This document shows, one piece after another, positions 1 through 64,000 of a DNA stretch of 64,000 nt. The stretch is from an uncultured Anaerotruncus sp. (GTDB lineage: Bacteria; Bacillota; Clostridia; Oscillospirales; CAG-272). Within the stretch, counting starts at the first letter, position 1, and each line of letters opens with the position of its first letter. The notes under the pieces were generated by a model that ran no database searches, was not told the origin of the DNA, and saw nothing but the letters and a program-made list of their open reading frames with translations. The stretch covers positions 1,910 to 65,909 of the forward strand of contig CAJLZE010000001.1 of assembly GCA_905210995.1 (NCBI GenBank), read 5' to 3'. The position numbers were made by a program, and so were the translations under genes.

Positions 1-335
1 GGAGCAACCGCACTCTTTCCCCATGTGACATGGGCGATACCGGTCTTTACGCCGAGGGAGGAGACATATTCGATCTCGCGGCAATAGCGGTCGGCTATAG
101 CCTCGCCCTCGTCGCCCTCGTTCCAGATAAGGGACGTTTTCGATCCCGTCAGGTGTACGTTTTCGACCGGGATATCAAGCCTTTCGCACAGCGCGACCGT
201 TGCGGCAAGGTCGCCGTCGGCATAAGGCGATGTGCCGAGGCAGACGAAATCGAATCCGGTCGATCTCATTATGCGCAGCCTTTCCTCATCGGAAAGCGCC
301 GCATCGCGGAGCAGATACATACCGAGCTTTAACAT
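1..335 (-). CDS. sugar phosphate isomerase/epimerase-like (xylose isomerase-type TIM barrel) protein, N-terminal part; the gene runs off the window start
   Basis: Absent from the ORF track because it has no in-window stop. My reverse translation from the ATG at 335 gives MLKLGMYLLRDAALSDEERLRIMRSTGFDFVCLG...ENVHLTG...GIAHVTWG. A GGGGGA SD lies upstream. The family call rests on N-terminal resemblance only. Confidence 0.45.
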   Translation of the reverse strand, partial: MLKLGMYLLRDAALSDEERLRIMRSTGFDFVCLGTSPYADGDLAATVALCERLDIPVENVHLTGSKTSLIWNEGDEGEAIADRYCREIEYVSSLGVKTGIAHVTWGKSAVA

Positions 336-366
336 TGGATATTCCCCCTGCTGAAAAAATTTTCGT

Positions 367-1719
367 TTACCGGCTGCCGGTCTCTTTTATCACCGTGCAG
401 CTTTCGATGCCGTAATACTCAAAGCACCTTACGGCATTTTTGTCGATAATCTCGCCCGAGACCGCTATCGGCACAGCGGGCGGGCAGCCGACGCACACGT
501 CGGCAATTATGCGTCCCTCGGCTGCGGACACGGAGAGCTCCTCGCGCGGCGACATTATCGCGTCGCGTATCCGCATTGCCACGCGCGGCATTCCGGGGTG
601 CGGCGGAGCGTCGGTCAGCGGCTGCCGGCGCGGTATACCGGTGAGCGCCGTCTCAAAGCGGGAAAGTCCCGCAGCGCCCGTTGCGGGCGCGAACATCACG
701 ACCAGCAGGTCGGGGTCGGCGAATTCGCAGACCACGCCCGTGCTCTCAAGCGCCGACGCAAGCCCCGTGCCGGTATAGCCCCACGGCTTGGCGGCTACGG
801 TCAGCTTCATCGGTTCGTCGCCGATGACGGCAAAGCCGTACGCGGAAAGTCTTTGACGCAGAGCCGACGTGCGCTCCGCCATATCGGCAAGACGTGCGGG
901 GAAATCGCCCGCAAGCTCGCGGTTTGCCGCGTCGAGAGACTCAAGTATGAGATACGACGGGCTCGTTGAACCGAAAAGCGCCAGTGCGCGGCGCGCCTCG
1001 GCTGCAAAAAGAGCCGGTGCGTTATTTGAAATATGCAGATAAGCCCCGCCGGTGAGCACGGGCAGCGTTTTGTGCGCCGAGTCGCAGCAGATATCCGCAC
1101 CGAGGTCGATGGGGTGCCGCGAAACAGGCAGAAAGCGCAGGTATGCGCCGTGCGCGTTGTCAACGGCAAGCAGCACACCGTGACGGTGACAGACCTCGGC
1201 AAGCCCCGCGATGTCGGCAACGTTGCCGAGGTAATCGGGCGAGGTGATATACACCGCATCGGGCTTTTTCTCCGCCGCGCCGAGCGCCGAATCGAGCAGT
1301 GCGGGCGTTATTTTGCAGGCAAGGTATGAGCCTTTCGCCGGCGGGCAGAGCCAGCACACGTCAAAATCAAGCATTGCGGCTGCAAAAACGAATGTGCGGT
1401 GACAGTTTCGCGCCGCCATGACGAGCGGGCTTCTTCCCTCCGCGCGCGCGCGGAGGCAGATAAGATACAGCATCGCGCGGATGCCGAGCGACGAACCCTC
1501 GGCGGAATAAAACGTCGGGCAGCCGAACAGCGCAGAGGCGTTTGCCTCGCTCTCGCGGATGATGCCGTGCGCCTCGTAAAGGCTGTCGGCGCCGCCGATC
1601 TCGGTTATGTCGCGGCTCTCGCAGCCGAGCGCACCCTCTCCCTTATGTCCCGGCATATGAAGGCGCAGCGCGCCGCGCCTCTCATATTCCCGCACAAAAT
1701 CAAGGATCGGGGTGTTCAT
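367..1719 (-). CDS. PLP-dependent Orn/Lys/Arg decarboxylase family protein
   Basis: 450-aa ORF. It has LHMPGHKG near the N-terminus and a DSAHKTLP PLP-lysine motif, typical of the fold-I decarboxylase family. Its start abuts the scfB stop (TAAATG). Confidence 0.8.
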   Translation of the reverse strand: MNTPILDFVREYERRGALRLHMPGHKGEGALGCESRDITEIGGADSLYEAHGIIRESEANASALFGCPTFYSAEGSSLGIRAMLYLICLRARAEGRSPLVMAARNCHRTFVFAAAMLDFDVCWLCPPAKGSYLACKITPALLDSALGAAEKKPDAVYITSPDYLGNVADIAGLAEVCHRHGVLLAVDNAHGAYLRFLPVSRHPIDLGADICCDSAHKTLPVLTGGAYLHISNNAPALFAAEARRALALFGSTSPSYLILESLDAANRELAGDFPARLADMAERTSALRQRLSAYGFAVIGDEPMKLTVAAKPWGYTGTGLASALESTGVVCEFADPDLLVVMFAPATGAAGLSRFETALTGIPRRQPLTDAPPHPGMPRVAMRIRDAIMSPREELSVSAAEGRIIADVCVGCPPAVPIAVSGEIIDKNAVRCFEYYGIESCTVIKETGSR

Positions 1720-3153
1720 TTATTGCTCATCCCCGTCCGAACCGCGGCAGGCGCGGTCAACGGCGACCATTATCGCGCATTCCATGCGTTTGCGGAAAAG
1801 CTCGCAGCCGTATTTGTAAACGCCCGTTACCTTTCCCGTGGAGTGATATGCATTTGCGGCGCAGCCGCCGGAGCAGTAAAGGCGCGCCCAGCAGTCGCGG
1901 CATTCGGGATGCGCATAGACATTGCAGGCGGCAAATTCGCCCTGAACGGCGGTGTTCGTAACGCCGTGCCATATATCGCCGAGGCGGAATTTTTCCTCTC
2001 CGACGAACTGGTGACATGGGTAAAGATCGCCCCACGGCGTGACAGCCATATATTCGGTGCCCGAGCCGCAGCCGGAAATGCGCTTGTATATGCACGGACC
2101 GCCCGAAAGGTCTATCATATAGTGATAAAAGGTGAAGGGCTTGCCCTCGCGGTCACGCTTTATCATAAGATCGGCAAGCTTTTCGTACTGGTCGAGCACC
2201 ACGGGCAGATCCTCGGCGGTCAGCTCGGCGGCGTCGCCCGGCGCACAGACGACCGGCTCCATGCTCAGCTCGGTAAAGCCGAGATCGAGCATCGTTTCGA
2301 TATCCTTGAGAAAATCCGGATTCGCGTGCGTGAATGTGCCGCGCATATAATAATTCTTGCCGCCGCGTGCCGCGACGAGCTTCTGAAATTTCGGAACGAT
2401 CCTGTCCCAGCTCCCGTGACCGGCATAATCGACGCGGTAGCGGTCATGCACCTCGCGCCGTCCGTCAAGGCTCAGCACAACGTTGCTCATCTCGCGGTTG
2501 GCGAAATCTATCACATCGTCGTCGATGAGCATTCCGTTTGTAGTCAGCGTAAAGCGGAAATTTTTGCCCGCTTCCTTTTCAATGCTGCGCGCATATGCGA
2601 CAAGGCGCTTTACCACGTCAAAATTCATGAGCGGCTCGCCGCCGAAGAAATCGACCTCAAGATTGCGCCTCGTGCCCGAGTGCGCGACAAGAAAATCAAG
2701 CGCCTGCTTGCCGACCTCATAGCTCATTACGGCGCGGTCGCCGTGATATTTGCCCTGACTTGCAAAGCAATATGAGCAGTTGAGGTTGCAGGTGTGCGCC
2801 ACATGAAGGCAGAGCGCCTTGATAACGCCCGCGGTGCGCTCCTTGAGCTTGCCCGCCATGGGCTCGAAGCTGTCGGGCGCGAAAAGACTGCCCTCGTCGG
2901 CAAGCTCCGCGACCTGAGCGTAGCATTCCTCTATATCGGCGTCGGTCACGTCCGCGCCGTATTTTTTCTTCACGGCGGAAATGACCTCCTCCCGCGTGTG
3001 CCCCTCGTACATCGAAATGATATCGTATGCGATATCGTCCACCGCGTGGACGGAGCCTGAGCAGACGTCGAGAACTATGTTGTATCCGCCGAGCTTATAC
3101 TGATGTATCAAATCAAAACCTTCCTTACAGACAAAAATACGGGGGTGTCGCAT
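1720..3153 (-). CDS. scfB: SCIFF peptide radical SAM/SPASM maturase (thioether-forming)
   Basis: CNLNCSYC radical-SAM motif; Cys-rich SPASM tail (CGSG...CHQF...CRDCWARLYCSGGCAANAY). YKLGGYNIVLDVCSGSVHAVD is typical of ScfB. It lies immediately downstream of a SCIFF peptide gene. The ATG at 3153 is preferred over the track's GTG at 3165 because the GAGGGG SD sits 11 nt upstream of it. Confidence 0.9.
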   Translation of the reverse strand: MRHPRIFVCKEGFDLIHQYKLGGYNIVLDVCSGSVHAVDDIAYDIISMYEGHTREEVISAVKKKYGADVTDADIEECYAQVAELADEGSLFAPDSFEPMAGKLKERTAGVIKALCLHVAHTCNLNCSYCFASQGKYHGDRAVMSYEVGKQALDFLVAHSGTRRNLEVDFFGGEPLMNFDVVKRLVAYARSIEKEAGKNFRFTLTTNGMLIDDDVIDFANREMSNVVLSLDGRREVHDRYRVDYAGHGSWDRIVPKFQKLVAARGGKNYYMRGTFTHANPDFLKDIETMLDLGFTELSMEPVVCAPGDAAELTAEDLPVVLDQYEKLADLMIKRDREGKPFTFYHYMIDLSGGPCIYKRISGCGSGTEYMAVTPWGDLYPCHQFVGEEKFRLGDIWHGVTNTAVQGEFAACNVYAHPECRDCWARLYCSGGCAANAYHSTGKVTGVYKYGCELFRKRMECAIMVAVDRACRGSDGDEQ

Positions 3154-3168
3154 TTTATGCGGCACCCC
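3142..3168 (-). promoter_or_regulatory. intercistronic hairpin covering the scfB SD and start codon
   Basis: GGGGTGTCGCAT-ttt-ATGCGGCACCCC forms a 12-bp stem with one mismatch. In the mRNA the stem contains both the GAGGGG SD and the ATG of scfB. Confidence 0.5.
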
Positions 3169-3177
3169 TCGGGTCTT

Positions 3178-3336
3178 TTATTTGCTTGCCTTGGCGCTCT
3201 TGTTTTCGCACTTCTGGTTGGCAATGCCGCAGCTCGTCTTGCACGCGGACTGGCAGGATGTCTGGCATTCGCCGCAGCCGCCGCTTTTCGCGCTCTCGCA
3301 GAGATTGCGGGTCTTTATGGTAGTGATGTGTTTCAT
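3178..3336 (-). CDS. scfA: six-cysteine SCIFF ranthipeptide precursor
   Basis: MKHITTIKTRNLCESAKSGGCGECQTSCQSACKTSCGIANQKCENKSAKASK carries the GGCGECQTSCQSACKTSC core. The ATG at 3336 has an AAAGGAAC SD. The upstream part of the track ORF (to 3441) is rejected. Confidence 0.9.
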   Translation of the reverse strand: MKHITTIKTRNLCESAKSGGCGECQTSCQSACKTSCGIANQKCENKSAKASK

Positions 3337-3388
3337 GGTTCGGTTCCTTTCCCGGCGGGATCGACCGCCGAAATCTATTAACTGATTT

Positions 3389-3417
3389 ATTATATCATAA
3401 AAAAATATGCTTGTCAA
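3389..3417 (-). promoter_or_regulatory. sigma-A type promoter for scfA-scfB
   Basis: On the minus strand: TTGACA, a 17-nt spacer, then TATAAT. Confidence 0.55.
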
Positions 3418-3447
3418 CATCGCCGACACATTTTGCGGCACGCCGCG

Positions 3448-4512
3448 TCAATAAAGGGACGTTCTGTTTTTATACTTTATCGCAAGCTCAACAAACCCCG
3501 CCGCTGTGCGTGCCTCGGTAGCGAGGCTTTCGGCGTCGGTCGCCGCGAGCTTTGCGAGCAGCGCGTCAAACGCGGGACGGACGAGGATATTCACCTGCGG
3601 CTTTTCCATACCGCAGAACTCCTTGCCGTCGAGCCACGCCGACGACACGCCGCGCAGCATCTCGGCGGCGATATTTCTGACAAGCGCGTCCTCCTCCACT
3701 ATATCGGCGGCTTGATAGGCGGCGTCGATCTGCGCCTGTCCGTAATCGGCAGGGCTCACGCCCGCAAATGGCGCAAAGACCGACACGGCGCGCGCAAGCG
3801 ACGGTGCACAGTCGGAAAGCAGGATGTCCTCCCCTTCGATCACGTTCTTCATCCGCCCGAGAGAGTCGAACATCCGCTCTCCGCCGCATTTACCGACGGT
3901 GCCGAGCGCGGCATTGTCACCGAGCGCACCGTCAAGCGTTTCGCAGGCGGAAAATAACCCGCGCAGACCCCCGAGATATTCATCTGCATCCAAAGAAGAG
4001 GTCAACGCTTCTTTGTCGGAAGCGGCGACGATCTCGCCGGCGGCAGCGGTATATCCCGCAGCCGGCATAAGCAGCACCCACACGGCGGCAAGTGCACAGA
4101 CGGCGCCGCACAAACCGCCGAAAATGCGGCTGAGTATCCCGCGAGCGCGTCCCGCGCCGAAAATGAGACGCGAAAGCACCGGAACGAGAAAGACAGTGAC
4201 AAGTGCGAGCAGGACGAACACCGCCGCAAACATAAGCGGCGCCGCAAGCGCCCGCGGCAGCGCCGCAGCAAGACTGCCGAGTGTCGGTATCTCACGGCAC
4301 AGCTCGGCGCCCCTATCTCCCGCCGCTGCCGTCACCGCGTCGCTCGGGACGAGCCCCGCAAGCGGAGATGCGGCTGCAAGCGCCGCAAAAAAGCACAAAA
4401 CAAGAAGGACGAGCCGCACTGCGGAGCGTCCGATGCCGGAAAGCGCACCGCAAAGCGCGCCGAGCACGATAAGTATCACTGCTCCCGCCGTTACTGCCGT
4501 TGAAATGTTCAT
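3448..4512 (-). CDS. CvpA-like multi-pass membrane protein with a soluble C-terminal domain
   Basis: The N-terminal half is several hydrophobic helices with a CvpA-like pattern. The ATG at 4512 is preceded by GGGAGGG at 7 nt; the track start at 4515 is a GTG. Confidence 0.5.
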   Translation of the reverse strand: MNISTAVTAGAVILIVLGALCGALSGIGRSAVRLVLLVLCFFAALAAASPLAGLVPSDAVTAAAGDRGAELCREIPTLGSLAAALPRALAAPLMFAAVFVLLALVTVFLVPVLSRLIFGAGRARGILSRIFGGLCGAVCALAAVWVLLMPAAGYTAAAGEIVAASDKEALTSSLDADEYLGGLRGLFSACETLDGALGDNAALGTVGKCGGERMFDSLGRMKNVIEGEDILLSDCAPSLARAVSVFAPFAGVSPADYGQAQIDAAYQAADIVEEDALVRNIAAEMLRGVSSAWLDGKEFCGMEKPQVNILVRPAFDALLAKLAATDAESLATEARTAAGFVELAIKYKNRTSLY

Positions 4513-4542
4513 CACGATGCCCTCCCGTTTTTTCTGCGCGCC

Positions 4543-5316
4543 TTAAACGGATACGCGCTGTATTTTTTTCGCTTTTCCGTCCTCGATATCGACAAGGATC
4601 CCCGTTGAGGCAACGGGCCCCGTCGCCATGGTGAATCTTTGCGGCATGGCGCTGACAAAACGGCGGATTATCACCTCGGCATCGACGCCGAGCACACCGT
4701 CGGACGGTCCCGTCATGCCGATATCGGTAACATACGCCGTGCCGCCGGGCAGAATGCGCTCATCCGCGGTGGCAACATGAGTGTGCGTTCCCCAGACGGC
4801 GGAAACTCTGCCGTCAAGGTAGATGCCCATTGCTATCTTCTCCGACGTTGCCTCGGCGTGAAGATCAAGCACCGCGGCGTCATACTTTCCCGCCTCGCGC
4901 GCAAGTATCGCGTCGGCGGCGGCAAAGGGTGAGGACAGCGCCTCGTTCATCGCCACATTGCCCTGAATGTTCATACAGAGCACGCGGGCTCCCGCCGCGC
5001 TCACGATAACGCTGCCGCATCCGGGCGCCGCGGGTGGAAAATTGTCGGGACGCAAAAGCCGCGGCATATCCTCGTAGAGCTGATAAACGTCGCGCCTGCC
5101 GAAGGCGTGGTTGCCGGTGGTTATAACATCGGCTCCCGCAGCAAAGATATCATGCACGTCACGCTCGGATATACCGTGAACGTCGGCTGCGTTCTCGCCG
5201 TTGACGACGGTGAGATCGACTTCCCATTCGTCTATGCGGCGGCGCAGGTTTTTCTTCAGATATTCTACTCCGGCGCTGCCGGTGACGTCTCCGATGGCAA
5301 GCAAACGCAGCTTCAT
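4543..5316 (-). CDS. ymdB: YmdB-like metallophosphoesterase (2',3'-cyclic-nucleotide 2'-phosphodiesterase family)
   Basis: MKLRLLAIGDVTG...VVNGENAA...TTGNH...GTHTHV...TDIGMTG are the characteristic YmdB family motifs. Confidence 0.85.
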   Translation of the reverse strand: MKLRLLAIGDVTGSAGVEYLKKNLRRRIDEWEVDLTVVNGENAADVHGISERDVHDIFAAGADVITTGNHAFGRRDVYQLYEDMPRLLRPDNFPPAAPGCGSVIVSAAGARVLCMNIQGNVAMNEALSSPFAAADAILAREAGKYDAAVLDLHAEATSEKIAMGIYLDGRVSAVWGTHTHVATADERILPGGTAYVTDIGMTGPSDGVLGVDAEVIIRRFVSAMPQRFTMATGPVASTGILVDIEDGKAKKIQRVSV

Positions 5317-5344
5317 GGCGGCGGTCCTTTCTTTCAGACTTAAA

Positions 5345-5884
5345 TTATAAAATATCTCCGAAGCTCCTCTTCACGAGCGCATATGCGGGCTTTGCAAGGG
5401 CGATGAATATCACCGCACCGACCGCCGACTGAGCAAGGTTGAAGGGCATGGATGCCACGGCGCTCACGAAATCGTGATAGATCGCCAGGCTTTCATATAT
5501 CCAATAGCCGCCCACATTGATGAGTGCGGCTCCCGCAAGCGCGATAAAGTTGCGCGCGCAGAGAACATTTTTGTTTTTTCGTGTAAAAAGCAGCACGGCA
5601 AGCGCGCGCACACCTATGGTCGCCGGCAGCCAGAGCGGGTATCCGCCGATGATATCCGAAAGCCCCGCGCCGACAGCGGCAGCGCCTATGGCATACGGTG
5701 CGGGAAACACGACAGCGGCGAGAAAGACGAAGCCGTCGCCCGCGTGGATATATCCGGCGCCCGCAGGCAGGGGTATTTTGATGAAATATGTACCGCAGAA
5801 GATGAGAGCGGCGAAGAGAGCGCCGAGTGCGAGTCTGCGCACCGTGACGTGCGTTTTTGAGAGAGTTTTTACTTGGTTTTCCAT
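5345..5884 (-). CDS. ECF transporter S component (FolT-like fold; substrate unknown, possibly thiamine-related)
   Basis: A 179-aa multi-pass membrane protein. The pattern GYIHAGDGFVFLAA...GLSDIIGGYPLWLPATIGVRAL is typical of ECF S components. It sits 51 nt downstream of thiN. Confidence 0.6.
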   Translation of the reverse strand: MENQVKTLSKTHVTVRRLALGALFAALIFCGTYFIKIPLPAGAGYIHAGDGFVFLAAVVFPAPYAIGAAAVGAGLSDIIGGYPLWLPATIGVRALAVLLFTRKNKNVLCARNFIALAGAALINVGGYWIYESLAIYHDFVSAVASMPFNLAQSAVGAVIFIALAKPAYALVKRSFGDIL

Positions 5885-5935
5885 GGTGATGATGCCTTTT
5901 CGGGAAATATATTTGCAGGACCGGCAGCGTTGCCG

Positions 5936-6559
5936 TCAATCGGTGCTTTCGATGATGAACAGCCCGCCTTTTTTAACGGAAATGAGCGCACAGTTGCCAT
6001 CGATCTCATTACTGACGGCATACTGGAAGCGCCGCGTGAGCGTTGCGTTCGAAAGCGGATATTTGCACCCCTCGGCTGTAACACCCTTCACCTTATCATC
6101 GGCTGCAATGAGCGAAAGATATCTGTACCCGCTCCTGCCTATAAGGGCGGATCCCGAACGGATGAAGCGCGCGCGGTTCTGACCGTCGGTCATGACCGCA
6201 TAAACGCCGCGCATCGCCAGATCCTCAAGTATATGGAGGTTAGAGAGCGTGTGGTCGAGCCTGCCGCCGAGCCCTCCGATGATAACGATATCGTCCGCAC
6301 CGCGGCTGACAGCCGCCTCGACAGCAAGCTGCGTGTCTGTGTCGTCCTTTTCGGCGGGGACCTTTATTTTTTCAACACCTTCGGGCAGCGTGCCCTCTGG
6401 CATTGAATCAAAATCGCCGACGGCAAGATCGACCCTGTCGCCGAGCGCCCGCGCGGTAAGATAACCCGAATCGGCGGCGATGCGGAGATCGTCGGTCTTC
6501 GGATGCTCGGTTATTCGGTCGTTGCGCACGCTGCCGCCGGTATAGATGAATGCTCTCAT
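5936..6559 (-). CDS. thiN: thiamine pyrophosphokinase
   Basis: AADSG...VGDFDS...KDDTD...GGLGGRLDH are TPK motifs. The ATG at 6559 overlaps the rsgA stop (ATGA) and is preferred over the track start at 6577. Confidence 0.85.
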   Translation of the reverse strand: MRAFIYTGGSVRNDRITEHPKTDDLRIAADSGYLTARALGDRVDLAVGDFDSMPEGTLPEGVEKIKVPAEKDDTDTQLAVEAAVSRGADDIVIIGGLGGRLDHTLSNLHILEDLAMRGVYAVMTDGQNRARFIRSGSALIGRSGYRYLSLIAADDKVKGVTAEGCKYPLSNATLTRRFQYAVSNEIDGNCALISVKKGGLFIIESTD

Positions 6560-7560
6560 TGCTTTGCCTTTCCCCAAAAGGGCTTTGCCTTGAGCGCCGT
6601 GTACATTTCAAGGTAGCTTTTGTGTCTTTCGGGCGCTATCACGCCCTCCCTAACTGCCTCAAGCACCGCGCAGCCCTCCTCTTTGGTGTGCGTGCAGTCG
6701 GCATACCGGCAGTGGCCGTAATACGGCGCGAACTCACGCATCGTTCCGGGCAGATCGTCAAGCCCGAAGAAGTCGAAATTTTCAAAATCAAGCAGCGAAA
6801 AGCCGGGAGTATCGGCAATATATCCGCCGCCCGGCAACGGGAAAAGCGACGCCTCGCGCGTGGTATGCCTGCCCCTGCCTATCTTTTCGCTGACTCCGCC
6901 CGTGCGAAGCCCGAGCCCGGGAAAAAGCGCGTTGAGGAGCGTTGATTTTCCGACGCCCGATGCGCCGGCAAACGCAGCCACTCTGCCCGAAAGCTTTTCG
7001 GCAACAAAGGCGGAAAGGCTCTCCACCCCCTCGCCCGTCGCGCATGAAAGCGGAAAGACCGCATATCCCGCACGGCGATAGATGTCGGCGATCCGCTCAG
7101 ACCCCGCCTCGTCAAGCTCGCGCTTTCCGATAACAATAACGGGCTCGATGCCGTTATACTCGGCGATCGAAACGAGCTTGTCCAGCGTCGGCAACACCGG
7201 CGCGGGCTTTGCCGCGGCTGCGGCTATGAAGATATAGTCGATATTTGCAAGCGGCGGACGTATCAGCGCATTTTTGCGCGGAAGGATAGCGCATATCACC
7301 GCCTCCGACCCGTCGCCCGCACCGCCTGCGGCGTTTGCCGCCAGCTCGACGCGAACTCTGTCGCCCGTCAGCGGACGGTCAAGGCGCGACCCGGTGTGAT
7401 AGGCGCCCGCCGTGCGCGCGGCGGACGAAAATGTCGCCCTCAGCGCTCCGCGAACGCGGCAGCTCACCGTTGCGCCGCCGTCAAGATCAACGGAATATAT
7501 CCCGCCGACGCCGCGTATTATCCTGCCTTCCCTCACCGCATTTTCGTTCGTTTCAGTCAT
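6556..7560 (-). CDS. rsgA: ribosome small subunit-dependent GTPase A
   Basis: Circularly permuted GTPase with GASGVGKSTLLNAL and a C-terminal Zn-knuckle (HCRYADCTHTKEEGCAV). Confidence 0.9.
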   Translation of the reverse strand: MTETNENAVREGRIIRGVGGIYSVDLDGGATVSCRVRGALRATFSSAARTAGAYHTGSRLDRPLTGDRVRVELAANAAGGAGDGSEAVICAILPRKNALIRPPLANIDYIFIAAAAAKPAPVLPTLDKLVSIAEYNGIEPVIVIGKRELDEAGSERIADIYRRAGYAVFPLSCATGEGVESLSAFVAEKLSGRVAAFAGASGVGKSTLLNALFPGLGLRTGGVSEKIGRGRHTTREASLFPLPGGGYIADTPGFSLLDFENFDFFGLDDLPGTMREFAPYYGHCRYADCTHTKEEGCAVLEAVREGVIAPERHKSYLEMYTALKAKPFWGKAKQ

Positions 7561-7593
7561 TTATATTGATAATGTAGTATCTCCCGATTTGCT

Positions 7594-9096
7594 TTATCTT
7601 GAGTTCATGCCGAGGTCCGCCGTATAGACATACTCGGCGTTGAAATACGATTTTCTTTCGCCGCTTTGCGGCACGAGCGTAAGAAGAACGCCGCCGCGCA
7701 TACTGTTGTTGTATTCAAACCTACCGCCGAGTCCGTTTTTGGAGTAGCCGACCGAGCCCGCAAACACGCAGGTGATGCTGCCCGAGCTCACCGAGTCGGT
7801 CCTGCCCTCGGAGCTTGCCGCCACAAAGCAGGTTATGCCTTCGGAGACCGCCGTGTCGAACACCGAAGCGCCCGACGTCTCGCCAGTGCCCTCCGACGCC
7901 ACGAATTCAGGCAGATCGGCTGCGATAAGAGCGCCCGGAACATCGCCGTCCGTCTCACCCAGAGCCTCGCGCCCCTTTTCAAGCTCGGCGCTCAGCTTTT
8001 CGGATGTCTCGGCAGCCCCCTCGCCAGTCATCCAGACGCTGCCGACCGTTTTGCCCTTCGCGTCCGAAAGCATGAGAAGAGATGTGCTTCCGGTGGGAGC
8101 CACGCAGCCCTCTCTTGTGCCGAGCACCTCGTTTATCATGGAGCCGGGAAGTCCGCCGCCGTCACCTTCGGTCACGGCTTTGGGGAGAAAGCTCCAGCTT
8201 ATACCGCGCTCGTTGAGCGGCGCGATTATGGCATCCCATGCCTCTGCAAGCGAGGCGCGGTCCTCGGCTCCCGCCGAAAGATCGCCGCAGAAAACGACCA
8301 TGCCGGGCTTTTCGGAATCGAGCAGCGCACCTATCGCACGGACGGAATACCTGTCGGCATCGGGCGACGAAAGCACGAGCATGCTGAAGCCGCCGGATCC
8401 CTCGGGCGCTTTGATCTCTATGTAAGCGGAGGCGGACGGATCTTCGGTGCTGTTGTTTTCAAAGCCCGAGAGCACCGCGTCAAGATCGGGCACTCCGACC
8501 CCTTTTTTCATGCGCACGGCATTGATCGCGTCGCCGTTGTAGTTTGAAACGAAGCGGTCGATGCCCGCCTCGGCTCCGGCGGAGCCGAACGATTCGATTA
8601 TAAGATCGCCGCGGCTGTTGAAATATGTGCGGCAGCCGTCGGCTCCCACCGAATAATACGAATCCACATAATCGCATTCGGAAAGCTCGGTGTGACCTAT
8701 GACTATGGCGCCGCCGTCGTCGGTGAACTTGCCGTTTTCGATGTCCGAGGCGGGCACGAGCTCTGCCTCGTAGTTGTATCTCTGAGCAAGCTCGGACGCG
8801 AGCCGCCTTGCAGCCGTAAGCGCCCACTCGCTGCCCGCATTGTCGCGGTAAACGACGTATATGCGCAGCGGCTCGACCTTGCCGACAGCCACAGCATCAT
8901 TTTTATCGTCTGCGGTAAGGAGTGCCACCTCGCTTGCCGCCGGGAAGAGCCCGACAGCCATTACGGTGAACATCAGCGCGCTGACGGTGCGAAAGACCGT
9001 TCCCGCTCTTCGGTGCTGCAGCAGCTTATTGACTGCCGAAACAGCCACGAGCGCCGTACTTATCACAAGCTCGGCCGCCTTTTTGAAGAATTTCAT
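7594..9096 (-). CDS. membrane-anchored extracytoplasmic protein of unknown function (weak, degenerate metallophosphoesterase-like C-terminal half)
   Basis: The start MKFFKKAAELVISTALVAV... (ATG at 9096) is followed by two hydrophobic segments. MVVFCGDLSAGAEDRA resembles a calcineurin-like GD motif, but I see no GNHE or GHxH motifs. Confidence 0.55.
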   Translation of the reverse strand: MKFFKKAAELVISTALVAVSAVNKLLQHRRAGTVFRTVSALMFTVMAVGLFPAASEVALLTADDKNDAVAVGKVEPLRIYVVYRDNAGSEWALTAARRLASELAQRYNYEAELVPASDIENGKFTDDGGAIVIGHTELSECDYVDSYYSVGADGCRTYFNSRGDLIIESFGSAGAEAGIDRFVSNYNGDAINAVRMKKGVGVPDLDAVLSGFENNSTEDPSASAYIEIKAPEGSGGFSMLVLSSPDADRYSVRAIGALLDSEKPGMVVFCGDLSAGAEDRASLAEAWDAIIAPLNERGISWSFLPKAVTEGDGGGLPGSMINEVLGTREGCVAPTGSTSLLMLSDAKGKTVGSVWMTGEGAAETSEKLSAELEKGREALGETDGDVPGALIAADLPEFVASEGTGETSGASVFDTAVSEGITCFVAASSEGRTDSVSSGSITCVFAGSVGYSKNGLGGRFEYNNSMRGGVLLTLVPQSGERKSYFNAEYVYTADLGMNSR

Positions 9097-9227
9097 TGAT
9101 CTGATCCTCGGGTGAAGAGAGCCGGGCGCACGGTACCGAGCGTGTGCCATTTTGCCTCGCCACCCTACCTTTCGGTAGATTTGGACTTAAAAAGTCGTCT
9201 CAAAAGGGTCAATATTGCCTTTTTGCC

Positions 9228-11693
9228 TTACGGTCTCCTCGTAACGTCGGGATCTCTGCGGGTCGTCGCCGCGGGAGTCGTAGTGCCGCCCGGCTTCGTC
9301 GTCTCGTCCACGTATGCGGGGCCGCCGCTGACCGTGAGCGTGACTGTCTCCTCCCATTCCCGCACAGTGATCTCATCGCTGCTGTCGGGAGTCTGGCTTA
9401 TGACCGTTCCTACGGGCTTGTCGCTCTTCACGGTCACGACCTTTACGTTGAGCTTTTCCGAATTCAGGCGTTTTTCGGCTTCGGCAAGCGTCTTTCCGAC
9501 CACATCGGGGACTATGAGCGTCATTTCGGGGTTCTCCCAATCGGGACCGCCGCTGACGGTAACGTCAACGTATATCTCTCCGGGATATCCCGAGATCGTA
9601 TCGCCGACCGCCACAGACTGCGCAAGGACTCTGCCCGCGGGGGCGTCGTTCTTTATGTATCTGACATTGCCGATATTCGCGCCGAGCATCTGCAGGACCG
9701 ATGTCGCCTGCTCAAGCGTTCTGCCCGTAAGGCGCGGGACCTTTATCGTCGTGAGCGTCGGCTTGTAATTGCTTCCGCCGCTGACCGTTAACGTAACGCC
9801 TTCGGCAGCGGGGTCGGGAGCCGTGCCGCCTCCCGTTATGTCGGTGCCGAGGGGATCCTGCGCTATGACGGTCCCCTCTTCAAGCTCGCTCTGCACTATG
9901 CGCACGCTCAGGGTGCGCAGCCCGTACACCGAAAGCAGCGTCGAGGCATCGGCACGTTTCATTCCGGTAACGGACGGTATATACCGCGTCTCAAAGTCGC
10001 TGCCGCCGCTTATGACAAAGCTTATCTCGGTAAGCCCCGGCACGCCGTCGCTCTCCGGCTCGGGGGACTGGCAAAGCACCGTGCCGACGGGCTTCGACGA
10101 CCTTGTGTATGTGACCTTTCCGACCGAGAGCTTTGCGTCGTCAAGTATACGGCGCGCCTCTGGCTCGGTCTTGTCGGCAAAATCGGGGACCTTCACAGAG
10201 GGAACATACCCCGAGCTTTTTCCGCGGCTCACATAGACCGTGACGTCGCTGCCGACGACAAGCTCGGCGCCGGGCGCCGGCTCGGTGGTTATGACGTACC
10301 CCGACGGTATCGCGGCGTTATCCTGCTCGACTACCGTCACCCTGAAGCCCTTGCCGCGCAGCGCGCTCTTGACGGTGCGCCAGTCGGTGATGGTATAATC
10401 GGGCATCGTGAGCATTCGCGGACCGCGGCTGACCGTGAGGGTCACGGTGCAGGGCACTTTTTTGTGCGCCCCGCCGCCCGGCGACTGGCTGATGATGCTG
10501 CCCTTTGCCGCCGCATCGGAATATTCCTCTTCGAATTCGAGAATAACATCGCCCGATCTCAGATCCTGCGCGGCAAGCTCGTCGGCAAGACGCGCCTCGC
10601 AGGTCTCGCGGTCAAGCCCCATGAGATCGGGAACTATGACCGCCGCGGTCTTTGTCATGCCGCCGACGACCTTATCAAAAGCATAGAAGAAGGACACGAG
10701 CCCCACTATGAGCACCGCAAACGCCACGCCGAGCACGACGGGAGTCATCGAATGCGAGGGACGTATTTCGCTCAGATTGCGCTTTGATCTCTTCAGCGCC
10801 GCTATTTTTGCGGGCGTGCGCACCGTCGCCGCCGGATTTTTCTTTATCCTGCGCAGCTCGCGCAGCATATCCGCCGCGCTCTGATAGCGCTTTTGCGGAT
10901 TTTTCTCCATGACACATAGGATGAGCTGCTCAAGCCCGCGCGGTATCTTCGGGTCTATCTGACGCGGCGGCACCGGCTTGTCGTGCATGTGCATGAGAAC
11001 GACCGATATCGGGCTCTCGTCGTCAAACGGCAGCTTGCCCGTTGACATTTCGTACATCATGACCCCGAGCGAATAAAGGTCTGAGCGCGCGTCGCAGGCG
11101 TTGCTCTGCGCCTGCTCGGGGCTGATATAATAGACCGTGCCCACGGTCTTGTCGGATATCGGCGCGGTGTCGCTGTCGGGCAGCTTGGCTATGCCGAAAT
11201 CCATGACCTTTACGGTCCCGTTTTTGAGCAGCATGATGTTTTGCGGCTTTATGTCGCGGTGGACGACGCCTTTGGAATGCGCGTGCGCGAGCGCCGACAG
11301 TATCTGCTCTGTATATGAGATTATCTCCGCGAGCGGCAGCACGCCGCGCTTATCCATATAGTCGCGCAGCGAAATGCCGTCGATGTATTCCATCACGAGA
11401 TATTTGTGCTCGGTATCGACCGAAACATCGCGTATCGCCACAATGTTCGGGTGCGAGAGCATCGAAACGGCGCGCGATTCGTTTACGAACCGCGTCAGCG
11501 CCTCGGGATCTCCCGCAATATCGTCACGCAGCATCTTTATCGCAACGGTGTCGTCCTGCTTCATGTCGTGAGCGCGGAAAACGACTGCCATGCCCCCGGT
11601 GCCGAGCAGCTTTTCTATTTTATATCTGCCGTCAAGCAACACGGATACGTATTTTTCGTATATGCTGTTTTCGGTTATTTTTGAATTATCCAT
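9228..11693 (-). CDS. prkC: Ser/Thr protein kinase with six PASTA repeats
   Basis: Hanks kinase motifs (GTGGMAVV, HRDIKPQN, DFGIA), one TM segment, then six repeats of the VPDxxG...Q.P..G...V.L.VS type. Confidence 0.9.
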   Translation of the reverse strand: MDNSKITENSIYEKYVSVLLDGRYKIEKLLGTGGMAVVFRAHDMKQDDTVAIKMLRDDIAGDPEALTRFVNESRAVSMLSHPNIVAIRDVSVDTEHKYLVMEYIDGISLRDYMDKRGVLPLAEIISYTEQILSALAHAHSKGVVHRDIKPQNIMLLKNGTVKVMDFGIAKLPDSDTAPISDKTVGTVYYISPEQAQSNACDARSDLYSLGVMMYEMSTGKLPFDDESPISVVLMHMHDKPVPPRQIDPKIPRGLEQLILCVMEKNPQKRYQSAADMLRELRRIKKNPAATVRTPAKIAALKRSKRNLSEIRPSHSMTPVVLGVAFAVLIVGLVSFFYAFDKVVGGMTKTAAVIVPDLMGLDRETCEARLADELAAQDLRSGDVILEFEEEYSDAAAKGSIISQSPGGGAHKKVPCTVTLTVSRGPRMLTMPDYTITDWRTVKSALRGKGFRVTVVEQDNAAIPSGYVITTEPAPGAELVVGSDVTVYVSRGKSSGYVPSVKVPDFADKTEPEARRILDDAKLSVGKVTYTRSSKPVGTVLCQSPEPESDGVPGLTEISFVISGGSDFETRYIPSVTGMKRADASTLLSVYGLRTLSVRIVQSELEEGTVIAQDPLGTDITGGGTAPDPAAEGVTLTVSGGSNYKPTLTTIKVPRLTGRTLEQATSVLQMLGANIGNVRYIKNDAPAGRVLAQSVAVGDTISGYPGEIYVDVTVSGGPDWENPEMTLIVPDVVGKTLAEAEKRLNSEKLNVKVVTVKSDKPVGTVISQTPDSSDEITVREWEETVTLTVSGGPAYVDETTKPGGTTTPAATTRRDPDVTRRP

Positions 11694-11764
11694 TTCCTTT
11701 TCGCCGACGTCGGCTCTCCGTTTTTACTGATACCCTTATTTATCGGATATGTAGCTTTTCTCTT

Positions 11765-12526
11765 TTATGAGAGTTGAACGAGCAATACGGTTATATTATC
11801 CGGACCTCCCGCGGCATTTGCAAGCCCCACAAGTCCGTTCACTTTTTCTTCGGGCGTACCGCCGTCGCAGACGACGGTGTGGATTATCTCGTCGCTCACG
11901 CTGCCGGAAAGTCCGTCGGAGCAGAGGAGTATCCACCGCTTGCCGTCGGGCGGCAGCGAAATATCCACCGACCGCAGGTCGGGACGCACGGTGTCGTCTA
12001 TCCCAACGGCACGTGTTATCACATTGCGCACGGGCGACACGCGCGCCTCAGCCTCGCTCATCTGCCCCATGTCAACAAGATGCTGAACATATGAGTGGTC
12101 GTGAGTGAGCTGCGTTATCGAGGCGGACGTTATATCGTACATGCGGCTGTCGCCGACATTGACAAAGCATCCTCCCACATTTTCGCACAGCAGGAGCGCC
12201 ACAAGGGTCGTGCCCATTCCGGCAAGCGCTTCGGCATTGTCCGCCGCGGTCCTGACCGCGCTGTTGGCAAGGGACGCGCCGCGTTCGAGTGCGTGTCTGA
12301 ACGTCGGGACCGTCAGTTGCGCTCCGGCGTCCTCAAGCGACTCGCGCACGGCAGCCACAAAAACATCCCGCGCGGTGCCGGATGCCGTGGCTCCTCCGGC
12401 ATGACCGCCCATGCCGTCGCAGACAACGCAAAGCGTTGCGCCGGCTATGGTGTATATCCCGAAGCAGTCCTGATTCTCAACTCTCTTTGAGCCGATATCG
12501 GTAGTCCCGTAGCATTTTATTGACAT
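11765..12526 (-). CDS. prpC: PP2C-family Ser/Thr phosphatase
   Basis: TDIGSKRVENQD, CDGMGGH and LLCSDGL motifs; upstream partner of prkC. Confidence 0.9.
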   Translation of the reverse strand: MSIKCYGTTDIGSKRVENQDCFGIYTIAGATLCVVCDGMGGHAGGATASGTARDVFVAAVRESLEDAGAQLTVPTFRHALERGASLANSAVRTAADNAEALAGMGTTLVALLLCENVGGCFVNVGDSRMYDITSASITQLTHDHSYVQHLVDMGQMSEAEARVSPVRNVITRAVGIDDTVRPDLRSVDISLPPDGKRWILLCSDGLSGSVSDEIIHTVVCDGGTPEEKVNGLVGLANAAGGPDNITVLLVQLS

Positions 12527-12652
12527 TCCCTGACCCCTTTCCTGCCCGCATGACGTTTTTGCGGTCCCGATGAGACCTAATATCCGTCATACGGTTATTA
12601 TACAATATCAAATCAGTCTTTATTTTGCGAAATAGTTATAGCGATGCAAATA

Positions 12653-13756
12653 TTATTTGCGATCCTCCGCCGCGCCGTCGCTCATCACAGCCTTGCGCAA
12701 CTGACCGCACGCGGCGTCGATGTCGGGTCCCAGACGGCGGCGGACCGTCGCGCGTATGCCTTTTTTCTCAAGCGTCGATGCGAAATCCGCTATCGCGCCG
12801 CGCTCGGGCGGCATAAGTCCCGTCTCGCGCACCGGATTGACCGGTATGAGGTTAACGTGTATCGGCATATTCAGCCCGTCACGGCGAAGCGAGCGGTTAA
12901 GCAGTTCTGCCAGCCGGCGCGCGTCTGCAACGGTCGAATTCTTATCCTTTATAAGTGTATATTCGAAGGATATGCGGCGCCCCGTCGTGCGGTAATAATC
13001 GCGGCACGCCGACATCAGCTCCGCTATCGGGTAACGCCTGTCTACCGGCATTATCGCCGCGCGCGTTTCGTCGTCGGGTGCGTGCAGCGAGATGGACAGC
13101 GTGATGGGCAGATCCTCACCCGCCAGCCGCCTTATCCCGTCGGCAAGCCCGCAGGTCGAAAGCGAAATGTGGCGATAGCCTATGTCGAGCCCGCGGCGGT
13201 CGTTTACAAGGTGAAGGAACTTCACGGCATTGTCAAAGTTGTCGAGCGGCTCGCCGATGCCCATCATGACTATGTTGCCGACACGCTCGCCGCTGTCCGC
13301 CGACACGGCTATGACCTGCCCCGCGATCTCGCCCGCGGAGAGGTCACGCACCTTTCCGCCTATCGTCGAGGCGCAGAAGGCGCACCCCATGCGGCAGCCG
13401 ACCTGCGACGACACACACACCGTGTTGCCGTGGTGATAGCGCATGAGCACCGTTTCCACACACGCGCCGTCGGAAAGACGGAAAAGGTATTTTGTCGTTC
13501 CGTCAACAGCCGAGATCTGCCGCCGCACTGTCTGCGGAAGGCGATAGGGCGCCGCCGCCTCAAGCTTTGCGGCAAGCGCCTTCGGCACGCCGGGGATCTC
13601 CTCGGGCGACCGCCCGCGGTACATCTGCGGGAATATCTGCGACGCACGGTATTTCGGCTCGCCGAGCGAGATCATCAGCGCTTCAAGCTCATTGTAATCA
13701 TATGAGAGAAGTTCTTTCTTTATAATATCGGAAGTTTTTTCTTCAACAAGTACCAT
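12653..13756 (-). CDS. rlmN: 23S rRNA/tRNA (adenine-C2)-methyltransferase, radical SAM
   Basis: CRMGCAFCAS cluster motif, GMGEPLDN, and the expected operon position. Confidence 0.9.
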   Translation of the reverse strand: MVLVEEKTSDIIKKELLSYDYNELEALMISLGEPKYRASQIFPQMYRGRSPEEIPGVPKALAAKLEAAAPYRLPQTVRRQISAVDGTTKYLFRLSDGACVETVLMRYHHGNTVCVSSQVGCRMGCAFCASTIGGKVRDLSAGEIAGQVIAVSADSGERVGNIVMMGIGEPLDNFDNAVKFLHLVNDRRGLDIGYRHISLSTCGLADGIRRLAGEDLPITLSISLHAPDDETRAAIMPVDRRYPIAELMSACRDYYRTTGRRISFEYTLIKDKNSTVADARRLAELLNRSLRRDGLNMPIHVNLIPVNPVRETGLMPPERGAIADFASTLEKKGIRATVRRRLGPDIDAACGQLRKAVMSDGAAEDRK

Positions 13757-13803
13757 AACAAGACCCTTATCCGTTCATTCCGGCATACCGTGCCGCACCG
13801 TTT

Positions 13804-14184
13804 TTACCGTATCGCAGATCCATCGCCACCGGTCAATATTCCGGTCACGACGGCATCTATATATCCGCACACATTACGGAAGTTATTATCGATCTGAAGG
13901 TTGGTGAACCTTATCACCCTGAGATCGTATCCCTCGAGCATTTCCGTTCTGAATTCATCTTTTTTTCGCCCTTCCGGAGTGTAATGCTGCGATCCGTCTA
14001 TCTCAACGACAAGTCTTGCCTTATGGCAGTAAAAATCCGCGATAAAACCACCTATTGCCTTCTGACGCTGAAACCTGACTTTGTATTTTGACAAAAAATC
14101 ATACCACAGATGTTTTTCCTGCGGAGTGGCACTGCGCCGCAGATTTTTTGCCAACGTTATGTTTTTGCCGTTGTAACCAAGCAA
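13804..14184 (-). CDS. DUF559 (Vsr-like) endonuclease domain protein
   Basis: AKNLRRSATPQEKHLWYDFL...RFQRQKAIGGFIADFYCHKARLVVEIDGSQH is the DUF559 core. I prefer the in-frame TTG at 14184 because GAAGGAG lies 8 nt upstream and it gives a typical product of about 126 aa. The track's ATG at 14361 has no SD, and its extra 59 aa are built from repeat sequence. Confidence 0.7.
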   Translation of the reverse strand: MLGYNGKNITLAKNLRRSATPQEKHLWYDFLSKYKVRFQRQKAIGGFIADFYCHKARLVVEIDGSQHYTPEGRKKDEFRTEMLEGYDLRVIRFTNLQIDNNFRNVCGYIDAVVTGILTGGDGSAIR

Positions 14185-14468
14185 TCCTTTATCTCCTTCG
14201 GTGGGCTGCAAAAAGCATATCGGTCCCGGCGGAAGCATCACTTGTTTTTTGCGTTTTTCGTCCGGAACTCCTTCAGTCGGCTCCGCCGCCAGCTCCCTCG
14301 GCGAGGGAGCCTTGACAAGAGTCGCAGCCTCACCCGCATACCGGAACAATTCCTCATTCATTCGTGTCGGAGCACAAACGGTGAAATACGCACTCGCTTC
14401 GTAAGCCTCCCTCCCGAGGGAGGTGCCGGAGCTTGTCTCCGGCGGAAGGAGTTATTCTCCGTTCTCTG
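14185..14468. repeat. repeat-derived spacer or leader between rsmB and DUF559
   Basis: It contains two double-hairpin elements in opposite orientation (14266-14313 and 14407-14454), plus a partial copy of the CGGTGAA-type unit (about 14379-14400). Confidence 0.65.
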
Positions 14469-15836
14469 TCACGCGATATCACTCTTCACGAGTCTGCATA
14501 TGAAAAATCCGTCGGTGCCGAGCGGCATATCGGGTGTGAGGGTAAGCATTCCGTTCGGTGCAAAGGTGCCGTCGGGCAGAGTGAACGGATCGGCTCTGAA
14601 ATCGGGGTTTCCCTCAAGAAACGCCCCGACGACCTCCTCGTTCTCGCGCGGCAGCACGGTACAGGTGGAATAAACGAGCGTGCCGCCCGCCCTCAGCGCC
14701 TCGGCCGACGCCGAAAGTATCGCCTTTTGCAGCGCGGGCAGGTCGGCAGACTCCGCCGGCTCGCGATATCTTATCTCGGGCTTGCGGCGCACAGCCCCGT
14801 AGCCGGAGCACGGCACGTCGCAAAGCACGCAGTCGAACTTTTCTCCCTCCCACGGCGCAGACGAGTCGCGGCACACGGCGCGGATGATCGTGACGCCCTG
14901 CCTCGCGGCGCTCTTTTCAATGAGCGGGAGCCTGTTTTTATGCAGCTCGCAGGCGACTATCTCACCTCTGTCTTCCATTTCAAGCGCAGCCGAAATGCTT
15001 TTCGTTCCCGGCGCGGCGCAGGCGTCAAGCACCCGCTCTCCCGCCCGCGGGTCCAGCACCCACACGGCAAGCTGTGCGGCTTCATCCTCGGCAAACGCGG
15101 TCGGGGTGTCACCCGTAAGGCAGGCGGGAAGCCCCGCGCCCGACGTGCGTATGCCCCAAGGCGACGCGTCGGTGGGCTCCGCAGCGAAACCGGCAGCCTC
15201 AAGCTCTCGGCAAAGCCCGTCGCGCCCGGTGCGCGCGGTATTCACGCGCAGCGTGAGCGGAGGCGGCTCAAGGAACGCACGCAGCATATTCTCTGTGCGG
15301 CTCTCTCCGTAAGCAGCCAAAAGCTCGCGGCAAAGCGGTTCATTTACCGAATACCGCACCGAAAGATACCTTGCGGTCTTGTTTTTTCCGCCCTTTTCGG
15401 GGAACGGGAACTCCCCCTCCGCCACCGTGCGCTGATATGCGCGCAGGATGGCGTTGACGAACCCACGCGACGACTGCCGCGCAAGCGCCACCGTCTCGTT
15501 CACCGCGGCATGCGCGGGAATGCGGTCGCAGTATGCGAGCTGATATATTCCGAGACGCAGGATATTTTTCGTATCCGGGTCCGTTTTCGCCAGCGGGCGC
15601 GACGCCAGCCGTGCGATGATGTAATCAAGTGTTATCCGCCGCTCTGTCACGCCGCGCACAAGATACGCGGCAAGGGCGCGTTCTCCCTCGGGCAGCTCTC
15701 CGCTCTGCATAAGCGAATCGATAAGGATATTGCTGTATCCGCCGCCGTCGATGCGCAAAAGCAATCTCAGTGCCGCCGCCCGTGCGGTCGTTGCGGCACC
15801 GCGCCGTTCCTGCGGGGATCTTTTCGCTTTTTCCAT
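14469..15836 (-). CDS. rsmB: 16S rRNA (cytosine967-C5)-methyltransferase
   Basis: NusB-like N-terminus plus a SAM MTase with DACAAPGTK and the catalytic DVPCSG and TCT motifs. Confidence 0.9.
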   Translation of the reverse strand: MEKAKRSPQERRGAATTARAAALRLLLRIDGGGYSNILIDSLMQSGELPEGERALAAYLVRGVTERRITLDYIIARLASRPLAKTDPDTKNILRLGIYQLAYCDRIPAHAAVNETVALARQSSRGFVNAILRAYQRTVAEGEFPFPEKGGKNKTARYLSVRYSVNEPLCRELLAAYGESRTENMLRAFLEPPPLTLRVNTARTGRDGLCRELEAAGFAAEPTDASPWGIRTSGAGLPACLTGDTPTAFAEDEAAQLAVWVLDPRAGERVLDACAAPGTKSISAALEMEDRGEIVACELHKNRLPLIEKSAARQGVTIIRAVCRDSSAPWEGEKFDCVLCDVPCSGYGAVRRKPEIRYREPAESADLPALQKAILSASAEALRAGGTLVYSTCTVLPRENEEVVGAFLEGNPDFRADPFTLPDGTFAPNGMLTLTPDMPLGTDGFFICRLVKSDIA

Positions 15837-15843
15837 ATATTTT

Positions 15844-16572
15844 TCAGTCGCGTCTGCGGTTATTGCGCGACGACGCGATGAGTATGAGCCTTAAAAGCTG
15901 CAAGAGCGAGCCGGCAAGCGCCGCAAGATATGTCATGGCTGCGGCGGTGAGCACCTTTTTTGCCCCCGAGAGCTCCTCATCGGTAAAGCTGCCCGAGGCG
16001 CGCAGCGCCGTGAGCGCACGGCGGCTGGCGTTGACCTCGACGGGCAGTGTGACGAGCTGAAATAGCACGGCAAACGAAAACGCATATATACCGATCTGCA
16101 TCAGCCAATATCCGATCCCGCCGCCGGCGTCGGCGGCGGTATTGAAAACAAGTCCGAGCGCGAACAGCGGCCACGCAAGCTGCGACGCTATATTGCACAC
16201 GGGGATGATCGCCATTCTGAACTTTATCGGCGCGTACCCCTCGGCATACTGGAGCGCGTGTCCCGCCTCATGCGCGGCAACTCCAACCGCTGCGACGCTC
16301 GTTTTGTCGATAACGCCCTTCGAAAGGCTTATCACGTTGGTGCGCGGGTTATAATTATCGGTAAGCTCGCCCGATATGCCGACGATGCCGACATCGGTAA
16401 CGCCGCCCGAACGCAGCACGGTATCGGCAGCGCCCGCGCCGGTCATGCCGACTCTTGTCGGCACCTTTGAATATTTTGCATATGCGCTTTTTACCTTTAT
16501 CTGCGCCCAGAGCGAGATAAGGAACGCTATGATAACAAGGATATACGTCGGATCGTAAAAGAAAAACGGCAT
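15844..16572 (-). CDS. membrane zinc metallopeptidase (YugP-like)
   Basis: HEAGHALQ zinc motif, N- and C-terminal TM helices, 242 aa. Confidence 0.8.
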   Translation of the reverse strand: MPFFFYDPTYILVIIAFLISLWAQIKVKSAYAKYSKVPTRVGMTGAGAADTVLRSGGVTDVGIVGISGELTDNYNPRTNVISLSKGVIDKTSVAAVGVAAHEAGHALQYAEGYAPIKFRMAIIPVCNIASQLAWPLFALGLVFNTAADAGGGIGYWLMQIGIYAFSFAVLFQLVTLPVEVNASRRALTALRASGSFTDEELSGAKKVLTAAAMTYLAALAGSLLQLLRLILIASSRNNRRRD

Positions 16573-16595
16573 GGTTTTTTCCTTTCAGAAAAATT

Positions 16596-17543
16596 TCAGT
16601 TCAGTCTGTCTCCCAAGCTGACCTTTCTGCCGCGGATGAACTCCCCGGCACTCATTTTGCCCTTGCCCTCTGGCACTATGCGGGTAAGCACGAGCGCTCC
16701 CTCGCCGCATGCAACGGTGATGCCGCCGTCGCCGTGCGCGTCAAGCGCCGTAACGCATCCCGCCTCGCCCCCGGCGCTGCCGTCGGCAACGTGTGAGGCA
16801 ACGACCTTGAGGAGCTTTCCGTCCGGTGTATGTGTCCACGCGAGCGGCGCGGGCGAGCACCCGCGTATGAGATCGTGCAGCTCCGCAGCGGGGCGTGAAA
16901 AGTCGATGCGGAGGTCTTCTTTTCCGAGCTTTGCGGCGTATGTTGCACCCTCCTCCGGCTGAGGCGTACGCACGAGCGTTCCCGCCGTCAGTGCGTCGAG
17001 CGTCTCTGTCAGAAGCTCCGCTCCGACCTCCGCCATGCGGTCATGGACAGTTCCGAAGTCGTCCTCATCGCCAATCGGCACCTCGCGCACGAGCAGCATA
17101 TCGCCCGTGTCGATGCCGTCGTTCATATACATCGTTGTAATTCCCGTGACCTTTTTGCCGTCGATGACCGCGCGCTGCATAGGCGCGGCGCCGCGGTATT
17201 CGGGCAGGAGCGAACCGTGCACGTTTATACACCCGCAGGCAGGCAGCTCCAGCACCTCGGGCGGGAGTATCCTGCCGTACGCGGCGACAACGATGAGATT
17301 CGGCGCAAGTGTGCGCAGTATCTCAAGCGGTTCGGGTGCGCGCAGCGTTTTCGGCTGAAATACCGGAACGCCCATTTTCTCCGCCAGCACCTTAACGGGC
17401 GGCGGCGTCAGCTTATGCCCTCTGCCGGCGGGTTTATCCTCGCGCGTGAACACTCCGACGATCTTCGCGCCCGTTCTCTCCGCATATTTTCCGAGTGCGG
17501 CGAGAGACGCTGCTGCGAAATCCGGCGTGCCCATAAAGACCAT
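16596..17543 (-). CDS. fmt: methionyl-tRNA formyltransferase
   Basis: MVFMGTPDFA...INVHGSLLPEYRGAAP. The ATG at 17543 has GGGAG 9 nt upstream. The alternative ATG at 17597 overlaps the def stop and would add 18 aa. Confidence 0.9.
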   Translation of the reverse strand: MVFMGTPDFAAASLAALGKYAERTGAKIVGVFTREDKPAGRGHKLTPPPVKVLAEKMGVPVFQPKTLRAPEPLEILRTLAPNLIVVAAYGRILPPEVLELPACGCINVHGSLLPEYRGAAPMQRAVIDGKKVTGITTMYMNDGIDTGDMLLVREVPIGDEDDFGTVHDRMAEVGAELLTETLDALTAGTLVRTPQPEEGATYAAKLGKEDLRIDFSRPAAELHDLIRGCSPAPLAWTHTPDGKLLKVVASHVADGSAGGEAGCVTALDAHGDGGITVACGEGALVLTRIVPEGKGKMSAGEFIRGRKVSLGDRLN

Positions 17544-17593
17544 CCGCAGCGGCTCCCGCAGAGCCGGCACGGGGTATCTCACATCATTTTTCA

Positions 17594-18049
17594 TCATTTA
17601 TCTTCCATGCTTATGGCAATATCGGTATAGAGCTTGCCGTCAAGGTGATCTATCTCATGACAGAAGGCGCGTGCCAGCAGTCCCTCTCCGGTCATTTCGA
17701 ACGCTTTGCCGTCGCGTCCCGTGGCGCGCACGGTCACCTTCATCGGTCGGCGCACGATGCCCGATCTGCCGGGTATCGAAAGGCAGCCCTCGGGTCCCTC
17801 CTGCTCTCCCGCCTCGTAAATTATCTCGGGGTTTATGAGGAATATCGGGTGATCCTCCTCCACCTCGATAACGACCAGGCGGCGCAGCACGCCCACCTGC
17901 GGAGCCGCAAGCCCCACGCCGTCTGCCGCGCGCATTGTCTCGAGCATATCATCGAGCAGTTGCTGGATGCGCGGTGTAACTCTTTCTACCGGGCGGCTCG
18001 TCTGCCGCAGTGTCGGATCCTTATCCGTAATTATTTTTCTCTTAGCCAT
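17594..18049 (-). CDS. def: peptide deformylase
   Basis: GVGLAAPQVG, EGCLSIPG and HEIDHLDG motifs. Confidence 0.95.
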   Translation of the reverse strand: MAKRKIITDKDPTLRQTSRPVERVTPRIQQLLDDMLETMRAADGVGLAAPQVGVLRRLVVIEVEEDHPIFLINPEIIYEAGEQEGPEGCLSIPGRSGIVRRPMKVTVRATGRDGKAFEMTGEGLLARAFCHEIDHLDGKLYTDIAISMEDK

Positions 18050-18326
18050 ACAACTTATCCTTCTTTCTTTGATCTCGGGTGACGTTTGTGCAGACTCTGA
18101 GCTTCATACCCCGATGATGAAATAAGTACAGATTCATATCTGTTATGGAAATACAGTCACATCAAAACTTTATCACCGTATCCGTATGGGAGGGGCTCTG
18201 CTCCTCCCGCAAAGCATATGCAGACATCATTCACGGGAGTGGCGACCTCGGGCTTTGTCCGAGTTCATCCTCCACTACCGATACGGGAAAAATTTTGTTT
18301 CCGTCTGTTCCCGGCGGTGCGAGCCG
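18050..18326. repeat. intergenic repeat array (priA-def spacer)
   Basis: One full CTCGGGTG-N26-ACCCCGATGATGAA unit (18074-18121), a GGGAGGGGCTCTGCTCCTCCC hairpin (18188-18208), and the shared ACAGTCACATCA segment. The same modules occur at 43.1-43.4 kb and 59.3 kb. Confidence 0.75.
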
Positions 18327-20840
18327 TTATATATTCGTCGGGTTGAAATCGACCGACAGGACGGGCCCGCGCTTTGCCCTGTCCGAGAACTCCGCTCTCA
18401 GCCGGGCGAACATCGCGCGGCTCCTGCCGCACAGCCTGCACTTTATTATCATCCGTATGCGGTATTTGCCGTCCACACGGTAAACAGGCGCCTCGAACGG
18501 CCCGAAAACTATTGCGGGAACGTCACCAAACTCCCCGCCGGTAAGCTCGCGCAGCTTGTCCGACAGCAGCTTTCCCGACATTACCGCCGCCCTCTCGTCG
18601 GGCGAGGTAACGGTCAGCAGCACGATATCGCAGAACGGAGGAAACGTCAGCGCCCGCCGCAGCCTTATCTCGCGTGCGTAAAACGTGTCGTAATCCTGCC
18701 GGCAGGCAAGCTTTATTATATCGTGCTCGGGATTGTTCGTCTGTATTATCGCCTCGCCGGGCTTTTGCCCTCTGCCCGCTCTGCCGATGACCTGCGTGAG
18801 CATGGCGAACGTGCGCTCGCCCGCGCGGTAATCATCGAGATAAAGTGACATATCCGCCAGCAGCACGCCGACGAGCGTGACGTCGGGGAAGTCGTGCCCC
18901 TTTGTCACCATCTGCGTACCGAGCAGGATATCCCCCTCGTGCGCCCGGAATTTACCGAGCAATCTGTCGTATGCTTCGCGCGTGGACGTCGTGTCGGTGT
19001 CCATGCGTATGACGCGCACACCGGGGATCAGAAGCCCCAGCTCCTGCTCGACCCGCTGTGTGCCGTAGCCCATCCTCACAAGGTGCTCCGACCCGCAGTT
19101 AGGGCATTTTTCGGGCAGCGGCATATGCCTGCCGCACCAATGGCAGACAAGCTCGCCCGCGCCGTAATCGCCCTCGCGCGTGTGGTAGGTCATTGAGACC
19201 GAGCACCGCGGGCAGGTTATCGCCGTTCCGCACGACGCACAGGAGACAAAATTGTTGTACCCGCGGCGGTTCAGGAACAGTATCGACTGCTCGCCGCGCG
19301 AATACACCTCACACAGTCGTGAGGCAAGCTCGGTGCCGATGGGCGAAAGATTCGCACCGCGCGCCTCGCCGCGCATATCCGCGACCGTGACCGCGGGCAG
19401 CGCCGCGCCGCCGTAGCGGTGCGTGAGCCTTACGAGCGTATATGTGCCGTCGCACGCCTTTTTGAAGCTCTCGACCGACGGCGTTGCCGAGCAGAGCAGC
19501 ATGAGCGCCGAATTTGCGGCGCTGCGGTATCTTGCAATGTCGCGCGCGTGGTAGCGCGGCGACATATCGGACTTGTATGTGTGTTCCTGCTCCTCGTCGA
19601 TGACGATGAGCCCCGGGTCCTTCACCGGTGCGAATATCGCCGAGCGCGTGCCGACCGCAAGCGGTGCGGCGCCCGTGCGTATCCTCTCCCACGCGGCGTA
19701 TCTCTCGCTGCGCGAAAGCCCCGAATGCAGCACCGCGACCCTCTCGCCGTAACGCGAGCAGAATATAGCCAGCGACTGCGGCGTCAGCGCTATCTCGGGC
19801 AAAAGCAGGATGACCCCGCGCCCGCGCGACAGCATCAGATCGATAAGCGCCAGCATAACCGCGGTCTTGCCGCTGCCGGTCACGCCGTAAAGCAGTGCGC
19901 CGTGCGCCCGTCCGTCACCGGAAAGCTCCGCGAGCTTTTCAAAAGCCGCGCTCTGCTCGTCGTTAAGACGCACGGGCTCCGCGTTCGGCTTTTCGGGCAG
20001 GACCGTCTCCGACCGCGCCCTCTCCGCGTCGCGCATGACACGCCGCAGGACCCCCTTTTTCTCAAGGGACAATATCTGCGCGCGGCATTTGCCGAACTTT
20101 TCTTCAAGCTCAGTCTCGCGTATTCCGTCCCCGCACCCGATAAGCGACTCGGTTATCGCGACCTGTATCGCCGATGCGGGACGTTTTATGTCGGGGTGCC
20201 TTTTGTCGAGCACCGCACGCAACCCGTCGGGTGAGAGCACCGGCTCACAGTACATTTCGCCGCGCGCGTCACCGCCCGCGGTCTCAAGCTCGCGGATGAG
20301 CAGCGGCACTCTGCCGCCGCAAAGCGCGTCGGCAATGCCGGACGCCTGCGCGCCGAAGCGCGATGTCAGCGCCGCCGCCGAGACTCTGCCCCTGCCGCGG
20401 ACGTATTCAAGCACCATGAGCGCTGCGGGATCGTCGTTTTCGATATCTACGGCGGCTTCCGGCTCCGCATACGCGGGATTGGGAAGATAAAACTCGGTCA
20501 ACCGCGAAAGTGCGGCGGGCGGCAGCATTGCGCGCACCGCGTCGCCCGTCGTGCAGAGCGTCTGCTCTTTCATAAATCGGCAGAGCCCCAGCATTTCGGT
20601 ATCGAGCGACACCTCGCGCGAGCACACGCCCGCGACCGGCTTGAGCTTGTCCTCCGGTGTATCGGAGCTGTCGCGCACGGCGGTGCACAGTGCGATCATG
20701 CGGCGGTTGCCGCTGCCGAACGGAACGCTGAGAAAATCGCCCGGCGCGATCTCCATGCCCTCGGGTATCCGGTAATCGTATTCGCGGTCTATCTGAAAGG
20801 GCGCGTCAAGCAGATACACGCCGGCATACACAGAGTTCAT
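18327..20840 (-). CDS. priA: primosomal replication restart helicase PriA
   Basis: 837 aa with Walker A GVTGSGKT, DEEH, and the Cys-rich zinc insertion (CASCG...CPRC...CHWCG...CPNCG). Confidence 0.9.
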   Translation of the reverse strand: MNSVYAGVYLLDAPFQIDREYDYRIPEGMEIAPGDFLSVPFGSGNRRMIALCTAVRDSSDTPEDKLKPVAGVCSREVSLDTEMLGLCRFMKEQTLCTTGDAVRAMLPPAALSRLTEFYLPNPAYAEPEAAVDIENDDPAALMVLEYVRGRGRVSAAALTSRFGAQASGIADALCGGRVPLLIRELETAGGDARGEMYCEPVLSPDGLRAVLDKRHPDIKRPASAIQVAITESLIGCGDGIRETELEEKFGKCRAQILSLEKKGVLRRVMRDAERARSETVLPEKPNAEPVRLNDEQSAAFEKLAELSGDGRAHGALLYGVTGSGKTAVMLALIDLMLSRGRGVILLLPEIALTPQSLAIFCSRYGERVAVLHSGLSRSERYAAWERIRTGAAPLAVGTRSAIFAPVKDPGLIVIDEEQEHTYKSDMSPRYHARDIARYRSAANSALMLLCSATPSVESFKKACDGTYTLVRLTHRYGGAALPAVTVADMRGEARGANLSPIGTELASRLCEVYSRGEQSILFLNRRGYNNFVSCASCGTAITCPRCSVSMTYHTREGDYGAGELVCHWCGRHMPLPEKCPNCGSEHLVRMGYGTQRVEQELGLLIPGVRVIRMDTDTTSTREAYDRLLGKFRAHEGDILLGTQMVTKGHDFPDVTLVGVLLADMSLYLDDYRAGERTFAMLTQVIGRAGRGQKPGEAIIQTNNPEHDIIKLACRQDYDTFYAREIRLRRALTFPPFCDIVLLTVTSPDERAAVMSGKLLSDKLRELTGGEFGDVPAIVFGPFEAPVYRVDGKYRIRMIIKCRLCGRSRAMFARLRAEFSDRAKRGPVLSVDFNPTNI

Positions 20841-20884
20841 GCGGATTCCTTTCGTTTACCGGGAAGTGTTGTGCGGGCGCCCCG

Positions 20885-21364
20885 TCACTTGCTCATCGTT
20901 TCCCAGTCGCCCTCTTCTTCATAATCGCCGTCCACCTTGTCGGGGGCGGGACCATCGGAGAACTTCTCCTCGGGCAGCGTCTCCTCGGTCACAACGATAG
21001 GCTCGGCTCCGGTATCGCGCTTTGCGGGAGCGATATCGGTGCCCGCCTGATGAGCGGCGGCGAACAGGCTCGAATTTTCGCCCACGACCACCGAGTCGCC
21101 CTCGCGGTCAACGATGACGTATTCGCCCGACTCGATCTTGTCGATAGCGATCTTCACCGCCTTGCGGTCGCGGTAATCGGGATTGACCGTTACCGCTTCG
21201 CCCGCCTTTTCGGTCTCCTTTGCGCCCGCCGCGGCTTTTTCGGCAAGGTGACGCTCACGCACATATTCGTCGGTGATGAGTCTGGCGCACTTTGCGGTAG
21301 CGACCGCGAGCTGATAACGGTTGAATTTGCCCTTTGTGAGCTTGTTGATGGTAGGATAAAGCAT
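20885..21364 (-). CDS. rpoZ: DNA-directed RNA polymerase subunit omega with a long acidic C-terminal extension
   Basis: N-terminus MLYPTINKLTKGKFNRYQLAVATAKCARLI matches the omega core. The product is 159 aa and ends in an acidic DGDYEEEGDWE tail. Confidence 0.8.
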   Translation of the reverse strand: MLYPTINKLTKGKFNRYQLAVATAKCARLITDEYVRERHLAEKAAAGAKETEKAGEAVTVNPDYRDRKAVKIAIDKIESGEYVIVDREGDSVVVGENSSLFAAAHQAGTDIAPAKRDTGAEPIVVTEETLPEEKFSDGPAPDKVDGDYEEEGDWETMSK

Positions 21365-21418
21365 TTTATTCTCCTTGATCTGTGTGTTCTTTTTCGTAAT
21401 GTATTTGCCCGCGGCGGT

Positions 21419-21682
21419 TCAGTCCGCCTCGGTCTCGTCGTCGCCGTCCTCGCTGTCAAGACGGTTGGCGATCGTCTCCGCCTGCACGGCGGAAAGGATA
21501 ACATGGTCCGAATCGGTGATTATAACGGCTCTCGTGCGCCTGCCGCAGGAAACGTCGATGACCCGCCCCTGCTCGCGCGCGTCCTGCACCAGCCTTTTGA
21601 CCGGCGCCGAATCGGGACTGACCAGAGCCACAACACGGTCGGCGGCTACGATATTGCCGTAGCCTATGCTTATGAATTTCAT
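21419..21682 (-). CDS. remA: RemA-like DUF370 regulatory protein
   Basis: [35 protein letters not shown]...[27 protein letters not shown] is the RemA/YlzA signature. Confidence 0.8.
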
Positions 21683-21730
21683 AAAACGCCTTCTTTCATG
21701 GATTCTTTCGTTTTTGCCCTTATTTTGCCT

Positions 21731-22639
21731 TTATTCGATGTTCTGTATCTGTTCGCGGACCTTTTCGGTCTCGTTTTTAAGCTCCACGCCGACCGCGGCG
21801 ATATCTGCGTTCTGGCACTTTGAGCAGATCGTGTTTATCTCGCGGTTGACCTCCTGGAGCTGAAAATCAAACTTTCTTCCAACGGGAGCGTCCGAGCGCG
21901 TCATTTCGTGCAGTGCCGAAAGATGAGAGCGCAGGCGCACCAGCTCTTCGTCGATGGCAAGGCGGTCCGCCTGTATCGCGCACTCGGTGAGGATGCGGTT
22001 TTCGTCCGGCTCGGCGCCGCTCTCGGCAAGCAGCGTGCGTATGCGTGAGGTGATCTTTGCGTGCAGTGCCGCCGAATTTGCAGCCGAAAGCGCGTCAACG
22101 CGGTCAACGAGCGCTCCGATGCCGTCAAGCTTGCCCTCGATATCCCTGCGCAGATTTTCACCCTCGCGCACGCGCTCGGCGCAAAAGGCTTCAAGCGCCC
22201 CGCGCAGCACCGGCTCGATGTATATCCATTCTTCCTCCGGATCGGGCGCATCTCCCGCTCCCCGGACGGTGAATATATCGCGGTTCTCCGCCACCGTCAT
22301 GACCGAAATGTCGTCGCAGAGACCGAATTCATCGCGCAGCGCGTGAAGCGCGGCGATATACGAGGCTGCGGCTGCGCGGTCGAGCGCAAGAGGCGGCGCC
22401 GCAGTGCCGCCATCGGAGCCGGAAACGGGCGCCGAGGTTATGTTTACATCCACCTTGCCGCGGCTGACGCCCGCCGAGACAAACATTGCGCGGATGCGGG
22501 GCTCGAGCGGCGTCAGCGCGCGCGGGAGCCTCAGGTTGAGATCAAGAAATTTGTTGTTGACGGATTTTATCTCCGCCGAGACCGAACGGTCGTCGGTTTC
22601 GGCGCATTTCCGGCTGTACGCCGTCATGCTTCTGAACAT
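21731..22639 (-). CDS. yicC: YicC/YloC family endoribonuclease
   Basis: MFRSMTAYSR start (ATG at 22639, chosen over the track start at 22684) and the C-terminal DUF1732-type KFDFQLQEVNREINTICSK motif. Confidence 0.85.
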   Translation of the reverse strand: MFRSMTAYSRKCAETDDRSVSAEIKSVNNKFLDLNLRLPRALTPLEPRIRAMFVSAGVSRGKVDVNITSAPVSGSDGGTAAPPLALDRAAAASYIAALHALRDEFGLCDDISVMTVAENRDIFTVRGAGDAPDPEEEWIYIEPVLRGALEAFCAERVREGENLRRDIEGKLDGIGALVDRVDALSAANSAALHAKITSRIRTLLAESGAEPDENRILTECAIQADRLAIDEELVRLRSHLSALHEMTRSDAPVGRKFDFQLQEVNREINTICSKCQNADIAAVGVELKNETEKVREQIQNIE

Positions 22640-22855
22640 AATGCGCGGGATTCCTTTCCCCTCCGACGCTTGCGCCGGAAGCACCGTGATGAAATTTTCG
22701 CATATATATAGTTATTATAATATATTTTTAATCGCTTGTCAAGACGCGCGCGTGAAGGCGGCGGAAGAAAATGTAAAGCTTCGGTTAACAATAAGTCGAA
22801 GGCTGACGATCTTCAAAAAAAATGCGTGACAGGCGTCTTTTGTTGCCAACTTAGG

Positions 22856-22884
22856 TTGACATGAGCCTCTCGGGATGCTATACT
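22856..22884 (+). promoter_or_regulatory. sigma-A type promoter for the glycosidase gene
   Basis: TTGACA, a 17-nt spacer, then TATACT. Confidence 0.5.
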
Positions 22885-22919
22885 TATGTCACATCAACCC
22901 CTCGGGAGGAGCTTTTACA

Positions 22920-25040
22920 ATGAACGGTAACGAAATTCTCACCCACGCCGTGCCGATATGGTTTGCGGGCAGCACATCGATGCCCGACGAATATGCCGAA
23001 TTCGACGCGGACTTCAGTGCGGAAAACACCGGAAAATTTGAATTTTACATCGCCGCCGGCTCGGAATACAGCCTTTACCTCGACGGCAGACTTATCGGCT
23101 TCGGGCAGTATCAGGATTACCCCGGACGCCTCATATACGACACCCTGACCTTTGATGCGGAAGCGGGCGAACACACCCTGCGTGTTATCGCGTGGCACTG
23201 GGGCGTTGACTCATTCACGCACACAAAGCGTCCGCCGTATGTGATATTCGGGCTTCGCGGCACGGCGGGAGAGCAGGCGCTCGTCTCGTCGGAAAACACG
23301 CCCTCGCGGCGTGCGCCGGGATATGTCCCTTATAAAAATCATACTATCACGTCACAGCTGGGACTCGGCTGCGAATACAGCGCCGCAGATGCCGCCGACA
23401 AAGAAAATTCCGCTTTCACGCCGTCGGTGCGCGCGTCCGTCGGAACACAGGACGGCTCATATGTGCTGCTCCCGCGCCCGATAAAGCGCTGCGATCTGCT
23501 TCCGGACACCGCCATGACGGTAGTCAGACGCGGATATTACCGCGCGGCAAGCGGCGCAGCGTTTTCGGACGATCCGGGACTCGCCCTCGACAGCGCCGAG
23601 CTCGACGTGGAGCGCAAGGACGCCGACGGATGCTATCTTGTTGCCGACACCGGAGCCGAAGAAACCGGATTTATAAAATTTTTATTTTCCGCTTCGCGCG
23701 TCTGCGACGTGCTCGTCGGCTGGGGAGAGCACCTGACGCCCGAGCGCGAAACGCCGCGCACAGCCATGGGGAGCCGCCGCTTTTACTACCGCTACACCGC
23801 CGCCCGGGGGCAGAACCGCCGCACCGAACCGATGCGCCGCGCCGGCTGCCGCTATCTTGAGATCTTCGTTGCCGACCCGGACGCGGACATAAGATATCTC
23901 GGCCTTGTGCCCGAGCGCTACCCGCTGACTCTTTCCGCCGCGCCCGTAAAGGATGCCGCGCGCCGCGCCGTATACGACTGCGCCGTGCGCACGCTCGAGC
24001 TTTGCATGCACGAGCATTACGAGGACTGCCCGTGGCGCGAGCAGTCGCTTTATTCGCTCGACTCTCGCACGCAGATGCTCTGCGGCTACGCCGCATTTGC
24101 CGACGGCAACGCAAAATTTGTGCGTGCAAGCCTCGACCTCATCTCACGCAGTGAACGCCCCGACGGGCTGCTCACGCTCTGCGCACCCGCGGGCATCGAC
24201 CGCCCGATCCCGTGCTATTCGCTCTCATATATAATACAGATGAAAGAATACGGCGATTTTTCGGGAGACGCCGCCTTCCTTGAGTCAAAGCTCAATCTGC
24301 TCGAACGCATAGCGTCGGTATTTCTCGACCGCCGCGCATCCGAGCACGGCGGAGCGGTGCGCCGGCTGCCCGACCGCCTCGGTTACTGGAACTTCTACGA
24401 GTGGGCAAAGACTCTTGACGGGCGTTCGATACACAAGGAGACCGCAGACGCCGATCTGCCCGCCGAAGCACCGCTCACCGCGTTTCTTGCTATGGCGTGC
24501 CGCGATCTCGGCGCGATATTTGAGCTCTGCGCCGCGAAAAACGGAGAAAAAGCCGACGTATTTGCAAAAAAAGCCGAATACTACCGCGCGGCGGGCAGCG
24601 AGCTTGCAGCCGCGATACGCAATGTGTTCTTTGACGCGGACGCGGGGCTCTTCCGCAGCTTTACCGACCGCGCCGACGCTCCTTTTGCGGTGCTGACACA
24701 GGCGCTCTGCCTGCTCGCGGGCGCAGGCGAAGGCACGGACACCTCACGTGCGCTCGAAGCAGTCGCCGTCAACGGCGGGGAAGGGCTCGTACCCGCTACG
24801 CTCTCCTCCTCGGTCTTCCGTTTTGACGCGCTGGCGGCAGCCGACGCCGAAAAATATGCCCCCGTGATACTCGCCGAGCTTGACCGCGACGGGAAATATA
24901 TGCTCGACCGCGGCGCCACGACGTTCTGGGAGACGATAAAGGGAGCTGCCGACTTCGGCGGTGCGGGGAGCCTCTGCCACGGATGGAGCGCGCTTGCCGC
25001 ACTCTGGTACACGCGGCTCGAAGCACACGTCGGCTGTTGA
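22920..25040 (+). CDS. alpha-L-rhamnosidase-like (GH78-like) six-hairpin glycoside hydrolase
   Basis: The ATG at 22920 has a GGGAGGAG SD. There is an N-terminal rhamnosidase-type beta domain (YSLYLDGRLIGFG), an EDCPWREQ motif, and a C-terminal (alpha/alpha)6-like region ending GSLCHGWSA. Confidence 0.6.
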   Translation: MNGNEILTHAVPIWFAGSTSMPDEYAEFDADFSAENTGKFEFYIAAGSEYSLYLDGRLIGFGQYQDYPGRLIYDTLTFDAEAGEHTLRVIAWHWGVDSFTHTKRPPYVIFGLRGTAGEQALVSSENTPSRRAPGYVPYKNHTITSQLGLGCEYSAADAADKENSAFTPSVRASVGTQDGSYVLLPRPIKRCDLLPDTAMTVVRRGYYRAASGAAFSDDPGLALDSAELDVERKDADGCYLVADTGAEETGFIKFLFSASRVCDVLVGWGEHLTPERETPRTAMGSRRFYYRYTAARGQNRRTEPMRRAGCRYLEIFVADPDADIRYLGLVPERYPLTLSAAPVKDAARRAVYDCAVRTLELCMHEHYEDCPWREQSLYSLDSRTQMLCGYAAFADGNAKFVRASLDLISRSERPDGLLTLCAPAGIDRPIPCYSLSYIIQMKEYGDFSGDAAFLESKLNLLERIASVFLDRRASEHGGAVRRLPDRLGYWNFYEWAKTLDGRSIHKETADADLPAEAPLTAFLAMACRDLGAIFELCAAKNGEKADVFAKKAEYYRAAGSELAAAIRNVFFDADAGLFRSFTDRADAPFAVLTQALCLLAGAGEGTDTSRALEAVAVNGGEGLVPATLSSSVFRFDALAAADAEKYAPVILAELDRDGKYMLDRGATTFWETIKGAADFGGAGSLCHGWSALAALWYTRLEAHVGC

Positions 25041-25312
25041 CCTTGCTCGCAATTTTTTTAAATATCTTATTTTCGCGAATAAAAACGCCGCGCGGCGCAA
25101 ACAATAGACCGATAGGTTATCGCACCGGCGGCGCGGCTACATAAGGCAAAAAGCCGGACCCATCCCGCCCTCGGCACCACCCACCGCGCCGTGCGCCCGT
25201 TATGTTTATCGGACGAAGCACGGCAGCGGAGCGGGTGCGCCGACGGGAAGCAATGCGCGTCCGGCTCTTTTTGCCTCATCACGCGGGGACACCCGCTCAT
25301 GAGGTCGCGAAA

Positions 25313-25987
25313 ATGGATAAATACAAGAAGAAAAGGATCATCCGCGCCGCCGCGGTGCTGACATTTGCCGCTCTGCTTCTCATGCCCTGCCTGCCGATAC
25401 ACGGCGAGGCGGAAATTTACCGCAAGGTGCTGCGGCTGCACGTTATCGCCGACTCGGACTCCCCCGAGGATCAGAGTATAAAGCTCTCGGTGCGCGACGC
25501 CGTGCTTGACGTGATACCCGACATTCTCGGCGAATGCAGGACATATGACGAGGCAAAGACAGCTCTCGCCGACGAAAACAACCAAGCAGTGCTGCTTGCA
25601 GCCGCGCGTGAGCGGCTCAAGGAGCTGGGCGCGGGCTGCGACGCCGCGATAACACTCGGCGAGGAGTATTATCCGACCCGCGAATACGACGGCGTGCGCC
25701 TGCCGGCGGGGAAGTACACCTCGCTCCGCATCGTGCTCGGCTCCGGCTCGGGCAAAAACTGGTGGTGCGTGCTCTTTCCGTCGCTCTGCCTGTCGGCGGC
25801 GCGCCGCAGTGCGGCGCCCGCCGGCAGTGATATCACCGACGATGCCGAGAACCCCCGCGGGGAGGATTATATCGCCGCCGGATTCACGCCCGAGCAGTAC
25901 CGCACGATAACCGAGACAGACGCGCCGCGCTATCGCATAAGGTTCAGGATACTCGAGCTTATCGGCGAGTTGACCGCGGCAAACTGA
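25313..25987 (+). CDS. spoIIR: stage II sporulation protein R
   Basis: LRLHVIADSDSPEDQSIKLSVRDAV...NWWCVLFPSLC are hallmark SpoIIR motifs. The ATG at 25313 has a GAGGT SD, and a signal/TM segment follows. Confidence 0.8.
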   Translation: MDKYKKKRIIRAAAVLTFAALLLMPCLPIHGEAEIYRKVLRLHVIADSDSPEDQSIKLSVRDAVLDVIPDILGECRTYDEAKTALADENNQAVLLAAARERLKELGAGCDAAITLGEEYYPTREYDGVRLPAGKYTSLRIVLGSGSGKNWWCVLFPSLCLSAARRSAAPAGSDITDDAENPRGEDYIAAGFTPEQYRTITETDAPRYRIRFRILELIGELTAAN

Positions 25988-26041
25988 CGTCCCCCCGCCT
26001 TTGGAACCGGCGAGCCGCGGTGACACGGACCGGCATTTTTG

Positions 26042-26083
26042 AAGGGCTGTTAAAAACAAATTGTTTTTGACAGCCCTTTTTTT
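26042..26083 (+). terminator. rho-independent terminator after spoIIR
   Basis: AAGGGCTGTTAAAAAC-aaatt-GTTTTTGACAGCCCTT followed by a T7 run. Confidence 0.7.
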
Positions 26084-26301
26084 ACGTACACACGGCGTCA
26101 TGTTTTTAAATATCATACTTTTCATTCATCCCGTCGGCGACGGCACGGATGCGGCAAAAAACAGTTTGTTTACCGTTTCTTATCTTTTGCGACACATTGC
26201 GAAATTCCCGTTATGTTATAATAAAGGTAGAAAATAATTTTTGAACGCGTGAATGCGCAAGCGTATCCGCACATTGTCTGTCGGTACAGAAAGGACACGA
26301 A

Positions 26302-27834
26302 TTGCTGAGTAACACACGAAAAAAACTCTCTGAAAAGCTGGGAGAAGCACTGACGGCAGTGCTGCCGATAATCTGCCTTGTGCTGCTGCTCTCCTTCACT
26401 GTAGCGCCCATAGAACCGGGGATACTCCTCAGCTTCCTCGCCGGTGCCGCGATGATAATTATCGGCATTATGTTTTTCACCCTCGGCGCAGACCTTGCCA
26501 TGACGCCGATGGGCGAGCGCGTCGGCGCCGCGATAACCCGCAAGCGCAGCCTGCCGCTCATCATAATCATCGGATTTCTCATGGGCTTCATCATCACGAT
26601 ATCCGAGCCGGATCTTCAGGTGCTTGCGGGTCAGGTACCGTCGATACCGAACGCCGTCCTCATAATCGCGGTCGCCGCGGGCGTCGGGCTGTTCCTCATC
26701 GCCGCGCTGCTGCGTATGTTCTTCGGAATATCCCTGAGGCTGATGCTCATTCTTGCATACATAGTGGTTTTTGCCCTTGCTGCCTTTGTGCCGCGCGACT
26801 TTCTTGCCGTCGCGTTTGACTCGGGCGGCGTCACAACGGGCCCTATGACCGTTCCCTTTATAATGGCGCTCGGCGTTGGTGTTTCGTCGATACGAAGCGA
26901 CAGCCGCGCGGGCGACGACTCCTTCGGACTTATCGCGCTCTGCTCGGTCGGTCCCATTCTCGCCGTTATGACTCTCGGGCTTATTTTCCCCGCGGAGGGC
27001 GCGTTCGAGCCGACAGCCATTCCCGACATCGGCAGCTCGACCGAGCTTGCGCGCTATTTTATTTCGTCGATACCCGCATATCTCGGCGAGATCGCCGTGG
27101 CGCTGCTGCCCATAATCGTATTCTTCGGGATATTTCAGGCTGTCACCCTGCGTCTGCCGCGCCGCCAGCTGCGCAAGATAATCGTCGGTCTTGTATATAC
27201 ATATGTAGGGCTCGTGCTCTTTCTCACCGGCGCTAACGTCGGCTTTATGCCCGCCGGCAGCTACCTCGGCAAGACGATGGCGTCGCTGCCGTATAACTGG
27301 ATAATCATTCCCGTCGGAATGGTGATAGGCTACTTCATCGTCCGCGCCGAGCCTGCGGTATACGTTCTCAACAAGCAAGTCGAGGAGATAACCGACGGCG
27401 CAATATCCTCAAAGGCAATGGGCGCCTGCCTCTCGCTCGGCGTTGCTGCGTCGATAGGTCTGGCGCTCGTGCGCGTGCTGACCGGAATATCCATCCTCTG
27501 GTTCGTCGTGCCGGGCTACGCCATTGCAATAGGGCTTTCCTTTCTTGTTCCGCGCATATTCACCGCCATCGCGTTTGACTCGGGCGGTGTCGCCTCGGGG
27601 CCTATGACGGCGACATTCCTGCTGCCCTTTGCACAGGGCGCGTGCCTTGCCGTGGGCGGAAATATCGTTGCCGACGCCTTCGGCGTCGTCGCAATGGTCG
27701 CCATGACGCCTCTTATCACGATACAGGTGCTCGGTCTTATCTACCGCATCAAAAAGAGCCGCGCCGGAGAGGTGCGCAGCGACACCGACGGACTGCTGCC
27801 CGGCATGCCCGACGATGCCATTATCGAGCTTTAA
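26302..27834 (+). CDS. DUF1538 family membrane protein (internally duplicated)
   Basis: 510-aa polytopic protein with a duplicated AFDSGGVTTGPMTVPF / AFDSGGVASGPMTATF motif. TTG start with an AAAGGA SD. Confidence 0.7.
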   Translation: MLSNTRKKLSEKLGEALTAVLPIICLVLLLSFTVAPIEPGILLSFLAGAAMIIIGIMFFTLGADLAMTPMGERVGAAITRKRSLPLIIIIGFLMGFIITISEPDLQVLAGQVPSIPNAVLIIAVAAGVGLFLIAALLRMFFGISLRLMLILAYIVVFALAAFVPRDFLAVAFDSGGVTTGPMTVPFIMALGVGVSSIRSDSRAGDDSFGLIALCSVGPILAVMTLGLIFPAEGAFEPTAIPDIGSSTELARYFISSIPAYLGEIAVALLPIIVFFGIFQAVTLRLPRRQLRKIIVGLVYTYVGLVLFLTGANVGFMPAGSYLGKTMASLPYNWIIIPVGMVIGYFIVRAEPAVYVLNKQVEEITDGAISSKAMGACLSLGVAASIGLALVRVLTGISILWFVVPGYAIAIGLSFLVPRIFTAIAFDSGGVASGPMTATFLLPFAQGACLAVGGNIVADAFGVVAMVAMTPLITIQVLGLIYRIKKSRAGEVRSDTDGLLPGMPDDAIIEL

Positions 27835-27855
27835 AAGAAAGGGGACCGCAAACAC

Positions 27856-28545
27856 ATGAACGGACTTTATCTCATGGTTACGATAACCGACCGCAATATG
27901 GCGCGCAGATTTATTGCGCTGTATGAGTCGGAGGGAGTGAGCGTCTCCTTTACCGCGCTCGGCAGCGGCACCGCGATAAACGAAACGCTGGATTATTTCG
28001 GTCTTGCCCGCTCGCAGAAGGCGGTAATGCTTTCGACCGTGACGCACGATGTGTGGCAGGCGGTAAAGGCGCGGCTGCAAAGCGAGCTGAAGATCGACAT
28101 TCCCGGGATAGGCATTGCCTTTATCATTCCGCTTTCGAGCATCGGCGGAAAAAAACAGTTGTTCTTTCTTACCGACGGACAGAAATTTGAAAAGGGAGAG
28201 GAAAGCGAGTTGAAAAACACGAAATATGAGCTTTTGCTCGCAATAACGAATCAGGGGCACACCGACACGGTAATGGACGCCGCGCGCGAAGCAAAGGCAT
28301 CGGGCGGCACGGTGATACACGCAAAGGGGACCGGCACCGAGCGCGCCGAAAAGTTCCTCGGCGTCTCTATCGCCGCCGAGAAGGAGATAATATTTATCGT
28401 CGTCAGGACCGAGCAGAAAAACGCCATCATGCAGGCGATAATGAGCAAAGCCGGTACCGACACCGAAGCCCGCACGATAGTTTTCTCGCTGCCCGTCACC
28501 TCAACCGCGGGAATGCGGCTGATCGAGGACGGCGCAGGTGAGTGA
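27856..28545 (+). CDS. tandem P-II-like (nitrogen regulatory protein fold) protein
   Basis: Two P-II-like halves (MVTITDRNMARRFIALYESEGV... and LLLAITNQGHTDTVMDAAREAKASGGTVIHAKGTG). It follows DUF1538 by 21 nt. Confidence 0.6.
   Translation: MNGLYLMVTITDRNMARRFIALYESEGVSVSFTALGSGTAINETLDYFGLARSQKAVMLSTVTHDVWQAVKARLQSELKIDIPGIGIAFIIPLSSIGGKKQLFFLTDGQKFEKGEESELKNTKYELLLAITNQGHTDTVMDAAREAKASGGTVIHAKGTGTERAEKFLGVSIAAEKEIIFIVVRTEQKNAIMQAIMSKAGTDTEARTIVFSLPVTSTAGMRLIEDGAGE
28493..28528. repeat. 36-bp direct repeat, copy 1 (inside the 3' end of the P-II-like gene)
   Basis: CCGTCACCTCAACCGCGGGAATGCGGCTGATCGAGG; a second copy lies 383 bp downstream (35/36 identical). Confidence 0.85.
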
Positions 28546-28579
28546 CGCCCCCTGCCGGCACGCTAAAAAGGGCAAAAGC

Positions 28580-28867
28580 ATGAAAAAAAGCATAACTTGT
28601 CTGCGCTGCGGTCAGAAAATGCGCCTCATCGGGACAGAAAAGATCCAGCTCGGACAAACGGGCTGGATACTCGGCGACCTTTCCAATCTGCTTGCGGGAG
28701 CCATGAAAGTCGATATTTACAACTGCACCGGATGCGGGAAGCTTGAATTCTTCTCGGCGGACGGCAATGACGAAAAGCTTCCGCAGAAAAAGTGCCCGAA
28801 TTGCGGAAAGCAGCATGATTTCGACTACCCACAGTGCCCGTTCTGCAAATTCCGATACGATATGTGA
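28580..28867 (+). CDS. small double zinc-ribbon protein
   Basis: MKKSITCLRCG...CTGCG...CPNCG...CPFC gives four CxxC pairs. The ATG at 28580 has an upstream AAAAAGGG. Confidence 0.5.
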   Translation: MKKSITCLRCGQKMRLIGTEKIQLGQTGWILGDLSNLLAGAMKVDIYNCTGCGKLEFFSADGNDEKLPQKKCPNCGKQHDFDYPQCPFCKFRYDM

Positions 28868-28875
28868 CTCGCCGG

Positions 28876-28911
28876 CCGTCACCTCAACCGCGGGAATACG
28901 GCTGATCGAGG
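28876..28911. repeat. 36-bp direct repeat, copy 2
   Basis: CCGTCACCTCAACCGCGGGAATACGGCTGATCGAGG, located 29 nt upstream of the acetyltransferase start. Confidence 0.85.
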
Positions 28912-28939
28912 GCACGCGATCCGTTTTTGGGAGATCACT

Positions 28940-29569
28940 ATGGACAAAAAACCGACGGTCCCGGTCAACTGCTTTTTTCAGGGCTGCCACAACCCCGCAT
29001 ATGAAGAGCAGATACGGAAGACCAAAGAAAAATGCTTCAGATATAATCAATTATGCCCCAATGACCGCGAAGCGCAGCACGAGATCCTTAAGGAGCTTCT
29101 CGGCAGCATGGGCAAGGACACGTTTATCACACCGCCGTTCTGGTGCGATTACGGCTATAACATCAGCGTGGGGGATAATTTTTATTCAAACCACGGCATG
29201 GTGATAACCGACGGGGCAAAGGTGACCTTCGGCGACCATGTTTTCGTTGCGCCGAACTGCTGCTTTACCACAGCCGAACACGCGATAGACCCCGAAATGC
29301 GGAAGGCGGGCGTGGAGGTAGCAAAGCCCATAACGATAGGCAGCAATGTGTGGATCGGCGCCGGCTCGACTATTCTGGCGGGCGTCGTGATCGGCGACAA
29401 TACCGTTATCGGCGCGGGGAGCGTCGTTACAAAGTCGATACCTGCGGGTGTGGTCGCCGTCGGCGTTCCGTGCAGAGTAATGCGGCAGATCACGGAGGCG
29501 GATAAAACGAGCTACCCCGTTTATAAGCCGGGCCAGACCGCGCCGGAGCACACATCTGTGAACGTATAA
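28940..29569 (+). CDS. maa: maltose/galactoside O-acetyltransferase (hexapeptide-repeat family)
   Basis: Mac-type N-terminus, a left-handed beta-helix hexapeptide region (IGSNVWIGAGSTILAGVVIGDNTVIGAGSVV), and the catalytic region ...AEHAIDP. Confidence 0.85.
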   Translation: MDKKPTVPVNCFFQGCHNPAYEEQIRKTKEKCFRYNQLCPNDREAQHEILKELLGSMGKDTFITPPFWCDYGYNISVGDNFYSNHGMVITDGAKVTFGDHVFVAPNCCFTTAEHAIDPEMRKAGVEVAKPITIGSNVWIGAGSTILAGVVIGDNTVIGAGSVVTKSIPAGVVAVGVPCRVMRQITEADKTSYPVYKPGQTAPEHTSVNV

Positions 29570-29578
29570 AATGAAAAA

Positions 29579-29616
29579 GCCCTCTGCCGCGCAAAAGCGC
29601 GGCAGAGGGCTTTTTT
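29579..29616. terminator. bidirectional rho-independent terminator
   Basis: GCCCTCTGCCGCGC-aaaa-GCGCGGCAGAGGGC, flanked by an A5 run upstream and a T6 run downstream. It lies between convergent genes. Confidence 0.75.
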
Positions 29617-29746
29617 GCCGTAAAACAGCCGTAAAACATTTGAAATGACAGCGAGCGGCACGGTCATCCGGGAATAAAGCGCAAGTGCCGCGACCCCAAT
29701 GCCGCTCTTGTGAATATAATTTGATAATTTTGAGCGGGTACACCGT

Positions 29747-30580
29747 TCATATTATCTCATATACCCTTGCGCGGTCCTTTTTGCCCGCGACGCGGACGAC
29801 GCCGAGGTTTTCGAGCGCCCGCAGCGCAAGATATGACCGGCGCGAACGTAGCTTCATCGCCTTTGCGAATCCGGCGGCGGTGAACCCGGTATCATTCAGC
29901 TCTGCCGGCAGCAGCTCGCGAAAATCCTCGGGCAATTCAAGACTCACCGTGTCAGCGAGTGCGGTGGGGAGCATTTCAAACCGCTCGGACCCGCGTTTGC
30001 CGTCGCGCCCCCACCCGTTTCGCCAACGGTATTCCTCCGCCTCAATGAGCAGAACGAGCAGCGAGACACGCCCCGACGCGACGAGTTCGGAAATATAGAC
30101 CGTCTCGGGCAGCACGTCGGCGACCCTGCCGGCGCGCGCAAGCCGCGGCGACGGCACAGCCTCACCGCTTGCGGGGTCGATCCAGATGATCCGCCGTTTT
30201 ATGGCTATCGGATGCACCACCGTGACATGGCAATCGGTGTTTGCGGCATACCAGCCGAGTTTTTCCTTCAGCGGCCAGAACGAGCCCGTCTGTATCTCAT
30301 AGATCTCATCGCCGCAGAGCACGTCTGCGACGTATTTTTTTGCTTTTTTTCGTTTTTTTTCGTCGCCGTCCGACGCGGCATCAGAAAGCGTGACCGGTCT
30401 TTGCTCGTGATATGAGCTGTCGGCACACACAAACCGCTTTATTGCGGCGTGCATGCGCTTTTCGCGCAGCACGCCTATACCTTCCTCGCCGCCGGAATAT
30501 TCGCCCTGCGGCGCTGCCGTCACCTCGCGGCAGACGGCAAGGAACCGCTCGCGGTCGGCGTCGGTGCAGGAGCCCGTCAC
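29747..30580 (-). CDS. hypothetical protein; possible nuclease-like core plus C-terminal winged-helix
   Basis: 277-aa ORF whose start overlaps the upstream ABC gene stop. VADVLCGDEIYEIQTGSF resembles a D..ExQ/K restriction-endonuclease-like core, and the C-terminal RSYLALRALENLGVVRV looks wHTH-like. I am not confident about the family. Confidence 0.45.
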   Translation of the reverse strand: MTGSCTDADRERFLAVCREVTAAPQGEYSGGEEGIGVLREKRMHAAIKRFVCADSSYHEQRPVTLSDAASDGDEKKRKKAKKYVADVLCGDEIYEIQTGSFWPLKEKLGWYAANTDCHVTVVHPIAIKRRIIWIDPASGEAVPSPRLARAGRVADVLPETVYISELVASGRVSLLVLLIEAEEYRWRNGWGRDGKRGSERFEMLPTALADTVSLELPEDFRELLPAELNDTGFTAAGFAKAMKLRSRRSYLALRALENLGVVRVAGKKDRARVYEII

Positions 30581-32448
30581 GTTGCTATGCCCGCGAACTG
30601 ACTCTCGTAGAGCTTCGAATACTCTCCGCCCTTTGCCAGCAGCTCGTCGTGATTGCCCGTTTCAACTATCTCGCCGTGCGAAAGCACAACTATGACGTCG
30701 GCGTTGCGTATCGTTGAAAGCCGGTGCGCTATGATAAGCGACGTGCGATTCTTCATCAGCTCCGCCATTGCGCTCTGAATATGCATTTCGGTGCGCGTAT
30801 CGACCGACGAGGTCGCCTCGTCGAGTATTAGTATCTTCGGGTCGGCAAGCACCGCACGCGCTATGGCAAGAAGCTGCCGCTGACCCTCGGAAAGGTTGCT
30901 GCCCGACTCGGCAAGCACGGTGTCATAGCCCTCGGGCAGACGCTCGATGAAGGTGTCGGCGCGTGCGGTCGCCGCCGCACGCTTCATATCGTCGTCGCTC
31001 GCGTCAAGCCTGCCGTATTTGATGTTGCTTCTTATCGTGTCGGAGAAAAGGACCGTATCCTGAAGCACTATGGCGATCGCATGGCGCAGCGTCTCTTTGG
31101 GAATATCGGTCACGTCGATGCCGTCGATAGTGATATTCCCGCTGTCAAGCTCGTAAAAACGCATGAGAAGGTTGACTATCGTCGTTTTGCCGGAGCCCGT
31201 GGAGCCGACAATGGCGATCTTTTGCCCCGGCTTGACCGAAAGCGTAAGGTTTTTCAGCACGGGTTCGCCCTCGACATACGAGAAGCAGATGTCCGAAAAA
31301 TCGACATTTCCGTGTATCTCCGCGGGTGTGACCGCCGATTTTCCCTCGTCGATCTCGTTCGGTGTGTCGAGAATGTCAAAAATTCTTTCGGCGCCCGCAA
31401 GAGCCGTAAGGATCGAGGAATACTGGTTTGCGATCATGTTGATCGGGCGGGAGAGCTTTTTGGAGTATTGCAGCATAGCCTGTATAGAGCCGACCGTTAT
31501 CGAACCGCCGCGCAGCATAAGGAAGCCGCCGAAGCCCGCAACGAGCACATATTGCAGGTTGCCGATAAAGTTCATGACAGGTCCCATGATCGAGCCCCAG
31601 ACACGAGCGCTGACCGAGCAGCGGCGGAAATCATCGGATATCGCCGCAAATTTTTCGACTGCCTCCGGCTCTTTGCCGTATGATATTACCGTAGTGTAAC
31701 CCGTGACCATCTCTTCGACCTGCCCGTTGAGCTGACCGAGGAGCGTCTGCTGACGGATAAAGTATTTGCGCATGAATTTTGCGAGCATCGAGGATACTAT
31801 TATCGTAAGCGGTATGGTTATCACGGCAACGAGCGTCACGCCCACGCTGTATTTCAGCATCATGACGACCGCACCTATGATGGTTATGACGCCCGAGAAG
31901 AGTGATGTCAGCGATTGCGAGATCGCAGACGACACATTGTCGATATCGTTCGTCATGCGGCTCATTATGTCACCGTGGCGGTGCGTGTCAGTGTATTTTA
32001 TCGGCAGTCTCTCAAGCTTTTCGAACAGCTCGCGGCGCATGAAATAGACCGTTGAGGTCGAAAGCCGGACCGCGATGCGTTCCTGAATGAGCGTGAGCAG
32101 CGCACTGAACACAAAGAACCCGCTCATTATCGCGATATAGGTGAGCATTGCCTGAAAATCGACCTTCACAACGCCGTCCGTGACCGTGATGGTGTCTATC
32201 GCAAGCTGCTGGAGCTTAGGTCCGACAAGGTCGGCAAAGGCGATGACGACCGTGAGGAGCACGATTCCCAAAAGCGCAAATTTGCTTTTTCCGATATACC
32301 TTGCAAGGCGGGAGAGCGTTTTGCCGGCGTTTTTCGGTTTTTCGGCATTCATTCTGCCGCCCATCGGACCGCCGGGGCCGCGTCCGCCGGGTCTGAAGTT
32401 CACACGCGGCGCTTCCTGTCTGCCTGCGTTTTTATTCTGTTCTGCCAT
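30577..32448 (-). CDS. ABC transporter, fused permease/ATPase (type I exporter)
   Basis: Six-TM domain, then Walker A GSTGSGKTT, signature LSEGQRQ and Walker B ILILDEATS. The ATG at 32448 follows GGAGGTG by 6 nt; the track start at 32457 is a GTG. Confidence 0.9.
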   Translation of the reverse strand: MAEQNKNAGRQEAPRVNFRPGGRGPGGPMGGRMNAEKPKNAGKTLSRLARYIGKSKFALLGIVLLTVVIAFADLVGPKLQQLAIDTITVTDGVVKVDFQAMLTYIAIMSGFFVFSALLTLIQERIAVRLSTSTVYFMRRELFEKLERLPIKYTDTHRHGDIMSRMTNDIDNVSSAISQSLTSLFSGVITIIGAVVMMLKYSVGVTLVAVITIPLTIIVSSMLAKFMRKYFIRQQTLLGQLNGQVEEMVTGYTTVISYGKEPEAVEKFAAISDDFRRCSVSARVWGSIMGPVMNFIGNLQYVLVAGFGGFLMLRGGSITVGSIQAMLQYSKKLSRPINMIANQYSSILTALAGAERIFDILDTPNEIDEGKSAVTPAEIHGNVDFSDICFSYVEGEPVLKNLTLSVKPGQKIAIVGSTGSGKTTIVNLLMRFYELDSGNITIDGIDVTDIPKETLRHAIAIVLQDTVLFSDTIRSNIKYGRLDASDDDMKRAAATARADTFIERLPEGYDTVLAESGSNLSEGQRQLLAIARAVLADPKILILDEATSSVDTRTEMHIQSAMAELMKNRTSLIIAHRLSTIRNADVIVVLSHGEIVETGNHDELLAKGGEYSKLYESQFAGIAT

Positions 32449-32449
32449 C

Positions 32450-34276
32450 TTACTCACCTCCGACCTCTGTATTGTTGCTCATCTGTGAATTGTAAATGTC
32501 GCGGTATGTCTCGCTGACCCGCATCAGCTCGTCGTGCGGCGCGCAGTGGATGATGCTGCCGTCGTTTTCGATGACCGCAATGCGGTCGGCGTCGCGCACG
32601 CTTGCAATGCGCTGCGCGACCATAACGACGGTCGTTCCCGAAAGCGAAGAACGCAGCGAACGGCGCAGCTTTGCCTCGGTCGCAAGGTCGAGCGCCGAGG
32701 TGGAGTCATCAAGTATCAGTATCTCCGGCTTGCGGACGAGGGCGCGCGCTATCGAAACGCGCTGCTTCTGTCCGCCGGAAAGAGACGCGCCCTTTTCGGC
32801 GACAAAGCCGTCATAGCCATCGGCGAAGCCCGAAATGAAGGAGTCCGCCTGTGCGGTCTTTGCCGCCTCACGCACCTCACCGTCGGTGGCATCCGGCTTG
32901 CCCCAGCGGATGTTGTTCGCCAGAGTATCTGAGAAGAGCACGCTCTTCTGCATGACAAATCCGAATTTGCGGCGCAGGGCGCGCAGCGTATAATCCTTTA
33001 TCGGTCTGCCGTCGATCATGACCTCGCCGGAATCGACGTCGTAAAAGCGCATGAGCAGCTTGCAGAACGATGATTTGCCCGAGCCGGTGGCACCGATGAC
33101 GGCAAGCGTCTCTCCGCGCCCGACGCTGAGATTGATATTGTTCAGCACCGGTTTGCCGTGCGTTCCGGGATAACGGAAGCTGACATTTTTAAATTCTATC
33201 ACAGGATCGCCCGCAGCGGCGGCGGGATCGTCAACGCTGCCGCCGAGAACGACAGGCTCGGCAGCAAGGACCTCGCACACACGCTCGGCAGATGCCGCAG
33301 CACGCGAGAAGGTCTGGAATATCATTGCGACCTGCATGAGTGAGAAGATGACCTGCGTGACATAGGTGATAGCAGCCATTATCGCACCCGCGCTCATGCC
33401 GGAGTCGCCGCGCGCAATGCGGCTGCCTCCGATGTAGAAGAGCGCAACGACCGAGTAGTTGAGTATGAGCGTAAGAAGCGGCGAAAACCACGTCATAAGA
33501 GTCATGACTTTTTTGTTCGTGTCGCAGAGATCGCGGTTCGCCTTGTCAAAGCGCGAGCATTCATAGTCCTCACGGACGTATGCCTTTATGACGCGCGCTC
33601 CGGAAACATCCTCCTGCACGACAGAGTTCACCTTATCGAGCTTTGACTGCATGACGCCGAACATCGGAACGGCTTTTTTCAGTATAACGATGACCGCTAC
33701 GGCAAGAATGGGCAGCGCGCCGATGAGCACCATGCCGAAATCAACATTGAGCATAAGAAGCATCACGGTGCCGCCGATAAAGAAGACGGGAGCGCGAACG
33801 AACATCCTCAGCACAGCCTCGACAAGATCGACAAGGCGTGTGACGTCGTTCGTCATTCGCGTTACAAGCGAACCGGTCGTGAATTTGTCGGTCTGCTCGA
33901 CCGACAGCGCCATAACATGACGGTAAGCGTCGCAGCGGAGGTCGTGACCGAAGCCCTGCGCGGCGCGCGCAGCGGTGTAGGCGCACATGGTGCCGAAAAA
34001 TCCGCCTACGAGCGTCACCGCAAGCATGAGAAGCCCGAAGGTGACTATCATCTGAATGCCGCTCGCGTCAGAGCCGCAGAAGGTGCGGACTATCCACGCG
34101 GCGACAGCCGATCCGTTTTCGGGGTCGTCAAGCGGAATGCCCGATATCCCGTAGTTTATGATAAACGACGTGAGATAGGGCAAAAGCAGATCCGCCGTGA
34201 CCTCGAACGCCATCATTATAGGCGAGATCACAGCAAACCAGCGATACGGTTTGAGATATCCAATCAGCTTTTTCAT
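32450..34276 (-). CDS. ABC transporter, fused permease/ATPase (type I exporter)
   Basis: GATGSGKSS, LSGGQKQR and ILILDDSTS motifs. It probably forms a heterodimer with the downstream paralog. Confidence 0.9.
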   Translation of the reverse strand: MKKLIGYLKPYRWFAVISPIMMAFEVTADLLLPYLTSFIINYGISGIPLDDPENGSAVAAWIVRTFCGSDASGIQMIVTFGLLMLAVTLVGGFFGTMCAYTAARAAQGFGHDLRCDAYRHVMALSVEQTDKFTTGSLVTRMTNDVTRLVDLVEAVLRMFVRAPVFFIGGTVMLLMLNVDFGMVLIGALPILAVAVIVILKKAVPMFGVMQSKLDKVNSVVQEDVSGARVIKAYVREDYECSRFDKANRDLCDTNKKVMTLMTWFSPLLTLILNYSVVALFYIGGSRIARGDSGMSAGAIMAAITYVTQVIFSLMQVAMIFQTFSRAAASAERVCEVLAAEPVVLGGSVDDPAAAAGDPVIEFKNVSFRYPGTHGKPVLNNINLSVGRGETLAVIGATGSGKSSFCKLLMRFYDVDSGEVMIDGRPIKDYTLRALRRKFGFVMQKSVLFSDTLANNIRWGKPDATDGEVREAAKTAQADSFISGFADGYDGFVAEKGASLSGGQKQRVSIARALVRKPEILILDDSTSALDLATEAKLRRSLRSSLSGTTVVMVAQRIASVRDADRIAVIENDGSIIHCAPHDELMRVSETYRDIYNSQMSNNTEVGGE

Positions 34277-34863
34277 CGTTTCGGTCGTTCTCCCTGATAT
34301 ATGTTTTTCCTCGTTCCGGGATCTGATGTATTTTCATTTTCCGCAAGAGAGTTTTTGATCTTCAGCAGAATGCGCCGCAGCTCCTCTGCCTCCTCGGGCG
34401 TTACATCCCGCATTGCAATGGCATCCGCATCGCGCAGGCGCGCCAACGTGCTCGCCTCAAGCTCTCGCCCGGCATCGGTGAGATAAACGCGCACCTCGCG
34501 TCCGTCTGTCTCCGACGCCTCGCGTCGGATGTACCCGCCGAGCTCCATTTTTCCGAGCGCCACACTGACCGTCGGCGGCTTGAGCCCCGTGCGGCGCGCA
34601 AGCTCAAGCTGAGATATCCCGCTTTCGTGCGCCAGTGTGCGCACGAGCACGCGGCAGCTGTTTTGAGTCATTATCGAACCCGCCGGCTCGGTATTGCGCA
34701 TAAGATTCATGTGCATACGCGCGATACGTCCGATAAGCATCGGCGGCGTCAGCATATCGTCACAGCACCGGCATTGAGCTGCCTGCTGCGGCGTATCATC
34801 GTCGTGCTTCGCAGCCCCGGGCACCGCCGGAATGCCGCTCACGGCTTCTTTTTCGGTCTTCAT
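34273..34863 (-). CDS. MarR family transcriptional regulator
   Basis: wHTH region ISQLELARRTGLKPPTVSVALGKMELGGYIRRE...DGREVRVYLTDAG. Its stop overlaps the ABC gene start (ATGA). Confidence 0.85.
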   Translation of the reverse strand: MKTEKEAVSGIPAVPGAAKHDDDTPQQAAQCRCCDDMLTPPMLIGRIARMHMNLMRNTEPAGSIMTQNSCRVLVRTLAHESGISQLELARRTGLKPPTVSVALGKMELGGYIRREASETDGREVRVYLTDAGRELEASTLARLRDADAIAMRDVTPEEAEELRRILLKIKNSLAENENTSDPGTRKNIYQGERPKR

Positions 34864-34932
34864 GACAGATTTATCGCTCCTTTCCGTTTTTCATACCGTG
34901 CAAAGCGGACTCGGGCGTCCGCAGACGGATTA

Positions 34933-34976
34933 ATTAGTTTACTAATAAATTATATCATGTTTTTTCTGCCTGTCAA
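34933..34976 (-). promoter_or_regulatory. promoter plus palindromic candidate MarR operator
   Basis: On the minus strand: TTGACA, 16 nt, TATAAT (34949-34976). Immediately downstream is the perfect inverted repeat ATTAGT-tt-ACTAAT (34933-34946). Confidence 0.5.
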
Positions 34977-35173
34977 CAGAAAAAATAAAAGTTCACATAA
35001 AATTCAGAATGAAAATCGGATAAAACACGCGCGGCGGCGGACGGAATTTTCTGCTTGCAGACTACGAAATTGCTACACATCAAACACCGCGTCGGGGGCA
35101 AATTAATATGGCGAGGGAAAAACGCGGCGGCGGTCCGCAGCGGTATTTCCCGCATCTGAAAGGAACTCATTTT

Positions 35174-36265
35174 ATGCGGAATATAGATCAGAAAAACAAA
35201 AAATTGCGCGTGCTGACTGCCGCGCTTGCTGCGGCTGTGCTCGCGCTGCTTCTCCCGGGAGCCGTGCTCGCGCAGGACGCCGCCGCAGCTCACGGTATGC
35301 CGCCCGACTGCGCCGCGGTATCATCGGACGTCGGGGAGATATCGCTTTACCCCGGCGGAATGCCCTTCGGCGTGAAATTTTACACCGACGGCGTGCTCAT
35401 CGTCGGCTTCTCCGGCGGCGCGGGCTCACCTTCCGGCCCCGCATACGCCGCGGGACTGCGCGTAAACGACACGATAATGAAGATAGACGGCAAGCCGCTA
35501 TCGGACGCCTCGGATCTGACCGACGCGATAAAGCAGTCGGGCGGGCGGACGCTCAAGTTCGACTGTCGGCGCGGCGGCAGCGATTTTACCGTTGAGCTGA
35601 CGCCGAAGCGCGGGCGCGACGGTCAGTTTCAGACCGGAATGTGGGTGCGCGACAGCGGCGCGGGCATCGGCACCGTGACATTTATAGTCCCCTCGACGGG
35701 CGGCTTCGGCGGCCTCGGTCACGGCATATGCGATGCCGACACCGGCAAGCCGGTACCGCTCGGCAGAGGCAGCGTCGTCGGCGTGACGATAAGCGGTCTC
35801 ACGAAAGGGTTGCCGGGCACGCCCGGTGAGATAAAAGGGTACTTCACCCCCGGCAAAGAGGGAACGGTAATACAGAACAGCGACCTCGGCGTTTTCGGGC
35901 TCTACCGCGACACACCGACGGGGAATTATTCGAACCCCATACCCGCAGCGGGCAAAAACGAGCTGAAGGAAGGCGCTGCTACGATGCTGTGCACGCTTGA
36001 TTCAGGCGAGATAGGCGAATATGCGATTGAGATACACTCCATAGACCGCAGCGCCGTCGGCGGCAGGTGCTTTTCGATACGCGTGACCGACCCCGCGCTG
36101 CTCGAACGGACCGGCGGGATAATTCAGGGAATGTCGGGCAGCCCTATAATCCAGAACGGCAAGCTCGTCGGTGCCGTAACGCACGTTCTGATAAACGATC
36201 CGTCGGCGGGCTACGGTGTGTTTATTGAAAATATGTACAATGCCATGCCCGAGATACTTCGATAA
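35174..36265 (+). CDS. spoIVB: SpoIVB peptidase (S55)
   Basis: PDZ-like region followed by GMSGSPIIQNGKLVGAVTHVLINDPSAGYGVFIENM, which contains the catalytic Ser motif. The ATG at 35174 has an AAAGGAA SD. Confidence 0.85.
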   Translation: MRNIDQKNKKLRVLTAALAAAVLALLLPGAVLAQDAAAAHGMPPDCAAVSSDVGEISLYPGGMPFGVKFYTDGVLIVGFSGGAGSPSGPAYAAGLRVNDTIMKIDGKPLSDASDLTDAIKQSGGRTLKFDCRRGGSDFTVELTPKRGRDGQFQTGMWVRDSGAGIGTVTFIVPSTGGFGGLGHGICDADTGKPVPLGRGSVVGVTISGLTKGLPGTPGEIKGYFTPGKEGTVIQNSDLGVFGLYRDTPTGNYSNPIPAAGKNELKEGAATMLCTLDSGEIGEYAIEIHSIDRSAVGGRCFSIRVTDPALLERTGGIIQGMSGSPIIQNGKLVGAVTHVLINDPSAGYGVFIENMYNAMPEILR

Positions 36266-36297
36266 AAAACCAGGCTGCCGTGAATAGCACGGCAGCC
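36264..36297 (-). terminator. rho-independent terminator of the GLUG-like gene
   Basis: GGCTGCCGTG-aatag-CACGGCAGCC with a U-run on the minus-strand side. Confidence 0.6.
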
Positions 36298-36335
36298 CGA
36301 CGACCGATATAACGTTCGTTTATTGTAGCTTATTT

Positions 36336-37598
36336 TCAGTTGTTCTCTTTTCCGCGGCGAACGACGACAGCGCAGAGAGCGCCGGATATCGAAAGCACTG
36401 CGGCAAGGGCGATTATCACGAGGCTGTGATCGCCGGTGGAGGGGTTGGGATCGGGCTTGGGATCGGGAGTGATCTCGCTGCCGCCGATCTCAGAGGATGT
36501 CTTGTTGCCGGACTGTTCAACAGTCACGCCGGATTCTGCGGTAAACGCAACAATCTCGCCGTTGTAGGCAGCGCCGGTCTTGATCTCAACTGCATTTATG
36601 CAGTTCTTGACGGTGATAGCGCCTCTCTGGGCAAAACCGATGATACCGCCCGCGATGGTACCGGTCTTGGCATCTTCGGCGTTTTTGCAGTTGTAAACGA
36701 TCTTGCCGTTGTTGCGGCAGCCGTCTATCACAGCATCCTTACCGGGCTTGGCGCAGGCAAAAATACCGGCAATGTGTCCCGTACCGGCAGATGTCTCGAG
36801 CGTTATCGCACCGTTGTTGATGCAGTTCTTTATATTGTTGGTTTCCTTATCGGAGTAAGCAACAAATCCGGCAACTCTGCCTTCCTTGGCGCAGCCAATC
36901 AAGCTAACGTTCGCATTATTTACACAGTCCTCGATGGTACCGACAAACTTCAGGGTCTTATCGTACTTATCGCTGCCGATAAAGCCGCCGGCGTTTCTCC
37001 ACTTTGTGCAGTCGGCGCCGTTGTTTTTGATAGCAATCTTACCGTTCATTGAGGACTTCACGATCGTGTAATTTCTCGCATATGCGATGAAACCGCCACA
37101 ACTGAGTCTTGCATCGAGATTGGCGGTATAGTTGATCTCCATATCGGCAAAGATGTGAACGTTTTCAATGCGCGGGGTCTCTTCGCCCTTGGTGCTGGCA
37201 ACGAGGAACGCGAAGCTTTTGTTATCATTGGGATCGTTCAGCACGTAGCTGATGTGAGCATCCTTGGAACCGAAATTGATATTCTTGATGGTCCCGCTTG
37301 CGAACTGCTGGAATACAGCAAGATCGCCGGAGGCATTGTCGGATTTAAAGCTGAAGTTTTTGAGGGTGTGACCATTACCGTCAAGGTCGACAACATAATT
37401 TTCGCCCTTTATCAAATAGGTATCGAACACCTTGCCGCCGAAATCTATATCGTTGGCAAGATAGTAGGACTTACCGCTCTCCATAGCGAGAAATTCATCA
37501 GCGGTCGTAACAGCGATGGCGTCGTCGGCAAATACGGGAACAGCCGCAATTGCAGCGAGCATCAGAACAGCCAGAACAACAGACAATACTTTTTTCAT
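36336..37598 (-). CDS. secreted cell-surface protein with GLUG-like repeats and a sortase-type C-terminal sorting signal
   Basis: Signal peptide (MKKVLSVVLAVLMLAAIAAVPVFA), repeated GGFIG / AGFVA / AGIFA / GGIIGF motifs, and the C-terminus NPSTGD followed by a hydrophobic stretch and RRGKENN. Two sampled 60-nt lines in this gene give about 43% GC, lower than the flanks. Confidence 0.6.
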   Translation of the reverse strand: MKKVLSVVLAVLMLAAIAAVPVFADDAIAVTTADEFLAMESGKSYYLANDIDFGGKVFDTYLIKGENYVVDLDGNGHTLKNFSFKSDNASGDLAVFQQFASGTIKNINFGSKDAHISYVLNDPNDNKSFAFLVASTKGEETPRIENVHIFADMEINYTANLDARLSCGGFIAYARNYTIVKSSMNGKIAIKNNGADCTKWRNAGGFIGSDKYDKTLKFVGTIEDCVNNANVSLIGCAKEGRVAGFVAYSDKETNNIKNCINNGAITLETSAGTGHIAGIFACAKPGKDAVIDGCRNNGKIVYNCKNAEDAKTGTIAGGIIGFAQRGAITVKNCINAVEIKTGAAYNGEIVAFTAESGVTVEQSGNKTSSEIGGSEITPDPKPDPNPSTGDHSLVIIALAAVLSISGALCAVVVRRGKENN

Positions 37599-37667
37599 TG
37601 TGCAGTCTCCTCCGAAATTGTTTACATTTTTTTGATGGGAAATTCGAACAAATTTCCGCTCGTAAAC

Positions 37668-37696
37668 ATTTTACCACAGCACGTCATTATTGTCAA
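37668..37696 (-). promoter_or_regulatory. sigma-A type promoter (extended -10) for the GLUG-like gene
   Basis: On the minus strand: TTGACA, 17 nt, TGgTAAAAT. Confidence 0.55.
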
Positions 37697-37772
37697 GAGT
37701 TTTTTATACAAAACCGCGAAAATGTTTTAACAAATAGGTAAAAAACTACTCCGACAGGGGCAGCGCACAACG

Positions 37773-37804
37773 AAAAAAGGCTGCCGCGCGTTTGCGCGGC
37801 AGCC
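37773..37804 (-). terminator. rho-independent terminator
   Basis: On the minus strand: GGCTGCCGCGC-aaac-GCGCGGCAGCC followed by T6. Confidence 0.7.
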
Positions 37805-37813
37805 CCCCGTGTT

Positions 37814-38083
37814 TCAGTCGTCGTTCCTGCACGCGGCGATGATAAGTCTCACCACTGCCGCAAGCCCCGCGGCGATGCTCGCCGCGATAGCCGTCACCTT
37901 TACGATATCGAGCACCGAAACGGTGAACTCGGCGTCGAGCTTTGCCTCGCGCTCGGGGTCCGTCTCGGGATCGCGGCAAAAGCCGACGGTATAGACTGCG
38001 TGGTTTCTGATGCAGGGCTTGGAAACGTCCCTGCGGAAACGCTTTGCCTTAAGAATGTACGGTACGGTCGCATATTTTTTCAT
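37814..38083 (-). CDS. small tail-anchored membrane protein, unknown function
   Basis: 89-aa ORF with a GGGAGA SD, a C-terminal TM helix (VTAIAASIAAGLAAVVRLIIAA) and its own terminator. Confidence 0.45.
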   Translation of the reverse strand: MKKYATVPYILKAKRFRRDVSKPCIRNHAVYTVGFCRDPETDPEREAKLDAEFTVSVLDIVKVTAIAASIAAGLAAVVRLIIAACRNDD

Positions 38084-38166
38084 TATGTGCCTTGTCTCCC
38101 TTCAACTTTTTATATATTCACGAACTCGGATGTTATGTTTGCGTTTTATTCGCCCTTCGCGCTTCG

Positions 38167-39654
38167 TCACCCGAACAGCCGCGCAAGCTCGCGGTTTGCG
38201 GCGACCCGCGCACGGCTCACCGCCTCGGAAAGCGACGCACCTCCGGTAAGCTGCCCGCGTGCGGCATTGTATGTCGTCCCCGCTAGCCTTGACGCAACGC
38301 CCGAATAAAGGTAAGAGAAGTCAAACTTCACGCTGCCGTCGAGTATCGCGTGCAGAGTCAGGTATGAATTGTTGTCGCGCAGATAATTTTCAAATGCGGC
38401 TGCGGCATAAGCGTCGCCGAGCCACGCGCCGGAGGCTGCGTCAAGCGCCGTGATGGCAGCGCCGCAAAGCTCCGGTCTGCCGTTGCCGGAGAAAAACATC
38501 ACCGGGCGACTCTCAGATCCGAGCGTCACGTTTTCGCTCACGCTGCCCGTGTGCGGCAGCGGCAGAAGCCCCCATTCGGTCTTTTTATCGTAAAATGTAC
38601 GCATATCGGAGAGCGGACCGAGCCGCACGAGCGCCCCGCCGTCGGCAAAGACCGCCTCCGGGTCGGCTGCATCCTCGCCCGCCGGGAGATAGAGCAGCGC
38701 CGCGAGCCGGGATATCACATCTCCCGCCTCGGCGAGCTTCTGCTCGTCAAAGTTCACCGTCGGGACCGTCCCGGCGCCGTTTGACACAAATTCCACGTCC
38801 GCACCGGCACAAACGGCATCGGCGGCAAAGGTCGCCGAGCTGCGCGTGCCGCTGACGGCGGCATATGCCCCCTCGGGCAGTGTGACCGAGGCTGCGGCGG
38901 TGAGGACATCCTCCCACGCGAGCCCCGCCTCCGAAAGCGCGGCGCGATAAAGGCTTTCGCTTATCTCCGCACCCGCAAGCGTGCGGTTGAAATACAGCGC
39001 CCAGAGCGAATCGGGATCGTATACGGCGCTGCCGCAATAAAAATAGCAGGACATACCGACGGTCCCCGCGCCCTCGGGCGCTTCGAACACCGGCAGCTGC
39101 CCGAGATTGAGAACGATGCCGGAATTATAGAAAAGCGCCGCCGCATATGCGGGGATCACGGCGAAATCGGCATAATATGTGCCCGACTTTTCGGCAGCCG
39201 TGAATTCGCCGAGCATGGCGCTCTCCTCAACGCTCAGCACCGTCATGCTTATACCGTATCTCTCGCACGCCGCCTCTGTCCTCAAAGAGCGCGCGGCGTT
39301 GAGCAGGTCGCCCTCCTCGGGCTCTATGAGCGCCGCCGTTGAGGTGGCGTTTGCGATTATAAGATCGCTCACCGAAAGCTCTACGTCCGGAAGCGCCTCA
39401 AGCTTCGCCTCCGCCTCGGCGCGCCTGTCGGGATAGCTCACCTTATCGGGCGGGATCGCGGTGGTCGTCGGAGCCGGCACAGTCCACGGCGCATCCGTCG
39501 CCGCCGTGCCGCTGTCCTCTCCCGTGCCGGTATCGCTGCCGTGGTCGTATGTGATCTCGATGAATCCGCAGCCGCCGAGCGCGAGCGTTACGGTCAGCAG
39601 CGCCGCAAGCAGCGCCGCCGCGCTCCGCAGCGGAAATTTTCCTTTTTTATTCAT
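38167..39654 (-). CDS. lipoprotein, extracellular solute-binding-protein-like
   Basis: Lipobox LALGGC after a basic N-terminus. Overall pattern resembles family-1 SBP-like lipoproteins. No permease genes are adjacent. Confidence 0.55.
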   Translation of the reverse strand: MNKKGKFPLRSAAALLAALLTVTLALGGCGFIEITYDHGSDTGTGEDSGTAATDAPWTVPAPTTTAIPPDKVSYPDRRAEAEAKLEALPDVELSVSDLIIANATSTAALIEPEEGDLLNAARSLRTEAACERYGISMTVLSVEESAMLGEFTAAEKSGTYYADFAVIPAYAAALFYNSGIVLNLGQLPVFEAPEGAGTVGMSCYFYCGSAVYDPDSLWALYFNRTLAGAEISESLYRAALSEAGLAWEDVLTAAASVTLPEGAYAAVSGTRSSATFAADAVCAGADVEFVSNGAGTVPTVNFDEQKLAEAGDVISRLAALLYLPAGEDAADPEAVFADGGALVRLGPLSDMRTFYDKKTEWGLLPLPHTGSVSENVTLGSESRPVMFFSGNGRPELCGAAITALDAASGAWLGDAYAAAAFENYLRDNNSYLTLHAILDGSVKFDFSYLYSGVASRLAGTTYNAARGQLTGGASLSEAVSRARVAANRELARLFG

Positions 39655-39694
39655 ATCCGCTCGCAGCCGCCTTTACCGTTTCTGACAGAGCGCC

Positions 39695-40816
39695 TCATTT
39701 TCTCGTTATCGTAACGATGAACCCGTCGTAGTTGTTCCCCGATATAGTATACGGCATATCGGTCGGAACGGGAACCGAAGTTGTGGCGCCCTCTCCCGTT
39801 GCGGCGGGAACATAATATATCTCATATGTCACGCCGTCGTCGCCGTTCATTATATAGTGCGTTCCGGTGTAGGGATGGCGCGTTGCGAGCACCGTGAGAT
39901 ACTCCTCAAGGCAAAGGTCGTTGCGCATCATCGCCAGCGCGTGCGGGTAGCCGACGTATCTGTAATGGTCTGCATAATGCGACGATTTTGTAACGCTTGA
40001 TTTGCTTTGCGGATAGCGCTGGATAAAGCCGTATTTATAACAGTTTGTGTTCAGCCATGTATATATCTGAACGCACGATGCGTCCTCGGACGCCGAAATA
40101 TAGGGATATGAGTTGTTATCGAGCCACGCACGGAAGTCAACTGTCAGCCCCGTATGGTGCTCACTGTATCCGCCGGGCGCTTCGGCTCCCGGTTTGCTTG
40201 CGTGCAGCGTATCCTGTGCCGCGGCATCGCGATATCCGCTGCCCTGCGGGAAGTAAACGTCCTGATTTTTTGTTGCGTCGTAAAAATCGTCGATCATATT
40301 ATTGAGATTTTTTGCGGCGACGGCATTCAGCTTTACGTCAAATGAGCAGGAATAGGAATGTATCATGTTTCCCGATGCCGATGTGCCCCACTTTTCGCTG
40401 CGGCTGCTGCGCAGATCGATGAGCGTCGCGTCGCTCGCGGGGAATACATATGCGTGCGACGTGTCCACGAGTATAAGCTCGCCGCGGTGAACATCGTCAG
40501 CGGTCATGAGCTTTACCGTATATCCCTCGGTGCCGCCGGTGGTCTCGTCGGCTGCCGGCGTAGTCTCGCCGCCTGCGGTCGTATCGCCCATGGTGGTGAC
40601 CGAAGCCGGGACGTTCGGCGATGTATCCTCGCCTCCGCCGCCCGAGGCAAGCTCGCCGCATATAACGATGACCGAAACAATAAGCGACAAGGCGAGCAGC
40701 GACATGAGTGTAATGAGCACTATCTGACGTCTTTTGCGTTTTCTCTCGCGCAGTGCGCGGTTGCTCAGATGTGAATTCATCTTAAAAGCCCGTGTATTCG
40801 AATCACGGTCGTTCAT
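39695..40816 (-). CDS. VanY/M15B-family D-alanyl-D-alanine carboxypeptidase, membrane anchored
   Basis: N-terminal TM segment. SGYRDAAAQ...SEHHTGLTVDF...H are the M15 zinc-peptidase motifs. Confidence 0.75.
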   Translation of the reverse strand: MNDRDSNTRAFKMNSHLSNRALRERKRKRRQIVLITLMSLLALSLIVSVIVICGELASGGGGEDTSPNVPASVTTMGDTTAGGETTPAADETTGGTEGYTVKLMTADDVHRGELILVDTSHAYVFPASDATLIDLRSSRSEKWGTSASGNMIHSYSCSFDVKLNAVAAKNLNNMIDDFYDATKNQDVYFPQGSGYRDAAAQDTLHASKPGAEAPGGYSEHHTGLTVDFRAWLDNNSYPYISASEDASCVQIYTWLNTNCYKYGFIQRYPQSKSSVTKSSHYADHYRYVGYPHALAMMRNDLCLEEYLTVLATRHPYTGTHYIMNGDDGVTYEIYYVPAATGEGATTSVPVPTDMPYTISGNNYDGFIVTITRK

Positions 40817-40867
40817 ACGGCATCCTCCTCAATTTGGCGGTTTTCCCCCGTCTCGGGTGGTTGTTTT

Positions 40868-40923
40868 CAGCCCGCCGCGCATATAGTTTTAGCTTGTTAC
40901 CTCAGAATATGCGCGGCGGGCTG
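40868..40923. terminator. long hairpin downstream of pnp (terminator or 3' stabiliser)
   Basis: CAGCCCGCCGCGCATAT, 22 nt, ATATGCGCGGCGGGCTG: a perfect 17-bp stem. The T-rich tract is on the plus-strand side only. Confidence 0.45.
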
Positions 40924-40948
40924 TTATTTTATTGAAATGTCGGAAAGA

Positions 40949-43060
40949 TCAGCCCTGGGCGTCTCTGATAGAGAAGTCCATTCTGCCCTTCTTGTCAAGT
41001 CCGATATACTTGACCTTTACGATATCGCCGAGCTTGAGGACATCCTCAACCTTGTCGATGCGGTGGTCGGTGATGCGGGAGATGTGAACCATGCCCTCCT
41101 TGCCGGGAGCATATTCAACGAAGCAGCCGAACTCCTTGATGCCGGTGACCTTGCCGGTGTAGACGGTGCCGACAACGGGCTCGAAGCAGATAGCGTCGAT
41201 CGTCGCCTTGGCGGCGTCTGCGGCGGCGCGGTTGACCGCGGCGATATATACCGTTCCGTCGTCCTCGATATCGATCTTGGCGCCGGTGTCGGCGGTGATC
41301 TTCTGAATGACGCAGCCGCCCTTGCCTATGACCTCGCGGATCTTATCGGGGTCGATCTTTATCGTCATCATCTTGGGAGCATACTCGGAGACATCGGCGC
41401 GCGGGGCGGGGATAGCCTTGAGAATGACCTCGTCGATGATATAATCGCGTCCGGCGTGGGTCATTTCGAGCGCCGACTTGATGATCTCGGGCGTCAGACC
41501 GTCGATCTTGAGGTCCATCTGGATGGACGTGATGCCATTATGAGTACCGGCGACCTTGAAGTCCATATCGCCGTAGAAGTCCTCGACGCCCTGGATATCA
41601 ATCATGGTCATCCACTTTTCGCCCTCGGTGATAAGACCGCAGGAGATACCCGCAACGGGAGCCTTGATCGGCACGCCCGCGTCCATAAGCGCGAGTGTGG
41701 AGCCGCAGACCGACGCCTGCGAGGTGGAACCGTTGGAGGAAACGACCTCGGAAACGAGGCGGATGGCGTAGGGGAACTCCTCGGTGGAGGGAAGCACGGG
41801 AACGAGCGAGCGCTCGGCAAGTGCTCCGTGACCTATCTCACGTCTGCCGGGGCTGCGGGTAGCCTTTGCCTCGCCGGTGGAGTAGCCGGGCATATTGTAG
41901 TGGTGCATATATCTCTTGGAATCCTCGTTGTCGATGCCGTCGAGCATCTGAGCCTCGGCGAGGGTCCCGAGCGTTGCCATTGTAACGACCTGTGTCTGAC
42001 CTCTCGTGAACATACCCGAGCCGTGCACTCTCTTGAAGAGTCCCACCTCGGCGGCAAGGGGTCTTATCTGGTTGAGGGCACGACCGTCAACGCGCTTGCC
42101 CTCAAGCAGCCAGCGACGGACGACCTTCTTCTGCATCTTATAGACCAGTTCGGGCATCTGGGTGGCGAGATCGGGATATTCCTCGCCGAATTTTTCGATG
42201 ATCGCGTCCTCGATCGGGAGCATTCTCTCGTCACGGACGTTCTTGTCGTCGGTATCGAGAGCGTTCATGAGATCCGCCTCGCAGAAGGCAAAGATCTTAT
42301 CGAACATATCGTGATCAAGCTCGCAGGAAGGATATTCGAATTTGGGCTTGCCTACCTCATCGATAATGCCGTTGACGAACACGAGCAGATCCTTGATCTC
42401 GGCATGAGCCTTCATGATAGCGTCGTACATAACATCGTCGGCAACTTCGTTGGCGCCCGCCTCGATCATGACCACCTTGTTCATCGACGCGGCAACGGTC
42501 AGCTCAAGGTCGCTCTTTTCTCTCTCTGCCTCTGTGGGATTGACGACGAGCTTGCCGTCAACAAGACCCATGAAAACGCCCGCGATCGGTCCGTTCCACG
42601 GAATATCCGATATCGACAGTGCGATGGAGGCGCCGAGCATAGCGGTGATCTCTGGAGAGCAGTCCTGATCGACCGACATAACGGTGAGTGTGAGTGCTAC
42701 GTCGTTGCGCAGATCCTTGGGGAAGAGGGGACGGATCGGGCGGTCGATGACGCGCGCGGTCAGTATTGCCTTTTCGCTGGGTTTGCCCTCGCGCTTGAGA
42801 TAACCGCCGGGGATCTTTCCCGCTGCGTACATTCTCTCCTCATAGTCAACAGACAGGGGGAGGAAGTCTATGCCGTCGCGGGGCTTTGCGGACGCGGTGG
42901 CGCAGCAAAGCACGGCGGTATCGCCGTAGCGGACGAGGCATGAGCCGTTTGCAAGGCCTGCCATTTTGCCGACCTCAACAGAAAGGGGTCTGCCCGCAAG
43001 AGTATAGCGGAAGATCTTCTGGTTCGGGAACTGCATGGGTGTGCTTTTGATTTCGTACAT
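40949..43060 (-). CDS. pnp: polyribonucleotide nucleotidyltransferase (PNPase)
   Basis: 703 aa with two RNase PH domains, then KH and S1 domains (GKVTGIKEFGCFVEY). GGAGGT SD. Confidence 0.95.
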   Translation of the reverse strand: MYEIKSTPMQFPNQKIFRYTLAGRPLSVEVGKMAGLANGSCLVRYGDTAVLCCATASAKPRDGIDFLPLSVDYEERMYAAGKIPGGYLKREGKPSEKAILTARVIDRPIRPLFPKDLRNDVALTLTVMSVDQDCSPEITAMLGASIALSISDIPWNGPIAGVFMGLVDGKLVVNPTEAEREKSDLELTVAASMNKVVMIEAGANEVADDVMYDAIMKAHAEIKDLLVFVNGIIDEVGKPKFEYPSCELDHDMFDKIFAFCEADLMNALDTDDKNVRDERMLPIEDAIIEKFGEEYPDLATQMPELVYKMQKKVVRRWLLEGKRVDGRALNQIRPLAAEVGLFKRVHGSGMFTRGQTQVVTMATLGTLAEAQMLDGIDNEDSKRYMHHYNMPGYSTGEAKATRSPGRREIGHGALAERSLVPVLPSTEEFPYAIRLVSEVVSSNGSTSQASVCGSTLALMDAGVPIKAPVAGISCGLITEGEKWMTMIDIQGVEDFYGDMDFKVAGTHNGITSIQMDLKIDGLTPEIIKSALEMTHAGRDYIIDEVILKAIPAPRADVSEYAPKMMTIKIDPDKIREVIGKGGCVIQKITADTGAKIDIEDDGTVYIAAVNRAAADAAKATIDAICFEPVVGTVYTGKVTGIKEFGCFVEYAPGKEGMVHISRITDHRIDKVEDVLKLGDIVKVKYIGLDKKGRMDFSIRDAQG

Positions 43061-43721
43061 TTTGTACCTCCGTATATTTTGCTCCCGACATGGTTAGCAC
43101 TTAACCGCGCGTCTCCCGGTCGTGATGAACGCAAGGCGCACGGTTAAATGCTGCCCACATGCGGGATTTTTTTAAGTCTCGGGTGGCGTTTATGCAGAGT
43201 TGTAACTGCACACCCCGACGGTGAAACAAGTGCGAACTCGTATCGACCGCACGGGTACAGTCACATCAGAACATAACCGACTTTTTAAGTCTCGGGTGGC
43301 GTTTATGCAGAGTTGCAGCCGCGTACCCCGACGGTGAAGCAAGTACAGACTCGTATCTGCCGCATCCCGTAGGGGAGGGGCTCTGCTCCTCCCGCAAAGC
43401 TTGCGCAAACTTCGGTCCCGGAAGGCAGCCACGCATTTTTAAGGTTTGTGCCGTGCGCGGTTAAACGCGGCGGGGAAATCAAACACACGGTACTGATGCA
43501 ACTCCACTCCCCGCCTATCATCGAGGTATAAAGCTCAAAATCCGATCCGGCTTCGCCCGGGTCCGAAAGCCCGATATAAATCAGCGCTTCCTTCATCATC
43601 GGGGTATAAAGCTCAAAATCCGATCCGGCTTCGCCCGAGTCCGAAAGCCCGATATAAATCAGCGCTCCCTTCATCATCGGGGTATGAAGTTCAAGATCCG
43701 ATCTGACTTCACCCGAGTCCG
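43061..43721. repeat. repeat-filled rpsO-pnp spacer
   Basis: Two direct units 113 bp apart (43174 and 43287), each with CTCGGGTG-N26-ACCCCGACGGTGAA. Three tandem 78-bp units of the same family in the opposite orientation lie at about 43510-43745. There is also a GGGAGGGGCTCTGCTCCTCCC hairpin (43373-43393) and CGCGCGGTTAA-type inverted repeats (43099-43145 and about 43455-43470). Confidence 0.8.
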
Positions 43722-43755
43722 AAAAAAGGGATGCCGTGCAAAAACGCGGCATCCC
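43722..43755 (-). terminator. rho-independent terminator of rpsO
   Basis: On the minus strand: GGGATGCCGCG-ttttt-GCACGGCATCCC followed by T6. Confidence 0.75.
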
Positions 43756-43776
43756 AGTCTCCATCGCCCTTGCTTT

Positions 43777-44040
43777 TTACTTTCTGATGTTCAGCTTGGC
43801 TATGATAGCGCGGTATCTTTCGATATCGACCTTCATCAGATAGTTGAGCAGATTTCTTCTGTGACCGACCATTTTAAGAAGACCGCGGCGGCTGTGATGG
43901 TCGTTGTTGTTCTTCTTAAGATGCTCGGTAAGGGAGTTGATCCTGCTGGTAAGGAGAGCGATCTGAACCTCGGGCGAACCTGTGTCGCCTTCGTGTACAG
44001 CGTACTCTTCGATGATCGCGAGTTTTTCTTCTTTGGTCAT
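43777..44040 (-). CDS. rpsO: 30S ribosomal protein S15
   Basis: [13 protein letters not shown]...[22 protein letters not shown]...[19 protein letters not shown]. The ATG at 44040 lies 6 nt after GAGGTG. Confidence 0.95.
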
Positions 44041-44166
44041 TTCATTCACCTCATGTTTTTTTGCGCGGACTCAGCGACCGGCGGGTGAATAACCTTGCGG
44101 TCTTTTATCCGGAGACCGGGTCTGCGTCATTTTTTACGGCATGAAACATCACACCGATACAGTGTT

Positions 44167-44195
44167 ATTATACCACACTTCCGCGCGTTTGTAAA
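44167..44195 (-). promoter_or_regulatory. sigma-A type promoter (extended -10) for rpsO
   Basis: On the minus strand: TTTACA, 17 nt, TGgTATAAT. This leaves a leader of about 120 nt. Confidence 0.6.
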
Positions 44196-44241
44196 TAGCC
44201 GTGAATGGGATTATTTTTGAATATTTATTGAAATGATCTTC

Positions 44242-44919
44242 TCAGACACCGGCGGCACGTGCGGCGGCGCGCTGCAAAAGCTCCGCATCGTCAGCGGGAA
44301 GCCCCGCGGTGTATTCGTTGCCGACAGGCGACGCACCGAAGAGCGTTGCAAAATGCACGCACGCGGCAAGATACGAGCCGGCGGGAGACGGGTGCGTCAT
44401 GTCGGCGTTATAGAGCTCGATCCCCGCGGCATTTTCGTATACATCGAGAAACGCACATCCGACGTGCGACACCGCACAGCCGAGCGCCGCTCCCGCCGCA
44501 TCATATGCGGAATGAAGGAGCGCGTGCATCGCCGCAGTCGTCCACCCGTGTTCGGCGAGCGTGTCGTTTCCCGCTTTGCGCCCCCACGTCTCGTAAAGCA
44601 CCGGCACCGCCTGCGGCTGATATTCCTTCAGCTTTTCGGTGATTGCACGCAGTCCCTCCGCAAAGCGTTCGGGCTCCGCCGCGGGAAGGACCGACTGCTC
44701 CTGAAGTATCACACGGTCGTATTTCATGTCTCCCGAAAGCGCCGCCGTCACCCGCCTGCCGTTTTCGTTATCATCCGATGCGAGCCTTGCGAGCGTGTAA
44801 CCGCCCTTTGTGACCGACGCGACCTCCGCATAAAAGCCTGCGGCGCGCGCAAGGCTTTCAAGCATTTTCGGCATGTCGTTGTAATATGTGTAGCTGTTTC
44901 CGATAAAAAGAATGTTCAT
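44242..44919 (-). CDS. SGNH/GDSL-like hydrolase (DUF4886-like)
   Basis: MNILFIGNSYTYYNDMP start (ATG at 44919, AAGGAGAA SD) and a later DMTHPSPAGSY motif. Confidence 0.65.
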   Translation of the reverse strand: MNILFIGNSYTYYNDMPKMLESLARAAGFYAEVASVTKGGYTLARLASDDNENGRRVTAALSGDMKYDRVILQEQSVLPAAEPERFAEGLRAITEKLKEYQPQAVPVLYETWGRKAGNDTLAEHGWTTAAMHALLHSAYDAAGAALGCAVSHVGCAFLDVYENAAGIELYNADMTHPSPAGSYLAACVHFATLFGASPVGNEYTAGLPADDAELLQRAAARAAGV

Positions 44920-45040
44920 AAGCCCTGTTCTCCTTTTTTCCAAACCGTTTTGCCGCCAATAAAATCAAAAACATAACGTCCGGGAGCAAGACCGGCCGGG
45001 ACGGCATCAAAAACGCCGGGATCCGTGCCGGTATTTTTAA

Positions 45041-45075
45041 GGGGCTGTTAAAAACGCAAGGTTTTTAACAGCCCC
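45041..45075. terminator. hairpin downstream of tmk (possible terminator)
   Basis: GGGGCTGTTAAAAAC-gcaag-GTTTTTAACAGCCCC, a perfect 15-bp stem with no clean U-run. Confidence 0.4.
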
Positions 45076-45081
45076 GGTAGG

Positions 45082-45726
45082 TCATATGAGTCCGGCGACC
45101 GCGCACCAAATATCGTCGGCAACCTCATCCTCGGAAGCCGAGGCGTCGATAACGGCGATCCTCCTGCCGCGCTCGGCAAGATAATCAAGCGTTTCGCGAT
45201 AGTTGCGCAGCACGGCGCGCTGTGTTTCGTCGGCGTCGAATATCTCCTCTGCCGTCCTGCCGGCTGCACGCCGACGGGCGGTCTCCTCGGGAGAAACGTC
45301 AAGATAAATTATCAGATCGGCGTCAAGCTGTTCGAAGCACGGGCGGTTGAGCTCGTATATCTGCTCCATCGACAGCCGCGGAGTGCGGTTGTATGCCATA
45401 TTTGAGGGGTAATACCTGTCGCACACGATATCGGCACCGCCCTCAAGCAGCGGCAGCATAAATTTGATATGCTCCAGCCTGTCGGCCACGTGCAGATATG
45501 CGAGCGTTTCGGGCAGTATTTTAACACTGCCGTAATACGCCGAGCGCACGACCGCACCGATGATGTCGCGCGAGTCGGGCTCTCTTTCGGACAGGCACCG
45601 ACGTGCGCGTGCCGCCTCAAGCCTGCGGCACAGGCGTGCCGCCTGAGTGGTCTTTCCGCAGCCGTCGCCGCCCTCAAGCACAATAAACAGTCCGCGCCCC
45701 ATGGCGCCGGGATTCCGATCGTTCAT
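45082..45726 (-). CDS. tmk: dTMP kinase
   Basis: FIVLEGGDGCGKTTQ P-loop, DRY motif, 214 aa. Confidence 0.9.
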   Translation of the reverse strand: MNDRNPGAMGRGLFIVLEGGDGCGKTTQAARLCRRLEAARARRCLSEREPDSRDIIGAVVRSAYYGSVKILPETLAYLHVADRLEHIKFMLPLLEGGADIVCDRYYPSNMAYNRTPRLSMEQIYELNRPCFEQLDADLIIYLDVSPEETARRRAAGRTAEEIFDADETQRAVLRNYRETLDYLAERGRRIAVIDASASEDEVADDIWCAVAGLI

Positions 45727-45755
45727 AGTTTCTCCGTAAGGTAAGATATTCCGTC

Positions 45756-46823
45756 TCAGTCTTTCTTTCTTCTGCAGACGCAGACAGCGGCGGGAATGAC
45801 AGCCGCGATAACGGCAAACGCCGCAGCGGACGAACCGCAGCCCTTCTTTTCGGGTGCAGCAGCGCTCGTCTCGGGAGCCTTGGTCTCGGGTGCTTTAGTC
45901 TCGGGAGCCTTGGTCTCGGGGGCTTTGGTCTCGGGAGCCTTGGTCTCGGTCGCAGTGGTCTCGGGAGCCTTGGTCTCGGGAGCCGCCGTGGTGACGTCGG
46001 CTATCGACTCGGCATTGGGAGTAACGGTGTCATTGCCCATCTTTGCGAGAGCAAGTATCTCGGTCTCGCTCAGAACTCTGTTGTAGATGCGCATATCGTC
46101 AAGGTAGCCCTCAAAGCCCGGGTACTTGCCGATCTCGTAGTGGTTGCCCACGGAAATGCCCTTGATCTGGATCGGCAGCGACTCGGAGTAGACCGCGCTG
46201 TCGGCAAGAGCGCCGTTGGCATAATATTTGATGGTGTTGGTGTTGTTGTCGTAGGTGATGGTGAAGAGGTTCCACTTGCCCGCCTCAAGCTGAGGAGTGC
46301 GATAGTGAGAGAACGCCTTCTCTTCGAACATACCGCCGGTCGGCGCCTTTGCGTTGCCGCTTATGCAGACCTGGCAGGAGCCGGGGAACTCGCCCCATAC
46401 AAACTGAAGGTGCATATCGCCGGGAGTCCACGACTGAGTGGTGAAGAAGTAACGGTTCTTGTCAGCAGATTCTGCGGGGAACTTGTCGGCATAGATCCAC
46501 ACGGAGTAGGTCATGGTAGTGAGATCTGCCAGCTTGCCGTTGAGAGCCTCCTCATAAGCCATAAGTGTGGTGTTGCCGTCAAAGTAAACGGCTTTGCCTA
46601 CGGGTCCGTCGCTCTGATAAGCAACGCCGACCATCTTTTCGAGGGGCACGGGGTTATCCTTTGCGGAGTCGGCAAAGGTCTGCGTTACGGGGTCGTAAAC
46701 ATCAAAGGTGTAGTAGGAGAGCAGGCCCTTTTCGAGATCGACCGCCGTATCGGTCGCAAATGTGGGAAGCGCAAATGCCGCGACCATGAGGACGGCAAGC
46801 GCGATAGCAAGTGTTTTTTTCAT
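45756..46823 (-). CDS. secreted LamG/concanavalin-like domain protein with an (ETKAP)n linker and a C-terminal membrane anchor
   Basis: Signal peptide, a LamG-type motif (GYLDDMRIYNRVLSETEI), the ETKAP repeats, and a terminal hydrophobic helix followed by RRKKD. Confidence 0.65.
   Translation of the reverse strand: MKKTLAIALAVLMVAAFALPTFATDTAVDLEKGLLSYYTFDVYDPVTQTFADSAKDNPVPLEKMVGVAYQSDGPVGKAVYFDGNTTLMAYEEALNGKLADLTTMTYSVWIYADKFPAESADKNRYFFTTQSWTPGDMHLQFVWGEFPGSCQVCISGNAKAPTGGMFEEKAFSHYRTPQLEAGKWNLFTITYDNNTNTIKYYANGALADSAVYSESLPIQIKGISVGNHYEIGKYPGFEGYLDDMRIYNRVLSETEILALAKMGNDTVTPNAESIADVTTAAPETKAPETTATETKAPETKAPETKAPETKAPETKAPETSAAAPEKKGCGSSAAAFAVIAAVIPAAVCVCRRKKD
45868..45987. repeat. 15-bp in-frame tandem repeat, about 8 copies, encoding (ETKAP)n
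   Basis: The unit GTCTCGGGNGCYTTG repeats head to tail within the LamG gene. Confidence 0.85.
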
Positions 46824-46872
46824 TTTGTTGTTCTGCCTTTCGCCTTATTTATGATTTGGCTGATGCGGACGG

Positions 46873-48378
46873 TCATTCGAGATTAAGCGCCTTGAGCGTA
46901 TCGCTTATGCTCTTGCGCACGACCTTGTTTATTCTCGTGATCTGTCCGGATATATCGGAAACATTGTTTTTGAAGGAGTTTTCGACCGTCGTGCGGATGC
47001 TGCCGAAGTTATAGACATACGCAAGCTCGAATCTGCCGTTCTTGTAGATGGTGTCGAGCATTTCGATAGCGGCGGGATCCTTGTTGTACTTGTAGCAGAG
47101 GGTGATGTCGTAGTAGGCGGGTTTGACCTTCTTGTGCGACACGGCAGCCATGTTTTCAAGCACTATGCCCACGCGCTCGGGATTTGCGCAGTTGGCGGGA
47201 ACGCAGAGAGCGGACGCGCCGCAGGTTATCGGGGATATGTAGTTTGCCTGATCCTCGCTGTATTTGGGCGAGGTGATGATACCGTAGGAAAAGCTGTCGT
47301 CACGATGCTCCTTCAGCGTACCGGTGACCTCATACATGAAGAGCGAGCGGCCCTCGGAGAAGGGGGTATGCTGGCGGTTGGAAAGCTTGGAGTAACCCTC
47401 GCTTATCGGGCTACCGCAAAGAACGGTGTTGTAGATGGTGTCCTTGACCTTTGTATAAGCGTTGATATAGCGCTCGTTGACGCCGTTGAAGTTGGCGCTC
47501 GGGATGTGCTGCGAATCGTATTCGAGCAGAGAGGTGTCAAAGCCTATCATCATCGAATATCCGCTGTTGGTGTGCGCAACGAGGCCGTAAATGCTGTTGG
47601 AATCGGAAATGTCCTTTGTGCCGTTGGCGTCGACATCGCTAGCAACGACCTTCATCATCTCGTTGAGCTTGTCGATGGTCCACTTGCCGGATTTGACCAG
47701 CTCGTAAGGATCCTCAAGTCCCTGATAGGTGGCAAGCATATCCTTGTTGAAGATAGATGCGTAGAAGGACTCGTGGAAGTGAAGGTGTATATCCGAGAAG
47801 AGCATATACACGGCGGGACCGATGGCTATGCTGCGGCTCGTGGTGGGATACCACCATTCCTTTTCAAGGTTGATACCGTCGATGCTGTTGAAGTCGGTAA
47901 GTCTGTTTTCGGTAGCGAGCTTCACGTTGCTGCCGATAACATCCCAGAAGCAGTCGTAGGCGCGCTCCTGTGTTTCAAAATCCTTGCGGATGGCAGAGAG
48001 AACGTTGGTGCTCGACTCGATAACGAGCTTGACGCCGACGGCGTTCTCAAGCATGGCATTGCGATCGGTCACGGCATCGCTGATGGTGTCGCCGAGCTGT
48101 TCGGAAGATTCCATAGTCGTAAGCGCCCATGAACAGACGTTGTTGAGGATATGGAACTCCTGTCCCGAAAAATCGCCGGTGGGAAGATCCTTATAAATGT
48201 CGTTCGCGGTGTCTTCCGTTACAGCGACATTTGACGACGTGCTGTCACCTGTATCCTCGCCGCCTGTTGGCTGGGTGCAGGCACAAAAAACGCCGCAAAG
48301 GACGAGCAGTGCCATGAGCGCGGCGCAGAGTCTCAGAACAAAGCAGCGGCTCATCTGGCTGGGGGTCTTTTGAATCAT
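46873..48378 (-). CDS. lipoprotein, extracellular solute-binding-protein-like
   Basis: The ATG at 48378 has an ATGGAGGAA SD. The lipobox-like segment is LVLCGVFCAC. Pattern resembles family-1 SBPs. No adjacent permeases. Confidence 0.6.
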   Translation of the reverse strand: MIQKTPSQMSRCFVLRLCAALMALLVLCGVFCACTQPTGGEDTGDSTSSNVAVTEDTANDIYKDLPTGDFSGQEFHILNNVCSWALTTMESSEQLGDTISDAVTDRNAMLENAVGVKLVIESSTNVLSAIRKDFETQERAYDCFWDVIGSNVKLATENRLTDFNSIDGINLEKEWWYPTTSRSIAIGPAVYMLFSDIHLHFHESFYASIFNKDMLATYQGLEDPYELVKSGKWTIDKLNEMMKVVASDVDANGTKDISDSNSIYGLVAHTNSGYSMMIGFDTSLLEYDSQHIPSANFNGVNERYINAYTKVKDTIYNTVLCGSPISEGYSKLSNRQHTPFSEGRSLFMYEVTGTLKEHRDDSFSYGIITSPKYSEDQANYISPITCGASALCVPANCANPERVGIVLENMAAVSHKKVKPAYYDITLCYKYNKDPAAIEMLDTIYKNGRFELAYVYNFGSIRTTVENSFKNNVSDISGQITRINKVVRKSISDTLKALNLE

Positions 48379-48688
48379 AACAATTCCTCCATATAAAAAT
48401 ATATATAACTGATCCCGACGATTCTCCGCCGTGTTCAATCCAAAAATAACTCAGTGTCATTATAGCACAAAAGTTATTTAAAATCAAGCCGTCTTTTGAT
48501 ATTTTTATGACAAAAAATCACAGCGTCGCGGAGACACGCGGGCTGCGCCACTTGACACGGAAGGTGCTTCTGCATTATAATTAATATGATCCTCCGGCGG
48601 CGGGTGCCCGCAGCGTGCGTCCGACCGGAGAGAAAAGCCGAAAAACGCAGCCAAACGGCTCCGGCTGCGCGGGAAGGGACGGTCGTGC

Positions 48689-49501
48689 ATGACGGAAAAA
48701 CGCACAAGGACGAGAAAATACGCCGCGATACTCATTGCCGCGACACTGGCGGCAATGCTTTCCGGCTGCGCGTCAGAAAACGATATACCCGTAAGCTCGA
48801 TCTCCTACAAGCTGCCCGAAAAGCTTGCCGCGGGTAAATTCGACGGCGACTATGCCGAAAAAATGGATAAGACGACGTATTCGTACTCCGACAGAAATAT
48901 ATATATATCGGTAAGAAACGACGCGCTGTTCGTGTCGGGCACCGACTCGTCCGGCGACGGCGTAAAGAGCCTCACCGTCCCCGGCGGCTGTTTTACCGGC
49001 ACCGCCGGCAGCGGCAGCACGGCGGGCTCGCTCATCTTCCGCACGGACGGCGGCACAACGATACCGATCGTCAATGAGAGCTGCCGCGGGATATTCCCGT
49101 TCGGCGCGGGCTGCATCGCCGTTACGTTTTTGCCCGGCAACAGCGAGGGCGCGGGCGCGTCGTGCAGCGTATATATGCTCACCCCGGCAGCCGACCTGAC
49201 GTGGTCGCGGCAGCTCGTCGCATCGCTCGACGGCGTGCCCGACGCCGCATGCCTTGCCGCCGACGGCAGCGCCGTGCTCGTGGCGGTGAGCGGCGAAAAA
49301 AAGTCGCTCGTGAAGATAAGCGCCGACGGGAAAATTTCAACTCTCACGGGATCGGAGCTTTTTCAGAAATTCACCGTCTCGTCGCTCGTCGAATGGCGCG
49401 GCAGCATTTACTGCGCGTCAAAGACCGGCATTCTCGCCTTTGACCCGACAAACGAAAAGGAAACATGGTACCCCATCGACTGGCGTAAGCTCGACAACTG
49501 A
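48689..49501 (+). CDS. lipoprotein of unknown function
   Basis: MTEKRTRTRKYAAILIAATLAAMLSGC lipobox; the remaining sequence is Gly/Ser rich and may be beta-propeller-like. Confidence 0.5.
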   Translation: MTEKRTRTRKYAAILIAATLAAMLSGCASENDIPVSSISYKLPEKLAAGKFDGDYAEKMDKTTYSYSDRNIYISVRNDALFVSGTDSSGDGVKSLTVPGGCFTGTAGSGSTAGSLIFRTDGGTTIPIVNESCRGIFPFGAGCIAVTFLPGNSEGAGASCSVYMLTPAADLTWSRQLVASLDGVPDAACLAADGSAVLVAVSGEKKSLVKISADGKISTLTGSELFQKFTVSSLVEWRGSIYCASKTGILAFDPTNEKETWYPIDWRKLDN

Positions 49502-49681
49502 AACGCGGCAGGTGCCGATGCACCGCCCGAAAATATGATTCGTAAAGCAGGGTAAGCTCCGCTCCTCCCCTACGGCTGCGGTCGTGCGGCAAGCTGCCCC
49601 TTGCCATGGCTCACCCGGGAGAAAGTCGGGGCTGCCCCGTCATCACGGCGTTTCCGGCGCATTATTTTGTCGCATATGCAT

Positions 49682-49710
49682 ATATCCGCCCTTTGCGGCG
49701 GATATTTTTG
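49682..49710 (+). terminator. rho-independent terminator
   Basis: ATATCCGCC-ctttgc-GGCGGATAT followed by TTTTT. Confidence 0.7.
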
Positions 49711-49715
49711 CGTCA

Positions 49716-49733
49716 AATCAATAAATATTCATT
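49716..49733. promoter_or_regulatory. candidate ARG box (ArgR/AhrC operator)
   Basis: AATCAATAAATATTCATT matches most positions of the 18-mer consensus TNTGAATWWWWATTCANW. It abuts the -35 element of the argG promoter. Confidence 0.45.
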
Positions 49734-49740
49734 TTACCCC

Positions 49741-49768
49741 TTGACAAACGCCGAATATGGTGTATAAT
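49741..49768 (+). promoter_or_regulatory. sigma-A type promoter (extended -10) for argG
   Basis: TTGACA, 16 nt, TGtATAAT. Confidence 0.6.
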
Positions 49769-49880
49769 TATGCACAGAAAGAGAACACGTCCGGAAGTCA
49801 CGCGGCTTTCGCCGCCGTGCGGCAGCGCTCGCGCTTCGCAAAATGCTCCGGATCCGCAAAGAAAGGCTATGGTCATAAAA

Positions 49881-51104
49881 ATGAAAAAAGAAGACATAAA
49901 GAAGGTCGTGCTTGCATACTCGGGAGGGCTTGACACCTCAATAATCATCCCGTGGCTCAAGGAAAACTACAACAACTGCGAGGTCATCGCGGTCTCCGCC
50001 AATGTAGGTCAGGCGGATGAGCTCGAAGGACTCGAGGAAAAAGCGCTCGCAACCGGCGCCTCGAAGCTTTACGTGCTCGACCTCACCGACGAATATGTTG
50101 ACGACTACATCATCCCCACCATGAAAGCCGGCGCGATGTATGAGGAATATCTGCTCGGCACCAGCCATGCCCGCCCCTGCATCGCAAAGCATCTTGTCGA
50201 TATCGCCCTCAAGGAAGGTGCCGACGCGATAGCTCACGGCTGCACCGGCAAGGGTAACGACCAGGTGCGTTTTGAGCTCACCATCAAGCACTTTGCGCCC
50301 GAAATGCCCATTATCGCTCCGTGGCGCGAATGGAGCATAAAGTCGCGCGAAGAAGAAATAGATTACGCCGAGGCGCATAACGTGCCGCTGAAGATAAACC
50401 GCGAGACGAACTATTCGAAGGACAAAAACCTCTGGCACCTCTCGCATGAAGGACTTGACCTTGAGGATCCCGCCAACGAGCCGCAGTACGAGAAGAAGGG
50501 CTTTCTTGAAATGGGCGTCTCTCCGATAGACGCGCCCGACAAGCCGACATACGTTACGCTCGATTTCGAAGCGGGCGTTCCGGTAGCGCTTGACGGCGAA
50601 AAGATGAGCGCCAAGGATATCATACTGAAGCTCAATAAGCTCGGCGGCGAAAACGGGATCGGCATTCTCGACATCGTCGAAAACAGGCTCGTCGGCATGA
50701 AGTGCCGCGGCGTGTACGAAACCCCCGGCGGAACGATACTCTACAAGGTGCATTCGGTGCTCGAAACACTATGCCTTGACAAAATGACCATGCACGAAAA
50801 GCAGAAGCTGGCGGTGACATACGCCGAGCTGGTGTATAACGGTCAGTGGTTCACGCCGCTGAGAGAAGCGCTCGCCGCATTTGTCGACAAAACGCAGGAA
50901 CGCGTGACCGGCAAGGTCAAGCTCAAGCTCTATAAGGGCAATATCATAAATGCCGGCGTAGAGAGCCCGTATTCGCTTTACAGCGAACAGATAGCCACAT
51001 TCGGCGAAAGCGATTATGACCAGACCGACGCGAACGGGTTCATAAACCTCTTCGGACTGCCCATCAAGGTGCAGGCGCTCGCCGACGCCGGAAAGCTCTC
51101 GTAA
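49881..51104 (+). CDS. argG: argininosuccinate synthase
   Basis: [15 protein letters not shown]-PPase motif with full-length similarity to ArgG. The start is ATG at 49881 (MKKEDIKK), or possibly 49869. The track start at 49770 lies inside the promoter and is rejected. Confidence 0.95.
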
Positions 51105-51591
51105 AACCCGCCGGGCGATCCGAACGGAAGGAAGGTCAATAATGTGCGGGCGGTCTTCGCCGGGCAAAGCCCGGGCGAAGACCGGGACCGCCATTCCCGA
51201 AAGTATAATTCGGTAAAGCAGGGGAGGGGTCAAGCCCCTCCCCTACGGCAACAATCATAAAAAAGCAAAATGCCGCACCGTTTAAAACGACGCAGATTTT
51301 GCGGAAGGAAAAACGCGGAAGTACATGAAACATAACAGCAGCAGCGGAGCGGGATCTCCGCTTTCTCCGTCATCGGAATATAACGCCAAAACACCGTTGG
51401 GGTATGAAGCCCCCAACCCGTCCAAGCTCTCCGGCAGCAGTAGTTCAGACTCTGATCTCACTCCGCCGTCGGGGTATGACGCTCAAAACCCGCTCAAACA
51501 TTCCGGCATCGGCAGTTCAGGTTCTCCACTCGCTCCACCGTCGGGGTATAAAGCTCAAGCTCCGCAAAAAACCCACCCGAGTTTTAAAAAG
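51105..51591. repeat. repeat-filled argG-argH spacer
   Basis: GGGGAGGGG-tcaag-CCCCTCCCC hairpin followed by TACGG (51220-51248), and at least three tandem units with a period of about 72-73 bp (anchors 51393, 51466, 51538) of the YCGTYGGGGTAT...CACCCGAG type. Confidence 0.8.
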
Positions 51592-52965
51592 ATGTGGGAG
51601 GGGAGAACGGCGGGAAAAACCGACCCCGCGGCGGACGATTTCAATTCGTCGATAAGGTTTGACAGCAAAATGTACCGCCAGGACGTCCTCGGCAGCATGG
51701 CGCATGCCGCAATGCTCGGCGCACAGGGGATAATCCCGACGGCGGACGCCGAAAAGCTCGCGGAAGGGCTGGAGGGGATACTCAACGACCTCGACGCGGG
51801 AAAGCTTGAATTCGATCCCGCGGCGGAGGATATACATATGTTCGTCGAAACGGTGCTCACGGAGCGCATCGGCGACGTGGGTAAAAAGCTGCATACCGCA
51901 CGGAGCCGAAACGACCAGGTCGCACTTGACACGCGGATGTACCTGCGCGACGAGAGCGCGGATATCACAGCGCTTGTGCTCAGCCTTGTCGAAACGCTCT
52001 GCACCCGCGCAGCCGAAAACCGCGCAACGATAATGCCCGGATATACGCATATGCAGCGCGCACAGCCGGTGACGTTCGGACATCACCTGATGGCATACGC
52101 AATGATGCTTTTGCGCGACCTCGGCAGACTCGACGATTGCCGGAAGAGAATGAACGTGTCGCCGATAGGCTGCTGCGCGCTTGCGGGGACGACATACCCC
52201 GTTGACCGCCGCGCGGAGGCTGCATCTCTCGGCTTTGACGGTATCGCCATGAACAGTCTCGACGGCGTATCCGACCGCGACTATTGCGTTGAGCTCGCGT
52301 CGGCGATCTCGCTTATAATGATGCACCTCTCAAGGCTCTCGGAGGAGCTGGTACTGTGGTCAAGCTGGGAGTTCGGCTTTGTCGAGCTGTCCGACGCGTA
52401 CACGACAGGCTCGTCGATAATGCCGCAAAAGAAGAATCCCGACATGGCGGAGCTTATACGCGGCAAGACCGGACGCGTTTTCGGCGACCTTATGGCGCTG
52501 CTGACCGTCCTCAAGGGGCTCCCTCTCGCATATAACAAGGATATGCAGGAGGATAAGGAAAATATCTTTGACGCGACCGAAACGGTGAAGGCGTGCCTGC
52601 CCGTTATGGATTCCATGATCGCCACGATGACGGTGAAGCCCGACGCGATGAAGCGCGCCGCGCAAAAGGGATTTATCAACGCGACGGACCTTGCCGACTA
52701 CCTCACAAAGAAAGGCCTGCCCTTCCGTGCGGCATATAAGCTGTCGGGCGAGCTTGTGGCACGCTGCCTGAAGGAGGGAAAGGTGCTCGAGGAGCTGCCG
52801 CTTGAGGTCTACCGCGAGTACAGCGAGCTGTTTGACGGCGACCTTTATGCCGCCATCGACCTCGACGCCTGCGTCGCAAAGCGCGCGTCCGAGGGGGGAA
52901 CATCGCCCGAATCGGTGGACGCACAGATAAAATACGTAAAGGAAACGCTCGCGGCGCTGAAATGA
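51592..52965 (+). CDS. argH: argininosuccinate lyase
   Basis: MWEGRTAG...SIRFD...GSMAHAAML and the fumarate-lyase signature GSSIMPQKKNPD. The start at 51592 is chosen by homology. The 89 upstream in-frame codons are repeat sequence. Confidence 0.9.
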   Translation: MWEGRTAGKTDPAADDFNSSIRFDSKMYRQDVLGSMAHAAMLGAQGIIPTADAEKLAEGLEGILNDLDAGKLEFDPAAEDIHMFVETVLTERIGDVGKKLHTARSRNDQVALDTRMYLRDESADITALVLSLVETLCTRAAENRATIMPGYTHMQRAQPVTFGHHLMAYAMMLLRDLGRLDDCRKRMNVSPIGCCALAGTTYPVDRRAEAASLGFDGIAMNSLDGVSDRDYCVELASAISLIMMHLSRLSEELVLWSSWEFGFVELSDAYTTGSSIMPQKKNPDMAELIRGKTGRVFGDLMALLTVLKGLPLAYNKDMQEDKENIFDATETVKACLPVMDSMIATMTVKPDAMKRAAQKGFINATDLADYLTKKGLPFRAAYKLSGELVARCLKEGKVLEELPLEVYREYSELFDGDLYAAIDLDACVAKRASEGGTSPESVDAQIKYVKETLAALK

Positions 52966-52990
52966 TGACGGCGACGACGCGCCGATATTG

Positions 52991-53029
52991 CGGGACCGAC
53001 GCATTATGCGCCGGTCCCGTTCTTTTTTT
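52991..53029 (+). terminator. rho-independent terminator of argH
   Basis: CGGGACCG...CGGTCCCG stem followed by a T-rich run (TCTTTTTTT). Confidence 0.75.
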
Positions 53030-53033
53030 ACGG

Positions 53034-53062
53034 TTGAAATCCGGATGAAAATGTGATATACT
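53034..53062 (+). promoter_or_regulatory. sigma-A type promoter (extended -10)
   Basis: TTGAAA, 17 nt, TGaTATACT. Confidence 0.6.
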
Positions 53063-53135
53063 ATTCGAAGCAGAGTCGGAGTGCCGCGCGCACGCGCGGC
53101 ATTTCAGGCTCAATAAATCCCCGAGAGGTCGCATC

Positions 53136-54185
53136 ATGGTAAAAAAACACACGAAAATATACAATATAATAAAAAGAACCGCGGCAGCGGCGCTCGCGCT
53201 GCTGCTCACGGCGGCACTTGCCGCCTGCGGGACCGTCACGGACGACGTGACCACCCCCGGCGCGCCCGCCGGAACATCGTCACCGACGGTCAGCGGGGAC
53301 AGTCATATAACTACCGCGCCGCAGGGCTCGGAAGCCGACGGCACCGCGACCGCGGAGCCGGAGGAGACGCTGAATATTCCGGAGAATACGATCGACGCGG
53401 CACAGGCGATCATTTACGACATCGCGGCAAAGCGCACACTGTTCTCGCGCAACGGCGTGATCGACGGCAAGGTCTACCCCGCAAGCACCACAAAGCTGTT
53501 CACCGCGTGGGTCGCGCTGCAGTATCTCAGCCCCGACGACGTGATAACCGCGGGGGACGAGCTGACGCTTGTTGCCTCCGACGCCTCGATAGCATATGTG
53601 CGGCGCGGTCATAAGCTGACGGCGGCAATGCTCGTTGAGGGGATGCTGCTCCCCAGCGGCGGAGACGCGGCATATGTGATAGCGGCTGCGGCGGGCAAAA
53701 AGATACGCGGCAACGATAACATCTCGGCAGAGGCGGCGATAGCCGCATTCGTCGGCGAGATGAACCGCAGACTCGAGGCGCTCGGCATGACCGGCACGCA
53801 TTTCACGAACCCGGACGGATATCACGATCCCGAGCATTATACCACACTGGAGGATATCGCGCGCATAGGTGCGCTGGCGCTCGAGAACGAAACGATAATG
53901 AAATACGCCACACTTGCCTCCGACCGAGTAACATACGCCAGCGGTCAGTCGAACAAGTGGCAGAACACGAACGAGCTCATCCGCCCCGATTCGCTTTATT
54001 ATTGCGCGGACGCGATAGGACTGAAAACAGGCTCGACAGACGAGGCGGGCTATTGCGTTATGACCGCCGCACGCAACGCCGAAGGGAAGTATTACATAAT
54101 CGGCGTTTTCGGCGCCTCGACCGGAAGCGCACGGTTTGCGGACGCCGCAAAGCTGATAGATTATGCCCTCGGCAGACGCAGTTGA
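53136..54185 (+). CDS. serine-type D-Ala-D-Ala carboxypeptidase (S11, DacB-like) lipoprotein
   Basis: LAACG lipobox, the SxxK motif ASTTKL, SGGD (an SxN-like position) and KTGST (KTG) motifs. Confidence 0.85.
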   Translation: MVKKHTKIYNIIKRTAAAALALLLTAALAACGTVTDDVTTPGAPAGTSSPTVSGDSHITTAPQGSEADGTATAEPEETLNIPENTIDAAQAIIYDIAAKRTLFSRNGVIDGKVYPASTTKLFTAWVALQYLSPDDVITAGDELTLVASDASIAYVRRGHKLTAAMLVEGMLLPSGGDAAYVIAAAAGKKIRGNDNISAEAAIAAFVGEMNRRLEALGMTGTHFTNPDGYHDPEHYTTLEDIARIGALALENETIMKYATLASDRVTYASGQSNKWQNTNELIRPDSLYYCADAIGLKTGSTDEAGYCVMTAARNAEGKYYIIGVFGASTGSARFADAAKLIDYALGRRS

Positions 54186-54216
54186 AAAGGTAAGCCGGAT
54201 CCGGTAAAATACAGCA

Positions 54217-54249
54217 GCAAAGCCCTCGGACAACGTCCGAGGGCTTTGC
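54217..54249. terminator. hairpin between convergent genes (bidirectional terminator candidate)
   Basis: GCAAAGCCCTCGGAC-aac-GTCCGAGGGCTTTGC, a perfect 15-bp stem. Confidence 0.6.
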
Positions 54250-54289
54250 TGACGCAAATAATAAGGCAGAGGATAAGAGATGTCGTGCC

Positions 54290-54565
54290 TCACCCGGATA
54301 TCAGATAACCGGAGGAGGCGAGAGAGGCGGAGAAGCTGCGGTAAGCAGCAAGAGCCTCGTCGCGCGATATGCCGTATTCGGCAACGGCGGCAGCCACTAT
54401 GCCCTCGCCGTCAAGCCCGCGCTCGAAAAGACGCCAGAAAAAAACGCCGGTGGCGTTTATTTTTTTTACATACGGCACCTTGCCGCGCGCCTCGCCTGTC
54501 GCGATCATAAGATGCTCGTCGCAAACATCAACGATCACCACACCCGGGCAAACATGATATTTCAT
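54290..54565 (-). CDS. PqqD-family (RiPP recognition element-like) small protein
   Basis: 91 aa. The pattern ...VIVDVCDEHLMI...INATGVFFWRLFERGLDGEGIVAAAVAEYGISRDEALAAYRSFSASLASSGYL fits the size and helix pattern of PqqD/RRE proteins. The ATG at 54565 overlaps the upstream stop (ATGA); the track start at 54577 is a GTG. Confidence 0.6.
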   Translation of the reverse strand: MKYHVCPGVVIVDVCDEHLMIATGEARGKVPYVKKINATGVFFWRLFERGLDGEGIVAAAVAEYGISRDEALAAYRSFSASLASSGYLISG

Positions 54566-55284
54566 TTCGGCTCCCACTCCTTTTCAAGCGTATCGTGACA
54601 CAGGCACGCCGCAGCCGCGTCACCGCGGTTGGCAAGCTCCCATACGGGAACGCTGCGCAGCAATATGTCTTCCATTTCGGCGACGCCGCGCGCCGCCTCG
54701 ACGGTCTCGGACGAAAAAATGAACTGACGGAACAGGATCCCGGCGGAAAGCTCCGCCCCAACGCGGCGGATCGTATTTTCGGCAGCCTTGCGGAGAAACA
54801 CGATGCCGCCGAGCGGCGCGGAGATGGGCTGCCCCATGCCCTCCTTGCCGTGCCACGGAGAAGGGTGAACGGTAACATCGCCCTCTTGACGGGCAAAAAG
54901 CACCGGCTTGTCGCCGTTCAGGATCTGTATCTCATCACCGCAAAGCTGCTTCCAGCGCACATAATGCGTCGTCTTGCCTGTGCCGCTCGGCGCGCAGAGG
55001 AGCACGACCCGTCCGCGCCAAAGAAACGCGCAGCCGTGAAAGACCGTGCGGCGGAAGGGTATCAGCACGTCCGACACCCGGCGGCAAAGCTCCATATACT
55101 CAATATAAGCATCGGTCGATCCCGCGGGATAAAATTCGGCGGCGCGGCGGCGATCCGCTTCACCGACAATGACCGAGGCGGCGGGCGCCGCCTCGGTCTG
55201 CTGTGCTTCAAAAAATTTGCGGTAACTGTCATACGAAAGACCGACACCGACAGGCACGCCGGCAAAGTCTGCGGTGATCATCAT
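54562..55284 (-). CDS. HPr kinase-like P-loop protein (HprK C-terminal domain-like)
   Basis: FHGCAFLWRGRVVLLCAPSGTGKTTH followed by ILNGDKPVL matches the HG...G-x-SG-x-GK[ST] then DD/GD layout of the HprK-type kinase domain. GGAGGA SD at 7 nt. Confidence 0.6.
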   Translation of the reverse strand: MMITADFAGVPVGVGLSYDSYRKFFEAQQTEAAPAASVIVGEADRRRAAEFYPAGSTDAYIEYMELCRRVSDVLIPFRRTVFHGCAFLWRGRVVLLCAPSGTGKTTHYVRWKQLCGDEIQILNGDKPVLFARQEGDVTVHPSPWHGKEGMGQPISAPLGGIVFLRKAAENTIRRVGAELSAGILFRQFIFSSETVEAARGVAEMEDILLRSVPVWELANRGDAAAACLCHDTLEKEWEPK

Positions 55285-55316
55285 GCCGTCATCCTCCGTC
55301 CTTTGCCGTTTGTCCT

Positions 55317-55511
55317 TCAGAAAACATCTCCCGAGGACGTGAGAGTGACCTTGGTGCCGTCGGGCAGGGTAAAGTCCTTCGGTATCGGATCGCCGCCCTC
55401 TCCGATGTCTCCGCTGCCGGTCGTGATGCCGCCGGCAAGCATATCATCAAGCTTGTCGTATATCTCGTCTCCGCCGCCGGAGACCGCAGGAATATCAAAA
55501 GTGTTATTCAT
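55317..55511 (-). CDS. 64-aa acidic Gly-rich peptide (candidate precursor or substrate peptide)
   Basis: MNNTFDIPAVSGGGDEIYDKLDDMLAGGITTGSGDIGEGGDPIPKDFTLPDGTKVTLTSSGDVF. AAAGGAG lies 8 nt upstream of the ATG at 55511. It sits between the vWA gene and the kinase-like gene with gaps of 37 and 32 nt. Confidence 0.5.
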   Translation of the reverse strand: MNNTFDIPAVSGGGDEIYDKLDDMLAGGITTGSGDIGEGGDPIPKDFTLPDGTKVTLTSSGDVF

Positions 55512-55548
55512 GGATAAACTCCTTTCCATTCTTCCCGGCCGAGCCTAC

Positions 55549-58500
55549 TCAGCCCTCAACGCGGTAAGGGTAGCAAATGAGGGTGCGCGTCGCACCGAGG
55601 ACGGTCGTGCCGTCGTGCGTGACCCAATAGGGCGTCACCTCGACCGGAGTTCCGCCAGAGCTGCCGCTCACCGAGTATCTCACGCTCATCACGGCAGCCC
55701 CGCGGCTGACATCTCTGCCGAACAGCGCACGAGCACCGAAACGGGCGACGTCGGCTGCGGGAGTCTTTTTGCCGTTGATGATAAATCCGAGCTCGGCATA
55801 GTCGGTGCTGTCGGCAGCCGCCATGAGCGTCAGCCCGCGCACACGGAAGAGCCCGTTTTTGGTGTATCTGACGTCAAGATAAGAATCGCTCACGTATTTG
55901 GCGTATACGGTGATGTCGGAGGTCACATTGCGAAGATCGGCGGGGTATTTGCAGGCTTTATCGGTAAACCAACCGGCAAAGAGCTTGCCGCTCGCGCCGG
56001 CATAGCTTATCGCAGCCGAAACATCGCCCTTTGCCGCAACGACGCTGCGCGTGCTGCCGCCGTCGTTGACGGTGACGGTCACATAATCGGCAGCTCCGCT
56101 GTCAAGCGTGTACGAGGCGGAATATATCAGCGACCGCGCATCCGTCGGCACGGTATATCCGGTACATTTACTGCGTGCAAACGTATCGGCACCCGCCTTG
56201 CCGAGCTTTTTGTAGGTCAGATCATTGTCGGAGCCTGCGCCCTTGTACTCGCAGGTGCGCGTTCCTATGCCCGTGACCTTTACACCGTCAAGGGTGATCC
56301 AGTAGGGCGTGAACACGATCCTGTCGTCCGCTTTTGTCCAATAATTCTTCGGAACATCAAAGCAGAAAAGATACCCGCTGTCTTTGATGTCGCCGAATAT
56401 GCCCGTGCCCGCCGCATATACGGACTCGGTGCCGTTGTTGTGCTTTACCGTAAGCGACTTGTAAACGCTGCCGACCGTAAGAGCGTTGGGATCCGCCTCG
56501 CCGACGTCGTGAGCATCGATCACCGTGCCGTTTTCGGTATGCGCATCAAAGCCGACGCCGTAATAATTCAGGCGATCGACCGCGCTCATCATGTAGAAGC
56601 CGATAACGTCAACATCGCTCTCGCTCACGTGCTTCCACACGCTCAGGCTGCGCGGCAGCAGATATACCGCGGGAGCCTCCCAGATATAATAGATGCCGCC
56701 CGGCGTGGGGGTAAAGTCCATTGCCGTACCGCCGTTGAAGTCGGCGACCGTCGTATAATCGCTTTTGAACGTTCCGCCGTAAACAAAGTGCCCGTCGGTG
56801 ATCTTGGTTCCGTCGGCTTTTTTGTTCACCCACTGCGTCATGTCAAAGTTCGCGCCGAAGGCGTGAGTATCGCGCCAAACCTCCGTGTCCTCCCGCACAT
56901 GAACGACGGTGAATTCCTGCTTATATGCAAACCATACATGGCGGTTGGAGTTTGCGGCGGTCAGTGTGACCTCCGCGGAATCGCCCCCCGTGAGCGCACC
57001 GTTGTCGATAATATAACTGCCGTAATAAACGCAGTCGGCAACGTCTGCCTTGCCTACGGTGTAGAGCGTGTTATATTTCAGCCCCGTGGTGCCGTCGACC
57101 GCGAAATATTCGGCATCCTTTACCTGTTTCGCAAGGGAGGGGGACTCTACCTTGACGCCGTTCTCGTTGATCGGTTCGCCGTTTCCGTTTACAAGGTAGT
57201 AGTGGACAAGTATTTTGCCGCCGCCCACGGTGACCTGAGGCTTCGGGAATTCGCCGGTCACCTCTTTGTCCTCGTAGTCAGTATATGTCAGCGTAGCGCT
57301 TTCGTTTGTGAGCAGAGTCTCGCCGGTCGCGGGGCTGTAGCCATCCCTGACCGTGACCTTATACATGAGCGTGGGATCGTCGCCCTCTCTGACGTTGCCG
57401 ACCGTCCAGCTTATGCTGCGGGTGGCAGCGTCATATGTCGCCGTGCCCTGGCTGATGTAAACATCGGCATCGCCCGCATCATAGACCGCCCTGTCGGTGG
57501 TGATGACGGGAGCCTCTCCCGAAAAGCTGAGCTGAACTTTATCGCCCATGGTGTCGTTTACGACCGCGTTTTTCGCCGCGATCGCAATGCTGCCCGCGAT
57601 GGAGGTGAACGCCGTCGTCAGCTTTTCTTCAATATTGTCGGCGTCGGCTATCGTAAAGTAGTCCTTTGAGGGGTTCGTGGCGCAGGAGCGGAGAATTCCG
57701 GAGCCCACGTTGCCCGCCTGAAGAGCAATTGAATAAATATTAACGCCTTCCGCTTTCGCCTGATCTGCCTCCCATACAGTCGGCTCTCCCAGGTTATTCA
57801 CCGTCATTTTCGCTGTAAAGGCGGTGGAAAACTCAATACTTCCAACAGAATACCCGCTTATCTCCCCCGTGGAATTTTTGCTGCCGTTCGACCGGTTCTC
57901 ATCTATGCTGTAATTCCATGTTTTTGACGAAATGACGGAATGGCTGCAACTCCACGAACCGCTTATCTTGTCATGGTTGAAATATGCCGGAGACTGTACC
58001 GTGTAGCTGGTGGTGTAATCCTGCGTCTCCCCGTTTCCTACCATTGACGTATAATCGCACCCGGCTATCGCAGCGGTATATGACGGAGATACAGTTATCG
58101 TCGGAGTTCTATGAGAACCCAGGCCGCAATTTGATTCGATATTCACATTCACCGACGTCACTGTTGCCGAAACCGCATTGACCTTAAATGATTTAGTAGG
58201 CAGACCGTCGCTTAGCAAAACAATATTTTTGTTTTTTCCGGTAGAAGCCTCGGACTTCAGAATATCACGCGCAGTCTTGATGCCCAACTGGGTAAATGTG
58301 CCGCCGTTTTCCTTGTCAACGGAAATTTCGTCTATCCGCGCCTTCAGAGCTTCTTTATCTTCATAAGTATAAAACCCCGTGTGCGTTTCCTCAAGGTTAA
58401 ATACAACAAGCGCGATCCGTGTCGCGCTGTCTGTGGTCAGCAGCTTATCGGCAAAAGCCTTGGCTGCGAGCTTGGTCTTGTACATACGGCTGCTCTCATC

Positions 58501-58815
58501 CTCGACATATGAAGTGCCGCCAAAAAACGTACTTTTCTTGGTGTACATACTGTTCGAGTTGTCTATGACCAGCACGACGTCCGAGGTGGTCTTATAGTTC
58601 TTTCCCTGTATACCGAGGGTGACCTCCCAGAGGTTGTCGTCCTCGCCGCCGACCGCCTTGGCATCCTTTTCGAGCTTCACCGAGCCCTCGGCAGGCCAGA
58701 CCGGCTGCGTATCGGCTTCGCCTTCCGCAAACACCGCGAGAGGCATCGCCGCAAGCATTGACAGCACCGTTAGCGCCGCAAGCAGCACGGACAGCGCACG
58801 CTTGAATCTCATCAT
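55549..58815 (-). CDS. secreted von Willebrand factor A (MIDAS) domain surface protein with Ig-like and Listeria-Bacteroides-type repeats
   Basis: Signal peptide. The vWA domain has MIDAS DNSNSM...GGTFT...LLSDG. A Flg_new-like FAGWFTDKACKYPADLRNVTSDITVYAKY motif is present, and TPYW(I/V)T.DG..V.G..RT is repeated. No LPXTG motif or TM tail. GGAGGAG SD. Confidence 0.8.
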   Translation of the reverse strand: MMRFKRALSVLLAALTVLSMLAAMPLAVFAEGEADTQPVWPAEGSVKLEKDAKAVGGEDDNLWEVTLGIQGKNYKTTSDVVLVIDNSNSMYTKKSTFFGGTSYVEDESSRMYKTKLAAKAFADKLLTTDSATRIALVVFNLEETHTGFYTYEDKEALKARIDEISVDKENGGTFTQLGIKTARDILKSEASTGKNKNIVLLSDGLPTKSFKVNAVSATVTSVNVNIESNCGLGSHRTPTITVSPSYTAAIAGCDYTSMVGNGETQDYTTSYTVQSPAYFNHDKISGSWSCSHSVISSKTWNYSIDENRSNGSKNSTGEISGYSVGSIEFSTAFTAKMTVNNLGEPTVWEADQAKAEGVNIYSIALQAGNVGSGILRSCATNPSKDYFTIADADNIEEKLTTAFTSIAGSIAIAAKNAVVNDTMGDKVQLSFSGEAPVITTDRAVYDAGDADVYISQGTATYDAATRSISWTVGNVREGDDPTLMYKVTVRDGYSPATGETLLTNESATLTYTDYEDKEVTGEFPKPQVTVGGGKILVHYYLVNGNGEPINENGVKVESPSLAKQVKDAEYFAVDGTTGLKYNTLYTVGKADVADCVYYGSYIIDNGALTGGDSAEVTLTAANSNRHVWFAYKQEFTVVHVREDTEVWRDTHAFGANFDMTQWVNKKADGTKITDGHFVYGGTFKSDYTTVADFNGGTAMDFTPTPGGIYYIWEAPAVYLLPRSLSVWKHVSESDVDVIGFYMMSAVDRLNYYGVGFDAHTENGTVIDAHDVGEADPNALTVGSVYKSLTVKHNNGTESVYAAGTGIFGDIKDSGYLFCFDVPKNYWTKADDRIVFTPYWITLDGVKVTGIGTRTCEYKGAGSDNDLTYKKLGKAGADTFARSKCTGYTVPTDARSLIYSASYTLDSGAADYVTVTVNDGGSTRSVVAAKGDVSAAISYAGASGKLFAGWFTDKACKYPADLRNVTSDITVYAKYVSDSYLDVRYTKNGLFRVRGLTLMAAADSTDYAELGFIINGKKTPAADVARFGARALFGRDVSRGAAVMSVRYSVSGSSGGTPVEVTPYWVTHDGTTVLGATRTLICYPYRVEG

Positions 58816-59177
58816 CTTGAACTCCTCCTATGTAAAATAAAAAGTAATACATTTCGCGCGGAACGCAAGCATTGATATCTTTTATATTATATATACCGCT
58901 ACAATGCAGAAAATACATTATGGGTGCTCAAATAGTAAATGTATCCATCGGGTTCCGTGCTACTCATTATACTACAAACCAAACAAAATTGCAATACCTT
59001 CCCAAGGATTTTGTTGGATAATTCATAACTTAAGATTTATTTTAAAGCTGTATCACCCATTTGTTATATCAGAAACGGATTTGACTCTTGTTTTATGCTG
59101 TTTTGTATTGCACATCCATTTTTTCGACTCCCATGTGTCTTATTAATGAACACATATATAATATATGACACCGGATA

Positions 59178-60096
59178 TTATTTTGCGTATACACATACGG
59201 ACTTTTTTGACCGACATAGCGACGCCAAACACACGCAGCCATAAATCGCACCACCCGCAATCAAGACTTGATAATGTATGGTAAGGTGAGCGCGGGTGAA
59301 ACCCGGGGTCGCTTCTCCCGTGAAACGAGTACAGATTTCATTCACTATAATAAGTAGGGGAGGGGCTCTGCTCCTCCCGATAAAATTTGAACAAACTCCA
59401 ACGGCGGGAGGGGTAAACCCCTCCCCTACGGCAGTACCCATGTAGTATGTTTAAAGTCTGAAACCTTGCCAAGGCTCCCTCCTGAGGGAGCTGTCGCCGA
59501 AGGCGACTGAGGGAGTAAAATTCATTAAAATAAAAGGAAGATCCCGCTGCGGCGGGATCTTTTTTACCACCTCATCCGCCGCGCTCGCGGGATTGAATTT
59601 TTTAGTTTTTACGCAATGCGTAAAAACATAGCGCGGCAATGATCGATGTTTCCTGCACGCCTTTATCCCGCGCCGCAGCACCTTCCCAAACTTGGGAAGG
59701 CTCACAGAACCGTATCTTCCGTCGATCACGGTGAAGAAAGCAAAACGATCCTGTTTTTGATTTTGCCGGCTTACTGAAGTTCATTTCTCACTTTACATCC
59801 GTTGACGGAACGTCATTTAACGGCAGCCTTCCCGTGTCCGGGAAGGTGGTGCCGTAGGCGCCGGATGAGGAGGACAAGAGGTTTTGCCACAGGCAAAACC
59901 TACCGAATCAATGTAGGGGAGTGGCAAGCCCCTCCCGTACGGCAGTACCCATGTAGTAGATTTAAAGTCTGAAGCCTTGCCAAGGCTCCCTCAAGAGGGG
60001 GCTGTCGCCGCAGGCGGCTGAGCGAGTAAAATCGAAGCACTGGAGAGCGGCAGTGAAGCTTAATACGACTCCGGCTTTTCGGTATTTTCATCATTT
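59178..60096. repeat. 0.9-kb composite intergenic repeat array
   Basis: A direct repeat of about 120 bp (59406-59525 and 59914-60034, which I estimate at close to 90% identical). GGGAGGGG hairpins at 59358-59378, 59406-59425 and about 59914-59936. Double-hairpin SD-like elements at 59464-59517, 59826-59875 and 59975-60028. Further perfect hairpins at 59546-59573, 59605-59628, 59681-59703 and 59881-59900. Confidence 0.75.
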
Positions 60097-61251
60097 TCAT
60101 CTTGTCCCCGCGACCTGCTCGCGCCAGGCGTTTACGGTATATGCTCTGTCGTCGCCGCGCACGCAAAGGTTGCCGAGCTCGGCGGTGTATCTGCCGTCGA
60201 TCGGAATGCGGAAATCCTCAACGGTGTAGTCGGGGTAGCCCGCTGCCTTTGCCAGATATGCAAGGCAGTCGGCGGCGCTGAGGTCGGTCTCGACCAGCGG
60301 CAGGATTGTCGTCAGCAGCCGGTCGAGCTGTACGGGGTTCATTTTTTTCACCTTGTCGAATACCGCGGCAAGAACGGCACGGTGCCGCCGCGTCCTGCCG
60401 AAATCACTGCCGCTCAGATGCCGCATACGCACGTACGAGAGCACCTGCGCGGCGTCAAGGTGTACGGGCGATCCCGCACTGTCCCACGGCAGCGGCACGT
60501 CGCTTTCGCGGTTGAAGGCAGCAAGCTCCTCACCGGTCATCGTGATGTCGATACCGCCGATCACCTCAAAGACCTCCACGAATTCCTCGAAATGCACCTC
60601 GGCGTAGTTGGCGATCCTTATGCCGAAATTTCTTTCAATGGCGTTTATCAGCAGCGCGGGACCGCCGTAGGCGTGCGCGTTGCTTATCTTGTCGAGCCAT
60701 ATGGCGGGCTTTCCGTTTTCAATGCCGGGAAAATATGTCTCGGTGTCGCGCATTATCGAGGTGAGTGTGATCCTTTTATCGGCGCTGTTGACCGACACAA
60801 CGATGATCGCGTCGGAGTTGCCGTATTTCGTCTCGTGATCGGCGCCGATTAGCAGTATATTCACGACGCCTTTTTTTGCCGGAAGGTCATAGTCGGCTAT
60901 TTGCGAGGTGTCGGCAGCGCCCGGCAGCGTGTTGTCGGACGGCACAGTGCCGTATGGGTTATCGGGGTCGTCGGGCTGAGCTGTCGCGGGGGACGATGCA
61001 AGCCCCGAAATGGCGCTATCGTCATAATCGAACGTCCCGTCGCCCGCACCGGCGGAGCCGTTAATATTCATCATGCGGTAATAACGCAAAAAAAGCGCGC
61101 CCGCCGAAAGAAACACGGCAAGGGCGAGAGCCGCCGCAGCGATAAGCACTGCGGTCGCTGCTCTCGGCATCCTGCCGCGCCCCTTATGTCTTGCGGGACG
61201 CGCTTTTTTTGCGGAGTCGTGATCCGGCATCATAACACCTGTACCTTTCAC
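60097..61251 (-). CDS. LytR-CpsA-Psr (LCP) family cell-wall glycopolymer ligase
   Basis: N-terminal TM segment. NILLIGADHE...SDAIIVVSVN...ITLTSIMRDT are LCP motifs. Confidence 0.85.
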   Translation of the reverse strand: MKGTGVMMPDHDSAKKARPARHKGRGRMPRAATAVLIAAAALALAVFLSAGALFLRYYRMMNINGSAGAGDGTFDYDDSAISGLASSPATAQPDDPDNPYGTVPSDNTLPGAADTSQIADYDLPAKKGVVNILLIGADHETKYGNSDAIIVVSVNSADKRITLTSIMRDTETYFPGIENGKPAIWLDKISNAHAYGGPALLINAIERNFGIRIANYAEVHFEEFVEVFEVIGGIDITMTGEELAAFNRESDVPLPWDSAGSPVHLDAAQVLSYVRMRHLSGSDFGRTRRHRAVLAAVFDKVKKMNPVQLDRLLTTILPLVETDLSAADCLAYLAKAAGYPDYTVEDFRIPIDGRYTAELGNLCVRGDDRAYTVNAWREQVAGTR

Positions 61252-61357
61252 GGAGCGTGCGCGGCCGCCGTGCGGCGGTCGGCACTTCGGGATACAATCA
61301 GTATGAGCCGAAAACAGTATTTTATGTTATGAAAGCTTAATTACCGTTTTTTGTGTC

Positions 61358-63244
61358 TCAGCCTCTGTTGTGATGGAAGGTGGGGATCAGCTCGCAAAGC
61401 TTTTCCTCAAGCATTTCCGCGATCTTTTCGGGGGCGGTGTCGTTGTCGCAGGCGATGGCATGAAGCTCGTCGAGCTTCGGCATGAGCGTGTCAAGGCTTG
61501 CCTTGGCGGGTCTGCCGATATGGATCTTGCCGTTTTCGGTCGCCGCAAGACCGTCCTCCTTCATGAGAAGCTCTTCATAGAGCTTTTCGCCGGGGCGCAG
61601 CCCCGTGATCTTTATTTCGATGTCCTTGCCGACCTCAAAGCCCGAAAGACTTATCATCTTGCGCGCAAGGTCGATTATCTTGACCGGCTCGCCCATGTCG
61701 AGCACGAATATCTCGCCGCCGTGCGCCATTGACGCCGCGGCAAGCACGAGCGCGACCGCCTCGGGGATGGTCATGAAATAGCGGATGATATCCTCATGTG
61801 TGACAGTGACCGGGCCGCCCTCTTCGATCTGCTTTTTGAAGAGCGGAATGACGGAGCCGTTTGAGCCGAGCACGTTGCCGAAGCGGACGGCGGAGAAGAG
61901 AGTTCCCCTGCCGTTCATGGCTTCGATGATAAGCTCGCACACGCGTTTTGTCGCGCCCATGAAGTTTGTGGGGTTGACCGCCTTGTCGGTCGATATCATG
62001 ACAAAGCGCGAAACGCCTGCCTTGACCGCGGCGCGCGCGGTGTTTAGCGTGCCGAAGATGTTGTTTTTGACCGCCTCGGCGGGTGAGACCTCCATCAGCG
62101 GCACATGCTTGTGAGCGGCGGCGTGCACGACGAGGAAGGGCTTTGTGCGCTTCATCAGCGCAAGCATACGGTCATAATCGCGCACCGAGCCGATATAGAC
62201 CTCAAGGTCAAGGTCCTTGCCGTACTTTCTTACGAGCTCCTGCTGTACCTCATAGGCGTTGTTTTCGTAAATATCGACGATAACGAGCTTTGAGGGAGCG
62301 TATGCAGCTATCTGCCGGCAAAGCTCCGAGCCTATCGAGCCGCCGCCGCCCGTTACCATAACGCATCTGCCCTTGATGAATGCCGAAAGGCGGCAGTTGT
62401 CTATCGTGACGGGCTCTCTGCCGAGCAGCTCCTCAGGTGTTATGTCGCGCAGCTTTTGTATGCAGGTCGAGTTGTCGCTGTAAAAATCGGTGAGACGCGG
62501 CAAAAGCTTGACGGCGCAGCCGGTAGCGGCGCATTTGTCAAGTATATTGGCGCGCTGCTTGTTGTTTGCGGAGGGGATAGCCACTATGATGAGATCGACC
62601 CTGTGCTTGCGGCAAAGGCGTTCGATGTCAGCATCGGTGCCTTCGATGTTGACGCCGCCGATCGACTTTCCGACCTTTCCGGCGTCGTTGTCAACGGCAC
62701 ATACGGGGATCATTCCGCTCTCGGGGTGGCTTTTTATCTCGTTAAGGAGAAGCTGACAGGCGTCTCCGCATCCGACTATGAGCACGCGGCGGGTGTTTTT
62801 GCCGCCGTGACCGTGGCATTTGCGCGATATCGAGTAATCGCGCAGCAGACGGTAGACGAGACGCTCGGATACGAGCGCTATCGCGATGGTGCACATCGTG
62901 AGCAGATAAAAATACAGCGGGAGAGGGTAGTTGTGGTATATGATGCGCGTTATCAGAAAAAATACCGCGCCCGCGATCATGGATGCGATCGTGCAGATGA
63001 AATATTCGCGCGACTGAGCGAAGCTCCAGAGGCTGCGGTACACTCCCATTGCAAGCAGCACGACGAGGTATACCGGCAGAATGACCGCAAGGTGAAGAAG
63101 GTATGCGTGGATGGGCGAATCGAACACAGTGTACGCGCGGCTGATATAATAACAGAAGGAGTAGAGCACCGTGACAATTACGGCATCTATCAGCACGAGA
63201 AGCGTCTCACGCAGGTGTGCCTTTATGAACTTCGGTGTTTTCAT
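61358..63244 (-). CDS. polysaccharide biosynthesis protein, CapD/PglF-like NDP-sugar 4,6-dehydratase
   Basis: Four N-terminal TM helices, two Rossmann regions (VLIVGCGDA and VMVTGGGGSIGSEL), and AAHKHVP. Confidence 0.9.
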   Translation of the reverse strand: MKTPKFIKAHLRETLLVLIDAVIVTVLYSFCYYISRAYTVFDSPIHAYLLHLAVILPVYLVVLLAMGVYRSLWSFAQSREYFICTIASMIAGAVFFLITRIIYHNYPLPLYFYLLTMCTIAIALVSERLVYRLLRDYSISRKCHGHGGKNTRRVLIVGCGDACQLLLNEIKSHPESGMIPVCAVDNDAGKVGKSIGGVNIEGTDADIERLCRKHRVDLIIVAIPSANNKQRANILDKCAATGCAVKLLPRLTDFYSDNSTCIQKLRDITPEELLGREPVTIDNCRLSAFIKGRCVMVTGGGGSIGSELCRQIAAYAPSKLVIVDIYENNAYEVQQELVRKYGKDLDLEVYIGSVRDYDRMLALMKRTKPFLVVHAAAHKHVPLMEVSPAEAVKNNIFGTLNTARAAVKAGVSRFVMISTDKAVNPTNFMGATKRVCELIIEAMNGRGTLFSAVRFGNVLGSNGSVIPLFKKQIEEGGPVTVTHEDIIRYFMTIPEAVALVLAAASMAHGGEIFVLDMGEPVKIIDLARKMISLSGFEVGKDIEIKITGLRPGEKLYEELLMKEDGLAATENGKIHIGRPAKASLDTLMPKLDELHAIACDNDTAPEKIAEMLEEKLCELIPTFHHNRG

Positions 63245-63265
63245 GCCATATCTCCAGACAGAATT

Positions 63266-64000
63266 TTAAGGATTTGTTTTTTTCGCGGTGCGGTGAAGTG
63301 AATATATGCCCTCGCAGCGCGGGATGGATGCGGGATCCCTGCCGTTGAGAAGATCGGGGAACGCAACGGGCGCTCCGCCCTTCGATACCGAAAGCGCCGA
63401 GAGCGGCGAGACCGCCATGAGCACCGCGGCGTCGTAAATATCTATCGGCATAGGGAGATCTTCCTTCACCGAAGTGATGAATGCGTCAAGAACAAGGAAG
63501 TCCATTCCGCCGTGACCCTTCTTTATGCCTGCGGCGGTATAGTCGCGCCAGAGCTTGGGCTGATATTTTTCGATCCAGCCGTCAAAATTGCCCCAGAAAT
63601 TGCGCCAGCGGAAGTGATCCGCCTCGCTGTTGGTGTCGTCTGTGTAGACGGAAAGGTTGTCCTCGCAGAAGAACCCGCGCGTGCCGTGGACGGTCAGCCC
63701 GCGGCTGTACGGACGCGCAAGGGTCGTGTCGAGCGTTATTTTTACCGTCTGTCCCTTTGCGGTCGTGATGATCGTCGTCACAACGTCGCCCTGCGCAAAA
63801 TGAGCATCGGCAAGAGCGGGATCTATGCCGGGCGTTCTCGCGGCGTAGTCGTTGAGACCGCGCGCTGCGGTCGAGAAGGACGAGAGGGTGAGAAAACGGT
63901 TGTCCTCATTTATGCCGAGAAGACGGCATATGGGGCCGAGCTCGTGTGTGGGATAGTTCTCGCAGTTGCGGGAGAGATAGTTGCGCAGGCGGTAGTGACG
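63266..64000 (-). CDS. Gfo/Idh/MocA-family oxidoreductase (GH109-like), C-terminal part; the gene continues past the window end
   Basis: The reading frame stays open upstream of the track ORF to 64000 (...NYPTHELGPICRLLGINEDNRFLTLSSFST...HGTRGF...KGHGGMDFL). Confidence 0.6.
   Translation of the reverse strand, partial: RHYRLRNYLSRNCENYPTHELGPICRLLGINEDNRFLTLSSFSTAARGLNDYAARTPGIDPALADAHFAQGDVVTTIITTAKGQTVKITLDTTLARPYSRGLTVHGTRGFFCEDNLSVYTDDTNSEADHFRWRNFWGNFDGWIEKYQPKLWRDYTAAGIKKGHGGMDFLVLDAFITSVKEDLPMPIDIYDAAVLMAVSPLSALSVSKGGAPVAFPDLLNGRDPASIPRCEGIYSLHRTAKKTNP

Follow-up and report, generated by a model that had tools for sequence, protein, structure and literature searches.

The intergenic spacers of this Clostridia genome from the human gut carry three kinds of short repeat DNA, termed M1, M2, and M3, which are unrelated to one another and do not form a single modular hairpin family. 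In its proteins, the source species is identical to Anaerotruncus sp. CAG:390. In the window, the whole stretch of 64,000 nucleotides that was analysed, all three occur far above chance, and outside argH every copy is intergenic (Table 1). When the six spacers were compared with the whole window by blastn, significant repeat matches were confined to the remaining spacers. The original prediction had proposed one family of modules. Their mosaic arrangement was borne out, as were REP/BIME-like interspersed intergenic repeats inside normally tight operons (priA-def, rpsO-pnp, and argG-argH). The single family was not, because the distributions differ widely: M1 is found in about seven species, M2 in many metagenomes, and M3 in 92 IMG/VR stretches and in none of 29 M1-bearing loci from relatives.

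It is probable (roughly 60 %) that non-autonomous repeats of three origins share these spacers and that they influence the host as a side effect. Three independent families would have piled up, adjacent to and nested within each other, and this would give the semblance of one modular family. Such effects may include changes in how structured or stable the mRNA of operon spacers is, the donation of stop codons or RBS-like ends at the edges of genes, and a gain of coding sequence by argH. The repeat mosaic is real; most of it is genomic clutter of a familiar sort, and two of its twists are new.

Table 1. Repeats and associated genes in the window
Feature	Position	Strand	Evidence and remarks
DUF559 (Vsr-like PD-(D/E)XK) endonuclease gene	13804-14184	-	Pfam PF04480, E 3e-27
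M3, ~80 nt upstream of DUF559 ORF, same strand	14262-14317	-	CM R1 56.8 bits, E 1e-14
M3 variant, inverted relative to 14262-14317	14399-14457	+	CM R1 38.8 bits, E 2e-9
Full M1 unit (about 113 nt), priA-def spacer	18064-18176	-	nhmmer E 9e-27; pattern match 18074-18121
M2 hairpin, GTATGGGAGGGG-CTCTG-CTCCTCCC	18184-18209		find_repeats family D7; strict pattern
Two head-to-tail M1 units, period 113 nt, pnp 5′ region	43167-43368	-	nhmmer E 3e-25, 5e-19
M2 hairpin, GTAG + GGGAGGGG/CTCCTCCC, apex region of rpsO-pnp inverted arrays	43369-43394		
Three tandem 78-nt units with M1 core	43517-43727	+	find_repeats family D4; nhmmer
Degenerate M2	49526-49576		5′ flank in common with copy 51196-51249; blastn 80 % over 54 nt, E 2e-6
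M2 hairpin, GGGAGGGG-TCAAG-CCCCTCCC then CTACGG, 3′ of argG stop codon	51218-51250		
Extended argH ORF, 546 aa	51325-52965	+	First 89 codons repeat-derived
Three 72-nt M1-derived units	51365-51591	+	find_repeats families D2, D8; nhmmer E 1.5e-13, 1.5e-8
Degenerate mosaic piece	59285-59350	-	Resembles 5′ part of M1 unit, also GGGAG..GCGAC-CYCGGG segment of priA-def spacer; by-eye comparison
Two inverted M2 hairpins, REPIN-like doublet, GTAG...CTAC tetranucleotides outermost	59354-59431		
M3, best copy of the window	59467-59521	+	CM R1 61.9 bits, E 4e-16
Diverged M3-like double hairpin	59826-59875	+	Seen by eye; no CM R1 match
M2, one arm mismatch (GGGAGTGG)	59915-59944		In second 116-nt M2+M3 composite
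M3, second 116-nt M2+M3 composite	59978-60032	+	CM R1 44.2 bits, E 6e-11

M1 had been described as a module with conserved ends around a 26-nt variable core; it makes up the core of a longer, 111-115-nt unit (about 112 nt), defined from 55 full-length copies, with the layout ATGTTCnGATGTAACT ... AGAT ... CACCATCGGGGTAT-N24-CACCCGAG-nTnAAAAAA. The M1 pattern has six matches in the window versus 0.00 expected (100 shuffles). All five copies listed previously (18074-18121, 43178-43225, 43291-43338, 43592-43639, and 51534-51581, the last with one mismatch to the pattern) were recovered, together with an additional one at 43670-43717, and an HMM built from relatives identified eight units or part-units in the window. 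There are 107 HMM matches in the 251 kb made up of the window and 29 MAG loci. The units form head-to-tail arrays with tandem periods of 111-113 nt, some arrays facing each other, and are dispersed over many intergenic sites, limited to about seven related uncultured Oscillospiraceae-like Clostridia MAG species; pattern matches in other genomes are lone chance matches in high-GC genomes. No mobilising enzyme, target-site duplication, empty site, or parent IS was found for M1, and its copy number may change through replication slippage or unequal recombination.

Hairpin formation, predicted for the modules in general, holds for the M2 palindrome and the M3 double hairpin. M1 has no conserved RNA fold of its own and is not hairpin-forming alone. 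Its own pairing consists of an invariant 5-bp TCGGG/CCCGA stem, there are no covarying pairs between copies, the mean folding z-score is -0.75 on both strands, and its orientation relative to the downstream gene is unbiased (48 same, 45 opposite). The suggestion that M1 is a structured RNA module was thus not upheld.

Differences between strains in insertion or copy number, proposed earlier as a check, are present in the rpsO-pnp arrays. Within the species, ten independent assemblies have spacers of 539 to 949 bp here, which differ mostly by whole 78-nt or 113-nt units, and in one assembly (L002) part of the non-repeat centre is also missing. Sense M1 copies before pnp number from one to at least three across strains (L010, L003, L008), and the 78-nt units from two to at least five. 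The 113-nt units are oriented as pnp, the upstream one being 5′-truncated and fused to M2, and the 78-nt units are antisense to the rpsO-pnp transcript. The predicted fold of the spacer RNA, in which antisense 43517-43727 pairs with sense 43167-43368, is far more structured than shuffles (z = -6.6); from such facing arrays, the transcript would form a long imperfect duplex. The priA-def spacer, in which the A-rich 3′ end of M1 is 15 nt ahead of the def start codon, is a constant 277 nt in 10 strains. Diversity among the strains is low (pi ~0.001).

The modules had been placed only between genes. This holds outside argH; the ORF that contains the M1 copies of argH is probably translated, judging from the position of the SD and ATG and the preservation of frame. 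These units are in frame with argH and end at the conserved MWEGR motif, the reading frame continues without a stop through 85 codons upstream, and Pfam Lyase_1 begins at residue 93 of the extended protein. The gene caller selects a short form starting at 51592 (457 aa), and this is the form called in metagenomes. The argH genes of relatives have SD-supported long forms with one to three full in-frame M1 units as an N-terminal extension. In L068, L241, and L245, GGAGGaaaaATGATG is located about 38 nt past argG and is followed by 1, 2, or 3 such units, with HMM E values of 1e-18 to 1e-25; here the TAA of GATGTAACT has become GAA or AAT. In L101, the conserved WxGR motif lacks an ATG. The M1 of argH no longer has its in-frame stop and is probably translated as an extension of tandem peptides.

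M2 is a REP-type element, made up of GTAG and a GC palindrome, at times as an inverted doublet. There are four strict M2 hairpins in the window (0.01 expected), to which blastn adds copies at 59404-59431 and 59915-59944 and the degenerate 49526-49576. The M2+M3 composite is present in two copies (family D5, 89 % over 116 nt). Nothing tested supports the earlier reading of the palindrome as SD and anti-SD arms. More than 120 metagenome stretches, differing greatly in GC content (0.37-0.74), carry the same hairpin, in many cases as an inverted doublet, and M2-type hairpins span soil, marine, and gut metagenomes. Three M2-bearing metagenome stretches contain RAYT-like ORFs, representing two distinct loci because L295 and L362 are the same locus. 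These ORFs match NF047646 (E 7.6e-16 and 1.5e-10, below the NCBIfam curated cutoff), the top PDB match is 4ER8 TnpArep, and Pfam gave no match. By analogy, a Y1 transposase of the RAYT type may mobilise M2 through its single-stranded hairpins.

M3 is a structurally constrained double hairpin. A covariance model (CM R1) built solely from unrelated IMG/VR copies recovered four of the copies listed previously (E from 4e-16 to 2e-9); the fifth, at 59826-59875, was seen by eye only, its arms being CCTTCCCG/CGGGAAGG and GGTGCC/GGCGCC, followed by GAGGAGG. Both hairpins of the copy at 14399-14457 have compensatory changes (CCTCCCTC/GAGGGAGG; GCCGGAG/CTCCGGC), and the copy at 59467-59521 is 17 nt ahead of a bidirectional terminator (59538-59561). 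M3 is widespread in the viral contigs of IMG/VR, with 153 copies across the 92 stretches. The middle segment forms a hairpin in 67 out of 67 distinct versions, and hairpin 2 has compensatory changes at all six pairs (113 cells). Compensatory change in stems, another check proposed earlier, supports M3, alone among the three kinds, and not M1. There was no match to M3 in Rfam.

A possible link between M3 and DUF559 is the most novel lead. The DUF559 gene of the window is inserted between rsmB and a radical-SAM gene in all nine strains read, and belongs to a family whose 3′ ends are M3. The tails of the homologues, ...KASLREGGG or ...LSRLRRQLPPGGS, are M3 read in either direction; the DUF559 stop codon is inside M3 in L140, M3 is within about 10 nt past the stop in L135 and L136, and inverted M3 copies are found downstream. 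No DUF559 gene adjoins M3 in IMG/VR (0 of about 146 copies), and the link could therefore be one-way capture. M3 may be a REP-like element, with spread relying on its hairpins. That copies might be fragments of protein-coding genes, raised in the original prediction as an objection, is partly the case, M3 being a DUF559 3′ end and M1 probably being coding in argH.

It is possible, although unlikely, that the host retains the modules as structured RNA elements acting in cis (leaders, stabilisers, or processing sites) to tune its operons, for example in RNase III or PNPase control of pnp or in decoupling of argG and argH. Strong covariation in the M3 stems and the structured rpsO-pnp spacer RNA are consistent with this, as are the A-rich 3′ end of M1 1-15 nt from start codons at several loci and, in L093, an M1 end that gives GAGG about 8 nt ahead of ATG. 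M1 is also at the same position, directly 5′ of pnp and of argH, in three species each, and several of its blocks are >90 % conserved across species that are ~85 % identical in pnp, both of which could mean host function rather than neutrality. However, M1 lacks covarying pairs and a stable fold and is equally common in both orientations, copy number varies freely from strain to strain, the adjoining genes are unrelated in function, and there is no Rfam match. Likewise, M3 is in either orientation within co-directional gene clusters (L144), and G-U pairs are nearly missing from its stems (2 of about 500 cells), for which a DNA-level or two-strand constraint is a better fit than one on RNA only.

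M1 arrays could instead be arrays of sites for a host or element-encoded DNA-binding protein (iteron-like, nucleoid-organising, or recombinase), with conservation due to protein recognition and not mobility. The blocks ATGTTC, AGAT, CACCATCGGGGTAT, and CACCCGAG, conserved or forced by the search pattern, keep the same distances from one another in all species while the sequence separating them varies, two related half-sites, TCACC(AT)CGGGG and TCACCCGAG, can be read about 36 nt apart, and independence of gene orientation also suits a role at the DNA level. This is nevertheless very unlikely, given that no recurrent gene adjoins M1, that strains differ in copy number, that units are tolerated within coding sequence, and that part of the conservation, in CAYCRTCGGGGT and CRCCCGAG, was imposed by the search pattern in about half of the copies. 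Least likely of all, and highly improbable, is that the repeats are decayed or active coding sequence, with M1 as a peptide-repeat cassette (SGYxAQNP...HPSxKK) and M3 as what is left of DUF559 genes. The argH units are in frame with sizes that are multiples of 3 nt (72, 111, 114), the 78-nt units are open in the same frame, M3 encodes the conserved DUF559 tail, and a possible DUF559 3′-end remnant can be read ahead of the M3 at 14399-14457. Most canonical M1 units, however, have a 112-113-nt period and contain stops, either within the core or in frame 14 codons before SGY (ATG-TAA or ATG-TGA), and substitutions between copies have no third-codon-position excess. The 78-nt array lacks a start codon and runs antisense to an operon, and no DUF559 homology adjoins about 146 copies of M3.

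The three kinds of repeat have parallels in several known systems. As in REP/REPIN elements with RAYT and in BIMEs of Enterobacteria and Pseudomonas, M2 has a 5′ GTAG and then a 20-25-nt GC-rich palindrome, is extragenic, and occurs as inverted doublets and in operon spacers, with RAYT-like ORFs alongside in two metagenome loci. M3 resembles BIMEs in its clusters of three to four mixed-orientation copies between operon genes (L144), and its position around a small nuclease gene recalls that of REPs around RAYT genes. However, the host here is from the Clostridia, a RAYT for M2 is proposed by analogy, and M2 and M3 sequences are unrelated to the REPs of E. coli or Pseudomonas. M3 also differs in being a double hairpin that has a second occurrence of the hairpin 1 3′ arm (GAGGGAG) and no GTAG, and in that the associated gene encodes a PD-(D/E)XK (DUF559) nuclease and not an HUH Y1 transposase.

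M1 is more like the BOX elements of Streptococcus pneumoniae and the STAR repeats of Staphylococcus aureus, being a Firmicutes intergenic repeat with a tandem internal unit and strain-variable copy number, found within operons and near gene starts. It is unrelated to them in sequence, and differs in the absence of boxA/boxC-like terminal modules and of a stable predicted fold, and in its longer unit of 112 nt, compared with 45 nt for boxB. Like MITEs, the repeats are small, non-coding, dispersed, and intergenic, and M1 arrays that face each other look like long terminal inverted repeats, although a single M1 unit has none and neither a target-site duplication nor a parent IS was found. Short repeats inside ORFs are known for RPE in Rickettsia and for enterobacterial RU/ERIC (PMC2759123). 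M1 in argH is similar, with one to three units in frame in a housekeeping gene, probably adding peptide without destroying the enzyme. Unlike these elements, M1 is non-palindromic, and forms an N-terminal tandem array, probably translated, of variable copy number among relatives.

Within the degenerate mosaic piece, 59299-59324 has a weak blastn match to 18255-18230 (E 0.07).

The repeats in the window are real, and it is most likely that three independent non-autonomous families have accumulated in the same permissive spacers: M1, the core of a 111-115-nt unit, M2, a REP-type hairpin, and M3, a double hairpin. Six matches to the M1 pattern are present in the window against 0.00 expected, and four copies of the strict M2 hairpin against 0.01. 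A covariance model made from foreign M3 copies only finds four window copies (E 4e-16 to 2e-9), and when the six spacers are compared with the window by blastn, significant matches are confined to the spacers themselves. The original prediction of a REP/BIME-like kind of element is supported; that of a single hairpin-forming family of modules is not. Its copy lists require two changes, one M1 copy having been overlooked and one M3 copy being merely a diverged relative. Def and S15 of the window are identical to Anaerotruncus sp. CAG:390 proteins CDE03459.1 and CDE03602.1, and these exact sequences are in ~2,000 blocks of human-gut assemblies. The GC content of the window is ~0.58. By Pfam, the repeats lie in the spacers of familiar operons, listed below. 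A scan for tRNA and tmRNA genes found none.

Features of the window, with positions, strand where assigned, and basis or remark
Feature	Position	Strand	Basis or remark
Repeat-bearing spacer, priA / def-fmt			Pfam
Repeat-bearing spacer, rsmB / DUF559 / radical-SAM gene			Pfam
Repeat-bearing spacer, rpsO / pnp			Pfam
Repeat-bearing spacer, argG / argH			Pfam
Repeat-bearing region	58.8-60.1 kb		1.3-kb stretch, gene-poor, low-GC
DUF559 gene	13804-14184	-	
M1 copy, previously overlooked	43670-43717		
M2 copies with GTAG	43369, 51218-51250, 59354, 59404-59431, 59915		CTAC on other strand
M2 copy with GTAT	18184		GTAT in place of GTAG
Inverted M2 doublet	59354-59431		GTAG tetranucleotides outermost
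Diverged M3 relative	59826-59875		
True terminators beside repeats, the second bidirectional	43722-43750, 59538-59561		
RsmY-like Rfam match	59485-59561	+	3′ half of M3 plus terminator
pnp start	43060		
pnp leader hairpin	43085-43155	-	directly upstream of pnp start
ORF called in rpsO-pnp spacer	43303-43764	-	
Sigma-70 promoter and argG leader	49741-49869		TTGACA-N17-TATAAT
argG start (ATG)	49869		
Start of argH extension (ATG)	51325		weak SD
61-nt segments	26016-26076, 45014-45074		77 % alike
Tandem 15-nt units	45838-46013		nine units
355-aa ORF	45756-46823	-	Laminin_G_3, metagenome gene calls

A scan of the GTDB representative genomes with the M1 pattern, CAYCRTCGGGGT-N26-CRCCCGAG, returned 106 stretches. 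Genuine copies, several per genome and with homologous flanks, were found in only ~7 uncultured Clostridia MAG species of GC 0.50-0.56, labelled Anaerotruncus sp., Ruminococcus sp., Eubacteriales, and Clostridia HGM12681; the other matches are single chance matches in high-GC genomes. The best identity between these loci and the window is ~85 %. Alignment of the copies with their flanks gives a unit of 111-115 nt, aATGTTCnGATGTAACT-(variable)-AGGnAGATAnGAATCTGnnnTTCTnCACCATCGGGGTATGAAGnTCAGAnTnnGCAnAAACGnCACCCGAGnnTAAAAAAA, and an HMM of this unit has 107 matches in 251 kb, 55 of them full length. Units follow one another head to tail every 111-113 nt, and facing arrays with their A-rich ends outward are frequent, as in the rpsO-pnp spacer of the window and in the retrieved loci L057, L072, L073, and L105 (L-numbers are same-species strains, related MAGs, and metagenome or IMG/VR stretches). 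Assemblies are interrupted by these repeats, with the ends of several MAG contigs falling within M1 units (L046, L079) and N-gaps inside the arrays of L006, L008, and L094. The window's own species gave no match in the representative-genome scan, for which such assembly breaks may be the reason.

Between ten independent same-species assemblies, the rpsO-pnp spacer is 539, 603, 716, 794, 892, or 949 bp long. These differences are mostly whole 78-nt units (two to at least five) or 113-nt units (one to at least three), and in L002 some of the non-repeat centre is missing too. All 10 strains compared at priA-def have a spacer of 277 nt, and all 5 compared at argG-argH have one of 487 nt. Single-unit sites are invariant, and no polymorphism was found at priA-def, argG-argH, or rsmB-DUF559 among the strains compared. 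Based on the unit-wise differences at rpsO-pnp and the invariant single-unit sites, the variation is therefore array expansion and contraction. No fresh M1 insertion was observed among these strains, and their SNPs are too few for the diversity test to show constraint. BLAST of an M1 array against plasmid and phage collections gave no match, and IMG/VR searched with the M1 and M2 patterns gave chance-like matches only. Clustering of the ORFs beside M1 arrays, in search of a mobilizing gene, recovered syntenic orthologues only, and among the neighbours no gene was seen to recur.

In at least 15 cases (for example L096 at ~3766, L032 at ~1866, L052, L084, L105, and L098), a convergent ORF enters the A-rich 3′ end of an M1 unit by 5-36 nt and stops there, often after 17-18 nt, at a TGA of the reverse-complemented GTCACCC; the neighbouring gene therefore takes its final codons and its stop from M1. 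The repeats also generate spurious ORF calls. A 90-175-aa 'protein' is called over the 78-nt array between rpsO and pnp, in the window and at 4289-4816 in L001-L010; its length tracks the repeat copy number, its start is inside the rpsO terminator, and it is almost certainly spurious.

Several known classes of element were considered for M1. The original prediction included M1 among its hairpins, and covariation in the stems was one point on which this could be judged. RNAalifold of 30 units recovers only an invariant 5-bp TCGGG/CCCGA stem with no covarying pairs, no stacked covarying helix emerges when all column pairs are scanned, and the mean MFE z-score of 55 units is -0.75 against dinucleotide shuffles, on both strands. 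On the tests applied, M1 does not qualify as a structured RNA. Candidate helices identified by eye (GAATCTG/CAGAATC; GGAAGAT/ATCTTCT; CTR..YAG) are lineage-specific or inconsistent. A cis-regulatory RNA is likewise rejected on the lack of covarying pairs and on orientation, which is the same as that of the downstream gene in 48 cases and opposed in 45, and thus shows no bias. Variable tandem unit number is a feature shared with BOX elements, but distinct terminal modules and a stable RNA fold are not present. Nor does M1 have the terminal inverted repeats and target-site duplication of a MITE, since its ends, ATGTTC and CACCCGAGnTnAAAAAA, are non-complementary and no duplicated flanks are seen in 55 aligned units. 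A tRNA origin was considered on the likeness of GGGGTAT..AGCTCAG to the 5′ end of a tRNA and rejected, as M1 has no cloverleaf and ARAGORN gives no match. A sigma-70 promoter is rejected too, since TTGACA-N17-GATATT is limited to a subset of the 'Ruminococcus sp.' MAG copies and is unconserved.

An intrinsic terminator is not supported for any of the three repeats, as M1 ends in an A-run and neither M2 nor M3 is followed by a T-run. Neither M1 nor M3 is a known Rfam family; there are no matches at the gathering threshold in the window and the M3-rich loci, and nothing relevant at an E-value threshold. The RsmY-like match scores 27.8 bits against a gathering score of 57 (E 0.008) and is most likely a chance resemblance of GGA-rich hairpins and a terminator. 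The CUGAUGAG of some M3 loops was considered as a hammerhead core and rejected, since there is no stem II and no GAAA arrangement.

M2 is GGGAGGGG-N4-5-C(Y)CCTCCC, with an 8-bp stem, and together with its foot reads (C)GTAG + GGGAGGGG-loop-CCCCTCCC. It is, as REP sequences are, a short (20-40 nt), imperfect, GC-rich palindrome. In the RAYT (REP-associated tyrosine transposase) literature, GTAG at the 5′ foot is a defining feature of REPs, and this conserved tetranucleotide is found at the foot of M2. Like REPs, M2 is extragenic, with all of the 5-7 copies in the 64-kb window lying in spacers, and one inverted doublet in the window and many in metagenome matches are as expected of REPINs. M2 is absent from 179 kb of the relatives' M1-bearing loci. 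Using the pattern GGGAGGRG-N4-5-CCCCTCCCCTAC, the metagenome matches listed include more than 120 stretches with an M2-type hairpin, of GC 0.37-0.74, from soil, sediment, marine, and gut sources, with many inverted doublets (for example L251, L257, L276, L312, and L326) and some tandem runs. Among these listed matches, only L364 has an M1 unit together with the hairpin.

Clustering of ORFs from the listed M2 metagenome loci identified a RAYT-like family in L269, L295, and L362; L295 and L362 are the same locus, leaving two distinct RAYT-like loci. These ORFs are beside or around the M2-type hairpin in L269 and L362, match NCBIfam NF047646 'REP-associated tyrosine transposase' below its 80-bit cutoff (E 1.5e-10 and 7.6e-16, respectively), have TnpArep 4ER8 as best PDB match (E 0.03), and have no match in Pfam. 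Their position by M2-type hairpins fits the REP/RAYT model, and by analogy M2 of the window genome probably depends on a RAYT. Both ORFs (L269, 6053-6769; L362, 1222-1746) hold their own REP hairpin, GTAGGGGAGGGG...CCCCTCCC, in the reading frame, and a further copy lies at the gene border. The NCBIfam match of the L269 ORF is in two separate stretches.

M3 was sought with the degenerate pattern GGCTCCCTC-N2-6-GAGGGAGC-N12-26-TGAGGGAG, which fixes hairpin 1 and leaves hairpin 2 free, and 153 copies were found in 92 IMG/VR stretches. All 67 distinct middle segments fold as a hairpin, with a stem that varies from copy to copy. In an alignment of 84 sequences, all six pairs of hairpin 2 are changed on both sides, in 113 cells; 90 % of the cells are paired, compared with 36-52 % when the partner column is slid, and none of 500 shuffles reaches the observed value. 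The window variants of hairpin 1, CCTCCCTC/GAGGGAGG and CCTTCCCG/CGGGAAGG, are also compensatory. The stems of M3 are therefore kept by compensatory changes, as in REP-like structured elements, and the covariation that failed to appear for M1 is present here. G-U pairs are nearly absent from the stems, and G·A and tandem GA mismatches recur. M3 thus has a covariation-supported structure that is not in Rfam. In L144, clusters of three or four copies in mixed orientation are between co-directional genes. BLAST of M3 against plasmid and phage collections returned only unannotated faecal phage contigs in GenBank, and no M3 was found in the M1-bearing MAG loci. A crude ORF call placed many IMG/VR copies 'inside' ORFs; this result was discarded because long spurious ORFs are common at 56-66 % GC.

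A sense M3 lies ~80 nt upstream of the DUF559 gene of the window, which encodes a member of a Vsr-like PD-(D/E)XK endonuclease domain family, and farther out is an inverted M3. The extended DUF559 ORF, used as query, retrieved 4,015 homologues, many on contigs of <3 kb, in clusters of up to 1,664 members. Of 56 short forms, approximately 30 have ...VKASLREGGG... or something very similar as their end, and several others terminate directly after KASL; some long forms continue into ...LSRLRRQLPPGGSLW. Both tails are M3 translated, in one direction or the other. In L140, the gene ends in GGCTCCCTCCGGGAGGGAGCTCCCGCCGCAGGCGGGTGAGGGAG, where the TGA of TGAGGGAG is the stop codon, and in L135 and L136 a similar M3 starts at most ~10 nt past the stop codon. 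One to several inverted M3-like copies are downstream of the gene end in all three loci. No DUF559 gene was found beside ~146 IMG/VR M3 copies, no DUF559 relative was confirmed in IMG/VR by the related-locus search, and the DUF559 gene of the window is fixed at its own site in 9 out of 9 strains.

The likeness to RAYT genes flanked by their own REPs is suggestive but unproven; the literature search found no description of an association between M3 and DUF559. The nuclease gene may carry its own M3 as its 3′ end, followed by inverted copies, and the nuclease may mobilize or home into the solo M3 of IMG/VR contigs and DUF559-bearing Clostridia loci. A ~40-bp duplication of the upstream gene's 3′ end, including its stop codon, is present in L140 at 1160-1200 and 1722-1765, bracketing a ~520-bp cassette of DUF559 and M3, which suggests insertion by a copy-and-paste or homing-like event. 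Upstream of the gene after this cassette there is a T-box leader match (L140, 1952-2169; 59.8 bits, gathering score 93).

At argH, M1 is within an open reading frame. Canonical M1 units have a frame of ...SP-SGY-x-AQN-...-HPSxKK that is closed 14 codons upstream, where GATGTRACT holds ATG-TAA or ATG-TGA. The unit adjoining argH ends exactly at the conserved LWGGR-type motif. The window has MWEGR there and L068 has MWAGR; L101 has IWVGR, with no ATG at the motif. In each of the three species, 58-85 codons upstream of the motif are free of stops, 85 in the window. In L068, L241, and L245, GGAGGaaaaATGATG is ~38 nt after argG and is followed by one, two, or three full M1 units (HMM E 1e-18 to 1e-25). 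These units are 111 or 114 nt long and carry GAA or AAT in place of TAA. L241 and L245 have an SD and ATG, then two or three HMM-positive units, then an intact Lyase_1 domain. As with RPE elements, the unit is within the ORF, the frame is kept, and the domains are intact. For these loci the called proteins are long forms, P0003 (563 aa, 196 members, also in NCBI), P0002 (597 aa), and P0007 (517 aa), with repeats that read DVQMEHSGVSGSDSALSSQSGYAAANPQKLHPSIKK; proteins from relatives further away have 457-459 aa and begin with MSKLWAGR. The window extension has three 72-nt derived units, and gene callers took the short form there. Predicted M1-derived peptides include SGYDAQNPLK and DVQMEHSGVSGSDSALSSQSGYAAANPQK. 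These sequences lead to the conclusion that, in this clade, the argH reading frame has come to include M1, which would be translated there.

Two proposals are made jointly, with a probability of approximately one in four and thus tentatively: that M1 is a novel repeat, specific to Oscillospiraceae, which the essential ArgH can recruit as a peptide array of variable length at its N-terminus, and that M3 and the DUF559 endonuclease form a REP/RAYT-like partnership with a different nuclease superfamily. Within the wider account of three families, M1 array copy number would shift between strains through slippage or unequal recombination, M2 spread is probably RAYT-dependent, and M3 spread would depend on its own hairpins, possibly with DUF559. 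Effects on the host would be secondary: a long RNA duplex at rpsO-pnp, sequences at gene borders, and the ArgH extension.

To our knowledge, short interspersed repeats have been much studied in Proteobacteria and a few pathogens, and scarcely in uncultured gut Clostridia. Uncultured Clostridia dominate the human gut, and the repeats described here alter operon spacer length between strains and, in argH, would add a variable peptide array to an enzyme. M1 arrays could act as strain-typing markers for a prevalent gut species. The in-frame M1 arrays of argH and the link between M3 and DUF559 are the two leads worth pursuit, the latter offering a large domain family of unknown function a role that can be tested.

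Further features were observed in the window. The two 61-nt segments have GGGCTGTTAAAAAC...GTTTTTAACAGCCC hairpins at gene ends and may be a fourth small repeat or a common bidirectional terminator type. The 15-nt units, which are GTCTCGGGAGCCTTG-like and lie within the 355-aa ORF, would encode a 5-residue peptide repeat linker. The sigma-70 promoter is perfect and is followed by a ~100-nt leader before argG. The first ATG of the argG ORF is not the real start, and the product of 411 aa is recorded in 86 blocks.

The 716-nt rpsO-pnp spacer RNA has a predicted fold of -296 kcal/mol (z = -6.6), in which antisense 78-nt units pair with sense 113-nt units through conserved blocks and M2 is near the apex. 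Based on this model, the duplex may affect processing or stability. The leader of pnp has a long, near-perfect hairpin with arms GCATTTAACCGTGCGC ... GCGCGCGGTTAAGTGC, enclosed by CCCGCATGTGGGCAGC / CATGTCGGGAG, which is conserved in the related species L094 and L107 and presumably resembles the RNase III / PNPase autoregulation stem of E. coli pnp.

Follow-up and report, generated by a model that had tools for sequence, protein, structure and literature searches.

The window analysed here, i.e., the whole 64-kb stretch of DNA, carries rpsO (ribosomal protein S15; 43777..44049, minus strand; PF00312 on the called gene) followed by pnp (polynucleotide phosphorylase; 40949..43060, minus strand; RNase_PH, PNPase, KH_1 and S1 domains). 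The two genes are separated by a spacer of 716 bp (43061..43776). Along the transcript, the spacer contains, in this order, the rpsO terminator, three tandem repeat units (t1-t3), approximately 70 nt of unique sequence, a GTAG-headed palindrome, two further repeat units (u2 and u1), a hairpin, an A/U-rich stretch, the Shine-Dalgarno (SD) sequence and the ATG of pnp. The SD sequence GGAGG (43067..43071, minus strand) is located 6 nt ahead of the ATG. The non-repeated middle segment (43425..43491, minus strand; about 70 nt) holds the 10-mer GCGCGGTTAA at 43455-43464.

The intrinsic terminator of rpsO (43722..43755, minus strand) consists of a stem, 43728-43736/43747-43755, and a U6 tract at 43722-43727; in the transcript form, it is a 9-bp GC-rich hairpin followed by U6, and the plus strand shows the A-run at 43722-43727. 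The automated terminator scan overlooked it because the loop is longer than 8 nt. It should be noted that the U6 tract and the A-rich 3' end of the tandem unit t3 are the two strands of the same bases, i.e., the terminator and the repeat overlap here.

Repeats in the spacer and in the rest of the window

The tandem units t1-t3, of 78 bp each, occupy positions 43492..43728 of the plus strand and are antisense to the operon; they were detected by repeat finding, TRF and a profile search. TRF reported 43517-43724 with a period of 78, 2.7 copies and 93% matches, and the repeat search put the units at 43517, 43595 and 43673, the third one running into the terminator. The units u2 (43281..43361) and u1 (43167..43249), which were found by the repeat search, alignment and the profile search, are located on the minus strand and are thus forward on the transcript strand. 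As a repeat pair (43169-43251 versus 43282-43364) they are 87% identical and 113 bp apart, and the unit alignment and nhmmer (E 1e-15 to 1e-20) place them in the same family as the tandem units. The core 20-mer of this family has 6 matches in the 64-kb window versus 0.00 expected.

A GTAG-headed palindrome, GTAGGGGAGGGGCTCTGCTCCTCCC, together with about 30 nt of shared flank, is located between u2 and the middle segment (43369..43424, plus strand); it is REP-like and 83% identical to 18182-18239. The palindrome as a whole spans 43369-43393, with the GTAG head starting at 43369 and the GGGAGGGG hairpin, whose stem is 9 bp, at 43373-43393. The GGGAGGGG sequence has 7 matches at 6 intergenic sites in the 64 kb versus 0.01 expected.

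An earlier reading of the letters of this DNA (the sequence-only reading) had described most of these parts, and its coordinates proved accurate to a few bases, with all repeats far above chance. The gene boundaries agree with the 716-bp spacer that it reported, the A-run and the 9-bp stem of the terminator that it placed at 43722-43755 are present, and the GGGAGGGG hairpin is found where it was claimed. The three tandem 78-bp units in one orientation and the two units in the opposite orientation, 113 bp apart, were recovered as well.

The unit family is defined by conserved ends, CAYCRTCGGGGTAT ... CACCCGAG, followed by an A-run, and by a variable core; the consensus derived from the alignment of units and the profile search is ...GATAYGAGTCTGTACTTNYTTCAC-CRTCGGGGTATRAAGCTCAAAA-(variable)-CACCCGAG-NNNN-AAAAA. 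The profile search detected 9-10 units at 4 loci within the 64 kb, and two intergenic sites in the window other than the spacer carry the family. One is a unit copy (18064..18142, minus strand) that immediately precedes the SD sequence of a gene taken by eye to be def (peptide deformylase). The other is a tandem array of 72-bp units (51392..51592, plus strand) that leads straight, and in frame, into the start of a gene taken by eye to be argH. This array adds an 89-codon in-frame upstream extension to the argH-like open reading frame (ORF); the extension has no Pfam match, and a coding role was rejected. The palindrome accompanies the units at all three loci, i.e., in the spacer, near the def-like gene (18184-18208) and near the argH-like gene (51218-51246). 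One inverted doublet of palindromes is present at 59354-59378 (plus strand) and 59405-59429 (minus strand), and the remaining copies are single.

An exact-match scan of metagenome contigs with a 19-mer core yielded 13 stretches, 9 of which are true family members. Four of the nine represent again the argH-like, def-like and rpsO-pnp loci of the species of the window, and the other five are new loci holding six units. At L091, L097 and L098, and for the first copy of L095, 0-10 nt separate the A-rich end of the unit from a convergent gene's stop codon; the second L095 unit is 128 nt downstream of the nearest stop codon, and the L103 unit is located just upstream of a strong promoter, TTGACA-17-TATTAT. 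The orientation of the units is consistent beside the starts of the def-like, argH-like and pnp genes and at L103, and this could reflect function rather than an insertion bias. The repeat core had no matches in the viral contigs scanned, thus there is no sign of a phage origin.

Among 13 distinct units, only one pairing is shared, an invariant 5-bp stem UCGGG/CCCGA, and no covarying pairs were found in it (0 compensatory changes in the 13 units). The family thus appears to be conserved as a sequence and not as an RNA structure. The core is bounded by an inverted repeat of only 5 bp (TCGGG/CCCGA), and the available unit copies define no clear element ends or target-site duplications; the mobility of the units is proposed from their distribution.

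Two other assignments of the units were considered and rejected. The period of 72-78 bp resembles that of a CRISPR array, but adjacent units have "spacers" with 96% identity, and single copies occur elsewhere. The units are not intrinsic terminators, given that the stem is not followed by a T-run in either orientation.

A hairpin upstream of pnp

The leader of pnp contains a hairpin of 82 nt (43084..43165, minus strand), composed of an outer stem, a UUAGCA/UGCUAA box, a UUAA/UUAA box and a variable apical stem. The inner arms are located at 43101-43111 and 43137-43147, and the full helix spans 43084-43165; the hairpin that the sequence-only reading had placed next to the SD sequence, at 43099-43145, is therefore real, with arms about 2 nt off those numbers. 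A covariance model built from a 48-sequence alignment matches the window at 43076-43169 (minus strand; 48.1 bits, E 1.4e-9), its sole hit in the 64 kb. Among the relatives described below, the model has a match in about 69 of the 80 loci, always a single one and always directly ahead of pnp. The sense strand outscores the antisense strand in all loci but L020, as expected from G-U pairs.

RNAalifold, applied to the 48 sequences, predicted 19 pairs, 12 of them with compensatory changes. Counting of pairs showed that 93.8% of cells are paired, with a covariation score of 0.482, compared to 0.146 for shuffled controls (0 of 500 shuffles reached the observed value) and at most 0.12 for slid controls. 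The covariation in excess of both types of controls indicates that the hairpin is under selection. Over the set of loci, the last 125 nt before pnp follow a shared layout, consisting of the outer stem, (GGA)UUAGCAGUUAA, a variable stem-loop, UUAAGUGCUAAACC and the partner of the outer stem, and the window, L001 and L104 differ from each other by compensated changes in the stem (CCG/CGG, UCG/CGA and CUG/CAG). The hairpin, a conserved structure on the sense strand of the pnp 5' leader, is old and supported by covariation, and it is unrelated to the repeat family.

The outer helix also covaries by eye; RNAalifold does not capture it.

No family of Rfam 15 matches the hairpin, either in the whole window at the gathering threshold or in 42900-44250 at E-values up to 10. 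The scans returned only noise and, in particular, neither Actino-pnp (RF01688) nor an S15 leader; the motif is apparently as yet uncatalogued.

The 10-mer GCGCGGTTAA occurs exactly at 43101-43110 (minus strand), in the arm of the hairpin, and at 43455-43464 (plus strand), in the middle segment, and these are its sole exact copies in the 64 kb; with one mismatch, it is also present at 43138-43147. The copy at 43455-43464 has the potential to base-pair with the hairpin's 3' arm, and it is missing in L083 and L112. The earlier claim that the inverted repeat of the hairpin recurs at about 43455-43470 holds for the exact 10-mer; a second, degenerate copy of the hairpin at this site was rejected, given that the covariance model finds one copy in the window.

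Promoter-like sites

The only strong sigma-70-like site near the operon is the promoter-like site of rpsO (44167..44195, minus strand; TTTACA, 17 nt, TATAAT, with TG; 11 of 12 matches). In the 716-bp spacer, no sigma-70-like site reaches the threshold on either strand, and on this ground, a promoter within the units was rejected. The scan covers sigma-70 consensus sites, and a weak or alternative promoter inside the repeats could escape it. A pnp promoter immediately upstream of 43100, which the earlier reading had named as the finding that would speak against its proposal, was likewise not found in the scan of the spacer. Among the 78 spacers scanned, the window included, eight contain a sigma-70-like site on the sense strand. 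In five of these eight, the site is at most 20 nt from the ATG and lies downstream of the hairpin. Most relatives have no sigma-70-like site upstream of the hairpin, and in many of them, the hairpin starts almost directly after the U-tract of the terminator.

The lack of promoter-like sites in the spacer suggests that the repeats are probably co-transcribed with pnp, i.e., that they are part of the pnp 5' leader transcript. Judging from these consensus scans, pnp would most likely be expressed from the rpsO promoter by read-through of the rpsO terminator.

Relatives and strains

A PNPase-based scan with one genome per species produced 80 loci with PNPase identity of 75-95%; these relatives are uncultured gut MAGs labelled Oscillospiraceae, Eubacteriales or Clostridia. 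Of these loci, 77 extend to rpsO; their spacers measure 157-435 nt (median 198), and the repeats of the window are absent from all of them. The nhmmer search with the family profile detected no unit in L002-L080, L001 being the sole addition, and blastn-short of the units against the loci of the 80 relatives gave no match. When the window region was compared to the relatives by blastn, matches were found for rpsO, the rpsO 5' leader and the ~50-150 nt that lead up to and enter pnp, and the interior of the spacer was unmatched, L001 excepted. Such a comparison of spacers had been proposed along with the sequence-only reading; it shows that both length and content differ and that the repeats are lineage-specific. 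On this evidence, the hairpin ahead of pnp is the only anciently conserved part of the spacer.

The closest loci have inserts of their own. In L001 (95% PNPase identity), at least 1155 bp upstream of pnp, without rpsO, are filled with other repeats, including GTAG-headed palindromes of other sequence; the GTAG head is retained, but the palindrome is different (GGGCGAA...TTCGCCC), and only u1 and the hairpin are common with the window. In a sister lineage (L104-L109), whose PNPase falls in the same 90% cluster, the spacers are 466, 595 and 665 nt long and contain u1, the hairpin and other inserts, with no tandem array. In L001 and in L104-L109, u1 occupies the same position as in the window. 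Since u1 is common to the sister lineages, it appears to have been the first to insert; u2, the palindrome and the antisense tandem array would have arrived afterwards and would be specific to the species of the window. The rpsO-pnp spacer is a site of recurrent insertion and deletion across the clade.

The assembly collection lists the exact PNPase protein of the window in 581 of its index blocks, so this is a common gut organism; the samples retrieved include human-gut metagenome assemblies. Ten loci with identical PNPase have spacers of 794 nt (4 tandem units), 716 nt (3 units), 560 nt (1 unit) and 539 nt (1 unit and a deletion). The shortest spacer results from a 177-nt deletion of the unique middle segment, in addition to the single tandem unit; in L083 and L112, this deletion removes most of 43425..43491. 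Six loci with a near-identical PNPase allele (same 90% cluster) add a spacer of 638 nt with 2 units. The terminator, the leader hairpin and the SD sequence are identical in the same-species strains compared, and the single-nucleotide polymorphisms concentrate in the units. The tandem array would thus grow and shrink in 78-bp steps, presumably by slipped-strand events or unequal recombination.

Discussion

We consider it probable that the rpsO-pnp spacer of the window consists of an ancestral pnp leader of about 200 nt and about 500 nt of lineage-specific, dispensable repeats, with the hairpin as the likely control site. The ancestral spacer would have contained the rpsO terminator, the conserved hairpin, the A/U-rich stretch and the SD sequence, and some 500 nt of interspersed repeats would have accumulated between the terminator and the hairpin. 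The arrays are read as dispensable because they are absent in relatives, vary between strains, belong to a dispersed family and show no covariation. For the same reasons, i.e., the absence from 77 relatives, the presence of 1-4 units, the dispersed family and the lack of structural covariation, the alternative offered in the sequence-only reading, that the spacer is a tolerated landing pad, is favoured as far as the arrays are concerned. The best explanation for the arrays is that interspersed repeats of a new, BOX/REP/MITE-like family have settled in a spacer that tolerates them. They would behave as selfish or neutral DNA of the BOX, REP or MITE type that is tolerated, and not as a required regulator. 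Their dispersed intergenic copies far above chance, the narrow taxonomic range and the copy-number polymorphism at orthologous sites are as expected for MITE/BOX-like elements.

Specific control of pnp, if present, would most likely be exerted via the hairpin: on the model of E. coli and Streptomyces, RNase III would cleave it and PNPase-dependent decay would follow. The rpsO-pnp intergenic regions of both E. coli and S. coelicolor contain a hairpin that RNase III cleaves (PMC10126417), and the Actino-pnp motif is represented by RF01688 (PMC2864571). The hairpin of the window shares with the E. coli RNase III site and Actino-pnp the type (long, covarying), the location in the pnp 5' leader and the position downstream of the rpsO terminator; as in those leaders, an A/U-rich stretch and the SD sequence come next. 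By this analogy, it likely corresponds to the RNase III/PNPase hairpin known from E. coli and from Streptomyces (Actino-pnp). There are also differences. The window matches neither RF01688 nor any other Rfam family, even at E-values up to 10, and the conserved boxes UUAGCAGUUAA and UUAAGUGCUAAAC are specific to this clostridial clade, in contrast to Actino-pnp and E. coli. Furthermore, in E. coli and Streptomyces, pnp promoters are located within the spacer, whereas none is evident here.

The closest described parallel to the repeats is provided by the BOX elements of Streptococcus pneumoniae. These have the structure boxA-boxB(n)-boxC with a variable number of sub-units and occur at the 5' and 3' ends of genes, often over the stop codon; they are co-transcribed as operon extensions, large copies are open on both strands and have been mis-annotated as CDSs, and one BOX element lies inside a riboswitch leader without abolishing the riboswitch (PMC3049150). 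The variable sub-units, the gene-end sites, the mis-annotated ORFs and the co-transcription, the latter predicted here from sequence, are common to both systems, and, similarly to BOX (and RUP and SPRITE), the units are short modular intergenic repeats of one species and its closest relatives. However, there is no sequence similarity to BOX, and the host is a GC-rich uncultured member of Clostridia, not a streptococcus; the distinct A, B and C boxes are a feature of BOX.

REP, BIME and REPIN sequences are GTAG-headed palindromes mobilised by RAYT transposases, and REPs have been described mainly in Proteobacteria. The palindromes of the window resemble them in the GT[AG]G head with an imperfect palindrome of about 20-35 nt, in the 9-bp stem, in the inverted doublet found at one site and in the mosaics with other repeats, as in BIMEs. 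To our knowledge, BOX/REP-like elements are little described in gut Clostridia, and the unit family and the GTAG palindromes would add such a system there. Another comparison is with the Correia/NEMIS elements of Neisseria and ERIC, which are described as small repeats in mRNAs that form long hairpins and can be RNase III substrates or carry promoters (PMC2649163, PMC10969869). The units share with them the small size and the insertion near genes. In Correia/NEMIS, each element stands alone and has terminal inverted repeats and a duplicated TA target site. No such repeats or duplications were identified for the units, and double-stranded RNA in the window would need two separate opposing units.

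The latter point is relevant to the proposal that the opposing arrays function as a double-stranded RNA module, in which, on the read-through transcript, the t units (antisense) form pairs with the u units (sense), RNase III cuts the duplex and, together with the hairpin, this sets the stability of the pnp mRNA. We regard this as unlikely, although the folding predictions are in its favour. The 751-nt leader has a minimum free energy (MFE) of -300.5 kcal/mol (z = -6.15 versus shuffles), and the MFE structure relies on long-range t/u pairs. RNAduplex gives -53 to -74 kcal/mol for t/u pairs versus about -35 to -45 for shuffles, and the strongest contrast is seen for t3 with u1, at -74 kcal/mol versus -35 +/- 5, an imperfect duplex over the whole unit; such pairing could influence how the RNA is processed. 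The expectation of the sequence-only reading that pairing would be limited to the conserved ends of the units was thus not borne out. The arrays are probably transcribed, given the lack of a promoter between them and pnp, and co-transcribed Correia elements of Neisseria are bound and cut by RNase III (PMC2649163). Against this, the longest perfect complementary run is 8 bp, t and u units are 50-63% identical, the centroid fold differs from the MFE structure, and the frequency of the MFE structure in the ensemble is reported as 0. Single units fold alone at about -26 kcal/mol and their partners are ~250-550 nt apart, which would favour local co-transcriptional folding. Strains with the same or nearly the same PNPase have 1-4 units and tolerate the 177-nt deletion, and neither the 77 relatives nor sister lineages in which the hairpin is retained have the arrays. 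The suggestion that this spacer provides double-stranded RNA for RNase III/PNPase-dependent control is therefore supported only for the conserved and covarying hairpin next to the SD sequence, and not for arrays that 77 relatives lack and that vary from 1 to 4 units. Modulation of pnp mRNA by the arrays is possible but unsupported, and we assign it a low probability. The same low probability would apply to a version in which the arrays are not inert, every pnp mRNA carries them for want of a separate pnp promoter, and t/u double-stranded RNA cut by RNase III makes the number of units (1-4) a heritable rheostat of PNPase dosage, layered on the ancestral autoregulatory hairpin; if true, this rheostat would set global RNA decay in a very common human-gut bacterium.

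Two further alternatives assign a function to the units themselves. The units could be cis-acting expression modules recruited by the host, acting in forward orientation as UP-element/promoter-proximal sequences or 5'-UTR stabilisers, and in reverse orientation, after stop codons, as 3'-end hairpins that protect against 3'-5' exonucleases. In most contexts examined, the A-rich CACCCGAG end faces the neighbouring gene: it lies just before the SD/ATG of the def-like and argH-like genes, ~110 nt before pnp, just before the L103 promoter, within the above 0-10 nt of the stop codons of convergent genes and directly after the rpsO terminator. Several observations make this doubtful. The second L095 copy is far from any stop codon (128 nt), the only shared stem shows no covariation, and the lack of a T-run after the hairpin means that the unit is no terminator; the neighbouring genes are functionally unrelated, the copy number is polymorphic, and short intergenic regions alone would put any insert beside a gene. 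Thus, we consider such modules quite improbable. A real small repeat protein encoded by the array appears far less probable still. On the transcript strand, automatic gene callers place an ORF of 90-175 aa over the array, with 26-aa repeats SDSGEAGSDFELYTPMMKEALIYIGL and a length that follows the array; it is preceded by GGAG 6 nt ahead of the ATG and is interrupted in none of the 17 same-species sequences examined, even where the 177-nt deletion, which is in frame, has occurred. Yet its start codon is inside the terminator stem, it crosses three unrelated repeat types, it has no Pfam match, and its polymorphisms (7 synonymous versus 23 non-synonymous) are near the neutral expectation. In the sister lineage, the frame is closed after 14 codons and gene callers report nothing equivalent, save an unrelated 81-aa ORF in L109, and other frames of the array are likewise open on both strands, as in pneumococcal BOX elements (PMC3049150). 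On the strength of the missing Pfam match and the 7:23 ratio, the ORF was rejected as a gene; it is almost certainly not one, and the array repeatedly misleads gene callers into annotating spurious genes of 90-175 aa.

The reading of the spacer as an ancestral leader expanded by tolerated repeats has a main value that is negative: a striking inverted-repeat spacer upstream of the famously autoregulated pnp would be mostly dispensable, strain-variable repeat DNA. The hairpin motif, absent from Rfam and located upstream of pnp across many gut relatives, is a concrete test case of whether the RNase III/PNPase autoregulation known in Proteobacteria and Actinobacteria also operates in Clostridia. 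The tandem array, with its 1-4 units, is a handy copy-number marker for strains of this prevalent uncultured gut species.

Conservation upstream of pnp and rpsO

In the sister species (L001, 95% PNPase identity), which is the closest species of the reference collection, at least 1155 bp lie upstream of pnp and rpsO is absent from this stretch (L001:1-1155). The stretch shares with the window only the spacer unit u1 (43167..43249, minus strand) and the conserved covarying RNA hairpin that lies just upstream of pnp (43084-43165, minus strand). It is crowded with other repeat families, namely direct repeats of ~90 nt, GTAG and then GGGCGAA palindromes, and 'gttcggcgcgaacac' units.

At its base, the leader hairpin is near-invariant in sequence, UUAGCA-G-UUAA / UUAA-G-UGCUAA, in the alignment of this hairpin (A2, columns 25-35 with 80-90), and includes a conserved G-G mismatch, which is replaced by U-G in the lineage of the window. 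Because the sequence itself is conserved within the helix, the base suggests a putative protein recognition site. The rpsO 5' leader of ~80 nt (44050-44132, minus strand) is also kept in many relatives, as found by blastn with alignments that reach 44132, and had no match in Rfam; it may belong to an uncatalogued class of leaders through which S15 regulates its own synthesis.

The repeat unit family at other loci

Upstream of one complete unit in a metagenome locus (L103:1427-1713), copies of the unit's 5' module (GTAGATAWGAGTCTGTACT...) occur every ~69 nt. This module is repeated on its own; therefore, the unit family is modular, with different sub-units being amplified at different loci.

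The def-like gene (17594..18049, minus strand; repeat region 18040-18215) is arranged in the same way as pnp, with a GTAG palindrome followed by a unit and then by the SD. The gene upstream ends at 18327 on the same strand; thus, the repeats are located between co-oriented genes here, too. An upstream ORF of 31 codons crosses the unit, and its stop codon lies 4 nt inside def.

Effects on gene annotation

The argH-like ORF (51325..52965, plus strand; repeat region 51325-51600) carries an in-frame N-terminal extension of 89 codons. This consists wholly of 72-bp units in tandem, with peptide repeats of the PPSGY[DK]AQ.P type, whereas the N-terminus conserved in ArgH (MWEGR...) begins at the ATG at 51592, upstream of which no obvious SD was seen. 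The extension is probably an artefact, i.e., the repeat happens to be open in that frame.

In loci of the species of the window (L081-L090 and L110-L115), automatic gene calls of 90, 97, 123, 149 and 175 aa, extending from ~25 nt after rpsO to ~240 nt before pnp, follow the number of tandem units. They represent a systematic annotation error in the public assemblies of this species.

Other repeats in the window

The region 59270-60040 is a repeat cluster, which includes a degenerate unit-like stretch (59290-59345), an inverted doublet of GTAG palindromes (59354-59378 and 59405-59429) and a third copy of this palindrome (59916-59940). Direct repeats of 116 nt (89%; 59406-59521 and 59917-60032) bracket ~400 nt without a long ORF. 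A 61-nt repeat, 77% identical between two intergenic sites (26016-26076 and 45014-45074), holds a long palindrome, GGGCTGTTAAAAAC...GTTTTTAACAGCCC, and resembles either a shared bidirectional terminator or a further family of repeats.
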